Below, piece after piece: positions 1-64,000 of a stretch of 64,000 nucleotides of DNA (within the stretch, counting starts at the first letter, position 1; each line of letters starts with the position of its first letter). The stretch is from NCBI GenBank assembly GCA_951813565.1, contig OX638351.1, positions 5,280,001 to 5,344,000 of the forward strand, in the 5' to 3' direction. The DNA comes from an uncultured Poribacteria bacterium (GTDB lineage Bacteria > Poribacteria > WGA-4E > WGA-3G). A model generated the notes under the pieces. The model was not told the DNA's origin and searched no databases. It worked only from the letters and a program-made list of their open reading frames with translations. The position numbers and the translations under genes are program-made.

Positions 1-931
1 CTTTAGCAACATCATATAGATGAGACTTCGCATGCATATAATCCACAATCTCTACAGCATTGGGGAAGTATTCATCCGCTAAGTTCCATATCCACGCTGC
101 ACCATCACCAAGAAACACAATCTCTTGCGTATCTATCGCTTCTTGGTAGATGCCACTATTGGTTGCTAACGCATATAACTCCTTACCAAAATGTGCCGCA
201 TCATTACGCGTTGCGACATAACGGATACTTGTCTCTCTCGCACTTGACACCGCATCAGAACCACATTGTGGATAATCTCTGTAAACACTACCAACTTTTG
301 TCTCTTTCCACCCATCAGGGGAGTTGGTATGACACCCATCACAACTCACATGCCATCGCTCATTTTCTGCGAGTTTTTGAGGTGCCACTTGTTCACAGAC
401 GCTCAAATCTTCTGACCATTCACTCACTTTGTGTTGGAGCGTCGTGTGGCTGACTTCTATACCTTGATGCGACAACTCTGATGCCGCTTCTCTATAGTCA
501 AGAAGGGCAGACAGACGACACATCGCTTCAGCAACACGACGCGTGTATTGACCCAATAACTTCTGTTTGACCTCCCACGGCGCGTGACGATGTCCTTGTT
601 CACAACAATACACCCAACGATTTACGCTTGTTTTTCCACAAAGTGTTGTGAAATAACGCGCACGCATACGCAATGGACGACAAAGTTCTTGACACGCTGG
701 ACATTCAACTGGTTCACGCTCTTTCTTATTTGACTTTTTAGAAACACACATTTCTAAAAACTTTTGTTTAAAAGAACAAAATGCTTCGGAAACACGGACT
801 TCAACATCACCTAAAGATAAACCCTCGTCAGAATTGATGTCTACATAAAGATCGTTGATCTCTTTTACAAACTCGTTAAAATCTGCTTTGTAATCGTTGC
901 CTTCACAAGGACTTAATGATATACTTGGCAT
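1..931 (-). CDS. ISKra4-family DDE transposase, 5' part (partial)
   Basis: Same sequence as ORF 14294..15613 with an offset of 14682 and a few SNPs; no stop codon inside the window. Confidence 0.9.
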   Translation of the reverse strand, partial: MPSISLSPCEGNDYKADFNEFVKEINDLYVDINSDEGLSLGDVEVRVSEAFCSFKQKFLEMCVSKKSNKKEREPVECPACQELCRPLRMRARYFTTLCGKTSVNRWVYCCEQGHRHAPWEVKQKLLGQYTRRVAEAMCRLSALLDYREAASELSHQGIEVSHTTLQHKVSEWSEDLSVCEQVAPQKLAENERWHVSCDGCHTNSPDGWKETKVGSVYRDYPQCGSDAVSSARETSIRYVATRNDAAHFGKELYALATNSGIYQEAIDTQEIVFLGDGAAWIWNLADEYFPNAVEIVDYMHAKSHLYDVAK

Positions 932-1041
932 TGGTATCCTCTCCTATAATAGTGATAATTATTAGGGTAGGATACCATTTATATACATTTTCTACAAGAA
1001 CTCCATTCATTTCAATTTCATGCCAAAAACTTTACACACCC
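1..1041 (-). mobile_element. ISKra4-family IS, copy 1 (cut by window start)
   Basis: Near-identical to 14683-15723; ends in the terminal inverted repeat TCATGCCAAAAACTTTACACACCC at about 1018-1041. Confidence 0.93.
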
Positions 1042-1183
1042 ATTTTCTAAAAAAAACTTGCTTAATTTTGCAAAATGTTGTATCATTATAAATAGGTTAT
1101 GGTAAAATCATATTATGGAGCATTTAAAATGAATATTACAGACCGATGTTTCAAATTCTTTTTTAACTTTTTGATGCAAAACA

Positions 1184-2149
1184 ATGGAGAAAGGGATGTT
1201 AAAGAATAATCGCTTACTATTTATTTTTGGGAGCATTATCGCTTGTGTCCTTTTCGTTATCGGTGTCTGGTTATGGACATTGCATATAGACAGCACCCGT
1301 GAACAAAACGCTGTTGCTCTTCCCAAAGTAGAGAATGCTGATATGGAAATCGCGCAAACGCCAAAACAAGTTGAAACGGAAATCAATTCTCCACAAAACA
1401 CCGCAAGGATTCAGGGGACAGTCCAAGATGGAACGGTAAACACATCCCCAAAAAGCAGTGCTGACCAAGATTTTAGCAAATTATCCTTGAAAGAACTTCT
1501 TGCCATCGTTGATGAACTTGAACCTGAAGTTTATTTTCCGCTCATGAATGCAAGAGTAAATCCAAAGGTTAATCAAGAATACCAAACACTTTCTGATGAA
1601 GAAAGAGTAAAGTTTCAAATTGCGATCCGAAGAGCCTTTCCTGAATTAATTGAAAAGGCCTGGGAGTCAGAAAGGTTACCTGTTCCGCCACCCGGACACA
1701 CCTACTTTAATGTTCCAGGGGAACCTCCGTTACTCGTCAAGTATAACGCAGTGGTCTATCGCGTCCTTCCGAATGCAAGGGAAGGATATGGACGGTGGGA
1801 CAAACTCAGTAAGGCAGAGCGTAAACGGTATAACACTTTACAACGCATCACCTCTAATATCCCAATTAGTAACCGTCAAATTTCCAGAGAGGTACTAGAG
1901 CTCGCCGAAGAGTGGAAACAACAACTCTATGAAAAAACATGGGGTTCTCACTCTACAATTCGTTCTTATAGTGCTTACAAGCGCCCAAAAACAGAGACAG
2001 AAAAAGAACGGGATGAAAATCTCTATAAAGAGGCGCAGGCTGAGTTAAAACGTAGCATGAACATACCACAGCGATCTGTAACTATTATTGATCCCAAATA
2101 TGTTGAGACAGTTATCAGTGAGCTTGAAGCATCACTGAATAGAAGGTAA
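1184..2149 (+). CDS. Hypothetical protein with N-terminal membrane anchor
   Basis: 321-aa ORF, hydrophobic N-terminal helix then a polar linker; no recognisable family. Confidence 0.75.
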   Translation: MEKGMLKNNRLLFIFGSIIACVLFVIGVWLWTLHIDSTREQNAVALPKVENADMEIAQTPKQVETEINSPQNTARIQGTVQDGTVNTSPKSSADQDFSKLSLKELLAIVDELEPEVYFPLMNARVNPKVNQEYQTLSDEERVKFQIAIRRAFPELIEKAWESERLPVPPPGHTYFNVPGEPPLLVKYNAVVYRVLPNAREGYGRWDKLSKAERKRYNTLQRITSNIPISNRQISREVLELAEEWKQQLYEKTWGSHSTIRSYSAYKRPKTETEKERDENLYKEAQAELKRSMNIPQRSVTIIDPKYVETVISELEASLNRR

Positions 2150-2208
2150 TCTCGGGTAACTACCCACAGATGCCACAATCTGAATTTTACATTACGAAGG
2201 AGACTTTT

Positions 2209-2856
2209 ATGAAACGTCAAGTTTATGTTGCTATTTTCCTCGTTATATTCTTCGTTACTGCTGTTATAGCGGGACAAACAGACTACGGAGCCGTAGGGGT
2301 TGGCTCCGCAAGTGCAGAAGCCCAATCTGGATATGATGATTTAGGTAGTGGGGGGATCCTATATAGATCTTATGCTAACACTCTGCACATTATTTGGACT
2401 AGCGGTTTTGAAGGTTGGTTGCCAGCGGAGTATAAAATAAAAATTAGTGCAAGTCAAAACAGTTCCGGAACTGATTGGCGAAAGATTACACTCAAGGCAC
2501 GTGGGACTGTTAGTGGGGGCAGTTCAACAACGTTAAATACACAATTTTCAACCAAAGATGTTAGTAACGCAGCAGCAGAAGTTGCTGGAATAAGTATAGA
2601 TGAAACAGTATCAGCGGAATTTTCCTGGGATTGGTCAACCAATTCTGATGGAGAATATACGGTAACCGGATACGGCGGTGGTTCTTGGAATGAACCTGCA
2701 TTTAATATAGATGCACAGGGCCAAGTTTTAGGTTTCGGTATAGGTGGAGGCATACCGTTCTCCTCAGAAGCAAGTGGTTGTTTTGATGAAACTGATGGAA
2801 GTACTACAACATTTACTGTTGGCACAGATGAATTAGTAGTTTCTGGCCAATTTTAG
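2209..2856 (+). CDS. Hypothetical secreted Ser/Thr/Gly-rich beta protein
   Basis: ORF 2170..2856; RBS AAGGAG precedes ATG at 2209 (MKRQVYVAIFLV... signal peptide). Confidence 0.75.
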   Translation: MKRQVYVAIFLVIFFVTAVIAGQTDYGAVGVGSASAEAQSGYDDLGSGGILYRSYANTLHIIWTSGFEGWLPAEYKIKISASQNSSGTDWRKITLKARGTVSGGSSTTLNTQFSTKDVSNAAAEVAGISIDETVSAEFSWDWSTNSDGEYTVTGYGGGSWNEPAFNIDAQGQVLGFGIGGGIPFSSEASGCFDETDGSTTTFTVGTDELVVSGQF

Positions 2857-2857
2857 T

Positions 2858-2971
2858 ATGGGTGGCGTGCTGATGTCTACAGCAGCAAGTGGTTGTTTTG
2901 TTGAAACTGAAGGGTCAACTACAACATTTACTGTTGGCACAGATACAATAGTCGTTCTACTGACTTCATAG
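2858..2971 (+). repeat. Diverged tandem copy of the last ~37 codons of the upstream gene
   Basis: MGGVLMSTAASGCFVETEGSTTTFTVGTDTIVVLLTS* aligns without gaps to GGGIPFSSEASGCFDETDGSTTTFTVGTDELVVSGQF*. Confidence 0.85.
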
Positions 2972-3008
2972 ACAGAAATTTAAAGAGGCACTGCCCCTTC
3001 TATATGCA

Positions 3009-3632
3009 GTGCCTCTTACTTTATTCATATGTATGTCACTCCTCAAAACTCTTACCTCATTCGTATTCTTATTTATCCTATTGGATAGTATGCAACTATC
3101 TCATGTACAAGCAAATACAGTTACTGATAACGATCCAGACAACTTTTTTTATCACGTCATTATTGAGAATAACCTCTTTAGACCCCTCGGATGGCGGCCC
3201 AAAAAAGCCCTCTTCCCTTATCAACTTATCGGTACTATTGTCTACACCGGTGGAAAACAGAAAGCAACCGCCATCATACAAGAAACCACTGCACAGAAGA
3301 AGATCCACTTTGTCCACATCGGAGACATCCTTGGAGATACAACTGTCCTTGAAATACAAAGCAAGAAGGTAACTCTTGACAAATCAGGGGAAAAGTTAAA
3401 TCTAAACATCACCCCACAGTACTTGAATCTACCGCACATTGTCCGAAAACCTGCGGCAACCCATGCAAATATAGACGAAAAACTTTCAAAGACAGTCAAA
3501 AAACCTTTAAACCAGGTAATAAAACTCACGGATTTGCCAAAGATACATTGGAAAGGTAGAACAGTATATTGGAATCCGTCAGATTTTTCCCGTGAAGAGA
3601 TAGAACAAAAACTACGTGATCAAGATTTCTGA
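3009..3632 (+). CDS. Hypothetical protein, GspC/PilP-like HR domain (tentative)
   Basis: Motif 'YQLIGTIV...ATAII...VHIGDIL.DTTVLEIQSKKVTL' resembles the T2SS GspC/PilP fold; N-terminal hydrophobic segment. Confidence 0.55.
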   Translation: MPLTLFICMSLLKTLTSFVFLFILLDSMQLSHVQANTVTDNDPDNFFYHVIIENNLFRPLGWRPKKALFPYQLIGTIVYTGGKQKATAIIQETTAQKKIHFVHIGDILGDTTVLEIQSKKVTLDKSGEKLNLNITPQYLNLPHIVRKPAATHANIDEKLSKTVKKPLNQVIKLTDLPKIHWKGRTVYWNPSDFSREEIEQKLRDQDF

Positions 3633-3662
3633 GGAAATATCAATAAATGGGTAGTACCGAAC

Positions 3663-4361
3663 ATGAATCCCGAAAATCCCCTAGTTTCCATCGTCATGCC
3701 CTGTCTAAACGAAGAAGAAACCCTCGGCATCTGCATTGAAAAGGCACAGCGGACCTTAGAAGTTCTTGGAGTCCAAGGTGAAGTTATTGTTGCTGATAAC
3801 GGTTCCACTGATACTTCTGTTTCGCTCGCTGAAAATCTCGGTGCTCGTGTTGTTTACCAGCCTCTCCGTGGTTACGGTGCCACCTATCTTGCGGGTTTTG
3901 CCACCACGCGCGGGAAATATATTATTATGGGAGACTCAGACGATACTTACGATTGGACAGACTTAGAGCGTTTTATCATCCCCCTTCAAAACGGATATGA
4001 CCTTGTGATAGGAAATCGGTTTAAAGGAGAAATCCTTCCTGGTGCAATGCCGTGGACGCGCCGCTACATCGGCAACCCTATTTTGTCCGGCATCCTGCGC
4101 GTTCTTTTTGGTACACATATTTCAGATTCACACTGTGGGATGCGCTCATTCACTTCTAATGCTTATGAACAAATGGAGTTGCAAACTACAGGAATGGAGT
4201 TTGCATCCGAAATGGTGATTAAAGCCGTGCAAGCAAATTTGAAAATACTCGAAATTCCTATCACATATCATCCTCGCGATGGTGAGTCAAAACTCAATCC
4301 CATTAAGGATGCGTGGCGACATCTGCGTTTCATGGTAACATATAAGTTATTCCGCAGATAA
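3663..4361 (+). CDS. GT2 glycosyltransferase (polyprenol-phosphate mannose synthase-like)
   Basis: VSIVMPCLNEE, VADNGSTD, MGDSD, DSHCGMR motifs. Confidence 0.92.
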   Translation: MNPENPLVSIVMPCLNEEETLGICIEKAQRTLEVLGVQGEVIVADNGSTDTSVSLAENLGARVVYQPLRGYGATYLAGFATTRGKYIIMGDSDDTYDWTDLERFIIPLQNGYDLVIGNRFKGEILPGAMPWTRRYIGNPILSGILRVLFGTHISDSHCGMRSFTSNAYEQMELQTTGMEFASEMVIKAVQANLKILEIPITYHPRDGESKLNPIKDAWRHLRFMVTYKLFRR

Positions 4362-4443
4362 AATCTGCAGTACCTTTCTCACTTTCCACTCGGAATATAC
4401 AATCCTCCTTAACACACTGACTCACAGAAATATATGAAACCTT

Positions 4444-4558
4444 ATACCAAATTAACAGGGTTTATCTTGTTTTATTGGAGTCAGGCAGAATACGCGTATG
4501 GTATTCTGCATTGGTTAGGAAACCGCACCTACCGAGACGAATCGCGTTAATTTGGTAT
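4444..4558. mobile_element. MITE-like element with TIR ATACCAAATTAAC
   Basis: ATACCAAATTAAC...GTTAATTTGGTAT; related ends at 26588-26688; internal hairpins. Confidence 0.65.
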
Positions 4559-4611
4559 TAGTTGTTTGCAGGAAAGGTATACATTTTCAATTTTCTCTGT
4601 AAAAAATTCTA

Positions 4612-6019
4612 CGCAATAAGTAGTTTTGGACTTGCAAAAAGCCCTTAAGCGTTATGGAAATTTATACTTAATAGGGTATGAGAATTCGGAAAAGCACTAA
4701 ACGGCGAAGACTAATTTCTAACTCTAATCTGTGAGAACTTCTGCCCCTCCAACTCACATCGGTATAAAAGTTGAGCGCGCTTGATAGATACTTTGCAACG
4801 GCAGACAATTCTTCTAATCGTTTTGCCGTTGTGATATTAGTGTGGTCCAGCTTGTCAAGACCTTATTCTTTAAGTTCTTCTGCCATCGTTGAGTGAGTCT
4901 TCATCTCATACTCTCATTGACAAACTTATCAAAAATGCTCTCAATGCTCCTATAGTTGTATTTATAGCACGCCTCTGCGACATATAGGGGCGTGTATTCA
5001 GTCCAATAGTGGTGATGACTTCCATACCAAGCACGTTTGAGAAGTGACCAGAAGCCTTCAATCGTATTGGTATGGACATCACCGTCAACAAATTGTTCTT
5101 GATGATCAATGATATGGTGCTTCATCTCTTTACCGAGTGTGAGATAAGCTTTATACTCATCAGTCATCAACTGCGATTTATCTACTTTAACAACTTCGCG
5201 AATAAAATTTAAGATAGTCCGTCCCGTCAAATCTTTTGCGAGTCTTGCCACAACTTTCCCACCGCGTTCAATCGCTCCGATGATAGCATCTTTATCAGTG
5301 CCACGCCCACGCTTAGCAGGATCCCTGTCCTCTTTTTTGTTCGCTTTGCGAGGTTTACCCCCGACATAAGTTTCGTCAGCCTCTATGATACCTTGTAAGA
5401 GGATATTATCTTTAGCCATTTCAGCACGGATACATGTTCCCATACGCCACGCAGTCTTTTGATCCAAGTCCAAATCTCTTGCCAACTGATGACTTGAAAG
5501 GCTCTTTTTAGCATTCATCATCAACGAGATAGCCAAAAACCACTTCTGAAGTGCTATCTTTGTCCCGTGAAACACCGTGCCACAAGTAACCTTGAAAGTA
5601 GCAGTGCAATCGTGGCATTGCAAGCGTCCGATGCGTCCCAATTCCGTTTCTGTTCGTCTTGCAACGTTTGGGCAATCACAATGTGGACACTTCGGTTTAC
5701 CCTTCCACCGAATACTCTCTAAATGTTCAATACAACTCTCTTGATCAGGGAATCGTTCCATCACTTTCAACAAATCCATCAGAAAACTCCTTTTTAGGAG
5801 TTGCTTTTTCTGACAGGTTTCTGATACAATAACTAGATAAGACAGAATGCCAGAAAAGCAACTCGCTTTTTTGTGTTCAATTAGGGGGTTAGCAGCCCTC
5901 TAATTTCTTATCTAAATTGTATCATATTTTCACAATTAAAACAAGCGAAAAATGTAGTCTACACAAGGATTTAGAGCGATTTTTAAAATTTTGTTGCAAG
6001 TCCAAAACTACTTATTGCG
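4612..6019 (-). mobile_element. IS1595-family IS, intact copy 1, 8-bp TSD AAATTCTA
   Basis: TIR CGCAATAAGTAGTTTTGGACTTGC at both ends; TSD at 4604-4611 and 6020-6027. Confidence 0.96.
4901..5779 (-). CDS. IS1595-family transposase
   Basis: N-terminal CPHC...CHDC zinc ribbon, EADETYVGG, TDEY, HTNTIEGFWSLLKR. Confidence 0.96.
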   Translation of the reverse strand: MDLLKVMERFPDQESCIEHLESIRWKGKPKCPHCDCPNVARRTETELGRIGRLQCHDCTATFKVTCGTVFHGTKIALQKWFLAISLMMNAKKSLSSHQLARDLDLDQKTAWRMGTCIRAEMAKDNILLQGIIEADETYVGGKPRKANKKEDRDPAKRGRGTDKDAIIGAIERGGKVVARLAKDLTGRTILNFIREVVKVDKSQLMTDEYKAYLTLGKEMKHHIIDHQEQFVDGDVHTNTIEGFWSLLKRAWYGSHHHYWTEYTPLYVAEACYKYNYRSIESIFDKFVNESMR

Positions 6020-6136
6020 AAATTCTATTGCTTTTCAATACCATCAAGTAGTATAATTTAAAAATGCTAAAACTTTAAACTACTGATATGGTAGTAGGTT
6101 TGGATAGAGATTACCGAACCTTATATATGATATAAT

Positions 6137-7411
6137 ATGTCTGAAACCACACTATTTGATGTCTCTTACGAACAACGAAAAAAACCCTTGCTGACTCAAA
6201 CTTTAGAACGGTTACGCCCTATCTACAGTCAGTCAGAGCTTAATGCTTTACGGATAGACAGCACGAGCCGAGAGGGGTTATCGCAACGTTCAGGACGGGG
6301 ATTTGTTAATCGTGATATTCTTGAAACCGTTCTGGGAAATCTATTGGAATGCGTTGCCCCGGGCTCTCATAACGCGCCACATCTTTTTAACCAAAAACGT
6401 GAACTTTCGGAAGCGATTGAAGAGTTAGCGGATCAGTTGTATGCGATGGTAGCCCAATCGTTTTTAGCAGTTACGGACGAAACACATCTGGGTGCTGCCC
6501 TTGAAACTGCCTTCTCACTCCTCTGGGAACTACCTCGATTAAAAAGCCGGGCACTTTGGAATCGCTTCGCATCCCTCAAAGACCCAGCTGTTTGGGATGC
6601 ATATCTCCTACACAACGGTATCTCTCGCGAAAAACTTGCAGCCCTTGATTTTCGTTCCCAAATTGACAATGCAATTAAGGAGCGAAGTTTTGACCCATAC
6701 CAAGATTTTCTCGGCACTTTGAACCTCGCCTCCGTTTTTGAATATCAACTTCAACTGGTAGTTAGCACTTATCCTGGGTGGCGTGTGCTGTTCTACCATG
6801 ATGTGGCTTATGCCTTAACACGAAGCGAACCACCAGAAGATAACTCACACCTCCACAGAGTTCCTGTTCCGTTGCTGCCGCGCGCCATTGCGGAATTAGG
6901 CGGACGTTATTATCAAGCCGACTTACATCCAGAAACCCAAATAGGGGACGCAAATTTCTTAGAGCACCCTCACCGTGGCGTGACGACAGGGCAAACAGGT
7001 ATTATCGGTTCTGGGTGTGTTCTCTACCCTTGCACACTTGGTGGTTTGAGTGTCAAGGTGAAGCAACGCCATCCTGTTATCGGTGATTTTGTGGAGATAG
7101 GAACAGACACAAGTCTCCTCGGTCCTGTCCAAATTGCTGACCGGACGACTATCGGGACAAATACCGAAATTTACGGGTTTGTAGAAATTGATCAAGGGTG
7201 TCGTATCGGTTCATCAGTCGTCATAGGAACTATCCGTGGCGCTGCAGAACATCCCGGTAAAATCATGATTGGAAATGAGGTGCGAATCGGTGATGGCACT
7301 GTGATTGAAAATACTTCTGAAATGGATTTGATTATACCGACCCGTGCACAGATTCCTGCACGAAGCCACGTTGCCAATGATGGTTTCGGTTTTCCCAGAT
7401 ATGTAACATAA
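6137..7411 (+). CDS. Serine O-acetyltransferase-like (CysE-like) hexapeptide-repeat transferase with long N-terminal extension
   Basis: DLHPETQIG, EHPHRG, TLGG, RHPVIGD and left-handed beta-helix hexapeptide repeats. Confidence 0.7.
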   Translation: MSETTLFDVSYEQRKKPLLTQTLERLRPIYSQSELNALRIDSTSREGLSQRSGRGFVNRDILETVLGNLLECVAPGSHNAPHLFNQKRELSEAIEELADQLYAMVAQSFLAVTDETHLGAALETAFSLLWELPRLKSRALWNRFASLKDPAVWDAYLLHNGISREKLAALDFRSQIDNAIKERSFDPYQDFLGTLNLASVFEYQLQLVVSTYPGWRVLFYHDVAYALTRSEPPEDNSHLHRVPVPLLPRAIAELGGRYYQADLHPETQIGDANFLEHPHRGVTTGQTGIIGSGCVLYPCTLGGLSVKVKQRHPVIGDFVEIGTDTSLLGPVQIADRTTIGTNTEIYGFVEIDQGCRIGSSVVIGTIRGAAEHPGKIMIGNEVRIGDGTVIENTSEMDLIIPTRAQIPARSHVANDGFGFPRYVT

Positions 7412-7523
7412 ATTGCATTAGAGTTTTCAGTATCGGGGTTACAAACCCCTCCCCCAAGATACATCTATATGTAGGGATAAAATAATCGCCAGAAAATAGA
7501 ATAGAGATTGAGACAGACGAAAT

Positions 7524-9086
7524 ATGAAGAAAATTGAACGCGCACTTATCAGCACTTACGACAAAGCAGGTCTTTTAGAAATTGCGAATACATTCGTGCA
7601 ACATAGGGTAGAAATTCTTTCCACTGGCGGCACTGCTCAACACCTTCGAGAGTCAGGAATAGAGATCACGGATGTCTCTGACTATACCGGTTTCCCAGAG
7701 ATGTTAGATGGTAGGGTTAAGACACTCCACCCAAAAGTCCACGGCGGGCTACTTGCGCAGTGGGATAATGCAGAACACGCAGCACAAGCCAACGATAATG
7801 AAATAAAACCTATTGACATGGTGATATGCAACTTGTATCCGTTTGAAGCGACCATTGCCAAACCTAATGTTACACTTGAAGAAGCGATTGAGAATATAGA
7901 CATCGGTGGACCGACAATGATTCGCGCTGCAGCAAAGAATTATAAACATGTTGCTGTCCTCACAAACCCTGATCAATATCCACAAATTATCGCTGACTTA
8001 GATGCCAACGATGGGTGTCTATCCGAAGATGTCCGATTTGAATTGGCAAAAACGGCATTTCTCCACACCGCACACTATGACAGTGTGGTTTCTACCTATC
8101 TCGCCAATTTAGAAACTGATGACGAATTTGGTGATGTTTTAACGCTCCACTTCCAGAAAGTAGATTCGTTAAGATACGGTGAAAATCCGCATCAAAGTGC
8201 TGCTTTCTATAGAACTGAGGATGCACCAACAACATGCGCTGCATGGGCAAAACAACTGAATGGACCACCATTATCGTTCAACAACATCCTTGATTTAGAT
8301 GCTGCCTTAGAGATTGTGAAAGACTTTAAAACGCCTACCTGTGCGATCATCAAGCATAATAACCCATGCGGACTTGCGACTGCTGGTAACCTAAAAGATG
8401 CCTTCACAAATGCCCTTGAATGCGATAGAACTTCTGCCTTCGGTTCAATTGTGGGTTTAAATCGTAAAGTGACGATTCAGACAGCGAACACTATTCGAGA
8501 CGCTGCAAAATCGGGTGTGAAAATAGAGGCGATAATCGCGCCGAGTTACACCGAGAAAGCACTTAGTGCATTGTCTCGTGTTACAAATCGCCAGATTTTT
8601 GAAACAGGGGAACTTTCAACATCAGAACCAATTCTACAAATCCGTAATGTGACTGGTGGCGTGCTTGTTCAAGAACAGGATGTACATAACATTGAAAAAA
8701 GTGACTTACAATTTGTCACTAAACGTAAACCCACGGACGAAGAGATAGAATCTTTGCTTTTTGCCTGGAAGGCATGTAAACATGTCAAATCCAACTGTAT
8801 CCTGCTTGCGCAAGGCACACAGACTGTCGGTATCGGTGCGGGACAAATGAGCCGTGTAGATGCTGCCATAATTGCTGTCCGCAAGGCAGGTGAAAAGACA
8901 AAAGACGCAGTTTTAGCCTCTGATGCATTTTTCCCATTTCCCGATGGTGTAGAGATTGCGGGTGAAGCAGGTATCCGCGCGATTATCCAACCCGGTGGGT
9001 CAGTCAATGACGAGTCTGTGATTGAAACAGCTGATAAATTTGGTATGGCGATGGTATTTACAGGTGTCCGACACTTTCGGCATTAG
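7524..9086 (+). CDS. purH: Bifunctional AICAR transformylase/IMP cyclohydrolase
   Basis: STGGTA, GRVKTLHP, IDIGGP, RYGENPHQ, SDAFFPF, RHFRH. Confidence 0.98.
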   Translation: MKKIERALISTYDKAGLLEIANTFVQHRVEILSTGGTAQHLRESGIEITDVSDYTGFPEMLDGRVKTLHPKVHGGLLAQWDNAEHAAQANDNEIKPIDMVICNLYPFEATIAKPNVTLEEAIENIDIGGPTMIRAAAKNYKHVAVLTNPDQYPQIIADLDANDGCLSEDVRFELAKTAFLHTAHYDSVVSTYLANLETDDEFGDVLTLHFQKVDSLRYGENPHQSAAFYRTEDAPTTCAAWAKQLNGPPLSFNNILDLDAALEIVKDFKTPTCAIIKHNNPCGLATAGNLKDAFTNALECDRTSAFGSIVGLNRKVTIQTANTIRDAAKSGVKIEAIIAPSYTEKALSALSRVTNRQIFETGELSTSEPILQIRNVTGGVLVQEQDVHNIEKSDLQFVTKRKPTDEEIESLLFAWKACKHVKSNCILLAQGTQTVGIGAGQMSRVDAAIIAVRKAGEKTKDAVLASDAFFPFPDGVEIAGEAGIRAIIQPGGSVNDESVIETADKFGMAMVFTGVRHFRH

Positions 9087-9234
9087 TTTCTGAAATTATA
9101 AAATCTTGATTTGATTAGGGCAATATGTTATAATCAAACAAAGGTCTATACTTGGAAATTAATAACGAAGCGTCCTTTACCCTCACTTTTGTAGCGCAAG
9201 TAGTTCGCTACTTTCCATCCAAAGGATAACGAAC

Positions 9235-9984
9235 ATGAAAAAACTGATTTTCTTTATTCCCTTTGTTGTTATTTTCGTTGCAATTTACTGGTACACAAAC
9301 TTTCACACACGCGATGCTACAAACAAACTTACGGAGCATCCCCTTGTTGAAGAACAAACGGATACTAACACAGTACTATCAGATCAAAATGCAAAAAAAC
9401 CAAGTGTTCCCAAACTTACTGATGAATCTGATCCATCAGTCCATGATAAAGTTCCAAATCATTTGCAGGAAAAGGCTGATGTAACAAATGAAGAATTGGC
9501 AGATCATGACTCGCCAAACGAAGACCTCGTGAATGAACAATCTCTTCAAAGAGATCCATGGAAGGAGATTATTGACGCGGAAATGGAAGCAATAGCGCGT
9601 GGGACGTGGATAGGCGATCCAGAAACGATGGATCCAGATGAACTTCATAGTGCAGTATATAACCAACTCCTTGAAAGGTTTGGAGATATTCCACAAGTAC
9701 ATACCTACATGGAGTATAGCCGAAAGACTACGAATAATGCTCCCATGACATTAGATGAAAGAATTGCCGGATTGGAAGCAATGAATCATTTGTTTCCATC
9801 CGGATCAACCCGCCGCACACTTGTGTATTATAAGTGGACGCAAGCAAATGGTGGTTATTATGATAATCCCTTTGCTCAAGGGATAATTTCAGATGCGGAT
9901 ATTAAAGAACTTCAAAATTCAGGTATCACGGTTAAGATAGACGAGACAGATCAGAGGGTTAGAATTCGTATTTCAACGAAATAA
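9235..9984 (+). CDS. Hypothetical exported/membrane-anchored protein (paralog of 25674..26315)
   Basis: RBS AAGGA; N-terminal anchor; shared DPW...FGD...GLEA...L(F/Y)P motif. Confidence 0.8.
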   Translation: MKKLIFFIPFVVIFVAIYWYTNFHTRDATNKLTEHPLVEEQTDTNTVLSDQNAKKPSVPKLTDESDPSVHDKVPNHLQEKADVTNEELADHDSPNEDLVNEQSLQRDPWKEIIDAEMEAIARGTWIGDPETMDPDELHSAVYNQLLERFGDIPQVHTYMEYSRKTTNNAPMTLDERIAGLEAMNHLFPSGSTRRTLVYYKWTQANGGYYDNPFAQGIISDADIKELQNSGITVKIDETDQRVRIRISTK

Positions 9985-10011
9985 TTTTATAAAGCAGGAC
10001 TTCACATAAAC

Positions 10012-10038
10012 GTTAGCGCGCTTCGTAAGCGCGCTAAC
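10012..10038. terminator. Perfect 12-bp hairpin after stop codon
   Basis: GTTAGCGCGCTT-CGT-AAGCGCGCTAAC followed by TTCTT. Confidence 0.55.
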
Positions 10039-10108
10039 TTCTTAGAATCCTGCTGAAAATCACACTTTCAATTGTTGTAAATGTATAATTCGCTCAGGAA
10101 AATGAAAA

Positions 10109-11281
10109 TTGCCTACCACATTCTCACTCCCATCCATGATAATCACCGGTGCTGGTGCATCCGAAAAAGTCGGTGAACAAGCCAAACGACTTGGTGCTAC
10201 GAATGCGCTTATCGTGACAGATCCGGGCATTGCCAAAATCGGATACGCAGACCAGATTGCCAAGAACTTACACAATGCTGGAATAGCCACCTCTACTTTC
10301 TCTGATGTTACACCCGATCCAACATTACAAAACGTCACTGATGGACTAAAGCAATACCGTGCGGAAAACTGTGATGTGATAATAAGCATCGGTGGTGGCA
10401 GTGCGATTGATTGCGGTAAAGGCATCGCCATGAAACTCACAAACGATGGCGAATTTGCTAACTATATGGGTGTGGATAAAATTCCGAATCCGGGTGCGCC
10501 GCTGATTGCGATCCCTACTACTGCTGGAACAGGAAGCGAAGTTACAAAAGTCACCGTTATCACCGACACGGATCGTAATGTCAAAATGATGCTGAGCAGT
10601 GCTTGTTTGTTGCCATCAGTTGCATTGGTCGATCCGTTGCTGTCCCTCACAACTCCTCCACACCTGACAGCAGCTGTTGGCGTTGATGCACTAACGCACG
10701 CAATAGAGGCATATATCTCAAAACGTGCACAACCGCTTACGGACGTGCTTGCATTGAAAGCAATCAGGTTGATTTCAGGTTCACTTCGTCAAGCATGGTC
10801 AGATGGCGAAAACATCTTTGCACGCTCAGATATGATGCTTGGCGCGTCAATAGCAGGTATGGCGTTCAGCAATTCGTCTGTGGCGTTAGTCCACGGCATG
10901 TCCCGACCAATTGGAGCATATTTTCATATCCATCACGGATTATCAAACGCTGTGTTACTGCTTGATGTGATGGAATTTAGCATTGTCGGCGCGCCTAAAC
11001 GATTTGCCGATATAGCAGAAGCGATGGGCGAACCTATTGATGGGCTTTCTCCAATGAAACAGGCAGATGCAGCGATTTTTGCAGTTGAACGTCTCGTCAA
11101 CGATATTCAGATGCCTCACCTTGGTGAAATCGGTATTGATAAGGAGAAGTTTGAGCAGGTTATCGATCAGATGGCAGTTGATGCTATCGCAAGTGGCAGT
11201 CCTGCGAACAATCCGCGCCAAGCATCTGCAGAAGATATAGCCGCGTTGTATCGGAAATGTTTCTCCCCACGCAATACATAA
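10109..11281 (+). CDS. Iron-containing alcohol dehydrogenase
   Basis: GGGSAID, PTTAGTGSEVT, DALTHAIE, HGMS...HHG. Confidence 0.95.
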   Translation: MPTTFSLPSMIITGAGASEKVGEQAKRLGATNALIVTDPGIAKIGYADQIAKNLHNAGIATSTFSDVTPDPTLQNVTDGLKQYRAENCDVIISIGGGSAIDCGKGIAMKLTNDGEFANYMGVDKIPNPGAPLIAIPTTAGTGSEVTKVTVITDTDRNVKMMLSSACLLPSVALVDPLLSLTTPPHLTAAVGVDALTHAIEAYISKRAQPLTDVLALKAIRLISGSLRQAWSDGENIFARSDMMLGASIAGMAFSNSSVALVHGMSRPIGAYFHIHHGLSNAVLLLDVMEFSIVGAPKRFADIAEAMGEPIDGLSPMKQADAAIFAVERLVNDIQMPHLGEIGIDKEKFEQVIDQMAVDAIASGSPANNPRQASAEDIAALYRKCFSPRNT

Positions 11282-11343
11282 TTATTTTCAAAGTTAGCAC
11301 ATATCAACAAAGTTTAAAACCAAAAGCGTGTAGAGACAGAATA

Positions 11344-12909
11344 ATGGCACAAACACCAATTATTGAAATGTGTGGTATCAGCAAAAGGTTTGGGCAGGTA
11401 CAAGCAAACGATGTTGTGGATTTTTCGTTACAGCGAGGCGAAATTCACGCTATAGTTGGCGAAAATGGTGCAGGCAAATCTACCTTGATGAAAATCCTTT
11501 ACGGTTTATATCAACCGGACAAAGGGGAAATCTATGTTGATGGTCAACCTGTGACCATCTCCTCACCGAAGCGTGCCATGCGTCTTGGTTTAGGCATGAT
11601 TCAGCAACACTTTACATTAATCCCTGCTTTCACTGCCCTTCAAAACATTATCCTCGCAAAAGAGACGCGTAAATTCGGAACCCTTCTTGATTACCAAAAG
11701 GCTGAAGATAAGATAACAAGACTCGCTGAACAAGTTGGGTTTGATGTGCCTTTGAACACCCCCATAGAATCACTACCAATCGGTGCACAGCAACACACAG
11801 AAATATTGAAAGTCCTCTATCACGGTGCAGAAATACTAATTATGGATGAACCGACTGCTGTGCTTGTCCCACAAGAAATTGAGGGATTGTTTGAATGCAT
11901 GCGCGGTCTCAAAAGAGAAGGTAGAAGTATCATCATTATTACCCATAAACTTGATGAAGTGATGACGATAGCCGATACTGTTACGGTGATGCGCCATGGA
12001 AAAACCGTCATTACATGCCCTATTTCTGAAACTAATCCGCATCAACTGGCAGAACAGATTCTTGGTGAGCCAGTTCTTCAGCACGCGATAGAACGGAAAG
12101 AAACCAACCAAGAAAATCCTATGCTGCAGTTAGAAGATGTATCAGTGAAAACGGGGACTGGTAAAAACCTTCTTGATGGAATCAATCTTGATGTGTTCTC
12201 TGGTGAAATTGTCGGAATAGCAGGTGTAGAAGGAAACGGTCAGACGGAATTAGTTGAAATCCTGACAGGATTACGACAAATCCATAGCGGTAAAATTATT
12301 TTAAATGGGGAATCCGTGGTCAACAGTTCAACAGCAGAATTTCGTGAAAAACAGGTCGCGCATCTGCCCGCAGATAGACACCGCCACGGTGTTAGTCTGA
12401 ATAATCGAATTGATGAGAATTTTATCATTGGTAGACATAAACAGAAACTGTTTTCTCGCAACGCTATGTTGCATCAAAAAAACATCCAAAGATTTGCTTT
12501 TAATGCACTTGATAAATATCAAATTCTAGTTGGAGATATAACGCACCAGATCAAAACACTTTCCGGTGGAAATCAGCAGAAAGTGGTTGTTGCCCGTGAA
12601 TTGTCTGGCAATCCTACCCTTATTATTGCTGCACATCCGACACGCGGATTGGACGTTCATGCTGCGAAGTTTGTTCACACACGACTTATTCAGGCGCGGA
12701 ACCGTGGAAAAGCAGTTTTACTTGTGTCTTCGGAACTGGATGAACTCTTACTACTTAGCGATAGAATTGCAGTCATGTATAATGGCAGGATCGCAGGAAT
12801 TGTCAAACCAGATGACATAGGTCAGCAGGAATTGGGTGCGTTGATGCTTGGCTTGAAAAAGAGCGGAATGATGAACAGGAAAGGAAGAGCAGCAGAAAAC
12901 AATGAATAG
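11344..12909 (+). CDS. CUT2-type (nucleoside/sugar) ABC transporter ATP-binding protein
   Basis: Two ABC domains: GENGAGKS, DEPTAVL, LSGGNQQK, PTRGLD; probable start ATG 11344. Confidence 0.93.
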   Translation: MAQTPIIEMCGISKRFGQVQANDVVDFSLQRGEIHAIVGENGAGKSTLMKILYGLYQPDKGEIYVDGQPVTISSPKRAMRLGLGMIQQHFTLIPAFTALQNIILAKETRKFGTLLDYQKAEDKITRLAEQVGFDVPLNTPIESLPIGAQQHTEILKVLYHGAEILIMDEPTAVLVPQEIEGLFECMRGLKREGRSIIIITHKLDEVMTIADTVTVMRHGKTVITCPISETNPHQLAEQILGEPVLQHAIERKETNQENPMLQLEDVSVKTGTGKNLLDGINLDVFSGEIVGIAGVEGNGQTELVEILTGLRQIHSGKIILNGESVVNSSTAEFREKQVAHLPADRHRHGVSLNNRIDENFIIGRHKQKLFSRNAMLHQKNIQRFAFNALDKYQILVGDITHQIKTLSGGNQQKVVVARELSGNPTLIIAAHPTRGLDVHAAKFVHTRLIQARNRGKAVLLVSSELDELLLLSDRIAVMYNGRIAGIVKPDDIGQQELGALMLGLKKSGMMNRKGRAAENNE

Positions 12910-12998
12910 GCAAAACACCCCTTCTAACTTTATTAACTTCAAAGTCAATTTAGATTGACAAAATCCTATAACATACGATATTATGCAGAAGGGGTGGT

Positions 12999-13410
12999 TA
13001 TGATGAAATCTATTTTATTTTTCTGCGTCACGTTTTTTGTGATAGTGTCTCCGGTTATTGGTGAGTTGTCTTCTCCGGATCTTGACAAAATTCGCTTGAT
13101 TGTAAAAGAAGAAATCACTAAAGTTGAGACAGAACTCAAAAAAGAAATCGATAAATCCGAGAAGCGGATGAAAGATCACATTGACACTAAATTTGAGACC
13201 GTTGATGTCAAATTTGAGGGCGTTGACGGACGGCTAATGTTAGTCGTAGGATTCGTATCCGCTCTAATCGTCCTAATTGTTGTAACTGTAGGTATTCCGC
13301 AGATTATCATCGCATGGCGTGGAAAAAGCGAACGGGCACAAGATAAGAGGATAGAAGAACTGTCTCAGGAAATAGAAGCACTTAAGAAACAACGTATTGT
13401 AAACCCATAG
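12999..13410 (+). CDS. Small coiled-coil membrane protein
   Basis: Signal-like N-terminus, coiled coil, one C-terminal TM helix; start approximate (ORF 12955..13410). Confidence 0.65.
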
Positions 13411-13419
13411 AACTCTCAA

Positions 13420-14376
13420 ATGATTATTGATTCACATACACACGCTTGGCCACGCTGGCCCTATCAACCTCCTGTTCCTGATGATGAGAGTCGTGGACAA
13501 GTTGAACAGCTTCTCCACGAAATGGATCGACACAACGTTGACAAAGCTGTGCTTATATGTGCGCGTATTGATAGAAATCCCGATAACAACGACTATGCTG
13601 CAGAATGCGTTAAACGCTATCCAGACCGACTTATTCAGTTCGCAGATGTAGATTGTTCATGGACGGATACATACCACACCGACGGTGCAGCAGATCGTCT
13701 CAAAACCGCAGCAGAAACATACAACCTTAAAGGCTATACGCACTATCTCAGAGGGGATGACGATGGGAGTTGGTTCTTTTCGGAGGAGGGACAACGTTTC
13801 TTCCAAACGACTGCTGAGCTGGGATTAATTGCCAGCATTGCCATGGGAAGTCATCAACACGTGCCACTTCGTAAATTGACAGCACAGTTTCCTACGGTAC
13901 CGTTTCTGTGCCATCACATGGCAGGTGCGCGAGCAGGCGAAGAACATCCTTACCCACAACTCAAAGAAGTCCTTGCTTCTGCAAATGTTCCGAATATCCA
14001 CGTGAAGATGTCAGGGTTTGCTTATGTCTCACAAGTCTCATGGGATTACCCATACTCGGATACACACTGGATTGTGCGTGCGCTTTATGAACACTTTGGT
14101 CCTGGGCGCCTCTGCTGGGGTTCGGACTATCCGGTAGTGCGTAACTTTATGACGTATCAGCACGCGCTTGAAGCGTTCCGCACCCACTGCACTTTTATCC
14201 CCGATGCTGACAAAGCAGAGATTTTAGGAGGCACTCTTCAGCGATTGCTGTCTGAAGCGGGTCAATGGGTGTGTAAAGTTTTTGGCATGAATATCACGCT
14301 GCTTTTGTGTTTGTATACCAATAATTATTCCATGCTTCATTTTTCAACAAACACCTCCACTTCAGCACAGCATTGA
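13420..14376 (+). CDS. Amidohydrolase-family protein (LigW/Amidohydro_2), C-terminus extended by IS insertion
   Basis: IDSHTH, CHHM, KMSG, WGSDYP; native end ...SEAGQ-TAG split by the IS at 14267. Confidence 0.9.
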   Translation: MIIDSHTHAWPRWPYQPPVPDDESRGQVEQLLHEMDRHNVDKAVLICARIDRNPDNNDYAAECVKRYPDRLIQFADVDCSWTDTYHTDGAADRLKTAAETYNLKGYTHYLRGDDDGSWFFSEEGQRFFQTTAELGLIASIAMGSHQHVPLRKLTAQFPTVPFLCHHMAGARAGEEHPYPQLKEVLASANVPNIHVKMSGFAYVSQVSWDYPYSDTHWIVRALYEHFGPGRLCWGSDYPVVRNFMTYQHALEAFRTHCTFIPDADKAEILGGTLQRLLSEAGQWVCKVFGMNITLLLCLYTNNYSMLHFSTNTSTSAQH

Positions 14377-15723
14377 TACCCGGTTTCTCCCATCTCATAG
14401 CAGCTTGTTTGCATCTTTGTCCGACAACATGTTTACACGCACTTTCAATCACACCACTGCCAATCTGATACCCTTTTTCTCTAAACGCTTTATACTGCAT
14501 TCGCTTCGCGTGTTTTTCGAAATACCGCGCTTCTCTTTCTAAAATATCCGATACTTCCGGGGTCTGTGTGTCTAAGCCACGAATGCGTGCGGCTACTTCT
14601 GTAATGTTGCCATCATAAAGGATAGGTTCTGTCGTTTTTACCCAGTCTTGTATCGCCTCTGTTTCAGTCTCTCCGAACGCAACTTTAGCAACATCATATA
14701 GATGAGACTTCGCATGCATATAATCCACAATCTCTACAGCATTGGGGAAGTATTCATCCGCTAAGTTCCATATCCACGCTGCACCATCACCAAGAAACAC
14801 AATCTCTTGCGTATCTATCGCTTCTTGGTAGATGCCACTATTGGTTGCTAACGCATATAACTCCTTACCAAAATGTGCCGCATCATTACGCGTTGCGACA
14901 TAACGGATACTTGTCTCTCTCGCACTTGACACCGCATCAGAACCACATTGTGGATAATCTCTGTAAACACAACCGACTTTTGTCTCTTTCCACCCATCAG
15001 GGGAGTTGGTATGACACCCATCACAACTCACATGCCATCGCTCATTTTCTGCGAGTTTTTGAGGTGCCACTTGTTCACAGACGCTCAAATCTTCTGACCA
15101 TTCACTCACTTTGTGTTGGAGCGTCGTGTGGCTGACTTCTATACCTTGATGCGACAACTCCGATGCCGCTTCTCTATAGTCAAGAAGGGCAGACAGACGA
15201 CACATCGCTTCAGCAACACGACGCGTGTATTGACCCAATAACTTCTGTTTGACCTCCCACGGCGCGTGACGATGTCCTTGTTCACAACAATACACCCAAC
15301 GATTTACGCTTGTTTTTCCACAAAGTGTTGTGAAATAACGCGCACGCATACGCAATGGACGACAAAGTTCTTGACACGCTGGACATTCAACTGGTTCACG
15401 CTCTTTCTTATTTGACTTTTTAGAAACACACATTTCTAAAAACTTTTGTTTAAAAGAACAAAATGCTTCGGAAACACGGACTTCAACATCACCTAAAGAT
15501 AAACCCTCGTCAGAATTGATGTCTACATAAAGATCGTTGATCTCTTTTACAAACTCGTTAAAATCTGCTTTGTAATCGTTGCCTTCACAAGGACTTAATG
15601 ATATACTTGGCATTGGTATCCTCTCCTATAATAGTGATAATTATTAGGGTAGGATACCATTTATATACATTTTCTACAAGAACTCCATTCATTTCAATTT
15701 CATGCCAAAAACTTTACACACCC
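14267..15723 (-). mobile_element. ISKra4-family IS, complete copy 2, 9-bp TSD CGGGTCAAT
   Basis: TIR GGGTGTGTAAAGTTTTTGGCATGA at both ends; TSD at 14258-14266 and 15724-15732. Confidence 0.96.
14294..15613 (-). CDS. ISKra4-family transposase
   Basis: SCDG, FLGDGAAWIW, VDYMHA, IGSGVIESACK...RCKQAAMRW. Confidence 0.93.
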   Translation of the reverse strand: MPSISLSPCEGNDYKADFNEFVKEINDLYVDINSDEGLSLGDVEVRVSEAFCSFKQKFLEMCVSKKSNKKEREPVECPACQELCRPLRMRARYFTTLCGKTSVNRWVYCCEQGHRHAPWEVKQKLLGQYTRRVAEAMCRLSALLDYREAASELSHQGIEVSHTTLQHKVSEWSEDLSVCEQVAPQKLAENERWHVSCDGCHTNSPDGWKETKVGCVYRDYPQCGSDAVSSARETSIRYVATRNDAAHFGKELYALATNSGIYQEAIDTQEIVFLGDGAAWIWNLADEYFPNAVEIVDYMHAKSHLYDVAKVAFGETETEAIQDWVKTTEPILYDGNITEVAARIRGLDTQTPEVSDILEREARYFEKHAKRMQYKAFREKGYQIGSGVIESACKHVVGQRCKQAAMRWEKPGINAVLKWRCLLKNEAWNNYWYTNTKAA

Positions 15724-15739
15724 CGGGTCAATAGTTTCC

Positions 15740-15768
15740 TTGATTTTTTCATAGCGTTCTGGTATAAT
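15740..15768 (+). promoter_or_regulatory. Sigma70-like promoter
   Basis: TTGATT-17bp-TATAAT with TG extension, upstream of RBS AAGGGAG at about 15826-15832. Confidence 0.55.
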
Positions 15769-15839
15769 AAAACTAAAGAGGTGTAATTCCGGCACTTAGG
15801 TCCGGTAAGGTAAATCTGAAATCATAAGGGAGAATTAGT

Positions 15840-16228
15840 GTCATAGCACCCACTACCTGAAGGTAGGGGCTTGTGCTTCGTAGCAGTTTGCCTTATTGCT
15901 AAGGTCTTACGTCTGCTCCACAGTGGGGTCTAAGCAACCCACTTGCTCAAAAGAACAACTATTTTAATAGAGAGTGTGTTTGTCGGATCAATGTTTTTAA
16001 ACTATTGTATCCCTACCACTCATGTTAGAAGCTGAGAAGGCTTAAGCAGTATTGAAGTGCAGGGCTTTTACGTGATTGTTTCACTGCTAAGTTGTCTAAC
16101 GCAACATCAATCACAACCAATGCCGATTGCTATGGATACTATAACAAACTTGACATTATTTGTTAAGCAAAAAAAGGAGCGGGCATTCCTCCCAAGCCTA
16201 AAGACTTGGGTCTCCTGCCCGAAGATTG
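15840..16228 (-). mobile_element. Non-autonomous IS200/IS605 derivative (PATE-like) with omegaRNA-like right end
   Basis: 15840-15880 closely matches the tnpB element right end 57541-57581; left-end hairpin CCCAAG-CCTAAAGA-CTTGGG at about 16191-16210; no transposase or TnpB ORF; removal restores RBS-ATG spacing. Confidence 0.85.
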
Positions 16229-16882
16229 ATGAAAAGAATATTTGTTTTTACAACGCTTGCACTTATGCTCGTGGTAGGCTTTGTTTTTGCTACAGATACC
16301 CTGATCGTGCAAGGTGAGTATATTGAAGCTCGGTCCGCGAGTGTGTATGTCGGCGCATGCCATTTCGGTGCTGAATTTGTGGAAGGTGGAAAAGAGGCAA
16401 CACTTGTTTGGAATATCCATCGTGGAAGTTGGAACGGTGTTTCGTTGGATGGCTTAACCGTTGTTGCTGTTGTCAGTGCTAAAAACAACTTGGCGATTGA
16501 TACAGAAACACGCAAGAGTGTGTTGTATATGGACACAAAAGCTACGCCAGAACAGCGTGCAGCAATTAGCAACATGCTCGCGACAAAACGTTCTGACGTT
16601 CTCGGTAAAGTCGTTGCAACGCAAATCGCACCTATTACATTCGCTAAAAAGGGCACGAAATATGATGTGACGGTTGGAAAAGTACTCACACTATCTGCAA
16701 ATCGCTACCCGTGCGCGAAATGCACACAACCCCATCAAATTTGGTATGAACCATTGACAAAAGTTCAGAACGCTATTGTCGGCAAATCGGAAGTTTATCG
16801 TTATAAAGATACCCACCTCTCGGTGAATTGGCAGCAAGGCGACGCAGCCAACAACGTCTTTGTCGGTAATTTTTCGATGTAA
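16229..16882 (+). CDS. DUF1326-like exported protein
   Basis: Signal peptide; GEYIEARSASVYVGACH...W.I.RG...GV.LDGL motif. Confidence 0.75.
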   Translation: MKRIFVFTTLALMLVVGFVFATDTLIVQGEYIEARSASVYVGACHFGAEFVEGGKEATLVWNIHRGSWNGVSLDGLTVVAVVSAKNNLAIDTETRKSVLYMDTKATPEQRAAISNMLATKRSDVLGKVVATQIAPITFAKKGTKYDVTVGKVLTLSANRYPCAKCTQPHQIWYEPLTKVQNAIVGKSEVYRYKDTHLSVNWQQGDAANNVFVGNFSM

Positions 16883-16945
16883 CATTCTGATGTCTGTAGT
16901 CGTCAGAAAATTGATGGCAGCTACAGACATTTTTAGTTACCTGTA

Positions 16946-17068
16946 CAGGACTTACGCACTTTTTCTTAAAGTCCCTCTGATAAGGGGGATTTAGGGGGTT
17001 AAAATACCGAAATTACGGCTTTTTAAGTCCAACTATTTCCTTTTTTTGCTCATTTTGCGTAAGTCCTG
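16946..17068. mobile_element. 123-bp MITE, TIR CAGGACTTACGCA, 7-bp TSD ACCTGTA
   Basis: TIRs at both ends; TSD at 16939-16945 and 17069-17075. Confidence 0.9.
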
Positions 17069-17086
17069 ACCTGTATGGTAAAATTA

Positions 17087-17937
17087 GTGAATACAGATAC
17101 ACCATCCAAGGAACGGAAGTTTAGCCTGACCCCGAAGAAGAATTATCTTGGGAAGAAAATGGATACTTTGTCCGCCACAACGTTTTCACCGAAGAAGAAA
17201 ATGACCTTTTAAGTCAAGTCGCTGATAGCATTGCTCTCAGAAAAACCCCCTTCCCAGACCATCGTATCTTTCAAAACGCATTAGTGAGAGATGGGAAAGT
17301 TGAAGCATCGGGTATCTACGCGATGCACAGTATCCATCAAATGAATCTCTATTCCCCTGAATTTCTTGAACGCACACGTGATCCGCGTCTAACCGATCCT
17401 GTTGTTGACATCCTCGGCCCAGATATCCTCGGTCTTAATAGCCTCTATATTTGGAAACCGCCAAAGATCGGTTTGGGTTTCCCGTGGCATCAAGATAGAT
17501 GGTATACTCGACCTCAGTTTAAAACCAAAACAACAGTCGGAACGTGGACTGCGATTGATGCAGCAGATAAAGAAAACGGGTGTCTATACGTTATCCCAGG
17601 TAGCCATAAAAAAGGAATCCTTGAGCATGTTGAACTTGAAGGTTCACAACAACAGGAGTTTAGACAGGCAGTCGGTGCAAAAGACGAGGATGGAGTCGCT
17701 GTTGAAATTCCACCGGGAAGTGTTATCTTTTTTGACAATAGAATACTCCATAGCAGCACGGATAACAACACTGAACGCTTTCGACGAAGTAACATCGCAC
17801 ATTACATCAGTGCAAAAGCGGAACGAGTTCCACATAAGAATTACATGCGTCCGCTTATGTGGGTTAGGGGAAAAATATACGAAACACTGTCTGAGGGCGT
17901 CTACTGTGACACTTTACCCGTTACAGAATCCGAATAG
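17087..17937 (+). pseudogene. Phytanoyl-CoA dioxygenase (PhyH) family gene with frameshift near 17130
   Basis: 5' end aligns with the downstream paralog but lacks one base in a C run; WHQD and LHSS motifs in ORF 17284..17937. Confidence 0.82.
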
Positions 17938-17990
17938 AACAAGTAAGGTGAATGAATCATACAATATAGATTTTATCAATAGGAGAATAA

Positions 17991-18839
17991 GTGGACACAA
18001 ATACAACATCTGCGGAACGGAAGTTTAGATTGACTCCTGAAGAACGATCCGCTTGGGAGGAAAACGGATACTTTGTCCGTTACGACGTTTTCACCAAAGA
18101 AAAAAATGACATCTTAGCGCAAATCGCTGATGACATTGCCCTCGGAAAACGATCTTTCCCAGACTATCATATTTTTCAAAACGCTTTAGTCAGAGATGGT
18201 AAAATCGAAGCACATGGCATCCACGCAATGCATAATATCCAATATGTGAGTTGTAATTGTCCAGAATTCCTTGCGCGTACCCGAGATCCACGTCTAACCG
18301 ACCCCGCTGTTGACATACTCGGTCCAGATCTCCTCGGTCTCAATAATCTCTATATTTGGAAACCGCCAAAAATTGGTTTAGGTTTCCCGTGGCATCAAGA
18401 TAAATGGTACTTTAACCATCAGTATAAAACCGGAACGACTGTCGCAACATGGACAGCAATTGATGATGCAGATAAAGAAAACGGGTGTCTATACGTTATC
18501 CCCGGAAGCCATAAGCATGGCGTTCGTGAACATAAGGCGCTTGAAGGTTCACAACAAGGAGAGTTTAAACAGGCAGAAGGAGCTCGCGATGAAGATGGTG
18601 TCGCGGTAGAAATCCCTGCTGGCGCGGTCATCTGGTTCAATAGTCAAGTCCTTCATAAAAGCACGGATAACCACAGTAATCGTTTCCGACGTGCTAACAT
18701 AGCACATTATATCAGTGCCAAAGCAGAATGGACGCGTCCTGAGGCTATAAATAAAAAACGACCTCCCATGTGGATTCGTGGTGAAACCTATGCTGGTATG
18801 GCAGATGAAGTTCAACATGACGTTATACCAATTCTATAA
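17991..18839 (+). CDS. Phytanoyl-CoA dioxygenase (PhyH) family 2OG-Fe(II) oxygenase
   Basis: PWHQD, W.AIDDA..ENGCL.VIPGSH, LHKS..N.S..FRR. Confidence 0.93.
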   Translation: MDTNTTSAERKFRLTPEERSAWEENGYFVRYDVFTKEKNDILAQIADDIALGKRSFPDYHIFQNALVRDGKIEAHGIHAMHNIQYVSCNCPEFLARTRDPRLTDPAVDILGPDLLGLNNLYIWKPPKIGLGFPWHQDKWYFNHQYKTGTTVATWTAIDDADKENGCLYVIPGSHKHGVREHKALEGSQQGEFKQAEGARDEDGVAVEIPAGAVIWFNSQVLHKSTDNHSNRFRRANIAHYISAKAEWTRPEAINKKRPPMWIRGETYAGMADEVQHDVIPIL

Positions 18840-18870
18840 TCCGATTGACTACTAACGAAAGGACACTATC

Positions 18871-19917
18871 ATGAAACTACGACTTACTATCATCTATATC
18901 TTGCTTCTTTTCCTGCTGCCATCTTCAGAAGCAAACGTTCCTTCCCGATATGCGAAGCAATCCGTTGAATGGTTCCAGAGTGAGGAAGGTCGCCGTATTG
19001 CCGACAACGTCCTCACTTGGCAGACCCTGGTCGGGGGTTGGCCCAAGATTAGAGATACGGCATCTGAGCCGTTTGATGGTAAAATTGAGGATCTGCACGC
19101 AACGTTTGACAACGGTGCGACCATTGACGAACTACGGTTTCTTGCTCGTGCGTTTCGTGCGACAAACGAGCCGCGCTACCAACAAGCATTTCTCAAAGGT
19201 CTTTCTCATATCCTTGAAGCGCAATACCCGAATGGCGGGTGGCCACAGTTTTATCCGCTAAGCAAAGGCTACCGTCGTCACATCACGTTCAATGACAATG
19301 TTATGTCCCGCATTCTCGAACTCCTCCGAGATGTCTCTGAATCTTCCGACTATCGGTTCCTGAAAACGGAAGACCGCACGAAGGTTGAAGCTGCCTTAAC
19401 CAAGGGCATTGACTGCATCCTGCGCACGCAAATCAAGCAGAATGGCAAACTCACAGCCTGGTGTGCGCAGCATGACGAGAAAACGCTTGAGCCTACGTGG
19501 GCCCGTTCTTATGAGCCACCGTCGCTCTCTGGTGCCGAAAGTGCCCGTGTCGTGCGATTTCTGATGTCACTCGAAGAACCCACCCCAGAGATTATCGCCG
19601 CTGTCGAAGGATCCGTTGAGTGGTTCAGGAACGTCACTATCCACGGCATGCGTTTTGACGAGTTCACCGATGCAGAGGGGCAGGAGGATACACGGATCGT
19701 AACGGACCCCGACGCGGGACCGCTCTGGGCGCGTTTCTACGAACTCGGCAGCAACCGTCCAATCTTTCTCGACCGCGACTCGGTGGTCCGCTACTCGTTA
19801 TCCGAAATCGGACAGGAACGCCGCGGTGGATACGACTACTACGGGAGCTGGGCCGCCAGGCTCCTTGCAGATGAGTACCCACGGTGGAGAGAGAAGCATA
19901 AGTTTCCAAAGGAATGA
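18871..19917 (+). CDS. Pectate lyase, PL10 (PelA/Pel-15E type)
   Basis: GGWPK, ATFDNGAT, NGGWPQFYP, ITFNDN, WCAQHD, RSYEPPSL, WARFYE; signal peptide. Confidence 0.93.
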   Translation: MKLRLTIIYILLLFLLPSSEANVPSRYAKQSVEWFQSEEGRRIADNVLTWQTLVGGWPKIRDTASEPFDGKIEDLHATFDNGATIDELRFLARAFRATNEPRYQQAFLKGLSHILEAQYPNGGWPQFYPLSKGYRRHITFNDNVMSRILELLRDVSESSDYRFLKTEDRTKVEAALTKGIDCILRTQIKQNGKLTAWCAQHDEKTLEPTWARSYEPPSLSGAESARVVRFLMSLEEPTPEIIAAVEGSVEWFRNVTIHGMRFDEFTDAEGQEDTRIVTDPDAGPLWARFYELGSNRPIFLDRDSVVRYSLSEIGQERRGGYDYYGSWAARLLADEYPRWREKHKFPKE

Positions 19918-20466
19918 CCGATTGTCATGCCTTTTGGGTTCGTCGTGCGGTGTATGGTGTCCGTGGTGTTAATGACACCTTTTCTGAGAAACATGAAAAA
20001 CAGATGGTTGTCAGTTTCTGATAAGTTGCTTCTCAAGAAATAGTCCATTATTGAAGCATCAATGATTAGTTGAAAATATCTCTCAGATCGAACATACTCG
20101 ACCCCGAAGTGTCTGGGACTCAGAATAGTATGTCCTAATGAACAGGACCATATAAATTTACGCAATAAGTAGTTTTGGACTTGCAACAAAATTTTAAAAA
20201 TCGCTCTAAATCCTTGTGTAGACTACATTTTTCGCTTGTTTTAATTGTGAAAATATGATACAATTTAGATAAGAAATTAGAGGGCTGTTAACCCCCTAAT
20301 TGAACACAAAAAAGCGAGTTGCTTTTCTGGCATTCTGTCTTATCTAGTTATTGTATCAGAAACCTGTCAGAAAAAGCAACTCCTAAAAAGGAGTTTTCTG
20401 ATGGATTTGTTGAAAGTGATGGAACGATTCCCTGATCAAGAGAGTTGTATTGAACATTTAGAGAGT

Positions 20467-21444
20467 GAACTCATAGCGAGTACGCGCTAAGAATCGTTGA
20501 AAGTCACTCGAAAGTTTATCATTGAATATGCTAAATAGCGAAAACCTAAACGGGTTTCTTTAAGTTTATCGTAGCTAAGGGCGAGTTTCCGATAAGTCCC
20601 TTGCCAACCGAACGTGCGTTCTACTTTAAATCTCTCTTTGTAGATATCTTTCTTAAACCAACGGAACTTGCGAGCAATAACGATAGGTTCTTTAGTATTC
20701 CGTTTGTTCGGATAGATCACTGGGATCAGACCTTGTTCTTTGATAATCTTGTGATTCACCTTGGAATCAAAACCAGAATCCAGCGTTAGAGCGGAACTCT
20801 CAAGTTCCAGTCCAATGCGATTGCTGAAGGAGATGAATTCAGCCAATGCCTCGGGCAAAATCGTTGTCTCATGTTGGTTAACCGGTTTGGTGGTTATCGG
20901 ACTAACGATGAACCCGTGATTGTCGGTGATGGTCAACTCTTTTTCACCTTTCTGATGTTTGTGTCCCGAATAACCGATGCCATCGCCCCTTTTTTTACGA
21001 CGGTATTTGACCCATCTCCATGAAGTTGAGAGGTGTCAAGTTGATCGGTATCAAGCAGATGTATCACTGATGCTTCAAAAAGTTTTTGATAAGAACCATC
21101 TTTTGACCATCTATTATGCCATTTATAGACATTAGACCAATGGAGTTCATTCCGCCGGGTGCGGAGCCGCTCCCATTGAATGCCAGTATGCAAAACATAA
21201 AGGATATAATTAAATATCTTATACGAAGATATTTTAGGTTTCGGTCCTTTATGCCTTTTAGACAAAAAGGGTTTAATATACCGGTTAAAATCCCTAAGCG
21301 AAACCTGTTTCGGAAGACAATTGGAATTCAGTTGTTTTTCAGTTGTGTCAGCCATAAGAGAACCTCTCAAAAAAATAGGACTTACATTATTAACTTATAT
21401 ACCTTTATTTTACTATATTTATAGGTTTTACTCAATATGACTTC
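20467..21444 (-). mobile_element. IS5-family IS (two-ORF type), 3-bp TSD AGT
   Basis: Imperfect TIRs GAACTCATAGCGAGTA / GAAGTCATATTGAGTA; AGT duplicated at 20464-20466 and 21445-21447. Confidence 0.92.
20487..21370 (-). CDS. IS5-family transposase, orfA (20933..21370) + orfB (20487..20936), probably joined by -1 frameshift
   Basis: GIQW..L...W..VYKWHNRWSKDG (DUF4096-like), DSGFDS, RFKVERTFGW; A7G slippery run at about 20989-20996 on the minus strand. Confidence 0.88.
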
Positions 21445-22580
21445 AGTATTCGGTGGAAGGGTAAACCGAAGTGTCCACATTGTGATTGCCCAAACGCTGC
21501 AAGACGAACAGAAACGGAATTGGGACGCATCGGACGCTTGCAATGCCACGATTGCACTGCTACTTTCAAGGTTACTTGTGGCACGGTGTTTCACGGGACA
21601 AAGATAGCACTTCAGAAGTGGTTTTTGGCTATCTCGTTGATGATGAATGCTAAAAAGAGCCTTTCAAGTCATCAGTTGGCAAGAGATTTGGACTTGGATC
21701 AAAAGACTGCGTGGCGTATGGGAACATGTATCCGTGCTGAAATGGCTAAAGATAATATCCTCTTACAAGGTATCATAGAGGCTGACGAAACTTATGTCGG
21801 GGGTAAACCTCGCAAAGCGAACAAAAAAGAGGACAGGGATCCTGCTAAGCGTGGGCGTGGCACTGATAAAGATGCTATCATCGGAGCGATTGAACGCGGT
21901 GGGAAAGTTGTGGCAAGACTCGCAAAAGATTTGACGGGACGGACTATCTTAAATTTTATTCGCGAAGTTGTTAAAGTAGATAAATCGCAGTTGATGACTG
22001 ATGAGTATAAGGCTTATCTCACACTCGGTAAAGAGATGAAGCACCATATCATTGATCATCAAGAACAATTTGTTGACGGTGATGTCCATACCAATATTAT
22101 TGAAGGCTTCTGGTCACTTCTCAAACGTGCTTGGTATGGAAGTCATCACCACTATTGGACTGAATACACACCCCTATATGTCGCAGAGGCGTGCTATAAA
22201 TACAACTATAGGAGCATTGAGAGCATTTTTGATAAGTTTGTCAATGAGAGTATGAGATGAAGACTCACTCAACGATGGCAGAAGAACTTAAAGAATAAGG
22301 TCTTGACAAGCTGGACCACACTAATATCACAACGGCAAAACGATTAGAAGAATTGTCTGCCGTTGCAAAGTATCTATCAAGCGCGCTTAACTTTTATACC
22401 GATGTGAGTTGGAGGGGCAGAAGTTCTCACAGATTAGAGTTAGAAATTAGTCTTCGCCGTTTAGTGCTTTTCCGAATTCTCATACCCTATTAAGTATAAA
22501 TTTCCATAACGCTTAAGGGCTTTTTGCAAGTCCAAAACTACTTATTGCGAAAACTTTACACACCAGATAAATGTTTCCAT

Positions 22581-22609
22581 TTGACAATTCCACCATTATA
22601 TATTAAAAT
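22581..22609 (+). promoter_or_regulatory. Sigma70-like promoter of argJ
   Basis: TTGACA-17bp-TAAAAT. Confidence 0.6.
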
Positions 22610-22639
22610 TCCTGCTACACAATTCGTAAGGAGAGATTC

Positions 22640-23845
22640 ATGAAACAGATAGATGGTGGGATTACTGCTGTCCCAGGTATTCAAGCTGCAGGTGTTCACG
22701 CTGGCATAAAAAAAACAGAATTCAAAGATTTGGCTCTTATCGTCACCGATGTACCTGCAACTGCTGCAGGTGTTTTCACAAAAAACAGCGTTACCGCTGC
22801 CCCTGTCTTGGTATGTCGTCAAAATCTCAGCAATCCAACAGCACAAGCAATTATAATCAATAGTGGAAATGCCAATGCATGTACTGGTGAACTTGGGATG
22901 ACGAACGCGCAACGCATGGTGAACACAACGGCGGAACAACTCGGCATAGATCAAAATCTCGTGCTTGTCTCTTCTACAGGTGTTATTGGACAGCAGTTAC
23001 CGATGGATAAAATTGAGGACGGAATTCAGATCGCTGTTAATGCACTTAGTGATGGTGGCGGAGGCGATGCCGCTGAAGCCATTATGACCACTGATACACA
23101 CCCGAAATCTGCTGCTCTTGAAATAGAAATTAATGGAAAACCTGTAAGAATTGGTGGGATTGCCAAAGGCTCAGGGATGATTGCCCCGAATATGGCGACT
23201 ATGCTTTCTTACCTGACTACAGATGTTAACATCAACAGCGATACACTCCAGTCTGCTTTAACCGATGTTGTAGATAACACTTATAATCTTTTAACCGTTG
23301 ACACTGACCGAAGCACGAACGACACTGTGATAATTCTCGCAACAGGTGGTGCAAAAAATACCGAGATAGTTGATGCCAAAGGTAAAGATTTTGAAGTCTT
23401 TTGTGATGGATTGCAATTTGTCTGCACTGAATTAATAAAAATGCTGGCACGCGATGGTGAAGGGGCAACTAAACTTGTTGAAGTTGTTGTAAAAAGCGCT
23501 AAAAACCGGAGTGATGCGGAAAAAGCCGCCCGTGCTGTTGCGGAATCTCCACTCGTCAAAACTGCCGTTTTTGCTAACGATGCCAACTGGGGACGAATTA
23601 TGATGGCGATCGGTAAATCAGGCGCGGAATTTGATCCCTATCAGGTAGACGTGCTGCTTGGAGACTATCTCCTTGTCAAAAACGGAATGGATGCTGGCTA
23701 CGACGAGGAAAAAGCCACTCAATTGTTTGACAATGATCCCGTTCGAATTACCATTGACCTACGCGCTGGCAATACTGAGATAACGATGTGGACATGCGAT
23801 TATTCTTATGATTATATCCGAATTAATGCCGATTATCGGACGTAA
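22640..23845 (+). CDS. argJ: Bifunctional glutamate N-acetyltransferase/ornithine acetyltransferase
   Basis: [47 protein letters not shown]. Confidence 0.98.
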
Positions 23846-24469
23846 GCAAATTTCAGCTGCGTGTAATCTGAAAAATTAATCATCTCTTATAGGTTCAGTT
23901 TGAAACCGCGCCTACCGCACTGACTTAATAATTATTGGCTTGCAATAAATGTCAAAATTCCTTGAAATTTAAACTAATTCAATACACTCAAAAGGAACTG
24001 ATCAGCAACATTCAATTCTCCAATAATTTCTGCCTTCCATCCAAAGTTTCTTCTTGTAGGAGCGACCCGACAAATACCAAACGCTTATTTAGCGTTGATT
24101 CGGTGATCGCGACCGTCGCAAAATGTTATAGTTAAAATCAAAAATATATTTACATTTTCTGAAGGTTAGCGGTATTTGTAGTCGCGCAATTCATTGCGCC
24201 TCTTAAATTTATCGTGTGTTTGAAATCCACATAAGAATAAAACGTAAAAATAATTATGGGTTTTACTATAAGAAACTCGAAAACTGAATGGCTTGGAAAC
24301 AGCAATGTAAAAATTTTTACAATTAGTTGATACGGTAATAAATGGCACGAAATTTGCTTAACATAGTTAAAGTGTAAAAGGGAATAGAATAGAGTTGTGT
24401 TGATACAATAGGCATTATAGGGTTTTACAGAAGGATTTAGAGATAAAATAGTAAAAAGGTGTATAGAAA

Positions 24470-25369
24470 ATGAACACAGTTGTCCAAATTGTGAACAAAT
24501 TCTTATATTTCGCAAAAAGAAGTCAACAGCCGAGTTCGCATAAAGGTTTTGGTATTGGAAAACTTTTTTCCAGTAGTTTCTTACCGAATACGTCTTTTAT
24601 GTTGTCAGTCTGTTTGCATCTAATAGGTATATCAATTATCGGTCTATCTTCCGTTAGAACGACAGATAGTAACAGCAACGCTATGCAAATTGATGTTTTT
24701 TCTATGTCTACTCCGAAACCTATTGCTATACTCCCTACCACTAAAAAACATATACCGAAATTAGTTGTCCCACAACCTATTCGTTTACATCGTCAACAAC
24801 TTCAGACGGTACGTCCGATTACGCCTGTGATAACGACAGAAACCTCTGAGGTCACGACATTGGCCCAAACCCCGACACTAACAGCAAATTTCACCCTGAA
24901 TGCGCCACAAAACTCTTTATCTGATGTTGAACCCCCTGTCACAGTGTCAGTTGGAACGAAGCCAGTTTTTACTTCATCTGTTAACGTTGCCCCGCAACGG
25001 GTTGAACGGAACTCGGATTTGTCAGTAGTAGGTTCAGACAGCTTACAGATAGATGCTCTTCCATTAAACATGCCGACTATCAATGAACCAACCCAAAACG
25101 CTACCTTCCTCAAAAAAGTTGATCCTGTATATCCTGAATCTGCCCGATCTACTCACCAAGAGGGATTAGTCGTTCTTGAAGCCACTATAGGCATAGATGG
25201 AAAAGCACAGAACATACGGATTATTGAAGTTACAAGAATTAGTGGTCTTGGTTGTGAAGAAGCAGCGATTCAGGCACTCAAATCCTCGTTATTCACACCT
25301 GCGATGCAAGGCAAAGTAGCCGTTACGCAACGTCTTCGCATTCCATATCGCTTTAGTTTGAAAAGTTAA
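24470..25369 (+). CDS. TonB-family energy transducer
   Basis: TM 'SVCLH', Pro/Thr-rich linker, C-terminal P.YPE.AR...EG.V.LE..I..DG...F.PA. Confidence 0.85.
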   Translation: MNTVVQIVNKFLYFAKRSQQPSSHKGFGIGKLFSSSFLPNTSFMLSVCLHLIGISIIGLSSVRTTDSNSNAMQIDVFSMSTPKPIAILPTTKKHIPKLVVPQPIRLHRQQLQTVRPITPVITTETSEVTTLAQTPTLTANFTLNAPQNSLSDVEPPVTVSVGTKPVFTSSVNVAPQRVERNSDLSVVGSDSLQIDALPLNMPTINEPTQNATFLKKVDPVYPESARSTHQEGLVVLEATIGIDGKAQNIRIIEVTRISGLGCEEAAIQALKSSLFTPAMQGKVAVTQRLRIPYRFSLKS

Positions 25370-25371
25370 AC

Positions 25372-25454
25372 TCTTAGCTCGTACTCGCTATGAGTTTAAT
25401 GATAAACTATCGAGTTACTTTCAACGATTCTTAGATGTTACTCGCTATGAGTTC
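25372..25454 (+). mobile_element. Two tandem remnants of the IS5 element end
   Basis: CTTAG..GTACTCGCTATGAGTT twice; the second includes ...ATGATAAACT.TCGAGT.ACTTTCAACGATTC matching the reverse complement of about 20467-20525. Confidence 0.8.
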
Positions 25455-25673
25455 ATCATATAATGAATCAACCAAACCACCCTCAACACGGGGCACCGGC
25501 CATTCAACACCCAACTATCGTTGTGCCTATGCCTCCAGTTACAGTGCAAAGTTGCAGTGGACAGACTTCAAGTTAGCAACTTTGAGAATTCTATTCGTCC
25601 CAATACATATTGCTTCAAGTTGCATTAAAGTGCGACATGTATGTATTGGGACCTTACAATAAGGAGATTCCTA

Positions 25674-26315
25674 ATGAAAAAGCTCATTCTCACCGTCATT
25701 CTTTTGATCGTTTTGGGCACCAGTTGGGTTTTGTTCCGAGAAAACAGAAATGAGCCGGTTGGAAACATTTCCCCAAAAGTTCCTGCATCTGTACCATTAG
25801 ATACTAACAACACCAACTCGACTTCAGAAGTTCACATTGAGGTACCGCCAGAGGCTCAAACGGTTGATGCAAATAAAACTGTAAATGTTTCAGGTGTAGA
25901 TGACATTGTTCCGGAAAAAAATATCGACACGGAGGATGTTCTCACGGATAAGAATTACGATTGGAGAGACGACGCGGCTAATACACCTGCGTCTGTTAAG
26001 AAGCAGGATCCGTGGAGCCTGAAAAAAGGACCCATAGGGTCTACATATAACGCTGATCTTAATGCGCTCATCAAACAGTTCGGAGATACGCTAGAAGTTA
26101 GGGCCGCGTATGCGTACTTGAAAAAGATTGTGAGAGGGAAAGAAAGGACAATTGAGGAAGAGATCTCCGGGCTAGAAGCTTTGAAAGCTCTCTATCCTGA
26201 ATTACACACTCAGGAACAGGAATCGTTTTTACAACTTCTAAAGAAAACACATGCAGTTGAGGGAACGCTAACCCCCATATCAGAGGCGGAATATAAAGAA
26301 CTACTAAATAGATGA
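25674..26315 (+). CDS. Hypothetical exported/membrane-anchored protein (paralog of 9235..9984)
   Basis: RBS AAGGAG before MKKLILTV; DPW...KQFGD...GLEALKALYP. Confidence 0.8.
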   Translation: MKKLILTVILLIVLGTSWVLFRENRNEPVGNISPKVPASVPLDTNNTNSTSEVHIEVPPEAQTVDANKTVNVSGVDDIVPEKNIDTEDVLTDKNYDWRDDAANTPASVKKQDPWSLKKGPIGSTYNADLNALIKQFGDTLEVRAAYAYLKKIVRGKERTIEEEISGLEALKALYPELHTQEQESFLQLLKKTHAVEGTLTPISEAEYKELLNR

Positions 26316-26437
26316 GATGAAAGTTTGTATATTGACACATGGGTATCCACGTTTTTCTGATGACATAACTGCCCCTTTTGATTGAATCCATTGCCGAAAC
26401 CCTTCAGCAACATGAGGGTGCTGATGTAACGGTACTA

Positions 26438-26688
26438 ATACCATTTCTATAAAATAACATACCTTTTAAGAAATAGCTGGTTCGTAGTCGCGCAATTTAT
26501 TGCCAAATCAACGCAGCATGCGCTTGTGGCATGCTGCGCCTCGGACATTCTAATTCGAAAGGGAAATTCATTTATAGAATTGGTATAATACCAAATTCAT
26601 TTGATTCATTGTCTTCACATACCGCTCCGCTGGAGCGGAAGACGGAAAAAGCACTAAAAAAACAAGAAGAATCACGTTAATTTGGTAT
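26438..26688. mobile_element. Two abutting MITE-like elements (ATACCA...TGGTAT ends)
   Basis: ATACCATTTCTATAAAAT...ATTTATAGAATTGGTAT (26438-26586) and ATACCAAATT...AATTTGGTAT (26588-26688). Confidence 0.7.
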
Positions 26689-26690
26689 TA

Positions 26691-26995
26691 GACGCACTTG
26701 ATAACGGAAACTATGATGTCGTTTCTGGGTGGAAGTTCCCCCGTAAGGACCCATTCGAAAAGCGCGCTTTCTCTTTCATTTTCAACAGCGTTACCGCTTG
26801 GCTCACCGGTGTGAAACTCCATGACATGAATTGCGGGTTCAAGGTATATCGGGCTGAAGTCGCAAAAGAACTTCACCTCTACGGAGACCTGCATCGGTAT
26901 ATCCCTATATTGGCATACCAAATAGGCTACCGTGTTGGGGAGATCAAAGTGAAACATCATCCACGCCGTTTTGGTGTTTCTAAGTACGGATTGCA
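26691..26995 (+). pseudogene. GT2 (ArnC/GtrB-like) glycosyltransferase fragment
   Basis: YDVVSGWK, LHDMNCGFK, LYGDLHRYIP, HHPRRFGVSKYG; both ends replaced by MITEs. Confidence 0.85.
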
Positions 26996-26998
26996 TTT

Positions 26999-27112
26999 TA
27001 TAGTAAAATCCGAAAATACGTTCACATTTCAATAAACAACAATCCCTACACACTTGCGCTGGAGAGGTTTCCTAACCTTGCCAATGTCCAGGTAATTGTG
27101 GATTTTACTATA
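26999..27112. mobile_element. MITE-like element, TIR TATAGTAAAATCC
   Basis: TATAGTAAAATCC...GGATTTTACTATA. Confidence 0.75.
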
Positions 27113-27249
27113 ACACATACTCCCTTAAACTTTGCCATCAATGTAATGTGGCAGCCTCCTCTTATTCTTCGTTCATTCAAATATCACTTGCCTTCTAAAC
27201 GGATTCATCCTATACTCTTTTATATCTTCATTCATTAGGAGAATAATCT

Positions 27250-28002
27250 GTGAATATTCAACTTTCAGGTAAGGTAGCGGTTATCACTGGTGCCTCCACA
27301 GGTATTGGTGCTGCAACTGCGATTGCTTATGCAGAAGCTGGTGCGAAAGTCGTTATTGGAGATATTAATGAGGTTGATGGACAAAAAACCTTACAAACAA
27401 TTGTAAAAAACGGGGGGATAGCGAAATTCTGTCAAACCGATGTCACTTCTGAATCTGAAGTTGCTCAACTCATAAAAACTGCTGATGAATCGTATGGAAG
27501 AATTGATACGGTAGTAACTTCCGCAGGAGTTTTACGAGGTCCAAGTGTCCGAATTGAAGATTTTGAGGAAGCTACCTTTGATTCAGTAATTGATGTCAAT
27601 CTTAAAGGCACTTTTTTCACCCTCAAACATGCTGTTCCCGTAATGTGCAGAAGTGGCGGCGGTGTTATTCTTTGTATTGCTTCAGGAGCAGGGGTTCGTG
27701 GGGGAAGTTCCTCAGTCGCGTATGCCTCAAGTAAAGGAGGCGTTAATGGTCTTGTGATGACTGTAGAAGGTCAAGTTGGTTCTCTCAACATCCGCATGCA
27801 CACAATATGTCCCGGTGGACTTGCTACACCGCTAAAACTCGGACAAATTGCAGAGTCTGCCAAGCGAGATGGAAATGATCCTGATGCAGCTGTTGCCAAT
27901 GCACAGAAATCGCTTGGTGATCCAGCAGGTGTTGCCCGAATACTAACGTTTCTTGCCTCTGATGAAGGTTCTTACATGCGTGGGCAGATCTTCACAAGGT
28001 AG
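27250..28002 (+). CDS. SDR-family oxidoreductase
   Basis: TGASTGIG, SAG, YASSK. Confidence 0.94.
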   Translation: MNIQLSGKVAVITGASTGIGAATAIAYAEAGAKVVIGDINEVDGQKTLQTIVKNGGIAKFCQTDVTSESEVAQLIKTADESYGRIDTVVTSAGVLRGPSVRIEDFEEATFDSVIDVNLKGTFFTLKHAVPVMCRSGGGVILCIASGAGVRGGSSSVAYASSKGGVNGLVMTVEGQVGSLNIRMHTICPGGLATPLKLGQIAESAKRDGNDPDAAVANAQKSLGDPAGVARILTFLASDEGSYMRGQIFTR

Positions 28003-28029
28003 GTGGGTGTAAATAGATTTTTGGAATTA

Positions 28030-28392
28030 TTAATTACTTGGGTTAAGTGTGTAGTCAAAGTTCAACCACAAACTTTTTGAATAGCGATAGAAAAAGATAG
28101 GGAATACAGCGGAAACTAAACCCCAAATGCCAAAATTTACTACGAAAGGGATAGGTGTGAAAACACCAAAGATAAAGTAGCCCGGAAAGGCAAGGAGCAC
28201 CGTTGCACCATAATTGAGATACATTGCACCGATGAAATAACCTTGTTCGCGTTCAAACTTCAAATTACACACAGGGCAGTGTGTAAACATCTTGAACCTT
28301 TTTTGAAAGAGTGAACCTTCCTCACATCGTGGACACTTGAGTCCAAAACTGCACTGCAAAATCTTTTTGAAATTCCTAAGAGTTAGTTTCAT
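28030..28392 (-). CDS. DUF983-family membrane protein
   Basis: CPRCEEGSLF...CPVCNL.FEREQGYFIGAMY plus two TM helices. Confidence 0.85.
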   Translation of the reverse strand: MKLTLRNFKKILQCSFGLKCPRCEEGSLFQKRFKMFTHCPVCNLKFEREQGYFIGAMYLNYGATVLLAFPGYFIFGVFTPIPFVVNFGIWGLVSAVFPIFFYRYSKSLWLNFDYTLNPSN

Positions 28393-28432
28393 ATATGCGT
28401 TCTAATGGAAGTTAGGATCAATCCTCTATGAG

Positions 28433-29098
28433 TTAATAGGTGTTGTCATCCCAAAAAACTTTGAAAGTACGGAGCAGTATCTTGAAATCGTTCCATAGGG
28501 ACAAATTCTCAATGTATTCCAAATCAACAGGAATTCCTTCACGGATTGACCCGCGTCGACATGGACTTAACTGCCAAAGTCCTGTCATTCCTGGACGCAC
28601 GAGATGGCGTTGATTTTCCCATTCCTCGTAATTTTCAGCAAGAAACGGCATTTCTGGTCGGGGACCGACAAGACTCATTTCACCTTTAATCACGTTAAAT
28701 AACTGGGGTAATTCATCTAAACTCGTTTTCCGAATCCATTTACCAACCGATGTAATACGAATATCTTCAGTTGAATCGGGCTTTTCTGAATAGGAGGGCG
28801 TATCAATATGAAGGCTTCTGAACTTGTGAATGACAAAGAGTTTATTATTTATACCGACCCGTTTATGTGAGAAAAAAATTGGTCCACGCGAGGTGAGTTT
28901 AATGAGTATTGCTATGACTATCATGAAAGGGGAAAAGAGTAGAATTAAGAAAAATGCCGCTACAAAATCAAGCAAATATTTTCCTCGCTTTGCGTAGAAG
29001 GAGGAAAGTCTTTTAACTGAAGTCTGTGCTGCTGTGTCGTTCATATATGCAAAGTCAGTTTTGGAAACGCAAAATTTTGTTGGCAAATGTGCCATCAT
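28433..29098 (-). CDS. Initiating polyprenyl-phosphate sugar-1-phosphate transferase (Bac_transf)
   Basis: KFRSL, D.RIT.VG..IRKTSLDELPQL.NV..G.MSLVGPRP, RPGMTGLWQ. Confidence 0.95.
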   Translation of the reverse strand: MMAHLPTKFCVSKTDFAYMNDTAAQTSVKRLSSFYAKRGKYLLDFVAAFFLILLFSPFMIVIAILIKLTSRGPIFFSHKRVGINNKLFVIHKFRSLHIDTPSYSEKPDSTEDIRITSVGKWIRKTSLDELPQLFNVIKGEMSLVGPRPEMPFLAENYEEWENQRHLVRPGMTGLWQLSPCRRGSIREGIPVDLEYIENLSLWNDFKILLRTFKVFWDDNTY

Positions 29099-29125
29099 CC
29101 TTTACCTACACGAAATTAGTAGATT

Positions 29126-30247
29126 TCACTTTTTCTTCTGTAGTTTTTCAAAAACATCAAGATATTGTTCCGCAATATGATCCCAGTTGAATCGTTTTCG
29201 GATTTGTTCAGGGGCACGTTGGCGGAAGTCGTCAACCTTCTCTGGATTCTGTTCTAACGTCTCAATTTCGGCTTTGAGAGCCTCCGAAGTTTTGTCAAAG
29301 AGTACACCGTAAGTCCCGCCTTCCAAGACTTCATGGTTGAACGGTGTATTTAGTGCCAAAATGCAGTTAGAAAATCCTAACGCCTTCAAAATGGAAGGAT
29401 TGATGCCACCAAACTGATGTCCATGAATGTAAGCAAAGCAGTTATGGTGCAATTCCTTTATATGTTCAGAACTATCTATGTGTCCCAAAAAGATTACGTT
29501 TTCATTAGCGATGCTTTTCAATTTATCTAAAAATTCATTTTCAAGTTTGTTGCCCTTATAGTCAGCACCACCTGCTATTGCGAGTTTTTTCTGGCTATTT
29601 GAGTTGACAAATGCCTCCAAAATCAGGTCCGCATTATTATCAGGAACAAGACGGCTTGCAATCAAATAGTAATTTCGTGATTCAAGTCCATAAGTTTCAA
29701 GTATTTCAGGGTGTTCAGACGGTTCAATGTTTGCTCCGTAAGCGATATATGTTGTCTCAGCACCTAATTCTTCAAGGTAAAGTCTTTTCATTTCTTCGGC
29801 ATCGGTAATCACAATAGGAAACGCGGAAGTCGCCATCTTTGCTGCCCATTTGAAATAGACTGCACCTATACCTTTCCACTTTGGACGAAGCCATTCCATT
29901 CCATCAACATTGATAACAGCACTTTTGCCAGCAATACGGAAAAACCAACCAAAGGGACCATTGCCAGCATTCCATACCAAAATAGCATCAGAAGGTGAAA
30001 ACGAAGCGTGTAAAGTTGCTAAAAAACTGTGGCTGAGGGTACTAAATACTTTATGTTCTATGCTCGGTAAATAGACTAACTTAATGCCTTTCCATTCGCG
30101 TGGTCTCTCTTTAAAAACTGCTTTTCTACAATAGACAGTGACTTCATGTCCCGCTTCTACCCAGCGCGGTGCAAGTTCTCCCATGATGGTTTCCAGCCCA
30201 CTATAAGTTGCTGGAAGTCCTCGAATACCCAACACGCGAATTTTCAT
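29126..30247 (-). CDS. GT4 glycosyltransferase (DUF1972 type)
   Basis: GIRGLPATYSGLET, NVDGMEW.RPKW, SRLVPDNN, GGINPSIL. Confidence 0.9.
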   Translation of the reverse strand: MKIRVLGIRGLPATYSGLETIMGELAPRWVEAGHEVTVYCRKAVFKERPREWKGIKLVYLPSIEHKVFSTLSHSFLATLHASFSPSDAILVWNAGNGPFGWFFRIAGKSAVINVDGMEWLRPKWKGIGAVYFKWAAKMATSAFPIVITDAEEMKRLYLEELGAETTYIAYGANIEPSEHPEILETYGLESRNYYLIASRLVPDNNADLILEAFVNSNSQKKLAIAGGADYKGNKLENEFLDKLKSIANENVIFLGHIDSSEHIKELHHNCFAYIHGHQFGGINPSILKALGFSNCILALNTPFNHEVLEGGTYGVLFDKTSEALKAEIETLEQNPEKVDDFRQRAPEQIRKRFNWDHIAEQYLDVFEKLQKKK

Positions 30248-30402
30248 CTTAAGTCCTTCCGAATGATACCAAGATACACTTACAAAACAATTTCTTTGAT
30301 GCGTTAACCAACATGAATCTTCATTTAAAATGTTATTCCAATTGTGGTTTGTAATTCCACTCCATCAGTGAAGGGAAACAGCAGTGAACTTCAGGTTAAA
30401 CC

Positions 30403-32043
30403 TTAAAATCGATAAAGTGCTTTCGCTTGGATTTCATTTCCAGTTTCATGTGCATCTTGACGATTTTCAAAGTTTCGTCTCCAAATCCTTGCCCATTCGC
30501 CATAAAATGAATAATGACCAAGAGTAACCCAATTAAAACCGATCTTTAAGCGATGCTCACTTTCTGTAACCCCAGATAGTGGTGTCCACACGTCATCTTT
30601 TGGGGCGTCAGATGGATGATTTTTGTCTATGTTTCCTTCACCGTGGCGTTCAAGCTCGTACCCGAAAACAGTTTCAAGCTTATCTGTAAAACGTCTCCGC
30701 AGTTCGATCCATAGATTATCCGCATCAGAACCGATATGATGTCCAATCGGTGTCGTAAAGTGTTTGTAAACGTTTACAGGATTGACGTGTGTATATGCAT
30801 ATTGATTAATAAAAGCGTATTCTACATGAAAATCAGTATCTGACAGTCCAAATGGATCAGTAAGATAAATGCCGCCGAGGATTCCGAATTTTGTATCCCA
30901 ATGCTTAAAAACAGATACTGGATTTCCATCATCAATCATTACCTCGCCATATATTTCAAAATTGTCTATAGGACACAGGCGTATATCCGCACTTATCAGG
31001 ATATTATCGCCACTACCAGGAACCCGACTATCTGCACGTGAAATTGTCTGTTCGTTAATCAAGTAGATATTGACCGGATTGAGATACCCCAGCTCAAAAC
31101 GGTTTCCGAAAATGATTACCTCAGATATACCTAAACCCAATCTATCCCAGAAATATCCTTCCAACCTATGTCCCGAAATATATTTTTCATTAATTTCGTC
31201 TAATCTATCTTCTAAAATACCCGTGAATGCTGTGAAAGTGGTAGTTTTGTATGTAGTTTGCAACTTTAACATGTCTATTGCAATTGGGTTTGGAGAAATC
31301 AATAGATTGCCGTGATAGCCGGGCCCCCACTGGAGATTGTCTTGTCCAAATTGCAATTCAAACCAAGGGAAGTTAAACTTTAGGTAAGCATTAATCGCTG
31401 TTCGGTACTTCTGTCCAATTTGCAGTTCGCCCTCCAGCTGCCTATATTTAGATTCATCTGGATAAAAATCGTCAAAAATATCTCCATATAGCCATCTGTA
31501 TGCCATATTTGTTGTGAACGCAAAACCCTCTTTGACTTGTCCATAGAGATGCGGAAACCATGTTGTGACGAACATAGTGCCTTCAACCGGTTCTTTTTCA
31601 GACATGTTGTCCACTAACCTGGTAATTGTTCGCTGTCTCCCCCTTAAATCAAATGAAAAACGGTAGGTGGTGTCGTCACTGAGAGTAAACAAATGTGCCC
31701 GCCGATTGGGAGGAGTTTGTGTTCCAACCTCCGAGTAAAAGGCTAACAATTCCTTTAGACGTTTCTGATCGTTGACGCTCAACGTCAGTTCGCCGCTATC
31801 AAGTTTTTGAGACACCTCCACCAGAAAAGATGCAACCTGTTTTCGCGTAAACGGTAAAGAACCTCGCGCTACACCGGACACCACACGTTTGTTAAGTAAA
31901 CGATGAATAAAGCGGTAGGTTTCAGTATTAAAATCGCTTATATCTGGATTAAGTGGGACGTTTATAAGCGATGCGGCATTGGCGCAAGGTAAACACCAGA
32001 AATGTGTAACTAAGCATAATAGTAGAAGGATGCGTAAAATCAT
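30403..32043 (-). CDS. wzi: Capsule assembly Wzi-family outer-membrane protein
   Basis: Signal peptide, G.D..QWGPG..G.L..S.N, GHRLE, YLNP, YGEVMIDD, terminal YRF. Confidence 0.8.
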   Translation of the reverse strand: MILRILLLLCLVTHFWCLPCANAASLINVPLNPDISDFNTETYRFIHRLLNKRVVSGVARGSLPFTRKQVASFLVEVSQKLDSGELTLSVNDQKRLKELLAFYSEVGTQTPPNRRAHLFTLSDDTTYRFSFDLRGRQRTITRLVDNMSEKEPVEGTMFVTTWFPHLYGQVKEGFAFTTNMAYRWLYGDIFDDFYPDESKYRQLEGELQIGQKYRTAINAYLKFNFPWFELQFGQDNLQWGPGYHGNLLISPNPIAIDMLKLQTTYKTTTFTAFTGILEDRLDEINEKYISGHRLEGYFWDRLGLGISEVIIFGNRFELGYLNPVNIYLINEQTISRADSRVPGSGDNILISADIRLCPIDNFEIYGEVMIDDGNPVSVFKHWDTKFGILGGIYLTDPFGLSDTDFHVEYAFINQYAYTHVNPVNVYKHFTTPIGHHIGSDADNLWIELRRRFTDKLETVFGYELERHGEGNIDKNHPSDAPKDDVWTPLSGVTESEHRLKIGFNWVTLGHYSFYGEWARIWRRNFENRQDAHETGNEIQAKALYRF

Positions 32044-32085
32044 CTGATTACAGCCTCCATAGAATAATTTATATTGAAACCAAAT

Positions 32086-34176
32086 TTATTTTATAATTAT
32101 CATTCGGCGTGTCGCTTTCATCTGACCCGCCTGGAGTAAATAAAAATAGACACCGCTTGCAACAAGTTCACCCTCAGAATTACGCCCATCCCAATACGCT
32201 GCCCTTCCTTTTGTCCGATAAGTGCCTGCAGCCTGATAACCCATATTCAGCTTTCTAATGATTTCTCCCTTCAGATTATAGATATCAATGTCTACATCTG
32301 TATCTTGTGCCAAATCATAAGGAATCCATGTTTCTGGATTGAAAGGATTCGGGAAATTCGGAAGAAGGGTTGTTTTTTTAGGGGTTACGGTGTTAAACAG
32401 TGCTTCTAAGTTCGCAATTCCGCTGCGAAAAACGTCGGAACCGTCATCTGCTTGATATGCTTCAGTGAGCCATTCAGAAATGTTTTCAACATGGTCTGAT
32501 GAAACGGATGTTGAGGATGCTGATGCAATACAAGATTCCCCAAAATGCGATGCAACATATAACAAATCTATTATATCAACCTTTCCATCTTTATTCACAT
32601 CTGCTCTCGGATGTTCTGGAGTCTCTTTCCCAAAACTGTTTGAAACTAATATGAGATCTCGGACATCAACGACACCATCGTTGTTTATATCCCATGGTAA
32701 TGTTTGTGGAACTGTAATTTGTTCTGACGCATCTGGCAACGCCGCCTCCCAACCAGCATGAAGTTGTTTACTAAGGTCTGCTACAAGATCACTGTTTTCC
32801 GGAAGATTAGCAATATTGACTGTTTCATTTGGGTCAATGTGATAGTCGTAGAGTTCTCGTCCGCGTTGCCCATTGTTTCCCCATTCAGTATACCTGTACT
32901 GTTTTGTTCGTATAGAATTCCCGTTGGTACCTCCCCGATTAAGTTGACTAAAGACGGCAGTTTTCCACGCCCGAGTCGGTTGTTCAACGATAGGCATCAT
33001 ACTTATCCCCTCCAATTCAGAACTAATAGGTAGTTGACAGGCATCACACAACGTCGGATAGATATCAACCAATTCAACTAAGGCATCAGTTTTGGTGTCG
33101 GGGTAAGTTTGTCCTGGCACGCTGATAATTAACGGTGAACGTGCAGATACCTCAAAAAGAGTATTTTTACCCCATGTTCCATGCTCTCCAAGGTGATAGC
33201 CGTGGTCACCGACAAGAACGACAACTGTATTATCCGTAAGGTTGAGAGCGTCTAATTGCGCCAGAACACGGCCAACAAGAGCATCTGTATAACTTACTGA
33301 CGCAGCATAAGCACGAGTCAATTCTAATATTTTTTCTTGAGAAACAGGTGTTGTTCCATTAGGAACATCTTCATAGGATCTAATTTCATTCCAATTAGTT
33401 CGTGCTATACGCGGCGCGTTTTCTGGTGTTGTAGCATCAGTATCTATGTTAAAAGTCTGGGAATTGTATAAATCGAAGTATTTCTGTGGAGCGTTGTAAG
33501 GTAGATGTGGTTTGTAAAAACCAACAGCAAGAAAAAAAGGTTGATTTTGAATTTGTGCTAATACTTCTGCTACCTTCTCCGCGGTACGCCCATCCCGTAA
33601 TTCATGATCATCCACATCCAGGGCTTTCCATGACGGTGTTGTCGCTTTATCAAATGGTATCCAGGCAGGCCCCCAAGATCGAACACTCCAGGCACGCTCA
33701 TCATGTTGGAGTTCATGGATATGCAAAACTCTACCAATCGCCCGAGTATGATATCCATGCACTTTGAATTGTTGTGGTAATGTCACAGCATTTGGCAGGT
33801 GATCTCGAAAATCCGCTGAATTATCTGTTACACCAATTGTACCCGGCCGCAAACCGGTTATTATCGAAGTTCGAGATGGATTACAGAGTGGATATTGGCA
33901 ATACGCCCGGTTGAAAAGCGTGCCTCGCTTAGCCAAGGCATCAATATTCGGTGTATGCATCTCAGAATGACCGTAGCATCCAAATAGTGGACGGAGATCA
34001 TCAACCATGAAAAACAACACATTGTACTGACAATCAGCATTTGCTCTGAGTTTGGGCAAAAGTCCTGTCGTGAAAGCGGCAGCACCTACCTTCAAAGTTG
34101 TTGATAAGAAATCTCGTCGAGTAAACGGGTAAGAGGATACTTTCTGTTGCTTATCGTTTTTCATGAACCTTTCCAT
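32086..34176 (-). CDS. Tat-exported Cys-type sulfatase (iduronate-2-sulfatase-like) with dockerin-like repeat and C-terminal sorting domain
   Basis: TRRDFL, DDLRP, CNPSR, KPHLP, GDHGYHLGEHG; DINNDGVVD repeat; NFPNPFNPETWIPY. Confidence 0.92.
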   Translation of the reverse strand: MERFMKNDKQQKVSSYPFTRRDFLSTTLKVGAAAFTTGLLPKLRANADCQYNVLFFMVDDLRPLFGCYGHSEMHTPNIDALAKRGTLFNRAYCQYPLCNPSRTSIITGLRPGTIGVTDNSADFRDHLPNAVTLPQQFKVHGYHTRAIGRVLHIHELQHDERAWSVRSWGPAWIPFDKATTPSWKALDVDDHELRDGRTAEKVAEVLAQIQNQPFFLAVGFYKPHLPYNAPQKYFDLYNSQTFNIDTDATTPENAPRIARTNWNEIRSYEDVPNGTTPVSQEKILELTRAYAASVSYTDALVGRVLAQLDALNLTDNTVVVLVGDHGYHLGEHGTWGKNTLFEVSARSPLIISVPGQTYPDTKTDALVELVDIYPTLCDACQLPISSELEGISMMPIVEQPTRAWKTAVFSQLNRGGTNGNSIRTKQYRYTEWGNNGQRGRELYDYHIDPNETVNIANLPENSDLVADLSKQLHAGWEAALPDASEQITVPQTLPWDINNDGVVDVRDLILVSNSFGKETPEHPRADVNKDGKVDIIDLLYVASHFGESCIASASSTSVSSDHVENISEWLTEAYQADDGSDVFRSGIANLEALFNTVTPKKTTLLPNFPNPFNPETWIPYDLAQDTDVDIDIYNLKGEIIRKLNMGYQAAGTYRTKGRAAYWDGRNSEGELVASGVYFYLLQAGQMKATRRMIIIK

Positions 34177-36266
34177 TATTTTATAATTACCATTCGACGT
34201 GTGGCTTTCATCTGACCCGCTTGGAGTGTGTAAAAATAGACCCCACTTGCAACAGGTTCCCCAACTGCATTACGTCCGTCCCAGTACGCTGTACGCGATC
34301 GGGTGCGATACGTGCCAGCAGTCTGATAACCAATTGTTAGTTGACGGATAAGGTTGCCCTTCAGGTCATAAATATCAATTTGAACATTTGCATCTGATGC
34401 CAAATCATAAGGAATCCATGTTTCTGGATTGAAAGGGTTTGGATAGTTGGCCAAGAGAGTGGTTTTTTCTGGCACAACAACATTCATCAGCTCTTCCAGT
34501 TTCGAAATTCCCTTGCGAAAAATTACTGAACCGTTATCTAATTGGCGTGCTTCAGTGATCCACTTTTCGATGTTGTTAATATGCATTGATGAGATACCGG
34601 TTGAATTTTCAGGTGCGGCCTGATGCGTAGATTCACCAAAATGTGCTGCAACCAGAACTAAGTCAATAATGTTAACACTGCCGTCTTGATTCACGTCTGT
34701 TTTCGCGTGTGCCGGTACTTCTGCACCAAAATCGTTGGCAACGAGAACCAGGTCTTGGATATTGACAATACCGTCGTCATTTATATCCCAAGGTAACGTT
34801 TTTGGAACAGGAGTTAGTTCTTGTATATCTGGCAAAGCATCTTGCCAGCCAGCCATTAATCGTTTACTAAGATCGGTAACAAGTTCAGCATTTTCCGTTA
34901 GATTAGCAATATTGACTGTTTCATCTGGTTCAGCGAGATAATCGTAAAGTTCTTTTCCTTTTATCCCATTATTTCCCCATTCAGTATATCGGTATTGGGC
35001 AGTTCGTATAGACTTCCCATTTGTGGTGCCTCGTTTCAGCTGACTAAAAGCGGCTGTTTTCCATGGACGACTCGGTGCCTCAATGACAGGCATCAAACTA
35101 AAACCTTCTAATTGTGATGGCACAGGTATTTGACACGCTTCACATAACGTTGGGTATATATCAACGAGTTCTGTCAGAGCATCTGTTTCATTAGATTGTT
35201 GTCCAGGAACACAGATAATCATAGGAGATCGAAGCGCAACTTCAAAAAGAGTATGCTTTCGCCAAGTGCCGTGCTCTCCAAGATGGAAACCATGGTCACC
35301 AACAAAAACAACCACGGTTTTTTCTGAAAGACCCAGCGTATCTAACTGTTGGATCACACAACCAACTTGTGCGTCCATGTAGCTTGTTGATGCAGCGTAA
35401 GCTCGCATCAATTCTAATGTTTCCTCATCTGATATAGGTCCTTCATCAGGAATATCAAGATATTCTCTCAGCCCATCTAATTTGTTATTTGCGATATCAG
35501 GGGCATCATTCGGTAGCGTGGTAGTTGCAGGCAGAGAGAAGTCTTGTTGTGTGTAGAGATCGTAATATTTCTGTGGCACATAAAAGGGCAGATGCGGTTT
35601 CTCAAAGCCAACAGCGAGGAGAAAGTTTGTGTGTTGTATCTCTGCCAAAACCGAAACTGCTTTTTCAGCGGTTCTGCCATCTGACAGATCGTTATCTTCA
35701 ACATCAAGTGACTGCCAGACAGGAATATGTAAAGGATTAAAGGGGATCCATGGTGGTAACCATGAAGGCACACTCCATGAGTTTGCATCATCCTGTGCTG
35801 CCGCGTTATGACCAATTTTTCCAACAGATTGGGTGTGGTAACCGTGGGCTTTAAAATGCTGTGGAAGTGTTACTGCATCTGGTAACTTCTCACGAAAATC
35901 GTTTCCATTAAAGAAAACTCTTGTTGTGTCAGGTCTTAATCCAGTTAGCATTGATGTCCGGGAGGGGTGACACAACGGAATTTGGCAATAGGATCGGTTG
36001 AAAAGGATCCCTCTTTCAGCAAGCTTATCAATGTTAGGAGTATGCATTTCTGAATGGCCATAGCAGCCTAGCATAGGACGTAGGTCGTCTACGACGATGA
36101 ACAATACATTGTATTGTCCCGCGCCATCTGCACGCAGTTTGGGTAAAAGTCCTGTGGTAAAAGCTGCCGCGCCTGCTTTCAAGCTGGTCGAAAGGAAATC
36201 GCGTCGGGTAAAAGGACGTTTTTGAGAAGGGTGATCTTGTACTGGCAGGATTGAATTTCGTTTCAT
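34176..36266 (-). CDS. Tat-exported Cys-type sulfatase, tandem paralog
   Basis: TRRDFL, DDLRP, CHPSR, KPHLP, GDHGFHLGEHG; dockerin-like repeat; NYPNPFNPETWIPY. Confidence 0.92.
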   Translation of the reverse strand: MKRNSILPVQDHPSQKRPFTRRDFLSTSLKAGAAAFTTGLLPKLRADGAGQYNVLFIVVDDLRPMLGCYGHSEMHTPNIDKLAERGILFNRSYCQIPLCHPSRTSMLTGLRPDTTRVFFNGNDFREKLPDAVTLPQHFKAHGYHTQSVGKIGHNAAAQDDANSWSVPSWLPPWIPFNPLHIPVWQSLDVEDNDLSDGRTAEKAVSVLAEIQHTNFLLAVGFEKPHLPFYVPQKYYDLYTQQDFSLPATTTLPNDAPDIANNKLDGLREYLDIPDEGPISDEETLELMRAYAASTSYMDAQVGCVIQQLDTLGLSEKTVVVFVGDHGFHLGEHGTWRKHTLFEVALRSPMIICVPGQQSNETDALTELVDIYPTLCEACQIPVPSQLEGFSLMPVIEAPSRPWKTAAFSQLKRGTTNGKSIRTAQYRYTEWGNNGIKGKELYDYLAEPDETVNIANLTENAELVTDLSKRLMAGWQDALPDIQELTPVPKTLPWDINDDGIVNIQDLVLVANDFGAEVPAHAKTDVNQDGSVNIIDLVLVAAHFGESTHQAAPENSTGISSMHINNIEKWITEARQLDNGSVIFRKGISKLEELMNVVVPEKTTLLANYPNPFNPETWIPYDLASDANVQIDIYDLKGNLIRQLTIGYQTAGTYRTRSRTAYWDGRNAVGEPVASGVYFYTLQAGQMKATRRMVIIK

Positions 36267-36324
36267 AAGTACGATCTTTTGTGTAGATTAGAATAGTCTT
36301 TTACCGAATCTATTTGAAAGTCCA

Positions 36325-37326
36325 CTAACTATTATACCCTAAACTTGACATCGTGTCATAGAAAATCGGTGCTATCTTTGGGTGTAAATCAAAAGGTTCT
36401 CTTGGCGGCACCGGATTTAGGGTATGCCGCGCATAATTCTGAAAGGTTTTGTCCATTGGCAGTTCACAAAAATCACATAGAGCCGAAAGCGTTTCCTCAG
36501 GTTTTGATGTTAATTCTTCAAAATGAACTTTGTAGGTACAATCGGGTAAGATTTGCATTAGATGCAGCCCTTCACGCATAGTCAATATCCATTCAAGCGC
36601 CGCCCTGTCTAAATGTCGATCAAAATTTTTCACGTCCTCAACAATATTTTTCAAGTCTGCGTCTGTAGTAACCAATTGATCTACTATTAGTTTCCATTTG
36701 CGGTCGTTCACACCCCACCAATCGTGGTTTTCGTCATTAACTTGAACACCGAGTCGTTTTGACCAGTTGGCAATTGAATGGCACGTATCCCACCCATTTC
36801 GCACGAGGAAGATAAAACGTGCATCGGGAAAAAGGGCCTTGACGAAATCAACCCTGAAGATGAGTTCTGGGTATTTATCAACGAGTCGTTTTGAACCAGT
36901 AACTGACAAATAAGCACCAAACATCTGAGCAGCACGTTGACACATTTTGTCTGTTGCTTCTTCATCTGTGAGGCGGTACTTCGCGTGGTTTAAACTATAG
37001 TTGCCGATGATGTCCTCATGTGGATGAATGAGGTGCCACATCGCTTTCGGTTCATTCAGGTACCCAACATCTTTATGCATGGAAAGCACTACCCCTAAGA
37101 TTGTAGTTCCACTTCGCCCCGTGCCAAGAATGAAGATAGGTTTTTCAACAGGTGTGAATCGCCTACTACTTCTCGCAGCCCTTTTGAGAATAGAAAATAT
37201 GATCGGATTTATCCACCTACCTTTTGTTGTTACAGGACGTCCTTCAAAAAGGGTATAACTTATCAGACGAGTTATTGCTTTTGTGGGACGCGTTATGATA
37301 TAGTCAGAATTAAGTTGGGCAATCAT
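36325..37326 (-). CDS. Sulfotransferase
   Basis: 5'-PSB IFILGTGRSGTTIL; DKYP; 3'-PB LVRNGWD...S. Confidence 0.92.
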   Translation of the reverse strand: MIAQLNSDYIITRPTKAITRLISYTLFEGRPVTTKGRWINPIIFSILKRAARSSRRFTPVEKPIFILGTGRSGTTILGVVLSMHKDVGYLNEPKAMWHLIHPHEDIIGNYSLNHAKYRLTDEEATDKMCQRAAQMFGAYLSVTGSKRLVDKYPELIFRVDFVKALFPDARFIFLVRNGWDTCHSIANWSKRLGVQVNDENHDWWGVNDRKWKLIVDQLVTTDADLKNIVEDVKNFDRHLDRAALEWILTMREGLHLMQILPDCTYKVHFEELTSKPEETLSALCDFCELPMDKTFQNYARHTLNPVPPREPFDLHPKIAPIFYDTMSSLGYNS

Positions 37327-37349
37327 GTTTTCATTGGATCAATATTTGG

Positions 37350-38408
37350 CTACAGACGTCTTTTTATAGTTTCACGGATGTTCTTTATTCTATCAAGGTT
37401 ACAGACAAATGCTGCAGCCAATTTAATTGGAAATGCAAGGATATTAACAACCAAACTAAAAACGTTTGGACGAATTGAAATAGAAACATAGTTATGCTTT
37501 TCCATCAGTGTTCTATTTATTTTTTGGGATATGTAAATTTCAGTGTTAGAGAGTGTTCTTCGGTTTTCGGACGGGATAAGATCAGCATCTTTTTTTCCAT
37601 TTTGACCAAATTGCCAGTTACTTGCACGAGTTGGGTTTATACCGAGTTGATCAGGTTTATCTGTGTTAACAGATGAACCAACTTGCGGCACCTGAATCAT
37701 TGCAGTCGCGTAATCAATACCTGTAAATTGACAAACATCATAAACCGTGGCTTCAGGAGATGTAAGTAGTTTTTCAAAGTAAATTGAAATAACGCGTTCA
37801 TTATCAGCAAATTTATCTGCGGCGGAAACAGCGGTCTGCCAGATTCGACTGATAGTAATAGGATGATAGTTAATCCAATCACGGAGCGTCTCTTTCATCG
37901 GCATATCGGTGCCTCCGAGGAAGCGACGTTTCCATTTTTGCTTTTGCGATAGGAGTACATCGCGCGGATCCCGAATCATGTTGATAATCTTTGCTTGTGG
38001 ATAAAATTGTAGGATGTTGTCGATGTAAAATACATTGCGAGGCGTTTGATCACAAGGAATAGTTTTACTGTTTCTTAATGTTTCGTAATGAAGGAACGCT
38101 GAAAAAAGAAGGTCGGGTGTTACAGGATATTCGGCAAATTCACTAAGAAAACGCCGGGATTCTGGCAGAAAACTGCTTGGCTTACCATGCGTGCGGTAAC
38201 CTTCGCGCTGAATACAGAGTAGCTGCGAAGCCATTTTTTCTGTTTTCTGTTTATCTAATTCAGATGAGGATGCGGGAGACCACAACTGTCCAAAAAAATG
38301 TAGTTCGCCAAAAGTATAAACATCAGAATGCTTCCCCAAAATACGTCCCATCATTGTTGTTCCACTTCGGCTATTCCCTACAACAAAAAACATTTTATCC
38401 GGTTTCAC
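37350..38408 (-). CDS. Sulfotransferase
   Basis: 5'-PSB FVVGNSRSGTTMM; 3'-PB IRDPRDVLLS. Confidence 0.92.
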   Translation of the reverse strand: MKPDKMFFVVGNSRSGTTMMGRILGKHSDVYTFGELHFFGQLWSPASSSELDKQKTEKMASQLLCIQREGYRTHGKPSSFLPESRRFLSEFAEYPVTPDLLFSAFLHYETLRNSKTIPCDQTPRNVFYIDNILQFYPQAKIINMIRDPRDVLLSQKQKWKRRFLGGTDMPMKETLRDWINYHPITISRIWQTAVSAADKFADNERVISIYFEKLLTSPEATVYDVCQFTGIDYATAMIQVPQVGSSVNTDKPDQLGINPTRASNWQFGQNGKKDADLIPSENRRTLSNTEIYISQKINRTLMEKHNYVSISIRPNVFSLVVNILAFPIKLAAAFVCNLDRIKNIRETIKRRL

Positions 38409-40030
38409 TTTCTGACCTCAATCACACCAAAACTGTTCTTAGGAATCAAGAGTTCTGCGGTATTTCCTACCCATTCCTCAACACGCACCTCAATTTTGCT
38501 TGAGCCTTCCATTTCAGCATTGCCGCCGTTGGTTGCAGTGAGACTCTCATTGGCAACATAACGATATCTGACTTCGCTTTTGAACCGTTTTCCATCAATA
38601 GCAAGTTGTGGGAACAGATCATCTGAGGTGCGATTGCTAACCAAAATGTAGACGGTTTCAGTGTTTCCGATCGCTTGAACCTGAATCCCCGCCATCTGTT
38701 TACCTTTATATTCCAATTGTCCTTCAAGCATCGGTAAATTTTGTGTAGATACAGCAAACTGCGTATCTGATTCTGCAAATGCTTCACCTATTAATTGAAA
38801 AGAATAGTAGACAGTACGGCGAATTGTATCTCCAAAATCTGATTCTGGTTCCCCACCATATTTCCAAAAGGTGCGTTTTGATGCAGGCGTAATCCGCGAA
38901 AAAACTGGAAATCCTTTGCCCGGACCAGTAATCACGTGAAAGTTTGCTTGTGTTATGTTTGGTATACTGAGCAATTTCAGAAAAAAATCGCCTGCGTACA
39001 TTGCATGAAGTTGTGTATTAGCGACGCGGTTCGCAGGATTAGCAATATTCCACTCTGTTACCCACATCTCCTTATTAGGAAATAAATTTTCATAGTACTC
39101 CATGGCCTCTTCAATGCCGAAGTGAATCCATCCGAAGAGATAACCCCGCATCATCTCAATATCTGTTTTTCGTACTGCTTTATAGGCGTAGACATGCACA
39201 GTGTATGCATCATACCAACTATTTGTTAAGGGATAAGTGTTCTCAGCGAGCTTTTCATCCCATTTGCGTTGTGCTGTTTTTATTAACCATCCCTCTTTGT
39301 GGAAAGCTACAGGAGTCGCGCATACAGACACTTTTATATCAGGATTAACAGCTTTCATTGCTAAGGCATGTTTTTTTGCTTCCTTCATATAGATTTCAGC
39401 AGTGCGAAATTTGTTAGCATAATGCGGAAGATAATACTCATTGCCAAGTTCCCAATGTGTAATCTTGTATCCCTTTGTTTTGGCATAACGCACCCATTCA
39501 GCGCTCTCATTGGGAGTACCCGTCCACAAATTAACAACGACAATAGGTGTTATGTTCAATTCTTGGCACAACTGCATAAAATCGTCAAATGAAATTATGC
39601 CGTTCCGCCGCTTTTGGAGCCTAACGTAATTCCCTTTATTTCGCCTATTAAGTTGAGGACTGAGAGTTGACCCCATTTCATCTTCAACAAAACCGGCAAT
39701 TCTCCAATGATAGAAATTGCCAACTGTGCCGCCAGGGAATCTTAATGTTTTCGGTTGAAGTGCTTTTGTTAGAGCAAAAAAATCTGTATCAAGATATCCA
39801 TAATCTCCACTTATCATATTCGTATTGAAGCCAAAAAGTTCTTTTCTCAAACGAGTTTTTGCTTGTGTGTTAACCTCAAAGCGGACTCCTCCAGAAATTA
39901 GAGATTTTTTCTCACAACCACGAATTACTACTAAGAATAGCAGACATATTACTAAAATGATAGACAATAAAAATGCTATTGATGAAAATGATTTCCGTTT
40001 ATCAGTTCGCTCTTGGTCAACATTTCTCAT
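38405..40030 (-). CDS. Membrane-anchored clan GH-A glycoside hydrolase (GH79/GH51-like)
   Basis: LRFPGGT, WELGNE (acid/base), WVTEWN (nucleophile), N-terminal TM. Confidence 0.8.
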   Translation of the reverse strand: MRNVDQERTDKRKSFSSIAFLLSIILVICLLFLVVIRGCEKKSLISGGVRFEVNTQAKTRLRKELFGFNTNMISGDYGYLDTDFFALTKALQPKTLRFPGGTVGNFYHWRIAGFVEDEMGSTLSPQLNRRNKGNYVRLQKRRNGIISFDDFMQLCQELNITPIVVVNLWTGTPNESAEWVRYAKTKGYKITHWELGNEYYLPHYANKFRTAEIYMKEAKKHALAMKAVNPDIKVSVCATPVAFHKEGWLIKTAQRKWDEKLAENTYPLTNSWYDAYTVHVYAYKAVRKTDIEMMRGYLFGWIHFGIEEAMEYYENLFPNKEMWVTEWNIANPANRVANTQLHAMYAGDFFLKLLSIPNITQANFHVITGPGKGFPVFSRITPASKRTFWKYGGEPESDFGDTIRRTVYYSFQLIGEAFAESDTQFAVSTQNLPMLEGQLEYKGKQMAGIQVQAIGNTETVYILVSNRTSDDLFPQLAIDGKRFKSEVRYRYVANESLTATNGGNAEMEGSSKIEVRVEEWVGNTAELLIPKNSFGVIEVRK

Positions 40031-41376
40031 AAAGTAATCCTTAGCGGTTTATATGTTTTAAGTGAAGCGTCACTTGCAAACATTAGTCCTGCACATAGCC
40101 AAAAATAGAATCCATAGCCGCGAAATTCAAGTGTCCGATTAAAAAATAGCAGGAATACAGTAACTGTAACGAGACAAAGCATTACCATTGCTATTTCCTT
40201 TGTGTATCTACTCACTGCACGCTTGTAAAGACTTAACGCTGCAATGAAAAGGCGGAGAAATATTAGACTGAATAAACCTAACCCTAATAAACCATAGAAA
40301 CAGAGGATAGCCACCCAATACACATCCTTAAATCCCCTTTTACTCAGTACTTTCAAAAGAAATGAACGTTTGCTCATATTCAGTTTTTCAATTGTGCTAT
40401 TCTGATCTGCACCATATCCTAAAATCGGTTTGTTTGCGAGAACTGTCGGTACGTTTCCAATTAATGCACCGAGTCTCTGTTTTTGCGCAACACGCACATA
40501 AGAACCAGAGAACACACCTGTTAGATTTCCTACCAAACCAACTTTTGCTTTTCTCGGATTAACATATTCCAAACCAAATGGGTTCACTATTGCTAAGACA
40601 ACTCCGAAGACAAGTAATATCGCTAACGATAAGCGTAGTGTTTTCTTCCAACCGTAGTGAAAAAAGTACCATGCTGCACAAGCAAGAATCGCAGAAAAAG
40701 TAGCAGCGCGTGAATAAGAACGCGCAATAAACATTAACAATACAACTATACCGAGTAGATTCAGGTACTCTAACCGTCTTACACGTGAAAGAAAAATGAC
40801 AAGAACAAGAATCATAAACACCCCGTAAATAACCGTATCTCCTAAAGTGCCGTAGATACTTCCAATTTCTCGACCAAGTTCAAGCAATCTATACTCTTTT
40901 GTGAAGCCACCCACTTCAAGCGTTGACGCTCGCGGAAGGAAGAAGTCAAAAGCACTACGACCACCCGCCCATTGAATCATACCTGTAAAGAGTTGCGCTA
41001 CACCAACACACAAAATTATCCGTAGAAGAGTCGCAATCCGTTTTTCAGACAAAGGTGAATTAGCAATCAGATAAAAGAGAACGATATACCGCGCGAATGG
41101 ACGAATATTATAAAGACTCCCAATCAATGGCGAACGGTTTATCACCATAGAAATAAAAACTACGATGTAAAACCCGATAACCGGGATATCTATTGCTGTT
41201 TTGACGAAGGGAATTCCCTTGTAGAGCTTGTGAATAACAAGTTTTGCAAATGCTGCGTAGATAAACAATTCACCTAAGAATCTTAGGTAGGAGTAGACAG
41301 CATCACTGACAGGAAGAAATTTCAGCACAAACTCTTCAAAAGCGACGTATCCTGTGAGGAAATAGATTATTAACAT
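40027..41376 (-). CDS. Wzy-like polysaccharide polymerase / O-antigen ligase family
   Basis: Polytopic membrane protein; GTLG, SYSRA, PILGYG, YGLLGL. Confidence 0.8.
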   Translation of the reverse strand: MLIIYFLTGYVAFEEFVLKFLPVSDAVYSYLRFLGELFIYAAFAKLVIHKLYKGIPFVKTAIDIPVIGFYIVVFISMVINRSPLIGSLYNIRPFARYIVLFYLIANSPLSEKRIATLLRIILCVGVAQLFTGMIQWAGGRSAFDFFLPRASTLEVGGFTKEYRLLELGREIGSIYGTLGDTVIYGVFMILVLVIFLSRVRRLEYLNLLGIVVLLMFIARSYSRAATFSAILACAAWYFFHYGWKKTLRLSLAILLVFGVVLAIVNPFGLEYVNPRKAKVGLVGNLTGVFSGSYVRVAQKQRLGALIGNVPTVLANKPILGYGADQNSTIEKLNMSKRSFLLKVLSKRGFKDVYWVAILCFYGLLGLGLFSLIFLRLFIAALSLYKRAVSRYTKEIAMVMLCLVTVTVFLLFFNRTLEFRGYGFYFWLCAGLMFASDASLKTYKPLRITL

Positions 41377-41419
41377 TTTTCACACACTAATCGGACAAGA
41401 GGAATATTGGTTTTGAACG

Positions 41420-42349
41420 TTACATAGATGTCTTATGCGTATCCCAGTATGATAAATCTTGTCCTAATAATTCAGCTAATTCTTGATTAAAAGGTTTAAA
41501 ATAACTTTCCAATTCTTCGCGTGTTTTCGGGTTTATTGGCGGAGGCGTGAAAGGTTTATCGTTCCAGTTCAAGATTGTTTTTCTCATTTTATAGGCGGCA
41601 GCATTCGGCACAAGTCTGCGAATCGCACGTTTCAGTGGGTTATGAGAGGATAGGAATTGTGTAAAAAGAAAACTAAACTTTTCAGACCGAGGTATTGCTG
41701 CTTGATTGTGTTGTTCATCTACTGCAGGTTCAAAATTGTCGCGAATATTGAGAAGTTTAAAAAGTCTTTTGCATACTGCTTGCGAATTTTCTTTCAATTC
41801 ATCGGTCAAAAAGCAATGGATATTTTTTTCCCCAAATCGGGCAATTAAATCTTTAATGTGCAAACAATAAGTGCTATTATAACGATAACCACACTGGCGC
41901 CATTTAAACCAATCTTCATTGAGACGTGCTTCCTCAGCAGCGAGTGCTTCTTCAAAAGTCTTGATGTTTTCCCAACCTCTACGTCTTGCCCACCAATATG
42001 CGGAGTATGCGCGTGCCACAGGTTCTCGCAGAAGGACAACAAGATGTATCTCCGGGTTATGTTCATAAATTCGTTGCATTATCTCTGGTGAGTGCATAAC
42101 CATTACATTTTTAGCAATAAGCTTTTTACTCTCTGGACACTGAGAGAAGTATTTAGTAAATGCCGATTCATACCCGCGTTTATATTCATGGTCTTGAAGG
42201 AAAAAAGTCATCTCAGGTTGTGGATGCGTATAAATATCAGGATGTTGTGCTAAATAACGCAGCAACGAAGACGTCCCCGACTTTTGTGTTCCCACAATCA
42301 TGAGTTGAATTAACTTATTAGCCAAAACGAATCTCCTTGAATAAAACAA
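41420..42349 (-). CDS. Sulfotransferase (heparan-sulfate-sulfotransferase-like motifs)
   Basis: IVGTQKSGTSSL..YL.QHP; LLREPVARAYS; C-terminal L..YFKPFN..L..LLG. Confidence 0.92.
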   Translation of the reverse strand: MFYSRRFVLANKLIQLMIVGTQKSGTSSLLRYLAQHPDIYTHPQPEMTFFLQDHEYKRGYESAFTKYFSQCPESKKLIAKNVMVMHSPEIMQRIYEHNPEIHLVVLLREPVARAYSAYWWARRRGWENIKTFEEALAAEEARLNEDWFKWRQCGYRYNSTYCLHIKDLIARFGEKNIHCFLTDELKENSQAVCKRLFKLLNIRDNFEPAVDEQHNQAAIPRSEKFSFLFTQFLSSHNPLKRAIRRLVPNAAAYKMRKTILNWNDKPFTPPPINPKTREELESYFKPFNQELAELLGQDLSYWDTHKTSM

Positions 42350-42365
42350 GACCTCATATCTTGTG

Positions 42366-43385
42366 TCAAGATAAGGAAGAAAATTGCTCCCAGGGCGGCA
42401 TTTTACCGATTAATTCTGTGAGATCACGCACATCGCTTTTGTAATAATCCACTAATCGGTTCTGCGTAACTTCTGACATGTTGACGTTCTCGGTAGGACG
42501 TGTGTTTAATCGAAGGTAAAGAGGTTCAATTTTTCGTCTCAGTAACTTTAAAGGATTGTGAATTATTGGTTTGTTATGTGTCCACCGACGTAAGCGAAAT
42601 CGGAAGTCTCTATACTTTTTATGAAACTCAGTATTTTTCATTGTTTCGGTACGATTTGTGACTTTAAACGCGTAATCTTCGTAAAATTTAGCATCTATAC
42701 CAGCAAAGTTGCATAAGTCTGTAAGAACTTTTGAAGGGTGTACCGCAAGGTCCTCATAAAAGAGGGTGTAGAGACGATTTGGCTCAAATTGTTTAAAATA
42801 TTCCTTCAGATAGGAAGCATAACATCCTTGCCTAAGTGCCTGCATGTACTGTTCGTGAATTGGTTTTGCATCAAAAGACATATTGTCCATTTGTGGCTGT
42901 TCTTCTACAATGTCAAAAAGCATTTTAACATAAGCATCAAAACTAAGATCTTGCGGTAATTTACCAATTTGTTTCGCGAACCGATACCATGAAACTAAAC
43001 GTGAAATCGGTTCGCGAAGACTAAAGACTAACTTTGCATGTGGCAGAAATTTAGCAATTCGTTCAAGCGCATATGGACAATACAAATAATCCGGTGTTGA
43101 ATCAAGCCGGACTTGATTTTCATCACAAAGCGGAAACAGAAGATTGTATTCCTCCACATCTCCAGTGTATCTATATTTTGAAGGCAAGGGATAATTACTG
43201 CCAAGGAAGAATCGTGTCTCCTTATAGGTAGCACCGCAAATTGCGGGATGGTCTGCAAGATAGGCAAACAGCGACGTGGTTGCTGCCTTTGTTGTTCCTC
43301 CTACTATTAAGTATTGATAATCACCGACTTTTTTTGTAGAAGTACTCATAAATCTGTCCAGAATTAAAACCGATGCCCATTGCAA
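42366..43385 (-). CDS. Sulfotransferase (heparan-sulfate-sulfotransferase-like motifs)
   Basis: VGGTTKAATTSLF.YL..HP, KETRFF, DSTPDYL, LREPISRLVS. Confidence 0.92.
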   Translation of the reverse strand: MQWASVLILDRFMSTSTKKVGDYQYLIVGGTTKAATTSLFAYLADHPAICGATYKETRFFLGSNYPLPSKYRYTGDVEEYNLLFPLCDENQVRLDSTPDYLYCPYALERIAKFLPHAKLVFSLREPISRLVSWYRFAKQIGKLPQDLSFDAYVKMLFDIVEEQPQMDNMSFDAKPIHEQYMQALRQGCYASYLKEYFKQFEPNRLYTLFYEDLAVHPSKVLTDLCNFAGIDAKFYEDYAFKVTNRTETMKNTEFHKKYRDFRFRLRRWTHNKPIIHNPLKLLRRKIEPLYLRLNTRPTENVNMSEVTQNRLVDYYKSDVRDLTELIGKMPPWEQFSSLS

Positions 43386-43417
43386 TCATTTAGGTTCAAT
43401 TCATCTAAAATCATGCA

Positions 43418-44740
43418 TCATTTTTGTGGTAGCAAGGAAATTCCGGTCTTTTGAAGTAGGTATACCAGATTTCCAACGGCAAGAACTGCAGTGACTGAAA
43501 CAGCCAATGCTATACCAAGAAGACCCCATGCTGTTGCAAATCCATAAGCCATAGCAAAATTTAAAACTGCCATCGTTACCATGTTTCTAAAAACAAGCCG
43601 ATACGTTCTTTGTGCATATAATCCTGCATTCAAGACAGGTATAAGACATGAGAAAACCATACCAATACTGAGATAGAAAAGCAGTTGTCCTATCTGTTGA
43701 ATCGCCACTTGATCGAGATTACTCCGTCCATACATAAGCGAGGCGATTTTTGCATGGCTTAGAAGGAGCAGTAGAGTCGCAGGAAGTGCTATGCACAGCG
43801 CTATCACGACGTTTCGGTAGAGGATACGTTTCAATTTTAACTTTTTTTCTTCCGAATTGTGTGTGGCCATATCAGGTAGACTAGTGGTTGCAATGCTTAT
43901 ACCAATCAGCGTCTGTACGGCTGAAAAGATACGGAATGCACTGTTATAAAGTGTTATTGCACCTTCTCCCAGTTTCTCAATCAAATATACTTCAACTAAC
44001 AAACGAGCACTGAGTTGTCGTATTGCAAATCCAAGCGTTGGCAAAGTAATAGTGTTTTTCAAGGAACGTAGTGTGTCTATTGAAAGCCATTTTAACTTGT
44101 AACGGTGTCCTGTGTGACGCATCCCGATACACAACCATCCAAAGTATACAACAAATCCGCTGGCATAAGCTATCGTGACCCAATGTGGAAGTTTTTCTGT
44201 TCCCCACAACAGCAAAAAAACCACTGTTGCTATTCCTGGTGGTAAGGCATTTCGAAGTGCCACGGTTTTGAAACGTTTCTGACTGTTCAAAAAGGCACCG
44301 AGTATCGTGCTTCCACAACCGAAGATAACAAGTGGCGCAAAAAGCCGTAATAAGATTGTCATTTCCGCTCGCGTTTCTGTAGAACTATTTGATAGTAATC
44401 CGATAGCAATCCATGGTGCAAAAATCTCTATAAATATAGCGATAACTACACCTGTGGCGAGCGAAAAATTTAGGATACCGTTTATGAAATATTGATATTC
44501 GGTGCTGTTTTTTAATTTTTCCTCTTTTATAAAAAGTGGGACGAGGCTAAACTTAGCACCTTCCCTCACAATGGTATCAACTAACAATACGACCTTCAAT
44601 GCAGCGATCAGAGCATCCGCGGTTGGTCCTACGTTAAAACGTCTTGGGATTAATACATGGAATATGAGACCAAACGCCATTCCAGTAAAGGTAATCACCA
44701 TTACCCAAAAGGTGTTGTGCCGTAGGAGTTTTTTCACCAT
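43418..44740 (-). CDS. MOP-superfamily flippase (MurJ/Wzx-like)
   Basis: Multi-TM; ADAL.AA...REGA..SLVP motif typical of MviN/MurJ-like flippases. Confidence 0.82.
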   Translation of the reverse strand: MVKKLLRHNTFWVMVITFTGMAFGLIFHVLIPRRFNVGPTADALIAALKVVLLVDTIVREGAKFSLVPLFIKEEKLKNSTEYQYFINGILNFSLATGVVIAIFIEIFAPWIAIGLLSNSSTETRAEMTILLRLFAPLVIFGCGSTILGAFLNSQKRFKTVALRNALPPGIATVVFLLLWGTEKLPHWVTIAYASGFVVYFGWLCIGMRHTGHRYKLKWLSIDTLRSLKNTITLPTLGFAIRQLSARLLVEVYLIEKLGEGAITLYNSAFRIFSAVQTLIGISIATTSLPDMATHNSEEKKLKLKRILYRNVVIALCIALPATLLLLLSHAKIASLMYGRSNLDQVAIQQIGQLLFYLSIGMVFSCLIPVLNAGLYAQRTYRLVFRNMVTMAVLNFAMAYGFATAWGLLGIALAVSVTAVLAVGNLVYLLQKTGISLLPQK

Positions 44741-44768
44741 GACGATTTCAAGTCACTGATGGAGAAAA

Positions 44769-45764
44769 TTATTTCCAACCTTCAGGCAGGTTTTTGCGAA
44801 TTTCAATATTACTAAACTCTGGAACTGAACGTGGCCCAACAGATTTTGCCCACGCCGCCATTCTTCCCAAACCTTCTGGAAGCGAAACAAGCGACGTTTT
44901 CCCGAAAACCTTGTGGAATTTTTCGTGTGCGCAATAGGCATGTTTCACCTCTTCTCTCTCGCGAAGATGTTTTACGGGGACCTCCTTTTGCATGGCTGTC
45001 ATGACTAAATCTGCTAATTCATTGACAGAAACATGTTTATCCGAACCGACGTTAAAAACTTCACAAGAGGCTTCTGGTATATCTACGCAGCGAGCAATAT
45101 GTGGTGCCACATCTGCAATATGTGTAAAAGCGCGTGTCTGTTCTCCATCCCCAAAGATAATCAAAGGTTCACCCTGCATAATTTTATTCATGAAGATACC
45201 GATGACGTTTCGGTATTTATCACTGATATTCTGGAGTTCACCATAGACATTGTGTGGTCTAAAAATTGTGTAGTCTAAGCCAAAGAGACGTTTAGAAGCA
45301 ATAAGGTCCTGTTCCACAGCATATTTAGCGATACCGTAAGGATCTTCAGGCATCGGTATGAGTTCTTCGTGCATCGGAAGTTGGTTTTCACCGTAAACTG
45401 CGATAGAAGAGGTAAACACAAACCTTTCAACATTATAGTTCACAGCGGCATTTATCAAGTTAACGCTTCCGATGAGATTGTTTTGATAATTAAATCGTTT
45501 GATGAAATGACTCAAGCCTTCTGCTGCATACGCCGCAAGATGATAGATGTAATTAAAATTATATTGTTTACAGAGTTGGTCTATGAGTGGAGCATCAAGT
45601 ATGCTACCTTCGACGAATGTCACATCAGGGTTGACGGTTTCCAGAAATCCACCGCTTATGTCGTCAAGTACAACTATTTGATGATTATCGTCACGCAGTA
45701 ACTCATTAACAAGATGAGCACCCATAAAACCGGCTCCACCAGTGACCAATGAGGTTTTTTTCAT
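44769..45764 (-). CDS. NAD-dependent nucleotide-sugar epimerase/dehydratase
   Basis: TGGAGFMG, HLAA, SSIAVYG, YGIAK, RPHNVYG. Confidence 0.95.
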   Translation of the reverse strand: MKKTSLVTGGAGFMGAHLVNELLRDDNHQIVVLDDISGGFLETVNPDVTFVEGSILDAPLIDQLCKQYNFNYIYHLAAYAAEGLSHFIKRFNYQNNLIGSVNLINAAVNYNVERFVFTSSIAVYGENQLPMHEELIPMPEDPYGIAKYAVEQDLIASKRLFGLDYTIFRPHNVYGELQNISDKYRNVIGIFMNKIMQGEPLIIFGDGEQTRAFTHIADVAPHIARCVDIPEASCEVFNVGSDKHVSVNELADLVMTAMQKEVPVKHLREREEVKHAYCAHEKFHKVFGKTSLVSLPEGLGRMAAWAKSVGPRSVPEFSNIEIRKNLPEGWK

Positions 45765-45777
45765 ATTCTTTACCTTT

Positions 45778-48402
45778 TTATTTTAGGACTACAAGTCGTT
45801 TTGTCTGCTTAGTTTTTGGTGTTGTGAGTTCGTAGATATAGACACCGCTCGCAACAGCCTCTCCTGATTCGTTCCTGCCATCCCAATATGCGGCTTTACT
45901 CCGGTTGATATAATACCCTGATGTCTGATGTCCAGAAAAAACCGTCCGGACAACCTTACCGGTTGTGTCATAAATGCGTATAGTAATCTCAGCATCCTCG
46001 GCAAGTTGATAAGGTATCCATGTTTCAGGATTAAAAGGATTCGGGTAATTCACATGAAGCTGTGTTTCCATGGGACCATTGCCCGGCATCAGTAGACGTC
46101 TTAAAAATCGTTTTACCAATTCTATTTGTGTGGAGTCGCCTTGCATTTCTTCAATTTTTAGATAAAAAGAATAGAGAAGCGCAATATCAGTTTCTATCAG
46201 CGAGGGGAAACGATTTAACATGTTATTTGACACTACAACAGTTCGATGTTTCTGAACAGGTGCGGCGGTGTTCTGGTTTCCCTCAATTATCTGGATAATC
46301 CAAACAACATCATCAAGGTTTACCTCTCCATCTTTGTTAGCATCAATTCGCGCGTTTGAGGGAGGAGACTCTCCAAAATGTGCAATGACAATAAGGAGGT
46401 CAAGTATATCAATCTGTCCATCCTGATTGACATCACCAGGACGTCGCGTTTGAACGCCACTTTCAACAACGTGCAATACTTGGTTAACTTCAATGTCAGT
46501 CAACATTTGAAGTATTCCGCTGGGCCAATAGATGGCCAATTCGCTAACTTTATCATTCTGTGCAAGTCCAAAATGAATCCGTTTCTGATCTTGTTGAGCC
46601 CAATGAATTCCACCACCGTTTTCTCGTAATTGGGTTTTGCCATCAGGTGTCGTTGCAAACACCCGTGCCCCGATACCATCCCGATTTGAGACAGTGCCTT
46701 CCAAGTCAATCTGCAGCCAATTGTTGCCACTACTGATATTGCGAAAGAGTTGATCAGGCCCTTCACTAAATGGGTATTCACCTCTACCGTTTGTGACGAA
46801 GATATCAAGATAACCGTCCCTATCGTAGTCTGCTACTGTAGCACTCTGTCCTCTACCTTGCATGCTTCCAACTATCCCACTTGAAATAGCGCGTTCTATG
46901 AATGAGCCGTCCCCAAGGTTTTCATAAAGGTGATTTGGAGAATTTTCACTTGTTCTTGAACGGACAACATAGATATCCATATCCATATCATTATCAAAAT
47001 CGCCTGCAGCAACACACCGCCCATCTGAGAATGTGTCAGGGCCACCTAAAGCAGATGAGACATGGAAAATGTTCCCGCCATTGTTAATCAGAAGACGAGA
47101 TGGAGGTTGTTCCTTTAGGTCTGTTATAGAAAAGTTTATTGTCTCTATTTCGGTTATAGGTTTAGATGATCTGATTATCGTAGATACAGGACGATCATTT
47201 GTTAAAAATGTCCATTTTTGGGTCTCCGGTTCATAGCCTACGTAGACGCCAAAGTTCTCATTTTGTGGGCGCGCCTTGAGACCAACAACTTTCGGATCAT
47301 TAGGAGATAGCGTAACTTTGTATGTAGCAGCTCTTAGTGTTGGCATGACCCCTACAAATTCACCATCTTGAAATTCTATAACTTGATGCCCAACGACCCC
47401 AATTTTGACCAAGTTGACCCGAGGGCCCCACTCTGAATAGATTTCATAAGATACATCCCCTGCCGTTTTAAAGCTCAAGCCTTTTTCTATTCCAGTGCTT
47501 CGCCGTAGGTTCAATTCCAATGTGTTAGCATCTACCTGTCCAACAAAGGACTGGTAAAGCCCGCGCGCGAAAAAGATGTCTGAAAGCAAATCTCCGTTAA
47601 AATCAGCAATGACAGCATCCTGCACAGAGTAACCGTTAGGAATTGTCAGATTTTCAATTATATTGGTAAAAGGTATACTTGATGTATCATATACTACAAG
47701 AGGATAACGGTGGTAACTTACCACCAGATGCATCGTTCCGGCGGGGGTTATGCTGGCTAACTGTGCCAGAGCCGCGCTCTTTTCAAGAGAAAAACCTGCC
47801 TGATCACTTTCATTTTCAAACCCACTGAGTGTTTGACCAAATAATGCAGATTTCACCAAGTTACCGTTACTATCCGTATTGGTTATCCCGGTAAGAAGGA
47901 CATCAAGCTTGCCATCACCGTTCCAATCAAACCAGAGAGGAGTTCTCCCTCGTAAAAGAGGGTAATCTACCCCAAGTTCAGCGGCGCGTTCTATAAGTAT
48001 ACCGTTTTCATTGACGTAGAAATGGTTTGCGTGGTTATTGTGTGTTCCACTACTTAAACCACCACCACTACCGGATAGGATAATTAAATCTTGATCACCA
48101 TCGTTATCATAGTCTGCCCAGGCAACACCGTGTGTATCTGCATAAGGATTTGCATCCCAGACCACATCAATAATATCTGTAAAAGTACCATCACCGTTGT
48201 TACGATATAGACTCGGTTTGTGTCTGTGGTTAGTAGCCCATAGATCAAGATATCCATCTCCATCAAAATCTCCCCACGCATTTCCCCAACTTTCACCGAT
48301 ACGTGTGATACCAGCCTGATGCGAGACATTTTCAAATTGAATTTCACTTGACGCTGTAGACAGTAGGCAAAAAATGAACAATAATGTTATGAAAATTCGC
48401 AT
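45778..48402 (-). CDS. FG-GAP/ASPIC-UnbV (CRTAC1-like) protein with dockerin-like repeat and C-terminal sorting domain
   Basis: DFDGDGYLDL repeats; NNWLQIDLEG..SNRDGIGARV...HFGL...WPSG; NYPNPFNPETWIPY. Confidence 0.9.
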   Translation of the reverse strand: MRIFITLLFIFCLLSTASSEIQFENVSHQAGITRIGESWGNAWGDFDGDGYLDLWATNHRHKPSLYRNNGDGTFTDIIDVVWDANPYADTHGVAWADYDNDGDQDLIILSGSGGGLSSGTHNNHANHFYVNENGILIERAAELGVDYPLLRGRTPLWFDWNGDGKLDVLLTGITNTDSNGNLVKSALFGQTLSGFENESDQAGFSLEKSAALAQLASITPAGTMHLVVSYHRYPLVVYDTSSIPFTNIIENLTIPNGYSVQDAVIADFNGDLLSDIFFARGLYQSFVGQVDANTLELNLRRSTGIEKGLSFKTAGDVSYEIYSEWGPRVNLVKIGVVGHQVIEFQDGEFVGVMPTLRAATYKVTLSPNDPKVVGLKARPQNENFGVYVGYEPETQKWTFLTNDRPVSTIIRSSKPITEIETINFSITDLKEQPPSRLLINNGGNIFHVSSALGGPDTFSDGRCVAAGDFDNDMDMDIYVVRSRTSENSPNHLYENLGDGSFIERAISSGIVGSMQGRGQSATVADYDRDGYLDIFVTNGRGEYPFSEGPDQLFRNISSGNNWLQIDLEGTVSNRDGIGARVFATTPDGKTQLRENGGGIHWAQQDQKRIHFGLAQNDKVSELAIYWPSGILQMLTDIEVNQVLHVVESGVQTRRPGDVNQDGQIDILDLLIVIAHFGESPPSNARIDANKDGEVNLDDVVWIIQIIEGNQNTAAPVQKHRTVVVSNNMLNRFPSLIETDIALLYSFYLKIEEMQGDSTQIELVKRFLRRLLMPGNGPMETQLHVNYPNPFNPETWIPYQLAEDAEITIRIYDTTGKVVRTVFSGHQTSGYYINRSKAAYWDGRNESGEAVASGVYIYELTTPKTKQTKRLVVLK

Positions 48403-48451
48403 TTTTCTCCTTATATATTCTGTGAGATACCTTTACGGAAATGATTCAAAA

Positions 48452-50373
48452 TTACTTCCATATAACCATTTTTCTTGTAGCGGTGAAACTATCAGCAGAA
48501 AGCGTATAGAAATAGATTCCACTTGCCACAGGTTCACCAAGCTCATTACGACCATCCCAATATGCCGATCGAGATTTCTTGTGATATGTGCCTGCAGGCA
48601 ATTGCCCCAACTTCAGCGTCTTTATAAGTTTCCCATCCGCAGAATGAATTGAGATGCTAACCTCTGCTGGTTTTGCCAACTGATACGGTATCCACGTTTC
48701 AGGGTTAAACGGATTTGGATAGTTTGCCAGCAATGCTGTTGCACTCGGTAGTTCTTCTATGGACGTAAGAACTACCAGAAGCTGCTCCAGAATAGCAATC
48801 CCGTTTAGGAGATGTGGCGCTTGGACATCAAGCTGCTTTGCAAGTCGGATCCACTGCGTGAGATCTTCGGGAGTAAGATTAGATGTTTTAACTGAATGTT
48901 TACTGAGTGTAGGCGCAGCAGCTGAACCTATCTCAGCAGCAATTAGGACTAAGTCTCTGATATCCACAATGCCATCATTGTTAACATCTGGGTAAAGGTT
49001 TATCTGTGCAAGTGCCGCTAAGTTAGGATCGTCAAAGTTGGTTGCGGCTAAGACAATATCTGTAATATTGACAACACCATCGCGGTTCACATCCTCTGGT
49101 TTGTAGATAGGAATTGTTTGGTTGCTATTATAATATTCCTCTAAATTACTTATCAATCCAGCTATCGGGGAGAAATCCGATATACGGTTGTTGCTAAGAT
49201 CAAGGTATGTCAGTCCTATCATATTCTTTAGTGGCGATATATCAACAATATTGTTGTCGTGGAGATCTAAATCTGTGAGATGTATCATATCATTTAACGG
49301 AGATATATCCGATATCTTATTACCATCAAGATCTAATACGGTTAGGTATATCATATCTTTTAGCGGAGATACATCAGTAATATCATTGTCATCAAGATCA
49401 AGGTCTGTGAGATGTATCATATCTCTTAGTGGAGATACATCCGATATCTGGTTATTGTGGAGATCCAGCACAGTCAAATTTGTCAAATTCTTTAGTGGTG
49501 ACATATCCGATATATCGTTGTCGTCAATATCCAGCACTGTCAGTCTTGTCATATCTTTGAGTGCGGATATATCAGATACCTGGTTGTCGTCAATATCTAA
49601 GTTCCTCAGATTTATCAAATTTTTGAGTGCGGATATATCTGATATCTGGTTGTCGGAAATATCCAACCATACTAAATTTGTCATATCTTTGAATGGTGAC
49701 ACATCCGATACCTGGTTGTCGTCAATATCCAGCCATGTGAATTTGTCATATCTTTGAGTGGTGACACATCTGATATTTGGTTGAGCTCAACGTCCAGGTA
49801 TGTCAAGTTTGTCATATCTTTGAGTGGTGACACATCTGATATTCGATAGTTGTAGGCAATATGTAAGTATGTCAAGTTTGTTAAAGCGCTAAGCGGAGAT
49901 ATATCAGTTATACTGTTAGCTCTTAGTGAAAGCCAGGTCAGATTCTTCAAATTTTTGAGCGGGGTTAAATCTGATATTCTCTGATTGCGGTGAAGATCTA
50001 ATAGCATCAGATTTGTCAAATTTTTGAGCGGGGTTAAATCTGCAACACGATTGATTCCAAGATGCAGCGTAGTAAGATTAACAGCAAACTCAAGTCCACT
50101 TATATTGCGAATACCAGATTCAAACGCATCAAACGATTCCAAACTCGCCATATCCGCCTGAGTGATAGCGTCACCTGCCTCTTTGCCCAGTGCAAGTTCA
50201 AGAGCACCACGGAGTTTGGGGTCAGGAATGTGGACGGTCTGTGCAGTTGCCATCCGGTGATGTCCTAAAAAGAACACACACGAGATAAAAATCAGTATGA
50301 CTGCCTTGGTAAATTTCTGGTTCTGCCTCGCAAACCTTATGTGTGTCGATTCTATAAATATGGAAAATTTCAA
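48452..50373 (-). pseudogene. Internalin-like LRR protein with dockerin-like repeat and sorting domain, frameshift near 49740
   Basis: IPDPKLR cap and 22-aa LRRs split over ORFs 49681..50373 and 48452..49702; one base missing relative to neighbouring repeats. Confidence 0.85.
49170..50080 (-). repeat. 66-bp LRR-coding tandem repeats
   Basis: Repeating 'ISDISPLKDMTNLT.LDL..N' units. Confidence 0.85.
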
Positions 50374-50500
50374 GCGATCAATGCTCCTTTAATCAAACTT
50401 TAGAAACTCTATTCAATTTGAAAAAGACTGGAAAGATAGGAAAGATACAGCGATTTGTTCTCTACCTACCTGCCAGTCTTATGGTTTTCAAACCTGCTTG

Positions 50501-51109
50501 CTATTCTGCTCTATTTTCTGCTCCAGGTGTTGCCACTATAGCTTGAAAATCACCGGTGCCATTTGGCCAACGCCCAAAGGCAACGTCCGTTTCTTGCTCT
50601 TCAAATGTAATGCTATCCAGCACTTGATTACCGCGCGCATCGGTATCCACAAGCATGACCGTTTCGCCACCTTTAGACAACTTGAAATTGGCATGCACCC
50701 CTTCTGTAGCATCTTCGTCATCATGATCTTCATCTAACCAGACGATCAAATATCCGTTTGCCGGAATTACAGTGTTTTCTGGAAATACCCATTTTGTAGG
50801 ATTGTCCTCTTTGTCACTCAGATACAGTCCTGTTAACGATAACGCCATATCGGTAAGATTGTGCAATTCAAGCCAGTCGTCATAGTCGCCTTGCGGGTCA
50901 GGGACGGTATTATCGTTATCTGCCATCAATTCGTTAATTACGACAGGAGATCCTTCCATCATTTTATCTGGAGGCATTATGTTGTCTACAGGATCCATAG
51001 GATCCATATCTGGCAGGGTGGGCTTTACCACTTGTTGTGCTTTCTCACACGATATAAATACGGCACATCCAAGCAATATCAAAATTATTGTTAACTGAAA
51101 TTTTACCAT
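50501..51109 (-). CDS. Lamin-tail-domain lipoprotein
   Basis: Lipobox-like FISC; VVINELMADN, DWLELHN, NFKLS..GE, TPGA.N. Confidence 0.85.
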   Translation of the reverse strand: MVKFQLTIILILLGCAVFISCEKAQQVVKPTLPDMDPMDPVDNIMPPDKMMEGSPVVINELMADNDNTVPDPQGDYDDWLELHNLTDMALSLTGLYLSDKEDNPTKWVFPENTVIPANGYLIVWLDEDHDDEDATEGVHANFKLSKGGETVMLVDTDARGNQVLDSITFEEQETDVAFGRWPNGTGDFQAIVATPGAENRAE

Positions 51110-51252
51110 TTAAATCCTTTCATACTTTGAGATATAAATTGATTAATGAGATTGCAGCATTCAGTGCCAATTGGTCACTGCTGTCTCATATAACTTACGA
51201 AACTATTTTAGCACATCATAGCTATAAAGAAAACAATATTTTCATTTTAATT

Positions 51253-52455
51253 TTACAAAAACTTCCGATAAACATTCATAATCTTTTCATAGTGAATATC
51301 AGCATTAAATTCGGTTTCCATTTTATGGCGTCCAGTTTTTCCCATCTCAGCGGATTCATCTTTATGTTCAAACATCCATAGCAATTTTTCTCGTAGGGCT
51401 TCTGTTCCAGCAGAAGGAACGAGAAAACCGTCAACCTCGTTTTCAATTAATTCTGGTATACCACCAATATCTGCACCAATTACCGGTTTTCCGTAAGCAA
51501 AAGATTCTAAAACTGACATTGGGCAATTTTCATACCATTCGGATGGCAAAACAGTACAGATGCTATTCAGAATCAGATCGCGGAGTTCGTCCCCCTGTTT
51601 AAAACCCAAAAGGTGAATATGTTCACACCCATTTTGCTCTATAATTTGCTGAACTTCAGGCATTGCTTCACCATCACCGACGATATAGAGAGGCACTTGT
51701 TTCAGAGGCGCTGCAGCCTCAATTAGTGTCAAAATACCTTTACTCCGATGCACCCGTCCGAAATAGAGTATATAATCTCCGACAGAGAAATTTGGTGTAA
51801 TGTGAGAGACATCTGTAAAGTTGTGAACCGTTGAAATCTTTTCTTCAGGAATTCCATACTGTATCATCTTTTTTCTCAGAAAATGAGATACAGAAATGAA
51901 ATGGTCAAACTTTTCAACCGCACCTAATTGTCGTGAAACATAGGACTCGGTAACACTCAGGGCAGTACGTGCAATTGAACCTCTGTTACACTTTTTTGGA
52001 AGTGCACGCCAGAAGTGTTTGCCTTCACAGTCCTCACAAATCTCATCGTTTGACAGATGACTGTAGACAGGACAAGTTAATTTATACTCATGCAATGTCT
52101 GAATTAGAGGAATTCCTGCTTTTTTAAGACTTCCCAAAATTGAGGCGGTCAATTTACCATAGTAGATGTGAAAGTGTGCGATATCTACATCTGTTTTGTC
52201 TAACAAACGCTGAATTGATTTAACAGCATCGCGTGAATATAAAAAACGCAGCAGGTCAACCGGTCCAGGATTTTCAAAATTTGCTGCACGCGGAAAATAC
52301 TGATCCCACTCAGTTGGTTCATTCTTTGAACTCGCTGCAGTAAATGGAATTACCTTGTGGCCATGTTTTTGCAGCAACTCACCCATCGTAAAAAAATATC
52401 TGTCAGAGCCACCGCGAATATAATGATTTTGAGATATATTCAGAACTGTTAACAT
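51253..52455 (-). CDS. GT4 glycosyltransferase
   Basis: GGSDRY, TLHEYKL.CP, YFGR...KG, PSEWYENCPMSVLES. Confidence 0.93.
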   Translation of the reverse strand: MLTVLNISQNHYIRGGSDRYFFTMGELLQKHGHKVIPFTAASSKNEPTEWDQYFPRAANFENPGPVDLLRFLYSRDAVKSIQRLLDKTDVDIAHFHIYYGKLTASILGSLKKAGIPLIQTLHEYKLTCPVYSHLSNDEICEDCEGKHFWRALPKKCNRGSIARTALSVTESYVSRQLGAVEKFDHFISVSHFLRKKMIQYGIPEEKISTVHNFTDVSHITPNFSVGDYILYFGRVHRSKGILTLIEAAAPLKQVPLYIVGDGEAMPEVQQIIEQNGCEHIHLLGFKQGDELRDLILNSICTVLPSEWYENCPMSVLESFAYGKPVIGADIGGIPELIENEVDGFLVPSAGTEALREKLLWMFEHKDESAEMGKTGRHKMETEFNADIHYEKIMNVYRKFL

Positions 52456-52461
52456 AATCCA

Positions 52462-53361
52462 TCACTCCCGAGGACCAGCACCGTCAAAACGTGTTTCGGC
52501 GATCGGTTCATAATTTACCGTTCCAAGAGGTTTCGTAATAATGTTTGCGTCATTGGAATCAAGAATGGTCTTGTCGATTACTTCATTGACACTTGTTCCC
52601 CACCAATTGTTGGGAATTCCAAAATCAAATTTTACATTTAACTTTAGCGCGAAATTGTTGTTTTCAAAGTTATTATTCTGAACGATGGATTGTACATTCT
52701 CACAGAAAATACCTGTATCATTTTTTATGATGTTATTTCTTTCAATTCGGGGTCGGGTTTGGCGACCTACGGTGCTAATACCGATGTCATTATCATGAAT
52801 TGCATTATGTTGAATTTTTGCGGTACTTCCATCCAGAGCAACTGCGGTTTCATTATATCGGAATGTACAATCTGCCACTGTCGGAGAAGTCGTTTTGATG
52901 TCAAGGGCAACCGTAGCATATTCTATTACTGTTCCTCTCAAGAAACTCTCGGAATCATGTGTGTGGTCAAATTGGATGCCGTGCCAATCGCCAATTCGTG
53001 GATTAATACTATTCGAAGTTAAGTGCACCGGTTCACTAAACGCCCCGAACACCAACGGCGTTCCTATTTTCAGTACTCCTCTTACATTGAGATGTGCATC
53101 ACGCCCAAATTTGACGACAGTTCCGGGCAATATCTCAAGCACAACGTTAGGCAATACCTCAAATGTTCCTTGCACAATATAGGTTTTCTCAGGTTCCCAC
53201 GTTTCGTCCTCTGAAAGTAGATAGTCTCTTAGAACGACTTCAGAATCGTTTTTGCCACCATTAACTGAAGTTGAATCTTGACATCCGCAAACCGTGAATA
53301 CAAAAGCGAAGATAAATATAAAAAAATATAGTTGAAAATGTAGTGCTTTCATTTGTAGCAT
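52462..53361 (-). CDS. Right-handed beta-helix repeat lipoprotein
   Basis: Lipobox VCGC; L.I.PGT.VKF, GDWHGI.F, N.I..N..GI repeats, NNWWG. Confidence 0.8.
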   Translation of the reverse strand: MLQMKALHFQLYFFIFIFAFVFTVCGCQDSTSVNGGKNDSEVVLRDYLLSEDETWEPEKTYIVQGTFEVLPNVVLEILPGTVVKFGRDAHLNVRGVLKIGTPLVFGAFSEPVHLTSNSINPRIGDWHGIQFDHTHDSESFLRGTVIEYATVALDIKTTSPTVADCTFRYNETAVALDGSTAKIQHNAIHDNDIGISTVGRQTRPRIERNNIIKNDTGIFCENVQSIVQNNNFENNNFALKLNVKFDFGIPNNWWGTSVNEVIDKTILDSNDANIITKPLGTVNYEPIAETRFDGAGPRE

Positions 53362-53448
53362 TTGTTGTTATTTAACAAATATTCTTCATAAAATTCGAGA
53401 TAGACTCTATTTCTTTAGCGCATTCGATCAGGTAAGTTGAGAGGTACA

Positions 53449-56013
53449 TCAAAGTCTTGGATCAACAGTTTCACTTTCAAGTGCTAATACGCCGAAAACA
53501 CACTCATGAACCTTTGACAATGGCTCCCGCCCCACAAACCGTTCAAGTGCCTCTACACCTAACGCAAATTCACGGATAGCAAGAGAACGCTTATGCGATA
53601 ACCCTCTTGCGCGCAAACGTTCTAAATTGTGGGGTAATGTGTATTCAGGACCATAAATTATTCGGAGATATTCTCGTCCTCGACACTTAACAGCAGGTTG
53701 AACTAACCCGCGCTTGCCTTTAACGATGAAATTCAAAGGTTTGATAACGATACCTTCACCACCCTGTGCGGTAAGTTCTTCCCATTGACAGATCGCAGCT
53801 GTTTCGCTCGCTTGGTCAGTTAAATTAACCGTGCCATACGAAGTAGCAAACAACATATTATCCTCAGAAGCGTTACAAAGTTTAGAAAGCATTTCCATGT
53901 GCCACACATGGTCTTTATCAAAATACACCGTGCCTTCCGTTGCCAACAGATGAAACGGAGCAAGTTTAATATCGGCAATAGATTGCACCTGCCAACAATA
54001 TTGCTGATAGGCTTTAACGTATTCGCTAACAGCAATCGTGCGCTGCTGATAAGTGTCCAATATATTTTTTACCTGAATCCCTCGCTTGTTAGCAGCTTCT
54101 AACGAAATCACTGCATCTTCTACAGCGACACGAGCAGATGTTCCAACCGGGGCATACTGTTGTCGTAATAACGCTTGCGCTTTTACTGACCACGGCATCA
54201 ACTCACAATCAAGACACATCCAATCAGTGTTTAAAGTTTCCCAATAACCCGTCCTATCTACTGCCTCCTTCACCTGTTTCAGTAGTTCAGTTTCCATCAA
54301 GGCGTCGTCAAAAAAGGGTCTACCAGTGCGCGTATAACAGACGCCAATTCTATCGTCTGATATGCTAAAACGCTTCTTTGCAGTTTCAGCACTTTGGCAT
54401 ACGATAACAACAGCACGCGATCCCATGTGCTTTTCCTGCCAAACAACTTGAGACACGCCCTGATTCCGATAGTAAGCAAAGCCTTCAGAAGGATGTTCCA
54501 GTAAGTTTGAAATTTTTGTCGTTTCAGTAGGTGACATTGTTGGAGGTAGATAGATGAGCCATTTAGGGTCTATTGCAAAACGGCTCATTACTTCAAGCGC
54601 TGTGATGATATTCTCTTCGCGGACTGTTACATTGTGATTTAAACGAGTGCTGATAACTCTCCGCCCTATCACATCATTGATGTCCAAGATACCTTCATCA
54701 ATTCGCTTTTCTGATGAAGTCTTGTTGTCCGATTCATCAAACAGTGGTTTAACAGGTTCGTAATATGTTTGGTGGGCAGCGATAGATACGAGTTCTTTTT
54801 CAGGATACCGCAATGCTGTCAAATTACCTCCGAAAACACATCCTGTATCAATGTTGATTGTGCGATTTATCCATTGCGGTTCAGCAACCGGTGTATGCCC
54901 GTAAACAACAGTCGCAGTCCCGCGGTATTCTTCCGCCCAATTAAGCCGAATAGGTAAGCCGAATTCATCTGTTTCTCCAGTGGTCTCACCGTAGAGAGCG
55001 AATTCTCGGACGCGCCCGGACGCTCTCCCTTGAAGCTCTTGTTTCATACCAGCATGTGCTACCACCAGCTTGCCATTATCAAGAAAATAATGGCTTACTA
55101 AACCCTCAATAAATTCTGCAATGCGAGTCTTAAATTCTTCTGATTCATCCTCCAATTGCGCAAGCGATTCTGCTAAGCCGTGTGTTTTAGTAACATTTTT
55201 GCCCCTGAGCGCGCGAGCAAGTTTTGTATCATGATTTCCCGGAACACAAATTGCTATACCTGTTTTGTGCATTTCCATGATCAGTCGTAATACTTCAACA
55301 ACCTTTGGACCTCGGTCAACATAATCCCCTACAAACATGACTTTTCTATTTTGTGGATGTTTAACAAGAGTCTCACCTTCTGTTAGATTTGAAATTTCAT
55401 AACCGAGTTTTGTTAGTAACGCAACAAGTTCATCAAAACACCCGTGAACGTCGCCGATTATGTCAAATGGACCTGTTTCATCTGTGCGATTTGTCCATAA
55501 AGGTTGCCGTTCAACTTGTGCCGCTTCAACTTCTTCTGATGAAGACATGACATATAAAAAGTTACGGAAACCTTCACGCTTAAGACCACGTAGCGATCTA
55601 CGTAGTTGACTGGTCTGGTTCCGAACGACATGCGGCTTAAAATCTCGATCTGGACGCACATCATTTCTCTCTTGACAGAGTTTTGCTGGCAGGTTAAAGA
55701 CAATTGCAGCAGTTAGATAATGATATTCCCTCGCAAGTGCATGCAGCGATTTTCGCGCATCAGGTTGAACGTTTGTTGCATCAATCACCGTCAATTTTCC
55801 GGCTGCGAGTCGCTTCGCAGCAATGAAATGCAACACCTCAAACGCATCAGTCGTGGCAGACTGGTCGGTTTCATCATCAGAAACAATACCACGACAGAAA
55901 TCAGACGAAAGGATCTCAGTCGACTTAAAATGTTTCTTTGCAAAAGTAGATTTACCTGAACCTGAAGCACCAATAAGGATCACAAGCGATGGGTCAGGAA
56001 TTTTGATAAGCAT
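53449..56013 (-). CDS. pnkp: Polynucleotide kinase-phosphatase-ligase of the bacterial Pnkp/Hen1 RNA repair system
   Basis: Kinase GASGSGKS; metallophosphatase GDVHG/GDYVDRG/GNHD; ligase EKHMGSR, EGIVIKP; C-terminal VDPRL. Confidence 0.96.
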   Translation of the reverse strand: MLIKIPDPSLVILIGASGSGKSTFAKKHFKSTEILSSDFCRGIVSDDETDQSATTDAFEVLHFIAAKRLAAGKLTVIDATNVQPDARKSLHALAREYHYLTAAIVFNLPAKLCQERNDVRPDRDFKPHVVRNQTSQLRRSLRGLKREGFRNFLYVMSSSEEVEAAQVERQPLWTNRTDETGPFDIIGDVHGCFDELVALLTKLGYEISNLTEGETLVKHPQNRKVMFVGDYVDRGPKVVEVLRLIMEMHKTGIAICVPGNHDTKLARALRGKNVTKTHGLAESLAQLEDESEEFKTRIAEFIEGLVSHYFLDNGKLVVAHAGMKQELQGRASGRVREFALYGETTGETDEFGLPIRLNWAEEYRGTATVVYGHTPVAEPQWINRTINIDTGCVFGGNLTALRYPEKELVSIAAHQTYYEPVKPLFDESDNKTSSEKRIDEGILDINDVIGRRVISTRLNHNVTVREENIITALEVMSRFAIDPKWLIYLPPTMSPTETTKISNLLEHPSEGFAYYRNQGVSQVVWQEKHMGSRAVVIVCQSAETAKKRFSISDDRIGVCYTRTGRPFFDDALMETELLKQVKEAVDRTGYWETLNTDWMCLDCELMPWSVKAQALLRQQYAPVGTSARVAVEDAVISLEAANKRGIQVKNILDTYQQRTIAVSEYVKAYQQYCWQVQSIADIKLAPFHLLATEGTVYFDKDHVWHMEMLSKLCNASEDNMLFATSYGTVNLTDQASETAAICQWEELTAQGGEGIVIKPLNFIVKGKRGLVQPAVKCRGREYLRIIYGPEYTLPHNLERLRARGLSHKRSLAIREFALGVEALERFVGREPLSKVHECVFGVLALESETVDPRL

Positions 56014-56074
56014 AATTTCTAAAATAAATTACCAACGGTTTCAGATCAATACAGCAAATAACTTTTCAGAGCCT

Positions 56075-57517
56075 TTAACTCTCACTAAACTCTCTTGTAG
56101 GAGGGATTTCTAATCCCGATTTATCACCACTCTCACGCGAAAACACTGCCATTTGAGTGGGTGAACCAACATTTTCATCCGTTGGTCCGATTGGATGAAA
56201 CGTAAACGCATAACCGAAACGTTTGGAAATATGTGACGCCCAAGATTGAAATTCTGTCCGTGTCCACTCAAAACGGTGGTCTCTGTGTCGAAATCGTCCC
56301 GCTGGCAGATTCTCAAACTTAACATTATATTCTACGTTTGGCGTTGTCAAAACAACAATTTGTGGGCATGCGAATTCAAATAGAACCCTTTCAAAGGCAG
56401 AAAGACGTGAGGCGTCTAAATGTTCAATTACTTCTATTACAGCTGCGGCATCGTATCCTTCTAAACGTTTATCTCGATAGCAGAGCGATCCTTGTAATAG
56501 GTTGAGACGTTGTTTCTGCTTTTCTGGTAATCTATCATAATGCAATCGCTTTTGTGCGATTTTCAGTGATTGATGCGAAACATCCATCCCCACGATCTCT
56601 TCAAACTGTTTTTCTTTCAACAGATTGCGGAGAAGTTTTCCTTCGCCACACCCTAAATCCAAAACACGTTTTGCGCCAGACTGTTTGATAACTTCAGTCG
56701 TCTTAGTTAAACGAATTTCGTTTAGACCGATACGGTCTTCAATTTGCTCTTCTTCTTGTGCCTGCACTGCATCATCAACTTCTGTCTCGCCTAATAGAGA
56801 GAGTGCTTGACGGGTAAGTCTACGTTGATATTTCAGGTAACGGTTAACAATAGACTCTTGTTCTGGATGATCAGAAAGCCAATCATTACCGTGTTTTAAT
56901 AGTTTTTCGATCTCTGCCTCGTCAACCCAATAATGTTTTTCATCGTCAAGCACGGGAATTAAAACATAAAGATGTTTGAGAAATTCACTTAAACGACAAA
57001 TTTTATCAAGTGTGACACTAAAATAACGACTCTCTCCCCAATCCGGAAACCGTCCATCAAGCACGTGTCGTTCGGCATGGACAGTATAGCCGAGTGGCTC
57101 AAAGAGGCGTCTCAAGAAAATTTCACCACCTCGACACGGCAATGTGGACAACTTTACACTTAAAGGTATTGGTGTTTCAACAAGTTCAGGACGATCTTTA
57201 CTTTTTCCAGATAGCGCGCTGCTAAAGACTTTTGCGATTGCTACGCTCATAAATGAGGAGGCGACATAAGGACGGTCATTGACATATTCGGCAAGCGCGA
57301 AATTATCCCGAACCTGTCCGTGATAGCGGCGCACCAGTCCAACGGAATCAATCTCAAGTAGTAATGCAGCAGTACATTTTTCCGTATTCGCTTCAGGGTA
57401 AAAGACGTGCACCTGTCCGAAAGCAAGGTCAAAAGTTTGAAGCCGTTCAGGATGTTTATGCAACAAAAACCCAAGGTCTGTCGCAGGAGAATAGGTCGTT
57501 GTGATTGTTAATAGCAT
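56075..57517 (-). CDS. hen1: 3' terminal RNA ribose 2'-O-methyltransferase
   Basis: MLLTITTT..PATDLGFLLHKHP, YVNDRPY, LDLGCGEG, EVIEHL, RHRDHRFEW. Confidence 0.96.
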   Translation of the reverse strand: MLLTITTTYSPATDLGFLLHKHPERLQTFDLAFGQVHVFYPEANTEKCTAALLLEIDSVGLVRRYHGQVRDNFALAEYVNDRPYVASSFMSVAIAKVFSSALSGKSKDRPELVETPIPLSVKLSTLPCRGGEIFLRRLFEPLGYTVHAERHVLDGRFPDWGESRYFSVTLDKICRLSEFLKHLYVLIPVLDDEKHYWVDEAEIEKLLKHGNDWLSDHPEQESIVNRYLKYQRRLTRQALSLLGETEVDDAVQAQEEEQIEDRIGLNEIRLTKTTEVIKQSGAKRVLDLGCGEGKLLRNLLKEKQFEEIVGMDVSHQSLKIAQKRLHYDRLPEKQKQRLNLLQGSLCYRDKRLEGYDAAAVIEVIEHLDASRLSAFERVLFEFACPQIVVLTTPNVEYNVKFENLPAGRFRHRDHRFEWTRTEFQSWASHISKRFGYAFTFHPIGPTDENVGSPTQMAVFSRESGDKSGLEIPPTREFSES

Positions 57518-57524
57518 TACAATG

Positions 57525-57690
57525 AATTGAGTGGGTTAATGTCATAGGTACCCACTACCTAAAGGTAGGGGCTTGTGCTTCCTTGCGACTGCGGTTTTCT
57601 CAGAGAGTTGACCGTCTTACTGTCGCTCCACTTTAGGCAGCCAAGCCTGCCCGTTTGATATTGATAGCAGCGTTGGTGTCTCGGTCGTGA
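57525..57690 (-). ncRNA. Predicted TnpB omegaRNA (reRNA) with 3' guide from flanking DNA
   Basis: Established architecture: overlaps the tnpB 3' end and right end; guide about ATTAACCCACTCAATT; boundaries approximate. Confidence 0.6.
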
Positions 57691-58905
57691 TGTGAACCAC
57701 ATTCGGGACATGTCCACTGCCTATCAGAAAGAGAGAGTTCTTTGTTATGGTATCCACAATCACTACAAGGTTTTGTTGTTGCTATCCATTGAGAGATTCG
57801 CACAAGTTTTTTGCCGTGCTTCGCACACTTCTGTTCCAATATCTGAAGAAACTGGTAGAAAGAATGGTCAGAAACTTTACGTCCCCATAATCGTTTCATA
57901 CCATCAAGGTTCAGCGTTTCAAAAATGAGTGTGTCAAACTCTACACAAAGTTTTGAGGCAAGTTTCCATTGCCAATCTTCTCTTTGTAGGGCAACCTTTC
58001 TGTGTTGCCTTGCCAAAGCACGACACGCACGATAATAGTTGTTAGAACCTTTGACTTTACGGCTCAGCGCTTTGCTCAAGGCTCGCAACTTTTTCAGTGA
58101 TTGTTTGAAAAACTGCGGAGATTGTATCTTGTTGCCTTCGTCGCTTGTGAGGAACGTTTTATTTCCATAATCAAACCCTGCGCTTTTACCTGTCTTGGGT
58201 TTGGGTTCGGAATCCTCAACATTCTCGCACGAAAAGCATATCCAATAGTCACCGCACCTATCGCGTTTGATTGTGATTGTCTTGATAGTTCCTTTGAAAT
58301 CACGGTGTTTGTGGTAGGAAAACCATGTATCTATACAATTGATTTTGATACGCTTATCTTCCAATGTATAGCCAGCTTGAGTGAATGTCATAGAATTGTA
58401 TTTGTGGCGGGGTTTGATTTTCGGTCTACCGACTTTACGCGTTGTTTTGCCCGCTTTTCGGTCTTCGATATTCTCAAAGAAAGCGTCTTGAGATTTACCA
58501 TAACGTAGGACAACGTCTTGAACAACTTGACTTGGCAAGTCCGCCCAGTGTGGTTTAGTTGTTTTTTTGAGTTTCGCAACATGTGCCTTCAGACGATACG
58601 CAGACAAATTTTTGCCGAACATGCGATAATACCTACGTGCCAAACGCATGATATGCACATGGATTTGCCACATATCATCAAGCATATTGCCGAGTTTGAT
58701 TGTGTTAGATTGGTGTTGAAGTTTGAACTTGTGAGATTTTCTCATTGACCACTTTGACCTTCAATATAGTCTTTTATCACTTCAAGAGTTACAATATAGT
58801 ATGATATATTATACCACATTGTGATTAGGTTGAAAAGTATATTTTAAATCAAAACTTTCGCCGTCTACATCCCCTACCTAAAGGCAGGGGGTTTGACGGG
58901 GAGTG
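57541..58905 (-). mobile_element. IS200/IS605-family element carrying tnpB only (tnpA deleted)
   Basis: Left-end hairpin 58871-58890 with inferred TTAG target motif at 58906-58909; right-end hairpin 57551-57571 ending TGAC; TnpA C-terminal remnant (VTLEVIKDYIEGQSGQ*) at about 58743-58793. Confidence 0.9.
57633..58745 (-). CDS. tnpB: RNA-guided endonuclease TnpB
   Basis: RuvC residues GFDYG, IFETLN, DRDTNAAIN; zinc finger CSDC...CPEC. Confidence 0.94.
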   Translation of the reverse strand: MRKSHKFKLQHQSNTIKLGNMLDDMWQIHVHIMRLARRYYRMFGKNLSAYRLKAHVAKLKKTTKPHWADLPSQVVQDVVLRYGKSQDAFFENIEDRKAGKTTRKVGRPKIKPRHKYNSMTFTQAGYTLEDKRIKINCIDTWFSYHKHRDFKGTIKTITIKRDRCGDYWICFSCENVEDSEPKPKTGKSAGFDYGNKTFLTSDEGNKIQSPQFFKQSLKKLRALSKALSRKVKGSNNYYRACRALARQHRKVALQREDWQWKLASKLCVEFDTLIFETLNLDGMKRLWGRKVSDHSFYQFLQILEQKCAKHGKKLVRISQWIATTKPCSDCGYHNKELSLSDRQWTCPECGSHHDRDTNAAINIKRAGLAA

Positions 58906-58947
58906 CTAATAGCGGATTCAAAATAGGTGCTTGTATCAGCGTTCACT

Positions 58948-58976
58948 ATTATATCTTGTTTTCTGGCTCATGTCAA
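58948..58976 (-). promoter_or_regulatory. Consensus sigma70 promoter facing tnpB and hen1-pnkp
   Basis: TTGACA (58976-58971) - 17 bp - TATAAT (58953-58948) on the minus strand. Confidence 0.8.
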
Positions 58977-59069
58977 GTTTTTTAAAAGGACATTTTCGGT
59001 TTAGATTTGACTATAAACTTCCCCTGTGGTATATTTAACCAACAGATACTAAAATAGAGGAATCAGAAA

Positions 59070-60524
59070 ATGTACACACCACAATATCCGGGTCCTAACG
59101 AAGATTTGCTTGAAGCGCAAGCGAGAGTTTGCACCGGCCCGCATCAAACACGTCCGTTAGGTAAGAAGTCTAATGATGGCCCCCAACCTGATGCTATCCT
59201 CGAAACTATTTTGAAGTCGTTGAAAGGGAATTTAGATGAAAAAGAGACGGTTTCGGAGGCACAAATGGGCGCGTTCTTTGTAGCGATGACGCTCCGCAAG
59301 TATTTTCCAGAGGCAACGCAATGGTCTCAAGCTGAAAAAGCAGCATTTCAGGAATACCGATCTACATTACTGTCACTTCTTCCCAAAGAAATACAATTTC
59401 TCATGAATCCTGAACTTGGATATGTTCCGAGAAATTTGACAGAAGCAATTGTTGTCAAGGCATTGGATAAGATACTGAGGGCAAAACATCTGAGTTATAC
59501 AGAAACCCGACAGATGTGTGAGGCTATTATTAGCGATGAAGTAAAACCAGCCCTCAAGGGCGCAGCACTTATCGGACAACGGATGAACCGAGAAACTTAT
59601 GAGGAAGTGCGGGGGTATCTTGATGCTTATTTCGGTCCAGAACAGGTTTCTCCAATTGATGTGGATACACTTACGCATTTCGGTCAACCTTACGACGGTG
59701 CAACGCGCTATTTTCGTCCGACGCTCTTTGTTGCAGCTGTCCGTGCAGCGTTAGGAGAACCCTCGCTCCTTCATAGTGTTGATGTGATGCCTCCGAAGAA
59801 TGGAGTCACCGAAGAATCCATTTTGCAGGCACTCGGGGCAAAAACTGATCTATCTCTTGAACAGACTGCTTCACTCATCACAAATAAATCGGTCGGATTT
59901 GGATATATCAGTCAGCGTGAGTATTCGCCTGGTGCTTATGGTGTCCGTGAGTTACGGGTGCATATCAAGAAACGTCCGCCGTGGGCTGCAACTGAAAAGG
60001 CACAACAATTCTTTACTGCCCGAAAAGCAAACTACATGGTGCTTGGATATTATCATATCGGTTATGAAAAACCCTTACTCCAAATGGCGTTGGAACGCGG
60101 ATTGCAGGCTGCAGTTGCTGTTAAAGGGGAAGAAGGCACGAGCCATTACGCACTCCGCCTCGGAAAACCCTCTACGCCGGATAGGATGGCAGTCAACTAT
60201 TCTCAGGGTTTCCGATGCATTAAAGGCAAACGTGAAGACTTTGCTTTGGATATTGATCCCAAAATATACGGGTTTGAATATGCTCTGAATCCGCGACCAG
60301 AGATTGTAACAGCAGGTGCCCTCGCAGAAGCCGGAGTCGCCGCATTATCAGGTGAAAAAGGACATATTTACGACAGGATTCTGTTGAACGCAGCTATGGT
60401 GGATTATCTGTTAGGCATCTGTCCTGACCCACACGATGCAATCAAGCGCACAAAGTCAGTGATGGATGATGGGAGTGCGTTGAGACATTTGCAGGCGTAT
60501 ATTGTGGCAAGTCGAGAATTATAA
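59070..60524 (+). CDS. Anthranilate phosphoribosyltransferase-like (TrpD/YbiB-like) protein
   Basis: AQMGAF, PYDG..R, PPKNGVT, WAATEK, KGEEG, LLNAA; fold similarity only, no trp context. Confidence 0.7.
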   Translation: MYTPQYPGPNEDLLEAQARVCTGPHQTRPLGKKSNDGPQPDAILETILKSLKGNLDEKETVSEAQMGAFFVAMTLRKYFPEATQWSQAEKAAFQEYRSTLLSLLPKEIQFLMNPELGYVPRNLTEAIVVKALDKILRAKHLSYTETRQMCEAIISDEVKPALKGAALIGQRMNRETYEEVRGYLDAYFGPEQVSPIDVDTLTHFGQPYDGATRYFRPTLFVAAVRAALGEPSLLHSVDVMPPKNGVTEESILQALGAKTDLSLEQTASLITNKSVGFGYISQREYSPGAYGVRELRVHIKKRPPWAATEKAQQFFTARKANYMVLGYYHIGYEKPLLQMALERGLQAAVAVKGEEGTSHYALRLGKPSTPDRMAVNYSQGFRCIKGKREDFALDIDPKIYGFEYALNPRPEIVTAGALAEAGVAALSGEKGHIYDRILLNAAMVDYLLGICPDPHDAIKRTKSVMDDGSALRHLQAYIVASREL

Positions 60525-60596
60525 TAAATTTAGTATGGGTAAAACATTAAAGAATCTGGTATAATATTGAAACGAAACTTGAACAGGAGGCATTCC

Positions 60597-61025
60597 ATGA
60601 ATAAAACGATTTCGTTGGACCAGCTGCCTACTCAGATTGAAAACTTACTACGAGCAAGTTGGGAAGAACAGTAGAGTCTTGTGCTTGAACATAATGGAAA
60701 GCCTGTTGCAGCGATCGTTCCAATGGGTGAGTATCGTAAATGGCATCCAGTTGAAGATGAAAATGCATTTGATTATGAACTTCCTGAGGATCTCCTTAAG
60801 GCTTATCATGAATTGCAAGATAGAAAGTTTTCTACTGGTTTAACACCTGAAGAGGAAGTCAAATTAGCACAGTTAGATAAAGAACTGGATGATCTGGATG
60901 ATACGGAAGCTGCACAACCACTCATACAATCAATGCAGAACCGAGCCCTGGCCCAAGAGGAAAATTGGGAGAAAAGATTTAAGGACGCGATTGCGAAATT
61001 GCGCGAGTTAAAGGAAGTGATGTGA
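60597..61025 (+). pseudogene. Phd/YefM-like antitoxin-domain gene with in-frame TAG
   Basis: RBS AGGAGG, ATG 60597, MNKTISLDQL...WEEQ-TAG(60672)-SLVLEHNGKPVAAIVP. Confidence 0.7.
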
Positions 61026-61033
61026 ATCAAAGG

Positions 61034-61660
61034 ATGGAGCCTCGAATCCTTCGACAGGAATCACCACCTGTGATGTGAGGCAGAGATGGTTATCGGAATG
61101 CTGAGTTTTATCTACGTAGAGACTTCGGTTCTCGCTGTGCTTATTGCGGCGTGATGAACAAGTGATGGGCGGTCCGCAAGTCTTTTGCATTGATCACTTC
61201 AAACCACGTAGTAGAGGTGGACCAGTTAACGACTACACAAATCTGTATTGGGTATGTATCCCGTGCAATATGATAAAACACGATAAATGGCCAACAAACG
61301 AACAGTTAAGTTATGGTTATCGATTCGCGGATCCATGTCGTGAACAGGATAGTGGCACTCATTTTTGTTGAATCTGATGATGGTTTACTTCATGAGCTCA
61401 CGCCTTGTGGTGAATACCATATCTCAACACTTCGCCTCAACCGCGCATGGCTGCAGCACCAACGTAGAACCAGAATTCACAAATGGTCACGATTAAAAGA
61501 AGTCTACCAATTACAGGAGGAACTTGAACAATTGATTGGAAATCGTTTAGAAGATGACACAACTCAAATAATGATGGAATTATTCTCTTTCTTATCCCAA
61601 GAGATTGAGGTATTGCAAGACGAACTAACGGTGGCTATTCCAATGTGGCAAAGATTATAA
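61034..61660 (+). pseudogene. HNH endonuclease gene with one stop and two frameshifts
   Basis: LRRDFGSRCAYC, IDHFKP, NLYWVCIPCNMIK, LRLNR; TGA at 61076, frameshifts near 61147 and 61362. Confidence 0.8.
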
Positions 61661-61717
61661 AGAATTTCGGCAATCGCCATGGACATATACACTTAAGGTG
61701 GAAAAGGTAAAATCTCA

Positions 61718-62539
61718 ATGATCGGCATATCATACCACGCAGGTGGCATGAAAGACCTTACACTACAAGAAGTAATCACAATCCTCTCCGAAGTCGGCTA
61801 CGATGCAATAGAGATGATGTGCGGACCAGAAGCACATATCCCCTCTGGCGAGGTAACGACCGACCTACTCAAAGAAGTCAAAACGATGACAACTGACCAC
61901 GGCTTAGAGGTATCTGTCATCAATCCGTTTACTGGAAAAGGCTTGTATCAACTGGCATTAGAGGACAAGCAGTCAGCGATTGATCACTATGCACTGCTTC
62001 AGGATGTGGCGGTAGCACTTGGCGCGCACGGTGTGAATTTTCTTACGGGTTATGGTGGGGACAAAGGCGATGCGTTTGCTTGGAAACTCCTTGTTGATGT
62101 GCTTAAACCGATTTGCCAACGTGCTGAGAAACTTGGGATTACGATGAATATTCACAATCACGAGGCAAATACTATCGATTCATCACCTAAAGTCACGCTT
62201 TTGATTGAACATGTGGGTTTCGACTCTCTGAAGGCACTCAACGACATCACAAACTTTTATCACTTGGGAGAAGATATTGCCGAAGTTACCGAAAAGTTAG
62301 GACATCTTACCGCACACTGCCACGTGAAAGGTGTAACAGGAATGTATCCCTACAGTACATTTCTCATTCCGGGTGAGGTAGGTGATGAGCTGGATTTCAG
62401 AACTTTTGCTGAGAGTTTGGGTAAAGTCGGATACGATAAGTATATCTCTGTGGAAACATTTCCGCACATGCGGATGGAGAAGGCACAGATTGCCTATGAT
62501 ATGATGGCAGGTATATTAAATGAATTAGGGCTAAGGTAA
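61718..62539 (+). CDS. Sugar phosphate isomerase/epimerase (AP2/xylose-isomerase-like TIM barrel)
   Basis: GYDAIE, IHNHE, DITN, HCHVKG, ISVETF. Confidence 0.88.
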   Translation: MIGISYHAGGMKDLTLQEVITILSEVGYDAIEMMCGPEAHIPSGEVTTDLLKEVKTMTTDHGLEVSVINPFTGKGLYQLALEDKQSAIDHYALLQDVAVALGAHGVNFLTGYGGDKGDAFAWKLLVDVLKPICQRAEKLGITMNIHNHEANTIDSSPKVTLLIEHVGFDSLKALNDITNFYHLGEDIAEVTEKLGHLTAHCHVKGVTGMYPYSTFLIPGEVGDELDFRTFAESLGKVGYDKYISVETFPHMRMEKAQIAYDMMAGILNELGLR

Positions 62540-62644
62540 CGAAAGTAATTATTTTACGCTGGTGCTTGGTGAGGTGAATCAACGCCAAATGCGCTTTTTG
62601 ACATTTAGCGGGGCACAGAGACCCCGCCCTACATTGAAATCAGT

Positions 62645-63442
62645 CTAATTCTGAGATTTTTCCAATGCTTTAATGCCAGGCCAATCTCGCCACATATCTT
62701 CATTAGGTGGTTCTTCTTGTGTTTCTGACAATTCCGTTTTTCTGAAATCGTATAGGACAGCCTGCCGAATCTGACGTGAATAGTTGTGTCCCGCAGCATG
62801 TCCGATGCGATGATGCCAGAAGACAATATCACCCGCATTACCGTAGCAATCAACACCCGGTTCTCTACTAAGACGTTCTCTATCAACATCGTATTGCGGT
62901 GTCGGTTCGTTCTTATATTGCGATTTGTAGTCGTAATAGAAGACTTTGTGACTTCCCGGCCAAACGGTAAACCCACCGCCCTCAGGTGGCACGTCATCAA
63001 TATAACCAACAACGCCAAGATGGAACGGATGTGCATCAACATGACACCCGCTCGACTTTTTTGGAACATCTCCATAGGGCAGTGTGCAATAAATGCCTCG
63101 CACGCGTTTGGGTACCACCAAGTTTCCCTCACCTAAAAACTGTTCCGCCATTCGCCAGACGTTCGGGTCGGTGGCAAGTAGTCTAACCATCCACTCTTCA
63201 CCCCCGGGTTCACGGTAATTCCACCGAAACCCTTTTCGCCGATTTGAATTATCTTCATTCTCTTCTTCAGGTTTGAAGGGACCGACCCATGTTTCTGGGT
63301 CTTCGCGCAGTCTACCCTCTGGTGCACCCTCCCACAACTTCGCCCGTGCGCGTTCCAAGAGTTCTGGGTTTAGCACGTTCCGCTTAATCAAATAACCGTT
63401 GTCTCTAAAAAATTCTATGTCTTCTGATGTCAGTTCAACCAT
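62645..63442 (-). CDS. Phytanoyl-CoA dioxygenase (PhyH) family protein
   Basis: FRDNGYL, HVD, GGFTVWPGSH, GDIVFWHHRIGH. Confidence 0.88.
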   Translation of the reverse strand: MVELTSEDIEFFRDNGYLIKRNVLNPELLERARAKLWEGAPEGRLREDPETWVGPFKPEEENEDNSNRRKGFRWNYREPGGEEWMVRLLATDPNVWRMAEQFLGEGNLVVPKRVRGIYCTLPYGDVPKKSSGCHVDAHPFHLGVVGYIDDVPPEGGGFTVWPGSHKVFYYDYKSQYKNEPTPQYDVDRERLSREPGVDCYGNAGDIVFWHHRIGHAAGHNYSRQIRQAVLYDFRKTELSETQEEPPNEDMWRDWPGIKALEKSQN

Positions 63443-63591
63443 AGTCTCCTCCTTGTCTAAAATTTTAACGATTTATTAAACAAAAAGCAACAGAATTTTG
63501 AAGAAACGCTTGCAAATTCCGTATTAGCGTATGTAATTTAGCATTGATTCGTTCAGACAATTGACAAAACTTTTATACATCTGCTTTACAG

Positions 63592-63836
63592 GGGTGTGTA
63601 AAGTTTTTGTAGAAATCCGCACAACTCCTATTGTAGGGGCGGGTCTCCGGGGAATGCCAAAAGGCATTCATACCCGGTGAATGACTAAAGACGAATGCGC
63701 TTTTGGCATTCGCCATGATTCATACCGTTGATTTCTTGATTTGGTGCCCCGCCACTGCACAGGATGTGCCAAGCAACGAACGGGCACAGGGACCCGCCCT
63801 TACAATAAGAATTGGACAGTTCTTGTCAAAAACTTT
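63592..63836. mobile_element. ISKra4-derived MITE containing nested palindromes; right TIR cut by IS1595
   Basis: Left end GGGTGTGTAAAGTTTTTG matches the ISKra4 TIR; right end ...CAAAAACTTT is broken by IS1595 and its missing part ACACACC lies at 22558. Confidence 0.8.
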
Positions 63837-64000
63837 CGCAATAAGTAGTTTTGGACTTGCAACAAAATTTTAAAAATCGCTCTAAATCCTTGTGTAGACT
63901 ACATTTTTCGCTTGTTTTAATTGTGAAAATATGATACAATTTAGATAAGAAATTAGAGGGCTGTTAACCCCCTAATTGAACACAAAAAAGCGAGTTGCTT
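63837..64000 (+). mobile_element. IS1595-family IS copy 3, left end (cut by window end)
   Basis: Matches 20161-20324. Confidence 0.93.

Follow-up and report, generated by a model that had tools for sequence, protein, structure and literature searches.

The locus lies at positions 28433 to 53361 of the window, a 64,000-nucleotide stretch of contig OX638351.1 (assembly GCA_951813565.1) from a genome of Candidatus Poribacteria. Listed from the highest coordinate downwards, its features are:

52462..53361, minus strand: right-handed beta-helix (NosD-like) predicted lipoprotein, core gene (Pfam NosD; Atlas beta-helix clusters)
51253..52455, minus strand: GT4 glycosyltransferase (GT4b), core gene
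50501..51109, minus strand: predicted lipoprotein with a lamin-tail domain, accessory slot 1
48452..50373, minus strand: LRR protein with dockerin-like region and T9SS-type C-terminal tail (CTD), accessory slot 1
45778..48402, minus strand: FG-GAP/ASPIC-UnbV protein with dockerin-like region and CTD, accessory slot 1
44769..45764, minus strand: NAD-dependent enzyme of the nucleotide-sugar epimerase/dehydratase family
43418..44740, minus strand: MurJ-family flippase, predicted Wzx role (MurJ family, E 1e-43)
42366..43385, minus strand: sulfotransferase ST4, HS3ST/NDST-type motif, no signal peptide (bacterial 3RNL, E 5e-12, then NDST1 1NST, E 2e-8)
41420..42349, minus strand: sulfotransferase ST3, HS3ST/NDST-type motif, no signal peptide (PDB 3RNL, E 4e-30, then HS3ST1 1ZRH, E 1e-15)
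40027..41376, minus strand: polytopic Wzy-like polymerase (Wzy_C-like)
38405..40030, minus strand: clan GH-A glycosidase, GH51-adjacent, with N-terminal membrane segment
37350..38408, minus strand: sulfotransferase ST2, GxxRSGTT type
36325..37326, minus strand: sulfotransferase ST1, GxxRSGTT type (best PDB matches tyrosylprotein sulfotransferases and CurM)
34176..36266, minus strand: S1_7-like sulfatase with Tat motif, dockerin-like region and CTD, accessory slot 2 (6HHM, E 9e-86; human IDS, E 4e-65)
32086..34176, minus strand: second S1_7-like sulfatase, of another subtype, with Tat motif and CTD, 65% identical to the first
30403..32043, minus strand: Wzi-like outer-membrane protein (Caps_assemb_Wzi)
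29126..30247, minus strand: GT4 with DUF1972, WchF/Cps2T-like
28433..29098, minus strand: small initiating phosphoglycosyl transferase, PGT (Bac_transf)

The first-pass annotation had described a co-directional block of abutting or overlapping genes encoding a PGT, two GT4s, an epimerase, a flippase, Wzy, Wzi, four sulfotransferases, a glycosidase and two sulfatases. Every one of these genes was found in its place, with intergenic gaps of -22 to 155 bp (Wzy/glycosidase, -4; glycosidase/ST2, -4; sulfatase/sulfatase, -1). Four further genes belong to the block, those of the beta-helix lipoprotein, the lamin-tail protein, the LRR protein and the ASPIC/FG-GAP protein. A frameshift divides the LRR gene into two ORFs (49681-50373 and 48452-49702), and the repeat content of its product varies among conspecific contigs. 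A dockerin-like region followed by a T9SS-type tail is common to the sulfatases, the LRR protein and the ASPIC protein. Genes in the same direction continue beyond the block, with hen1-pnkp on its upstream side and a DUF983 gene on its downstream side. The arrangement did not arise by chance: of the 75 loci showing all seven genes, 74 have them in the order MurJ-ST4-ST3-Wzy-GH-ST2-ST1; core order was likewise kept throughout the first comparison set (30/30), and the beta-helix gene lies directly upstream of GT4b in all 23 loci with a labelled upstream gene.

Poribacteria are best known as sponge symbionts. The 13-gene core (PGT, two GT4s, epimerase, MurJ-type flippase, Wzy, Wzi, four sulfotransferases, glycosidase and beta-helix lipoprotein) marks a single family among them, f1: Wzy is present in 106 of its 111 genomes and in none of 64 other Poribacteria. 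A wza-wzc pair, unlinked and situated about 46 kb from the locus, follows the distribution of the cluster, Wzc being found in 35/36 genomes of the genus and in 1/24 others, there at 30% identity. Sulfated-glycan synthesis is thus implied as a fixed trait of one family in a phylum described, in the sections of PMC8546597 and PMC8163846 drawn on here, as degraders of sulfated glycans. In literature pairing Poribacteria with sulfotransferase no paper on the locus was found, and an earlier mention in Poribacteria papers or their supplements is possible.

The components of a group 1-like Wzx/Wzy capsule system are all represented: an initiating PGT with glycosyltransferases, a flippase with Wzy, and Wza/Wzc with Wzi. 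Both of the searches proposed at the outset gave a positive result, for wza/wzc with the pair mentioned above and for PAPS synthesis with cysC and sat in the genome. Wzy is the most conserved core gene (median identity 80%). Its Wzy_C score of 27.6 bits is just below the Pfam cut-off of 31.7 and exceeds it only with neighbouring matches included. The epimerase is replaced by a pair of FGGY-type kinase and cytidylyltransferase-like genes in 15 of 30 loci in one set and 15 of 80 in another. The donor of the DUF1972-GT4 is probably not dTDP-L-rhamnose, because rmlC was not found in a search for its supply. Homologues of GT4b (48-52%) adjoin the same glycosidase in clusters L189 and L191. Elsewhere the genome has two MurJ-like genes separate from the locus flippase, LpxC and two other WaaL-like genes. 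The weak Wzy_C score, LpxC, the WaaL-like genes and the distance of wza-wzc leave room for an O-antigen or a protein glycan.

The four PAPS-dependent sulfotransferases in two motif types, as originally reported, are borne out by PAPS-loop and catalytic motifs that are nearly invariant in both types across 74 orthologous loci. Their presence in the cluster, with PAPS synthesis encoded in the genome, is the combination seen in clusters of the synechan type. ST1 and ST2 match tyrosylprotein sulfotransferases and CurM, not heparan-type enzymes; only ST3 and ST4 belong to the HS3ST/NDST sequence family, with the aligned PAPS-loop lysine and catalytic glutamate kept. Two arginines and a histidine near the HS3ST1 catalytic residues, which we take to have a binding role, are not conserved in ST3. 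All four enzymes lack a signal peptide, and as soluble bacterial proteins they could be of use for producing heparin-like polymers.

The glycosidase had been called GH79/GH51-like; it belongs to clan GH-A, where it lies next to GH51 but is unclassified, and a heparanase is the less likely reading. The ELGNE and TEWN glutamate motifs are invariant. A profile of its clade finds GH51 entries only (E 1e-17), mainly over the N-terminal half of the barrel, with no GH79 entry among the matches; in the Pfam search GH79n reaches 19.9 bits against a cut-off of 23.1, and Alpha-L-AF_C, the GH51 C-terminal domain, is not matched. Fold comparison of a model with pLDDT 64 gives Z 24.6 for GH51 and Z 22.3 for GH79 heparanase (rmsd 4.0, 390 aligned). 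GH51 arabinofuranosidases and GH79 heparanases/glucuronidases share with it the barrel and beta-sandwich fold and two catalytic glutamates, but the locus enzyme differs from both in its identity of only 13-19%, its membrane anchor and its tie to Wzy clusters. Being nearer GH51 than GH79, it probably acts as a hydrolase associated with biosynthesis and not as a heparanase. The same clade occurs in homologous clusters outside Poribacteria. L191 contains a DUF1972-GT4, Wzy (40%), ST4 (34%), MurJ (37%), the glycosidase (40%), GT4b (48%), ST2 (29%) and ST1 (51%), and L193 contains Wzi, PGT, Wzz, CysC, Wzx, a sulfotransferase, Wzy and the glycosidase; within the DNA covered at each, neither has a sulfatase. 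The clade can be used to trace undescribed clusters of this kind for sulfated polysaccharides in other marine bacteria.

The sulfatases, which had been likened to iduronate-2-sulfatase, are indeed S1_7-like and resident in the locus, but they are optional and dispensable. They have a CxPxR-type motif, metal ligands and best matches in S1_7, and the genome encodes FGE; Formosa P18_S1_7 (6HHM) and human iduronate-2-sulfatase, their closest solved relatives, share the core catalytic residues. Copy number ranges from 0 to 5. In the comparison of synteny across relatives, suggested as a check, core order and glycosidase are conserved, and fourteen of 66 complete loci have no sulfatase; in six genomes (G008, G026, G176, G177, G178 and G180) the clade was not found genome-wide. 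The core genes are represented by one orthologue each, while among the sulfatases 12-19 subtypes can be told apart, whose loops vary close to the active site. Eight core catalytic residues are kept in all 138 copies. Against the view of mere passengers, the clade hardly occurs outside the locus and the family (32/36 genomes of the genus; 1/24 others, where the match has 44% identity and lacks the tail), it stays with wzi where the locus splits (G013, G014, G017), and its catalytic residues are kept. Known bacterial S1_7 enzymes are catabolic and act on xylose-2-sulfate or galactose-4-sulfate, in the part of PMC9096561 used here; unlike them, the locus sulfatases combine a Tat motif (136/138) with a CTD (134/138) and sit in a biosynthetic operon.

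The reading that we hold to be probable, going by gene content and conservation, is that this family-wide Wzx/Wzy locus builds a multi-sulfated capsule, with the glycosidase likely acting in assembly and the sulfatases more likely acting on outside glycans. The multiply sulfated surface polysaccharide proposed earlier is thus supported, by inference from the conserved core, the PAPS enzymes and the co-distributed wza-wzc. The PGT would prime undecaprenyl phosphate and each of the two GT4s would attach a further sugar, which would limit the repeat to roughly three sugars unless there are transferases acting in trans; one donor would come from the epimerase or from the kinase and cytidylyltransferase pair replacing it. 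Since no sulfotransferase has a signal peptide, sulfation of the lipid-linked unit or of donors would take place on the cytoplasmic side, with PAPS from Sat and CysC, unlike that of animal heparan sulfate, which follows polymerisation. At one sulfate per sulfotransferase the product would carry about 1.3 sulfates per sugar, against 0.25 in synechan. The MurJ-type flippase would then translocate the unit, Wzy polymerise it, the unlinked Wza-Wzc export the chain and Wzi retain it. PslG and BcsZ are precedents for periplasmic trimming or clearing of chains, a role that the membrane-anchored GH-A enzyme may have here. The two accessory slots encode CTD-tailed proteins for export (LRR, ASPIC, sulfatases), which would be expressed together with the coat and presented on it by way of a T9SS-like SprA/PorV/PorU set.

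Animal SULF enzymes vary the sulfation pattern of heparan sulfate, and the sulfatases may have a comparable role in editing the capsule of their own cell. Under this account, which we consider unlikely yet the best of the alternatives, a dominant family of sponge symbionts would make a capsule with sulfate as dense as in heparin, and old, diversified surface endo-sulfatases of the same operon would remove chosen sulfates after export, rewriting a pattern that varies between strains or conditions. It would amount to bacterial sulfation-code editing. The four polysaccharide sulfotransferases would be new, and so would the glycosidase family, linked to sulfated Wzy polymers. Besides the near-confinement of the clade and its export signals, it is favoured by the position of the sulfatase genes, abutting ST1 and wzi, by the age and distinctness of the paralogues, which keep their order (nearest neighbour in the same genome for 1/119 copies; median within-array identity 61%), and by P18_S1_7, which acts endo on polymer in the part of its description consulted. 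Against it, loci and whole genomes do without sulfatases, as do L191 and L193; the sulfotransferases are fixed at four while the sulfatase subtypes number at least 12; LRR and ASPIC proteins, which are not enzymes, occupy the same slots and also bear the tail; and the sole copy in G179 lies in an unrelated array of CTD genes. Of the suggested remodelling, what stands is a glycosidase in the core and sulfatases resident in the locus, but the glycosidase also occurs in sulfatase-free clusters and the sulfatases are absent from 14 of the 66 complete loci.

A good deal less likely is a sulfated O-antigen-like or anchor glycan to which PorU-like sortases attach the CTD-tailed proteins of the same operon, by analogy with the anionic LPS of Porphyromonas, for which CTD cleavage and A-LPS attachment are described in P. 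gingivalis (PMC4804311, in the portion used). This 25 kb holds 4 of the genome's 31 TIGR04183 tails, and one SprA-like, three PorV/PorQ-family and three PorU-like genes are present, as are LpxC and the WaaL-like genes. TIGR04183 scores above cut-off, as does the PorV/PorQ family in two of three cases, but SprA (156 against 200) and PorU (371-420 against 420) are at or below theirs. Moreover, PorU-like genes occur in 21/21 genomes across the four Poribacteria families sampled and the cluster in f1 only, Wzi lies within the locus and Wzc follows its distribution, minimal loci L141, L142 and L145 as well as L191 have no CTD gene, and CTD genes are arrayed elsewhere in the genome too. Glycosaminoglycan synthases have transferases of families GT2, GT45 and GT64. 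Mimicry of animal heparan sulfate, by an N-/O-sulfated, heparanase-cut backbone of uronic acid and hexosamine selected to resemble sponge matrix, is very improbable and not supported: although HS3ST and NDST1 are the best eukaryotic matches of ST3 and ST4, two nucleotide-sugar dehydrogenases are encoded and the glycosidase has a fold in common with heparanases, the domain search found in the block only GT4 and Bac_transf domains, with no GT2-type synthase and no core N-deacetylase (one deacetylase, in G023 only), just two sulfotransferases are heparan-type, bacterial 3RNL is a far better match than the animal enzymes, the ST3 residues and GH51-only profile noted above also speak against it, tubeworm symbionts, Deltaproteobacteria, Thiocystis and cable bacteria have homologues, and heparan-type domains are found in Wzx/Wzy clusters of non-symbionts (PMC13390465, in part).

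Densely sulfated sugar coats are uncommon in bacteria. According to the parts of the published accounts used here, the poribacterial locus resembles the synechan cluster (xss) of Synechocystis PCC 6803, whose product was shown to be sulfated (PMC8205485), in its Wzx/Wzy organisation, distinct sulfotransferase subfamilies and unlinked export gene. Where xss has eight glycosyltransferases, two sulfotransferases and two sulfates per eight sugars, the poribacterial locus has three transferases and four sulfotransferases, together with Wzi, exported sulfatases and a glycosidase in the core; in the main text of that paper, as available, 'glycoside hydrolase' and 'sulfatase' appear only in a reference title. 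The wps-1 cluster of Actinoplanes missouriensis (PMC13390465), also of Wzx/Wzy type, likewise has two sulfotransferase types, one with a heparan-sulfate sulfotransferase domain, and a glycosidase, and mutants show the importance of these genes. It differs in having two sulfotransferases, a GH26 enzyme and a Gram-positive host, and the main text as available lacks the word 'sulfatase'. Sulfated products and polysaccharide clusters containing sulfotransferases are also described, in the passages drawn on, for the marine bacteria Pontiella sulfatireligans, with one sulfotransferase among eight glycosyltransferases in a putative sulfated glycosaminoglycan-like cluster (PMC7356697), and Vibrio KMM 8419 (PMC11641403) and Cobetia KMM 1449 (PMC11766843), whose capsules are exported by ABC transporters and carry one sulfate per disaccharide. 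With four sulfotransferases for about three sugars, the poribacterial locus would have a ratio above those of the bacterial clusters compared, on the figures taken from these sources (synechan, 2/8; Vibrio and Cobetia, one per disaccharide).

All genes that the first-pass annotation had named were located on the minus strand between positions 28433 and 53361, with intergenic spacing of -22 to 155 bp and a GC content matching that of the remaining window. The order of transcription is: beta-helix lipoprotein, the GT4 beside it (GT4b), lamin-tail protein, split LRR protein, ASPIC protein, epimerase, MurJ-type flippase, two sulfotransferases with the HS3ST/NDST motif (ST4, ST3), Wzy, glycosidase (GH), two GxxRSGTT-type sulfotransferases (ST2, ST1), two sulfatases, Wzi, a DUF1972-bearing GT4 (GT4a) and the initiating phosphoglycosyl transferase (PGT). 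Near-identical contigs from two sequencing runs of the same study cover positions 31500-50500. Close glycosidase homologues with an organism name belong to Candidatus Poribacteria, and the best 80 genome loci are labelled Poribacteria (77) or uncultured bacterium (3). The synteny check proposed earlier gave the order MurJ-ST4-ST3-Wzy-GH-ST2-ST1 in all 30 relatives fetched, with small insertions in a few; in the larger set of 80 loci, 65 show it without interruption and 74 of the 75 with all seven genes preserve it. Minimal loci, L141, L142 and L145 among them, consist of the 13 core genes and nothing else. Wzy is present in 106 of 111 genomes of the cluster-bearing family f1 versus none of 64 other Poribacteria, and ST3 in 106 of 111, with only distant matches in 7 of those 64. 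Genes resembling ST3 in families f3 and f8 (~28-32% identity) were discarded as counterparts, no such cluster surrounding them in the five regions fetched. In genome G021 MurJ and ST4 cluster with close relatives of the reference genome G000 and the glycosidase does not, a discordance between trees that points to exchange of a module. A plasmid search returned distant matches alone, and promoter and terminator scans performed no better than shuffled sequence (48 versus 48.7 and 31 versus 25.2 promoters).

Accessory genes and flanks of this core are listed below.
48452-50373 of the window, minus strand: LRR-CTD gene, carrying a T9SS-type C-terminal domain (tail) and split by a frameshift within 66-bp repeats
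53449-57517 of the window, minus strand: Hen1-Pnkp RNA repair pair, complete, co-directional with the capsule core and lying immediately upstream of it, 87 bp gap
57633-58745 of the window, minus strand: IS200/IS605 TnpB, guided_TnpB score above the cut-off
L039:11986-13376: 331-aa FGGY-type kinase and 133-aa cytidylyltransferase-like gene, the pair replacing the epimerase
L026:3788-4318: 177-aa predicted lipoprotein, immediately following ST1 (27 of 80 loci)
L053:9183-9791: 203-aa protein after GT4b

The kinase pair takes the place of the epimerase in 15 of 30 loci and about half of genus g1. PDB searches gave no useful match for this kinase and no sequence match for the beta-helix lipoprotein, for which an epimerase or lyase role was considered; the unannotated genes for the 177-aa and 203-aa proteins had no match in Pfam. 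The LRR-CTD gene is likewise split, with a different repeat content, in the near-identical contig L190, and two sequencing runs each carry 134 additional letters at this point. The split may stem from slippage or from assembly error. Linkage of Hen1-Pnkp to the capsule core is retained in many relatives, and TnpB-related copies are inserted within the cluster in G020, L134 and L164.

The product that we favour, with somewhat better than even confidence, is a capsule, whose chemical steps we infer as follows. A repeat of about three sugars would receive several sulfates on the cytoplasmic side, be flipped and then polymerised; the polymer would leave via Wza-Wzc, Wzi would hold it at the cell, and the periplasmic glycosidase would trim it. 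We read the sulfatases as surface cargo co-expressed with the capsule, more likely acting on outside glycans.

The likeness of these enzymes to iduronate-2-sulfatase was borne out, the nearest structures being human iduronate-2-sulfatase and Formosa P18_S1_7 (6HHM), the latter described in PMC9096561 as an endo-xylose-2-sulfatase. All 138 full-length copies keep eight catalytic residues unchanged; arginine stands in for one lysine in 36 of them, and the loops near residues 120-185 vary strongly. A Tat motif is found in 136 copies and the tail in 134. The placement of sulfatases within the biosynthetic block held in part: among 84 distinct loci, 18 with a split or incomplete ST1-Wzi interval were excluded, and the remaining 66 carry 0, 1, 2, 3, 4 or 5 copies there in 14, 14, 16, 15, 3 and 4 loci. 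Of the 14 without a copy, one locus has a sulfatase in the upstream accessory position and two a tail-only remnant. Genome-wide, no member of the clade was detected in six core-bearing genomes, G008 (84% complete), G026 (90%), G176-G178 and G180. The clade is nearly restricted to the cluster and the family; G004 and G179 each have a lone copy in another place. Where the locus is split, the clade remains with wzi. Recent tandem amplification was rejected in view of the median within-array identity of 61% and of nearest neighbours, which for 1 of 119 copies alone lie in its own genome; 12-19 subtypes were distinguished, a subtype being repeated in 0-7 of 41 arrays. Old, diverse arrays nearly confined to the locus and family despite gaps argue that the sulfatases are long-resident and differentially lost, neither freshly inserted nor amplified. 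Such residence beside the capsule genes is compatible with the sulfatases editing the cell's own capsule, which we regard as unlikely, though the strongest of the alternatives, given that many variable subtypes are ill-suited to a constant self-made substrate; action on outside glycans is preferred.

Proteins resembling SprA, PorV/PorQ and PorU are encoded in the genome, and T9SS-type tails number 31, of which 4 fall within the cluster. Kamke 2014 (PMC3909097) noted such tails in Poribacteria and did not find the structural genes of the system. The T9SS-like set comprises a 2167-aa SprA-like protein, three PorU-like C25 peptidases (1750-2170 aa) and three PorV/PorQ-family proteins (L266:8288-14788; L267:7308-13808; L268:4820-10069; L269:5616-13559; L265:8490-14264); C25 genes occur in all 21 genomes sampled.

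The search for wza and wzc suggested earlier was rewarded with a Wza and Wzc pair ~46 kb from the cluster, Wzc being found in 35 of 36 genus genomes versus 1 of 24 others; CysC and Sat are also encoded, and FGE-family proteins give 21 matches. GT4a resembles Cps2T (score 180 versus a cut-off of 500), and dTDP-L-rhamnose is probably not its donor, because RmlC was not found in the 25 family genomes searched. Outside the cluster the genome has two nucleotide-sugar dehydrogenases. It also encodes LpxC and two additional WaaL-like proteins, with which an anionic-LPS-like anchor as the product would be compatible; beside the Wza-Wzc pair and Wzi we judge it improbable, and the exported capsule is preferred. 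A third MurJ-like flippase gene (L272:5412-8368) is divergently oriented and adjoins a UDP-glucose-dehydrogenase-like gene.

The claimed heparan-sulfate-type motif is real, ST3 and ST4 matching HS3ST and NDST1 after the bacterial structure 3RNL; ST1 and, weakly, ST2 resemble tyrosylprotein and CurM sulfotransferases. The motifs are nearly invariant across 74 loci, and all four proteins lack an N-terminal hydrophobic segment, which implies cytoplasmic sulfation prior to flipping. Thiocystis, Ca. Thiodiazotropha and Ca. Electrothrix carry homologues of ST2. Two more stand-alone sulfotransferases, one Stf0-type, are encoded in the genome (L088:8567-9382 and L087:8759-9499). Neither of the two clan GH-A glutamate motifs of the glycosidase varies across the 74 loci. 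The enzyme had been described as GH79/GH51-like; its sequence matches GH51 entries only, and it fits neither family cleanly. Its model, of moderate quality (pLDDT 64), matches best a GH51 fold (Z 24.6, rmsd 3.8, 408 aligned). Next come a bacterial heparanase (Z 22.3, rmsd 4.0, 390 aligned), human proheparanase (Z 20.1, rmsd 4.1, 409 aligned) and 4ZN2, PslG (Z 18.8, rmsd 4.1, 355 aligned). Glycosaminoglycan mimicry, which the HS3ST, NDST1 and heparanase likenesses might evoke, is very improbable beside the nearer bacterial and GH51 matches.

Weak glycosidase matches in genus g6 proved to be ordinary GH51 genes in a different context. The tight clade extends in a profile search beyond Poribacteria, tubeworm endosymbionts, Thermodesulfobacteriota and Deltaproteobacteria included, and metagenome loci place this clade in the same kind of cluster. 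Contig L191 carries homologues of eight core genes, among them three of the four sulfotransferases, and its source is not a close relative, since its GlnRS is 57% identical to that of G000. L193 encodes Wzi, PGT, Wzz, CysC, Wzx, a sulfotransferase, Wzy and the glycosidase, and in L188 and L189 the glycosidase adjoins Wzy. No sulfatase was found in the available DNA of these four, L188, L189 and L193 being partial loci. Remoter relatives, among 78 loci, occupy mixed contexts, L197 and L198 lying near sulfatases. L191 and L193 are apparently previously undescribed, non-poribacterial sulfated-polysaccharide clusters marked by the same glycosidase clade.

A literature search, with supplements and some key Poribacteria papers outside its scope, retrieved no paper on the Poribacteria locus. 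Sulfotransferase-bearing polysaccharide clusters have already been described in Synechocystis, Actinoplanes, Pontiella, Vibrio and Cobetia, and a heparan-type sulfotransferase domain is already paired with a glycosidase in that of Actinoplanes. Compared with these, the Poribacteria locus has a four-to-three ratio of sulfotransferases to transferases, adds an unclassified glycosidase clade and a resident sulfatase array, and is fixed family-wide.
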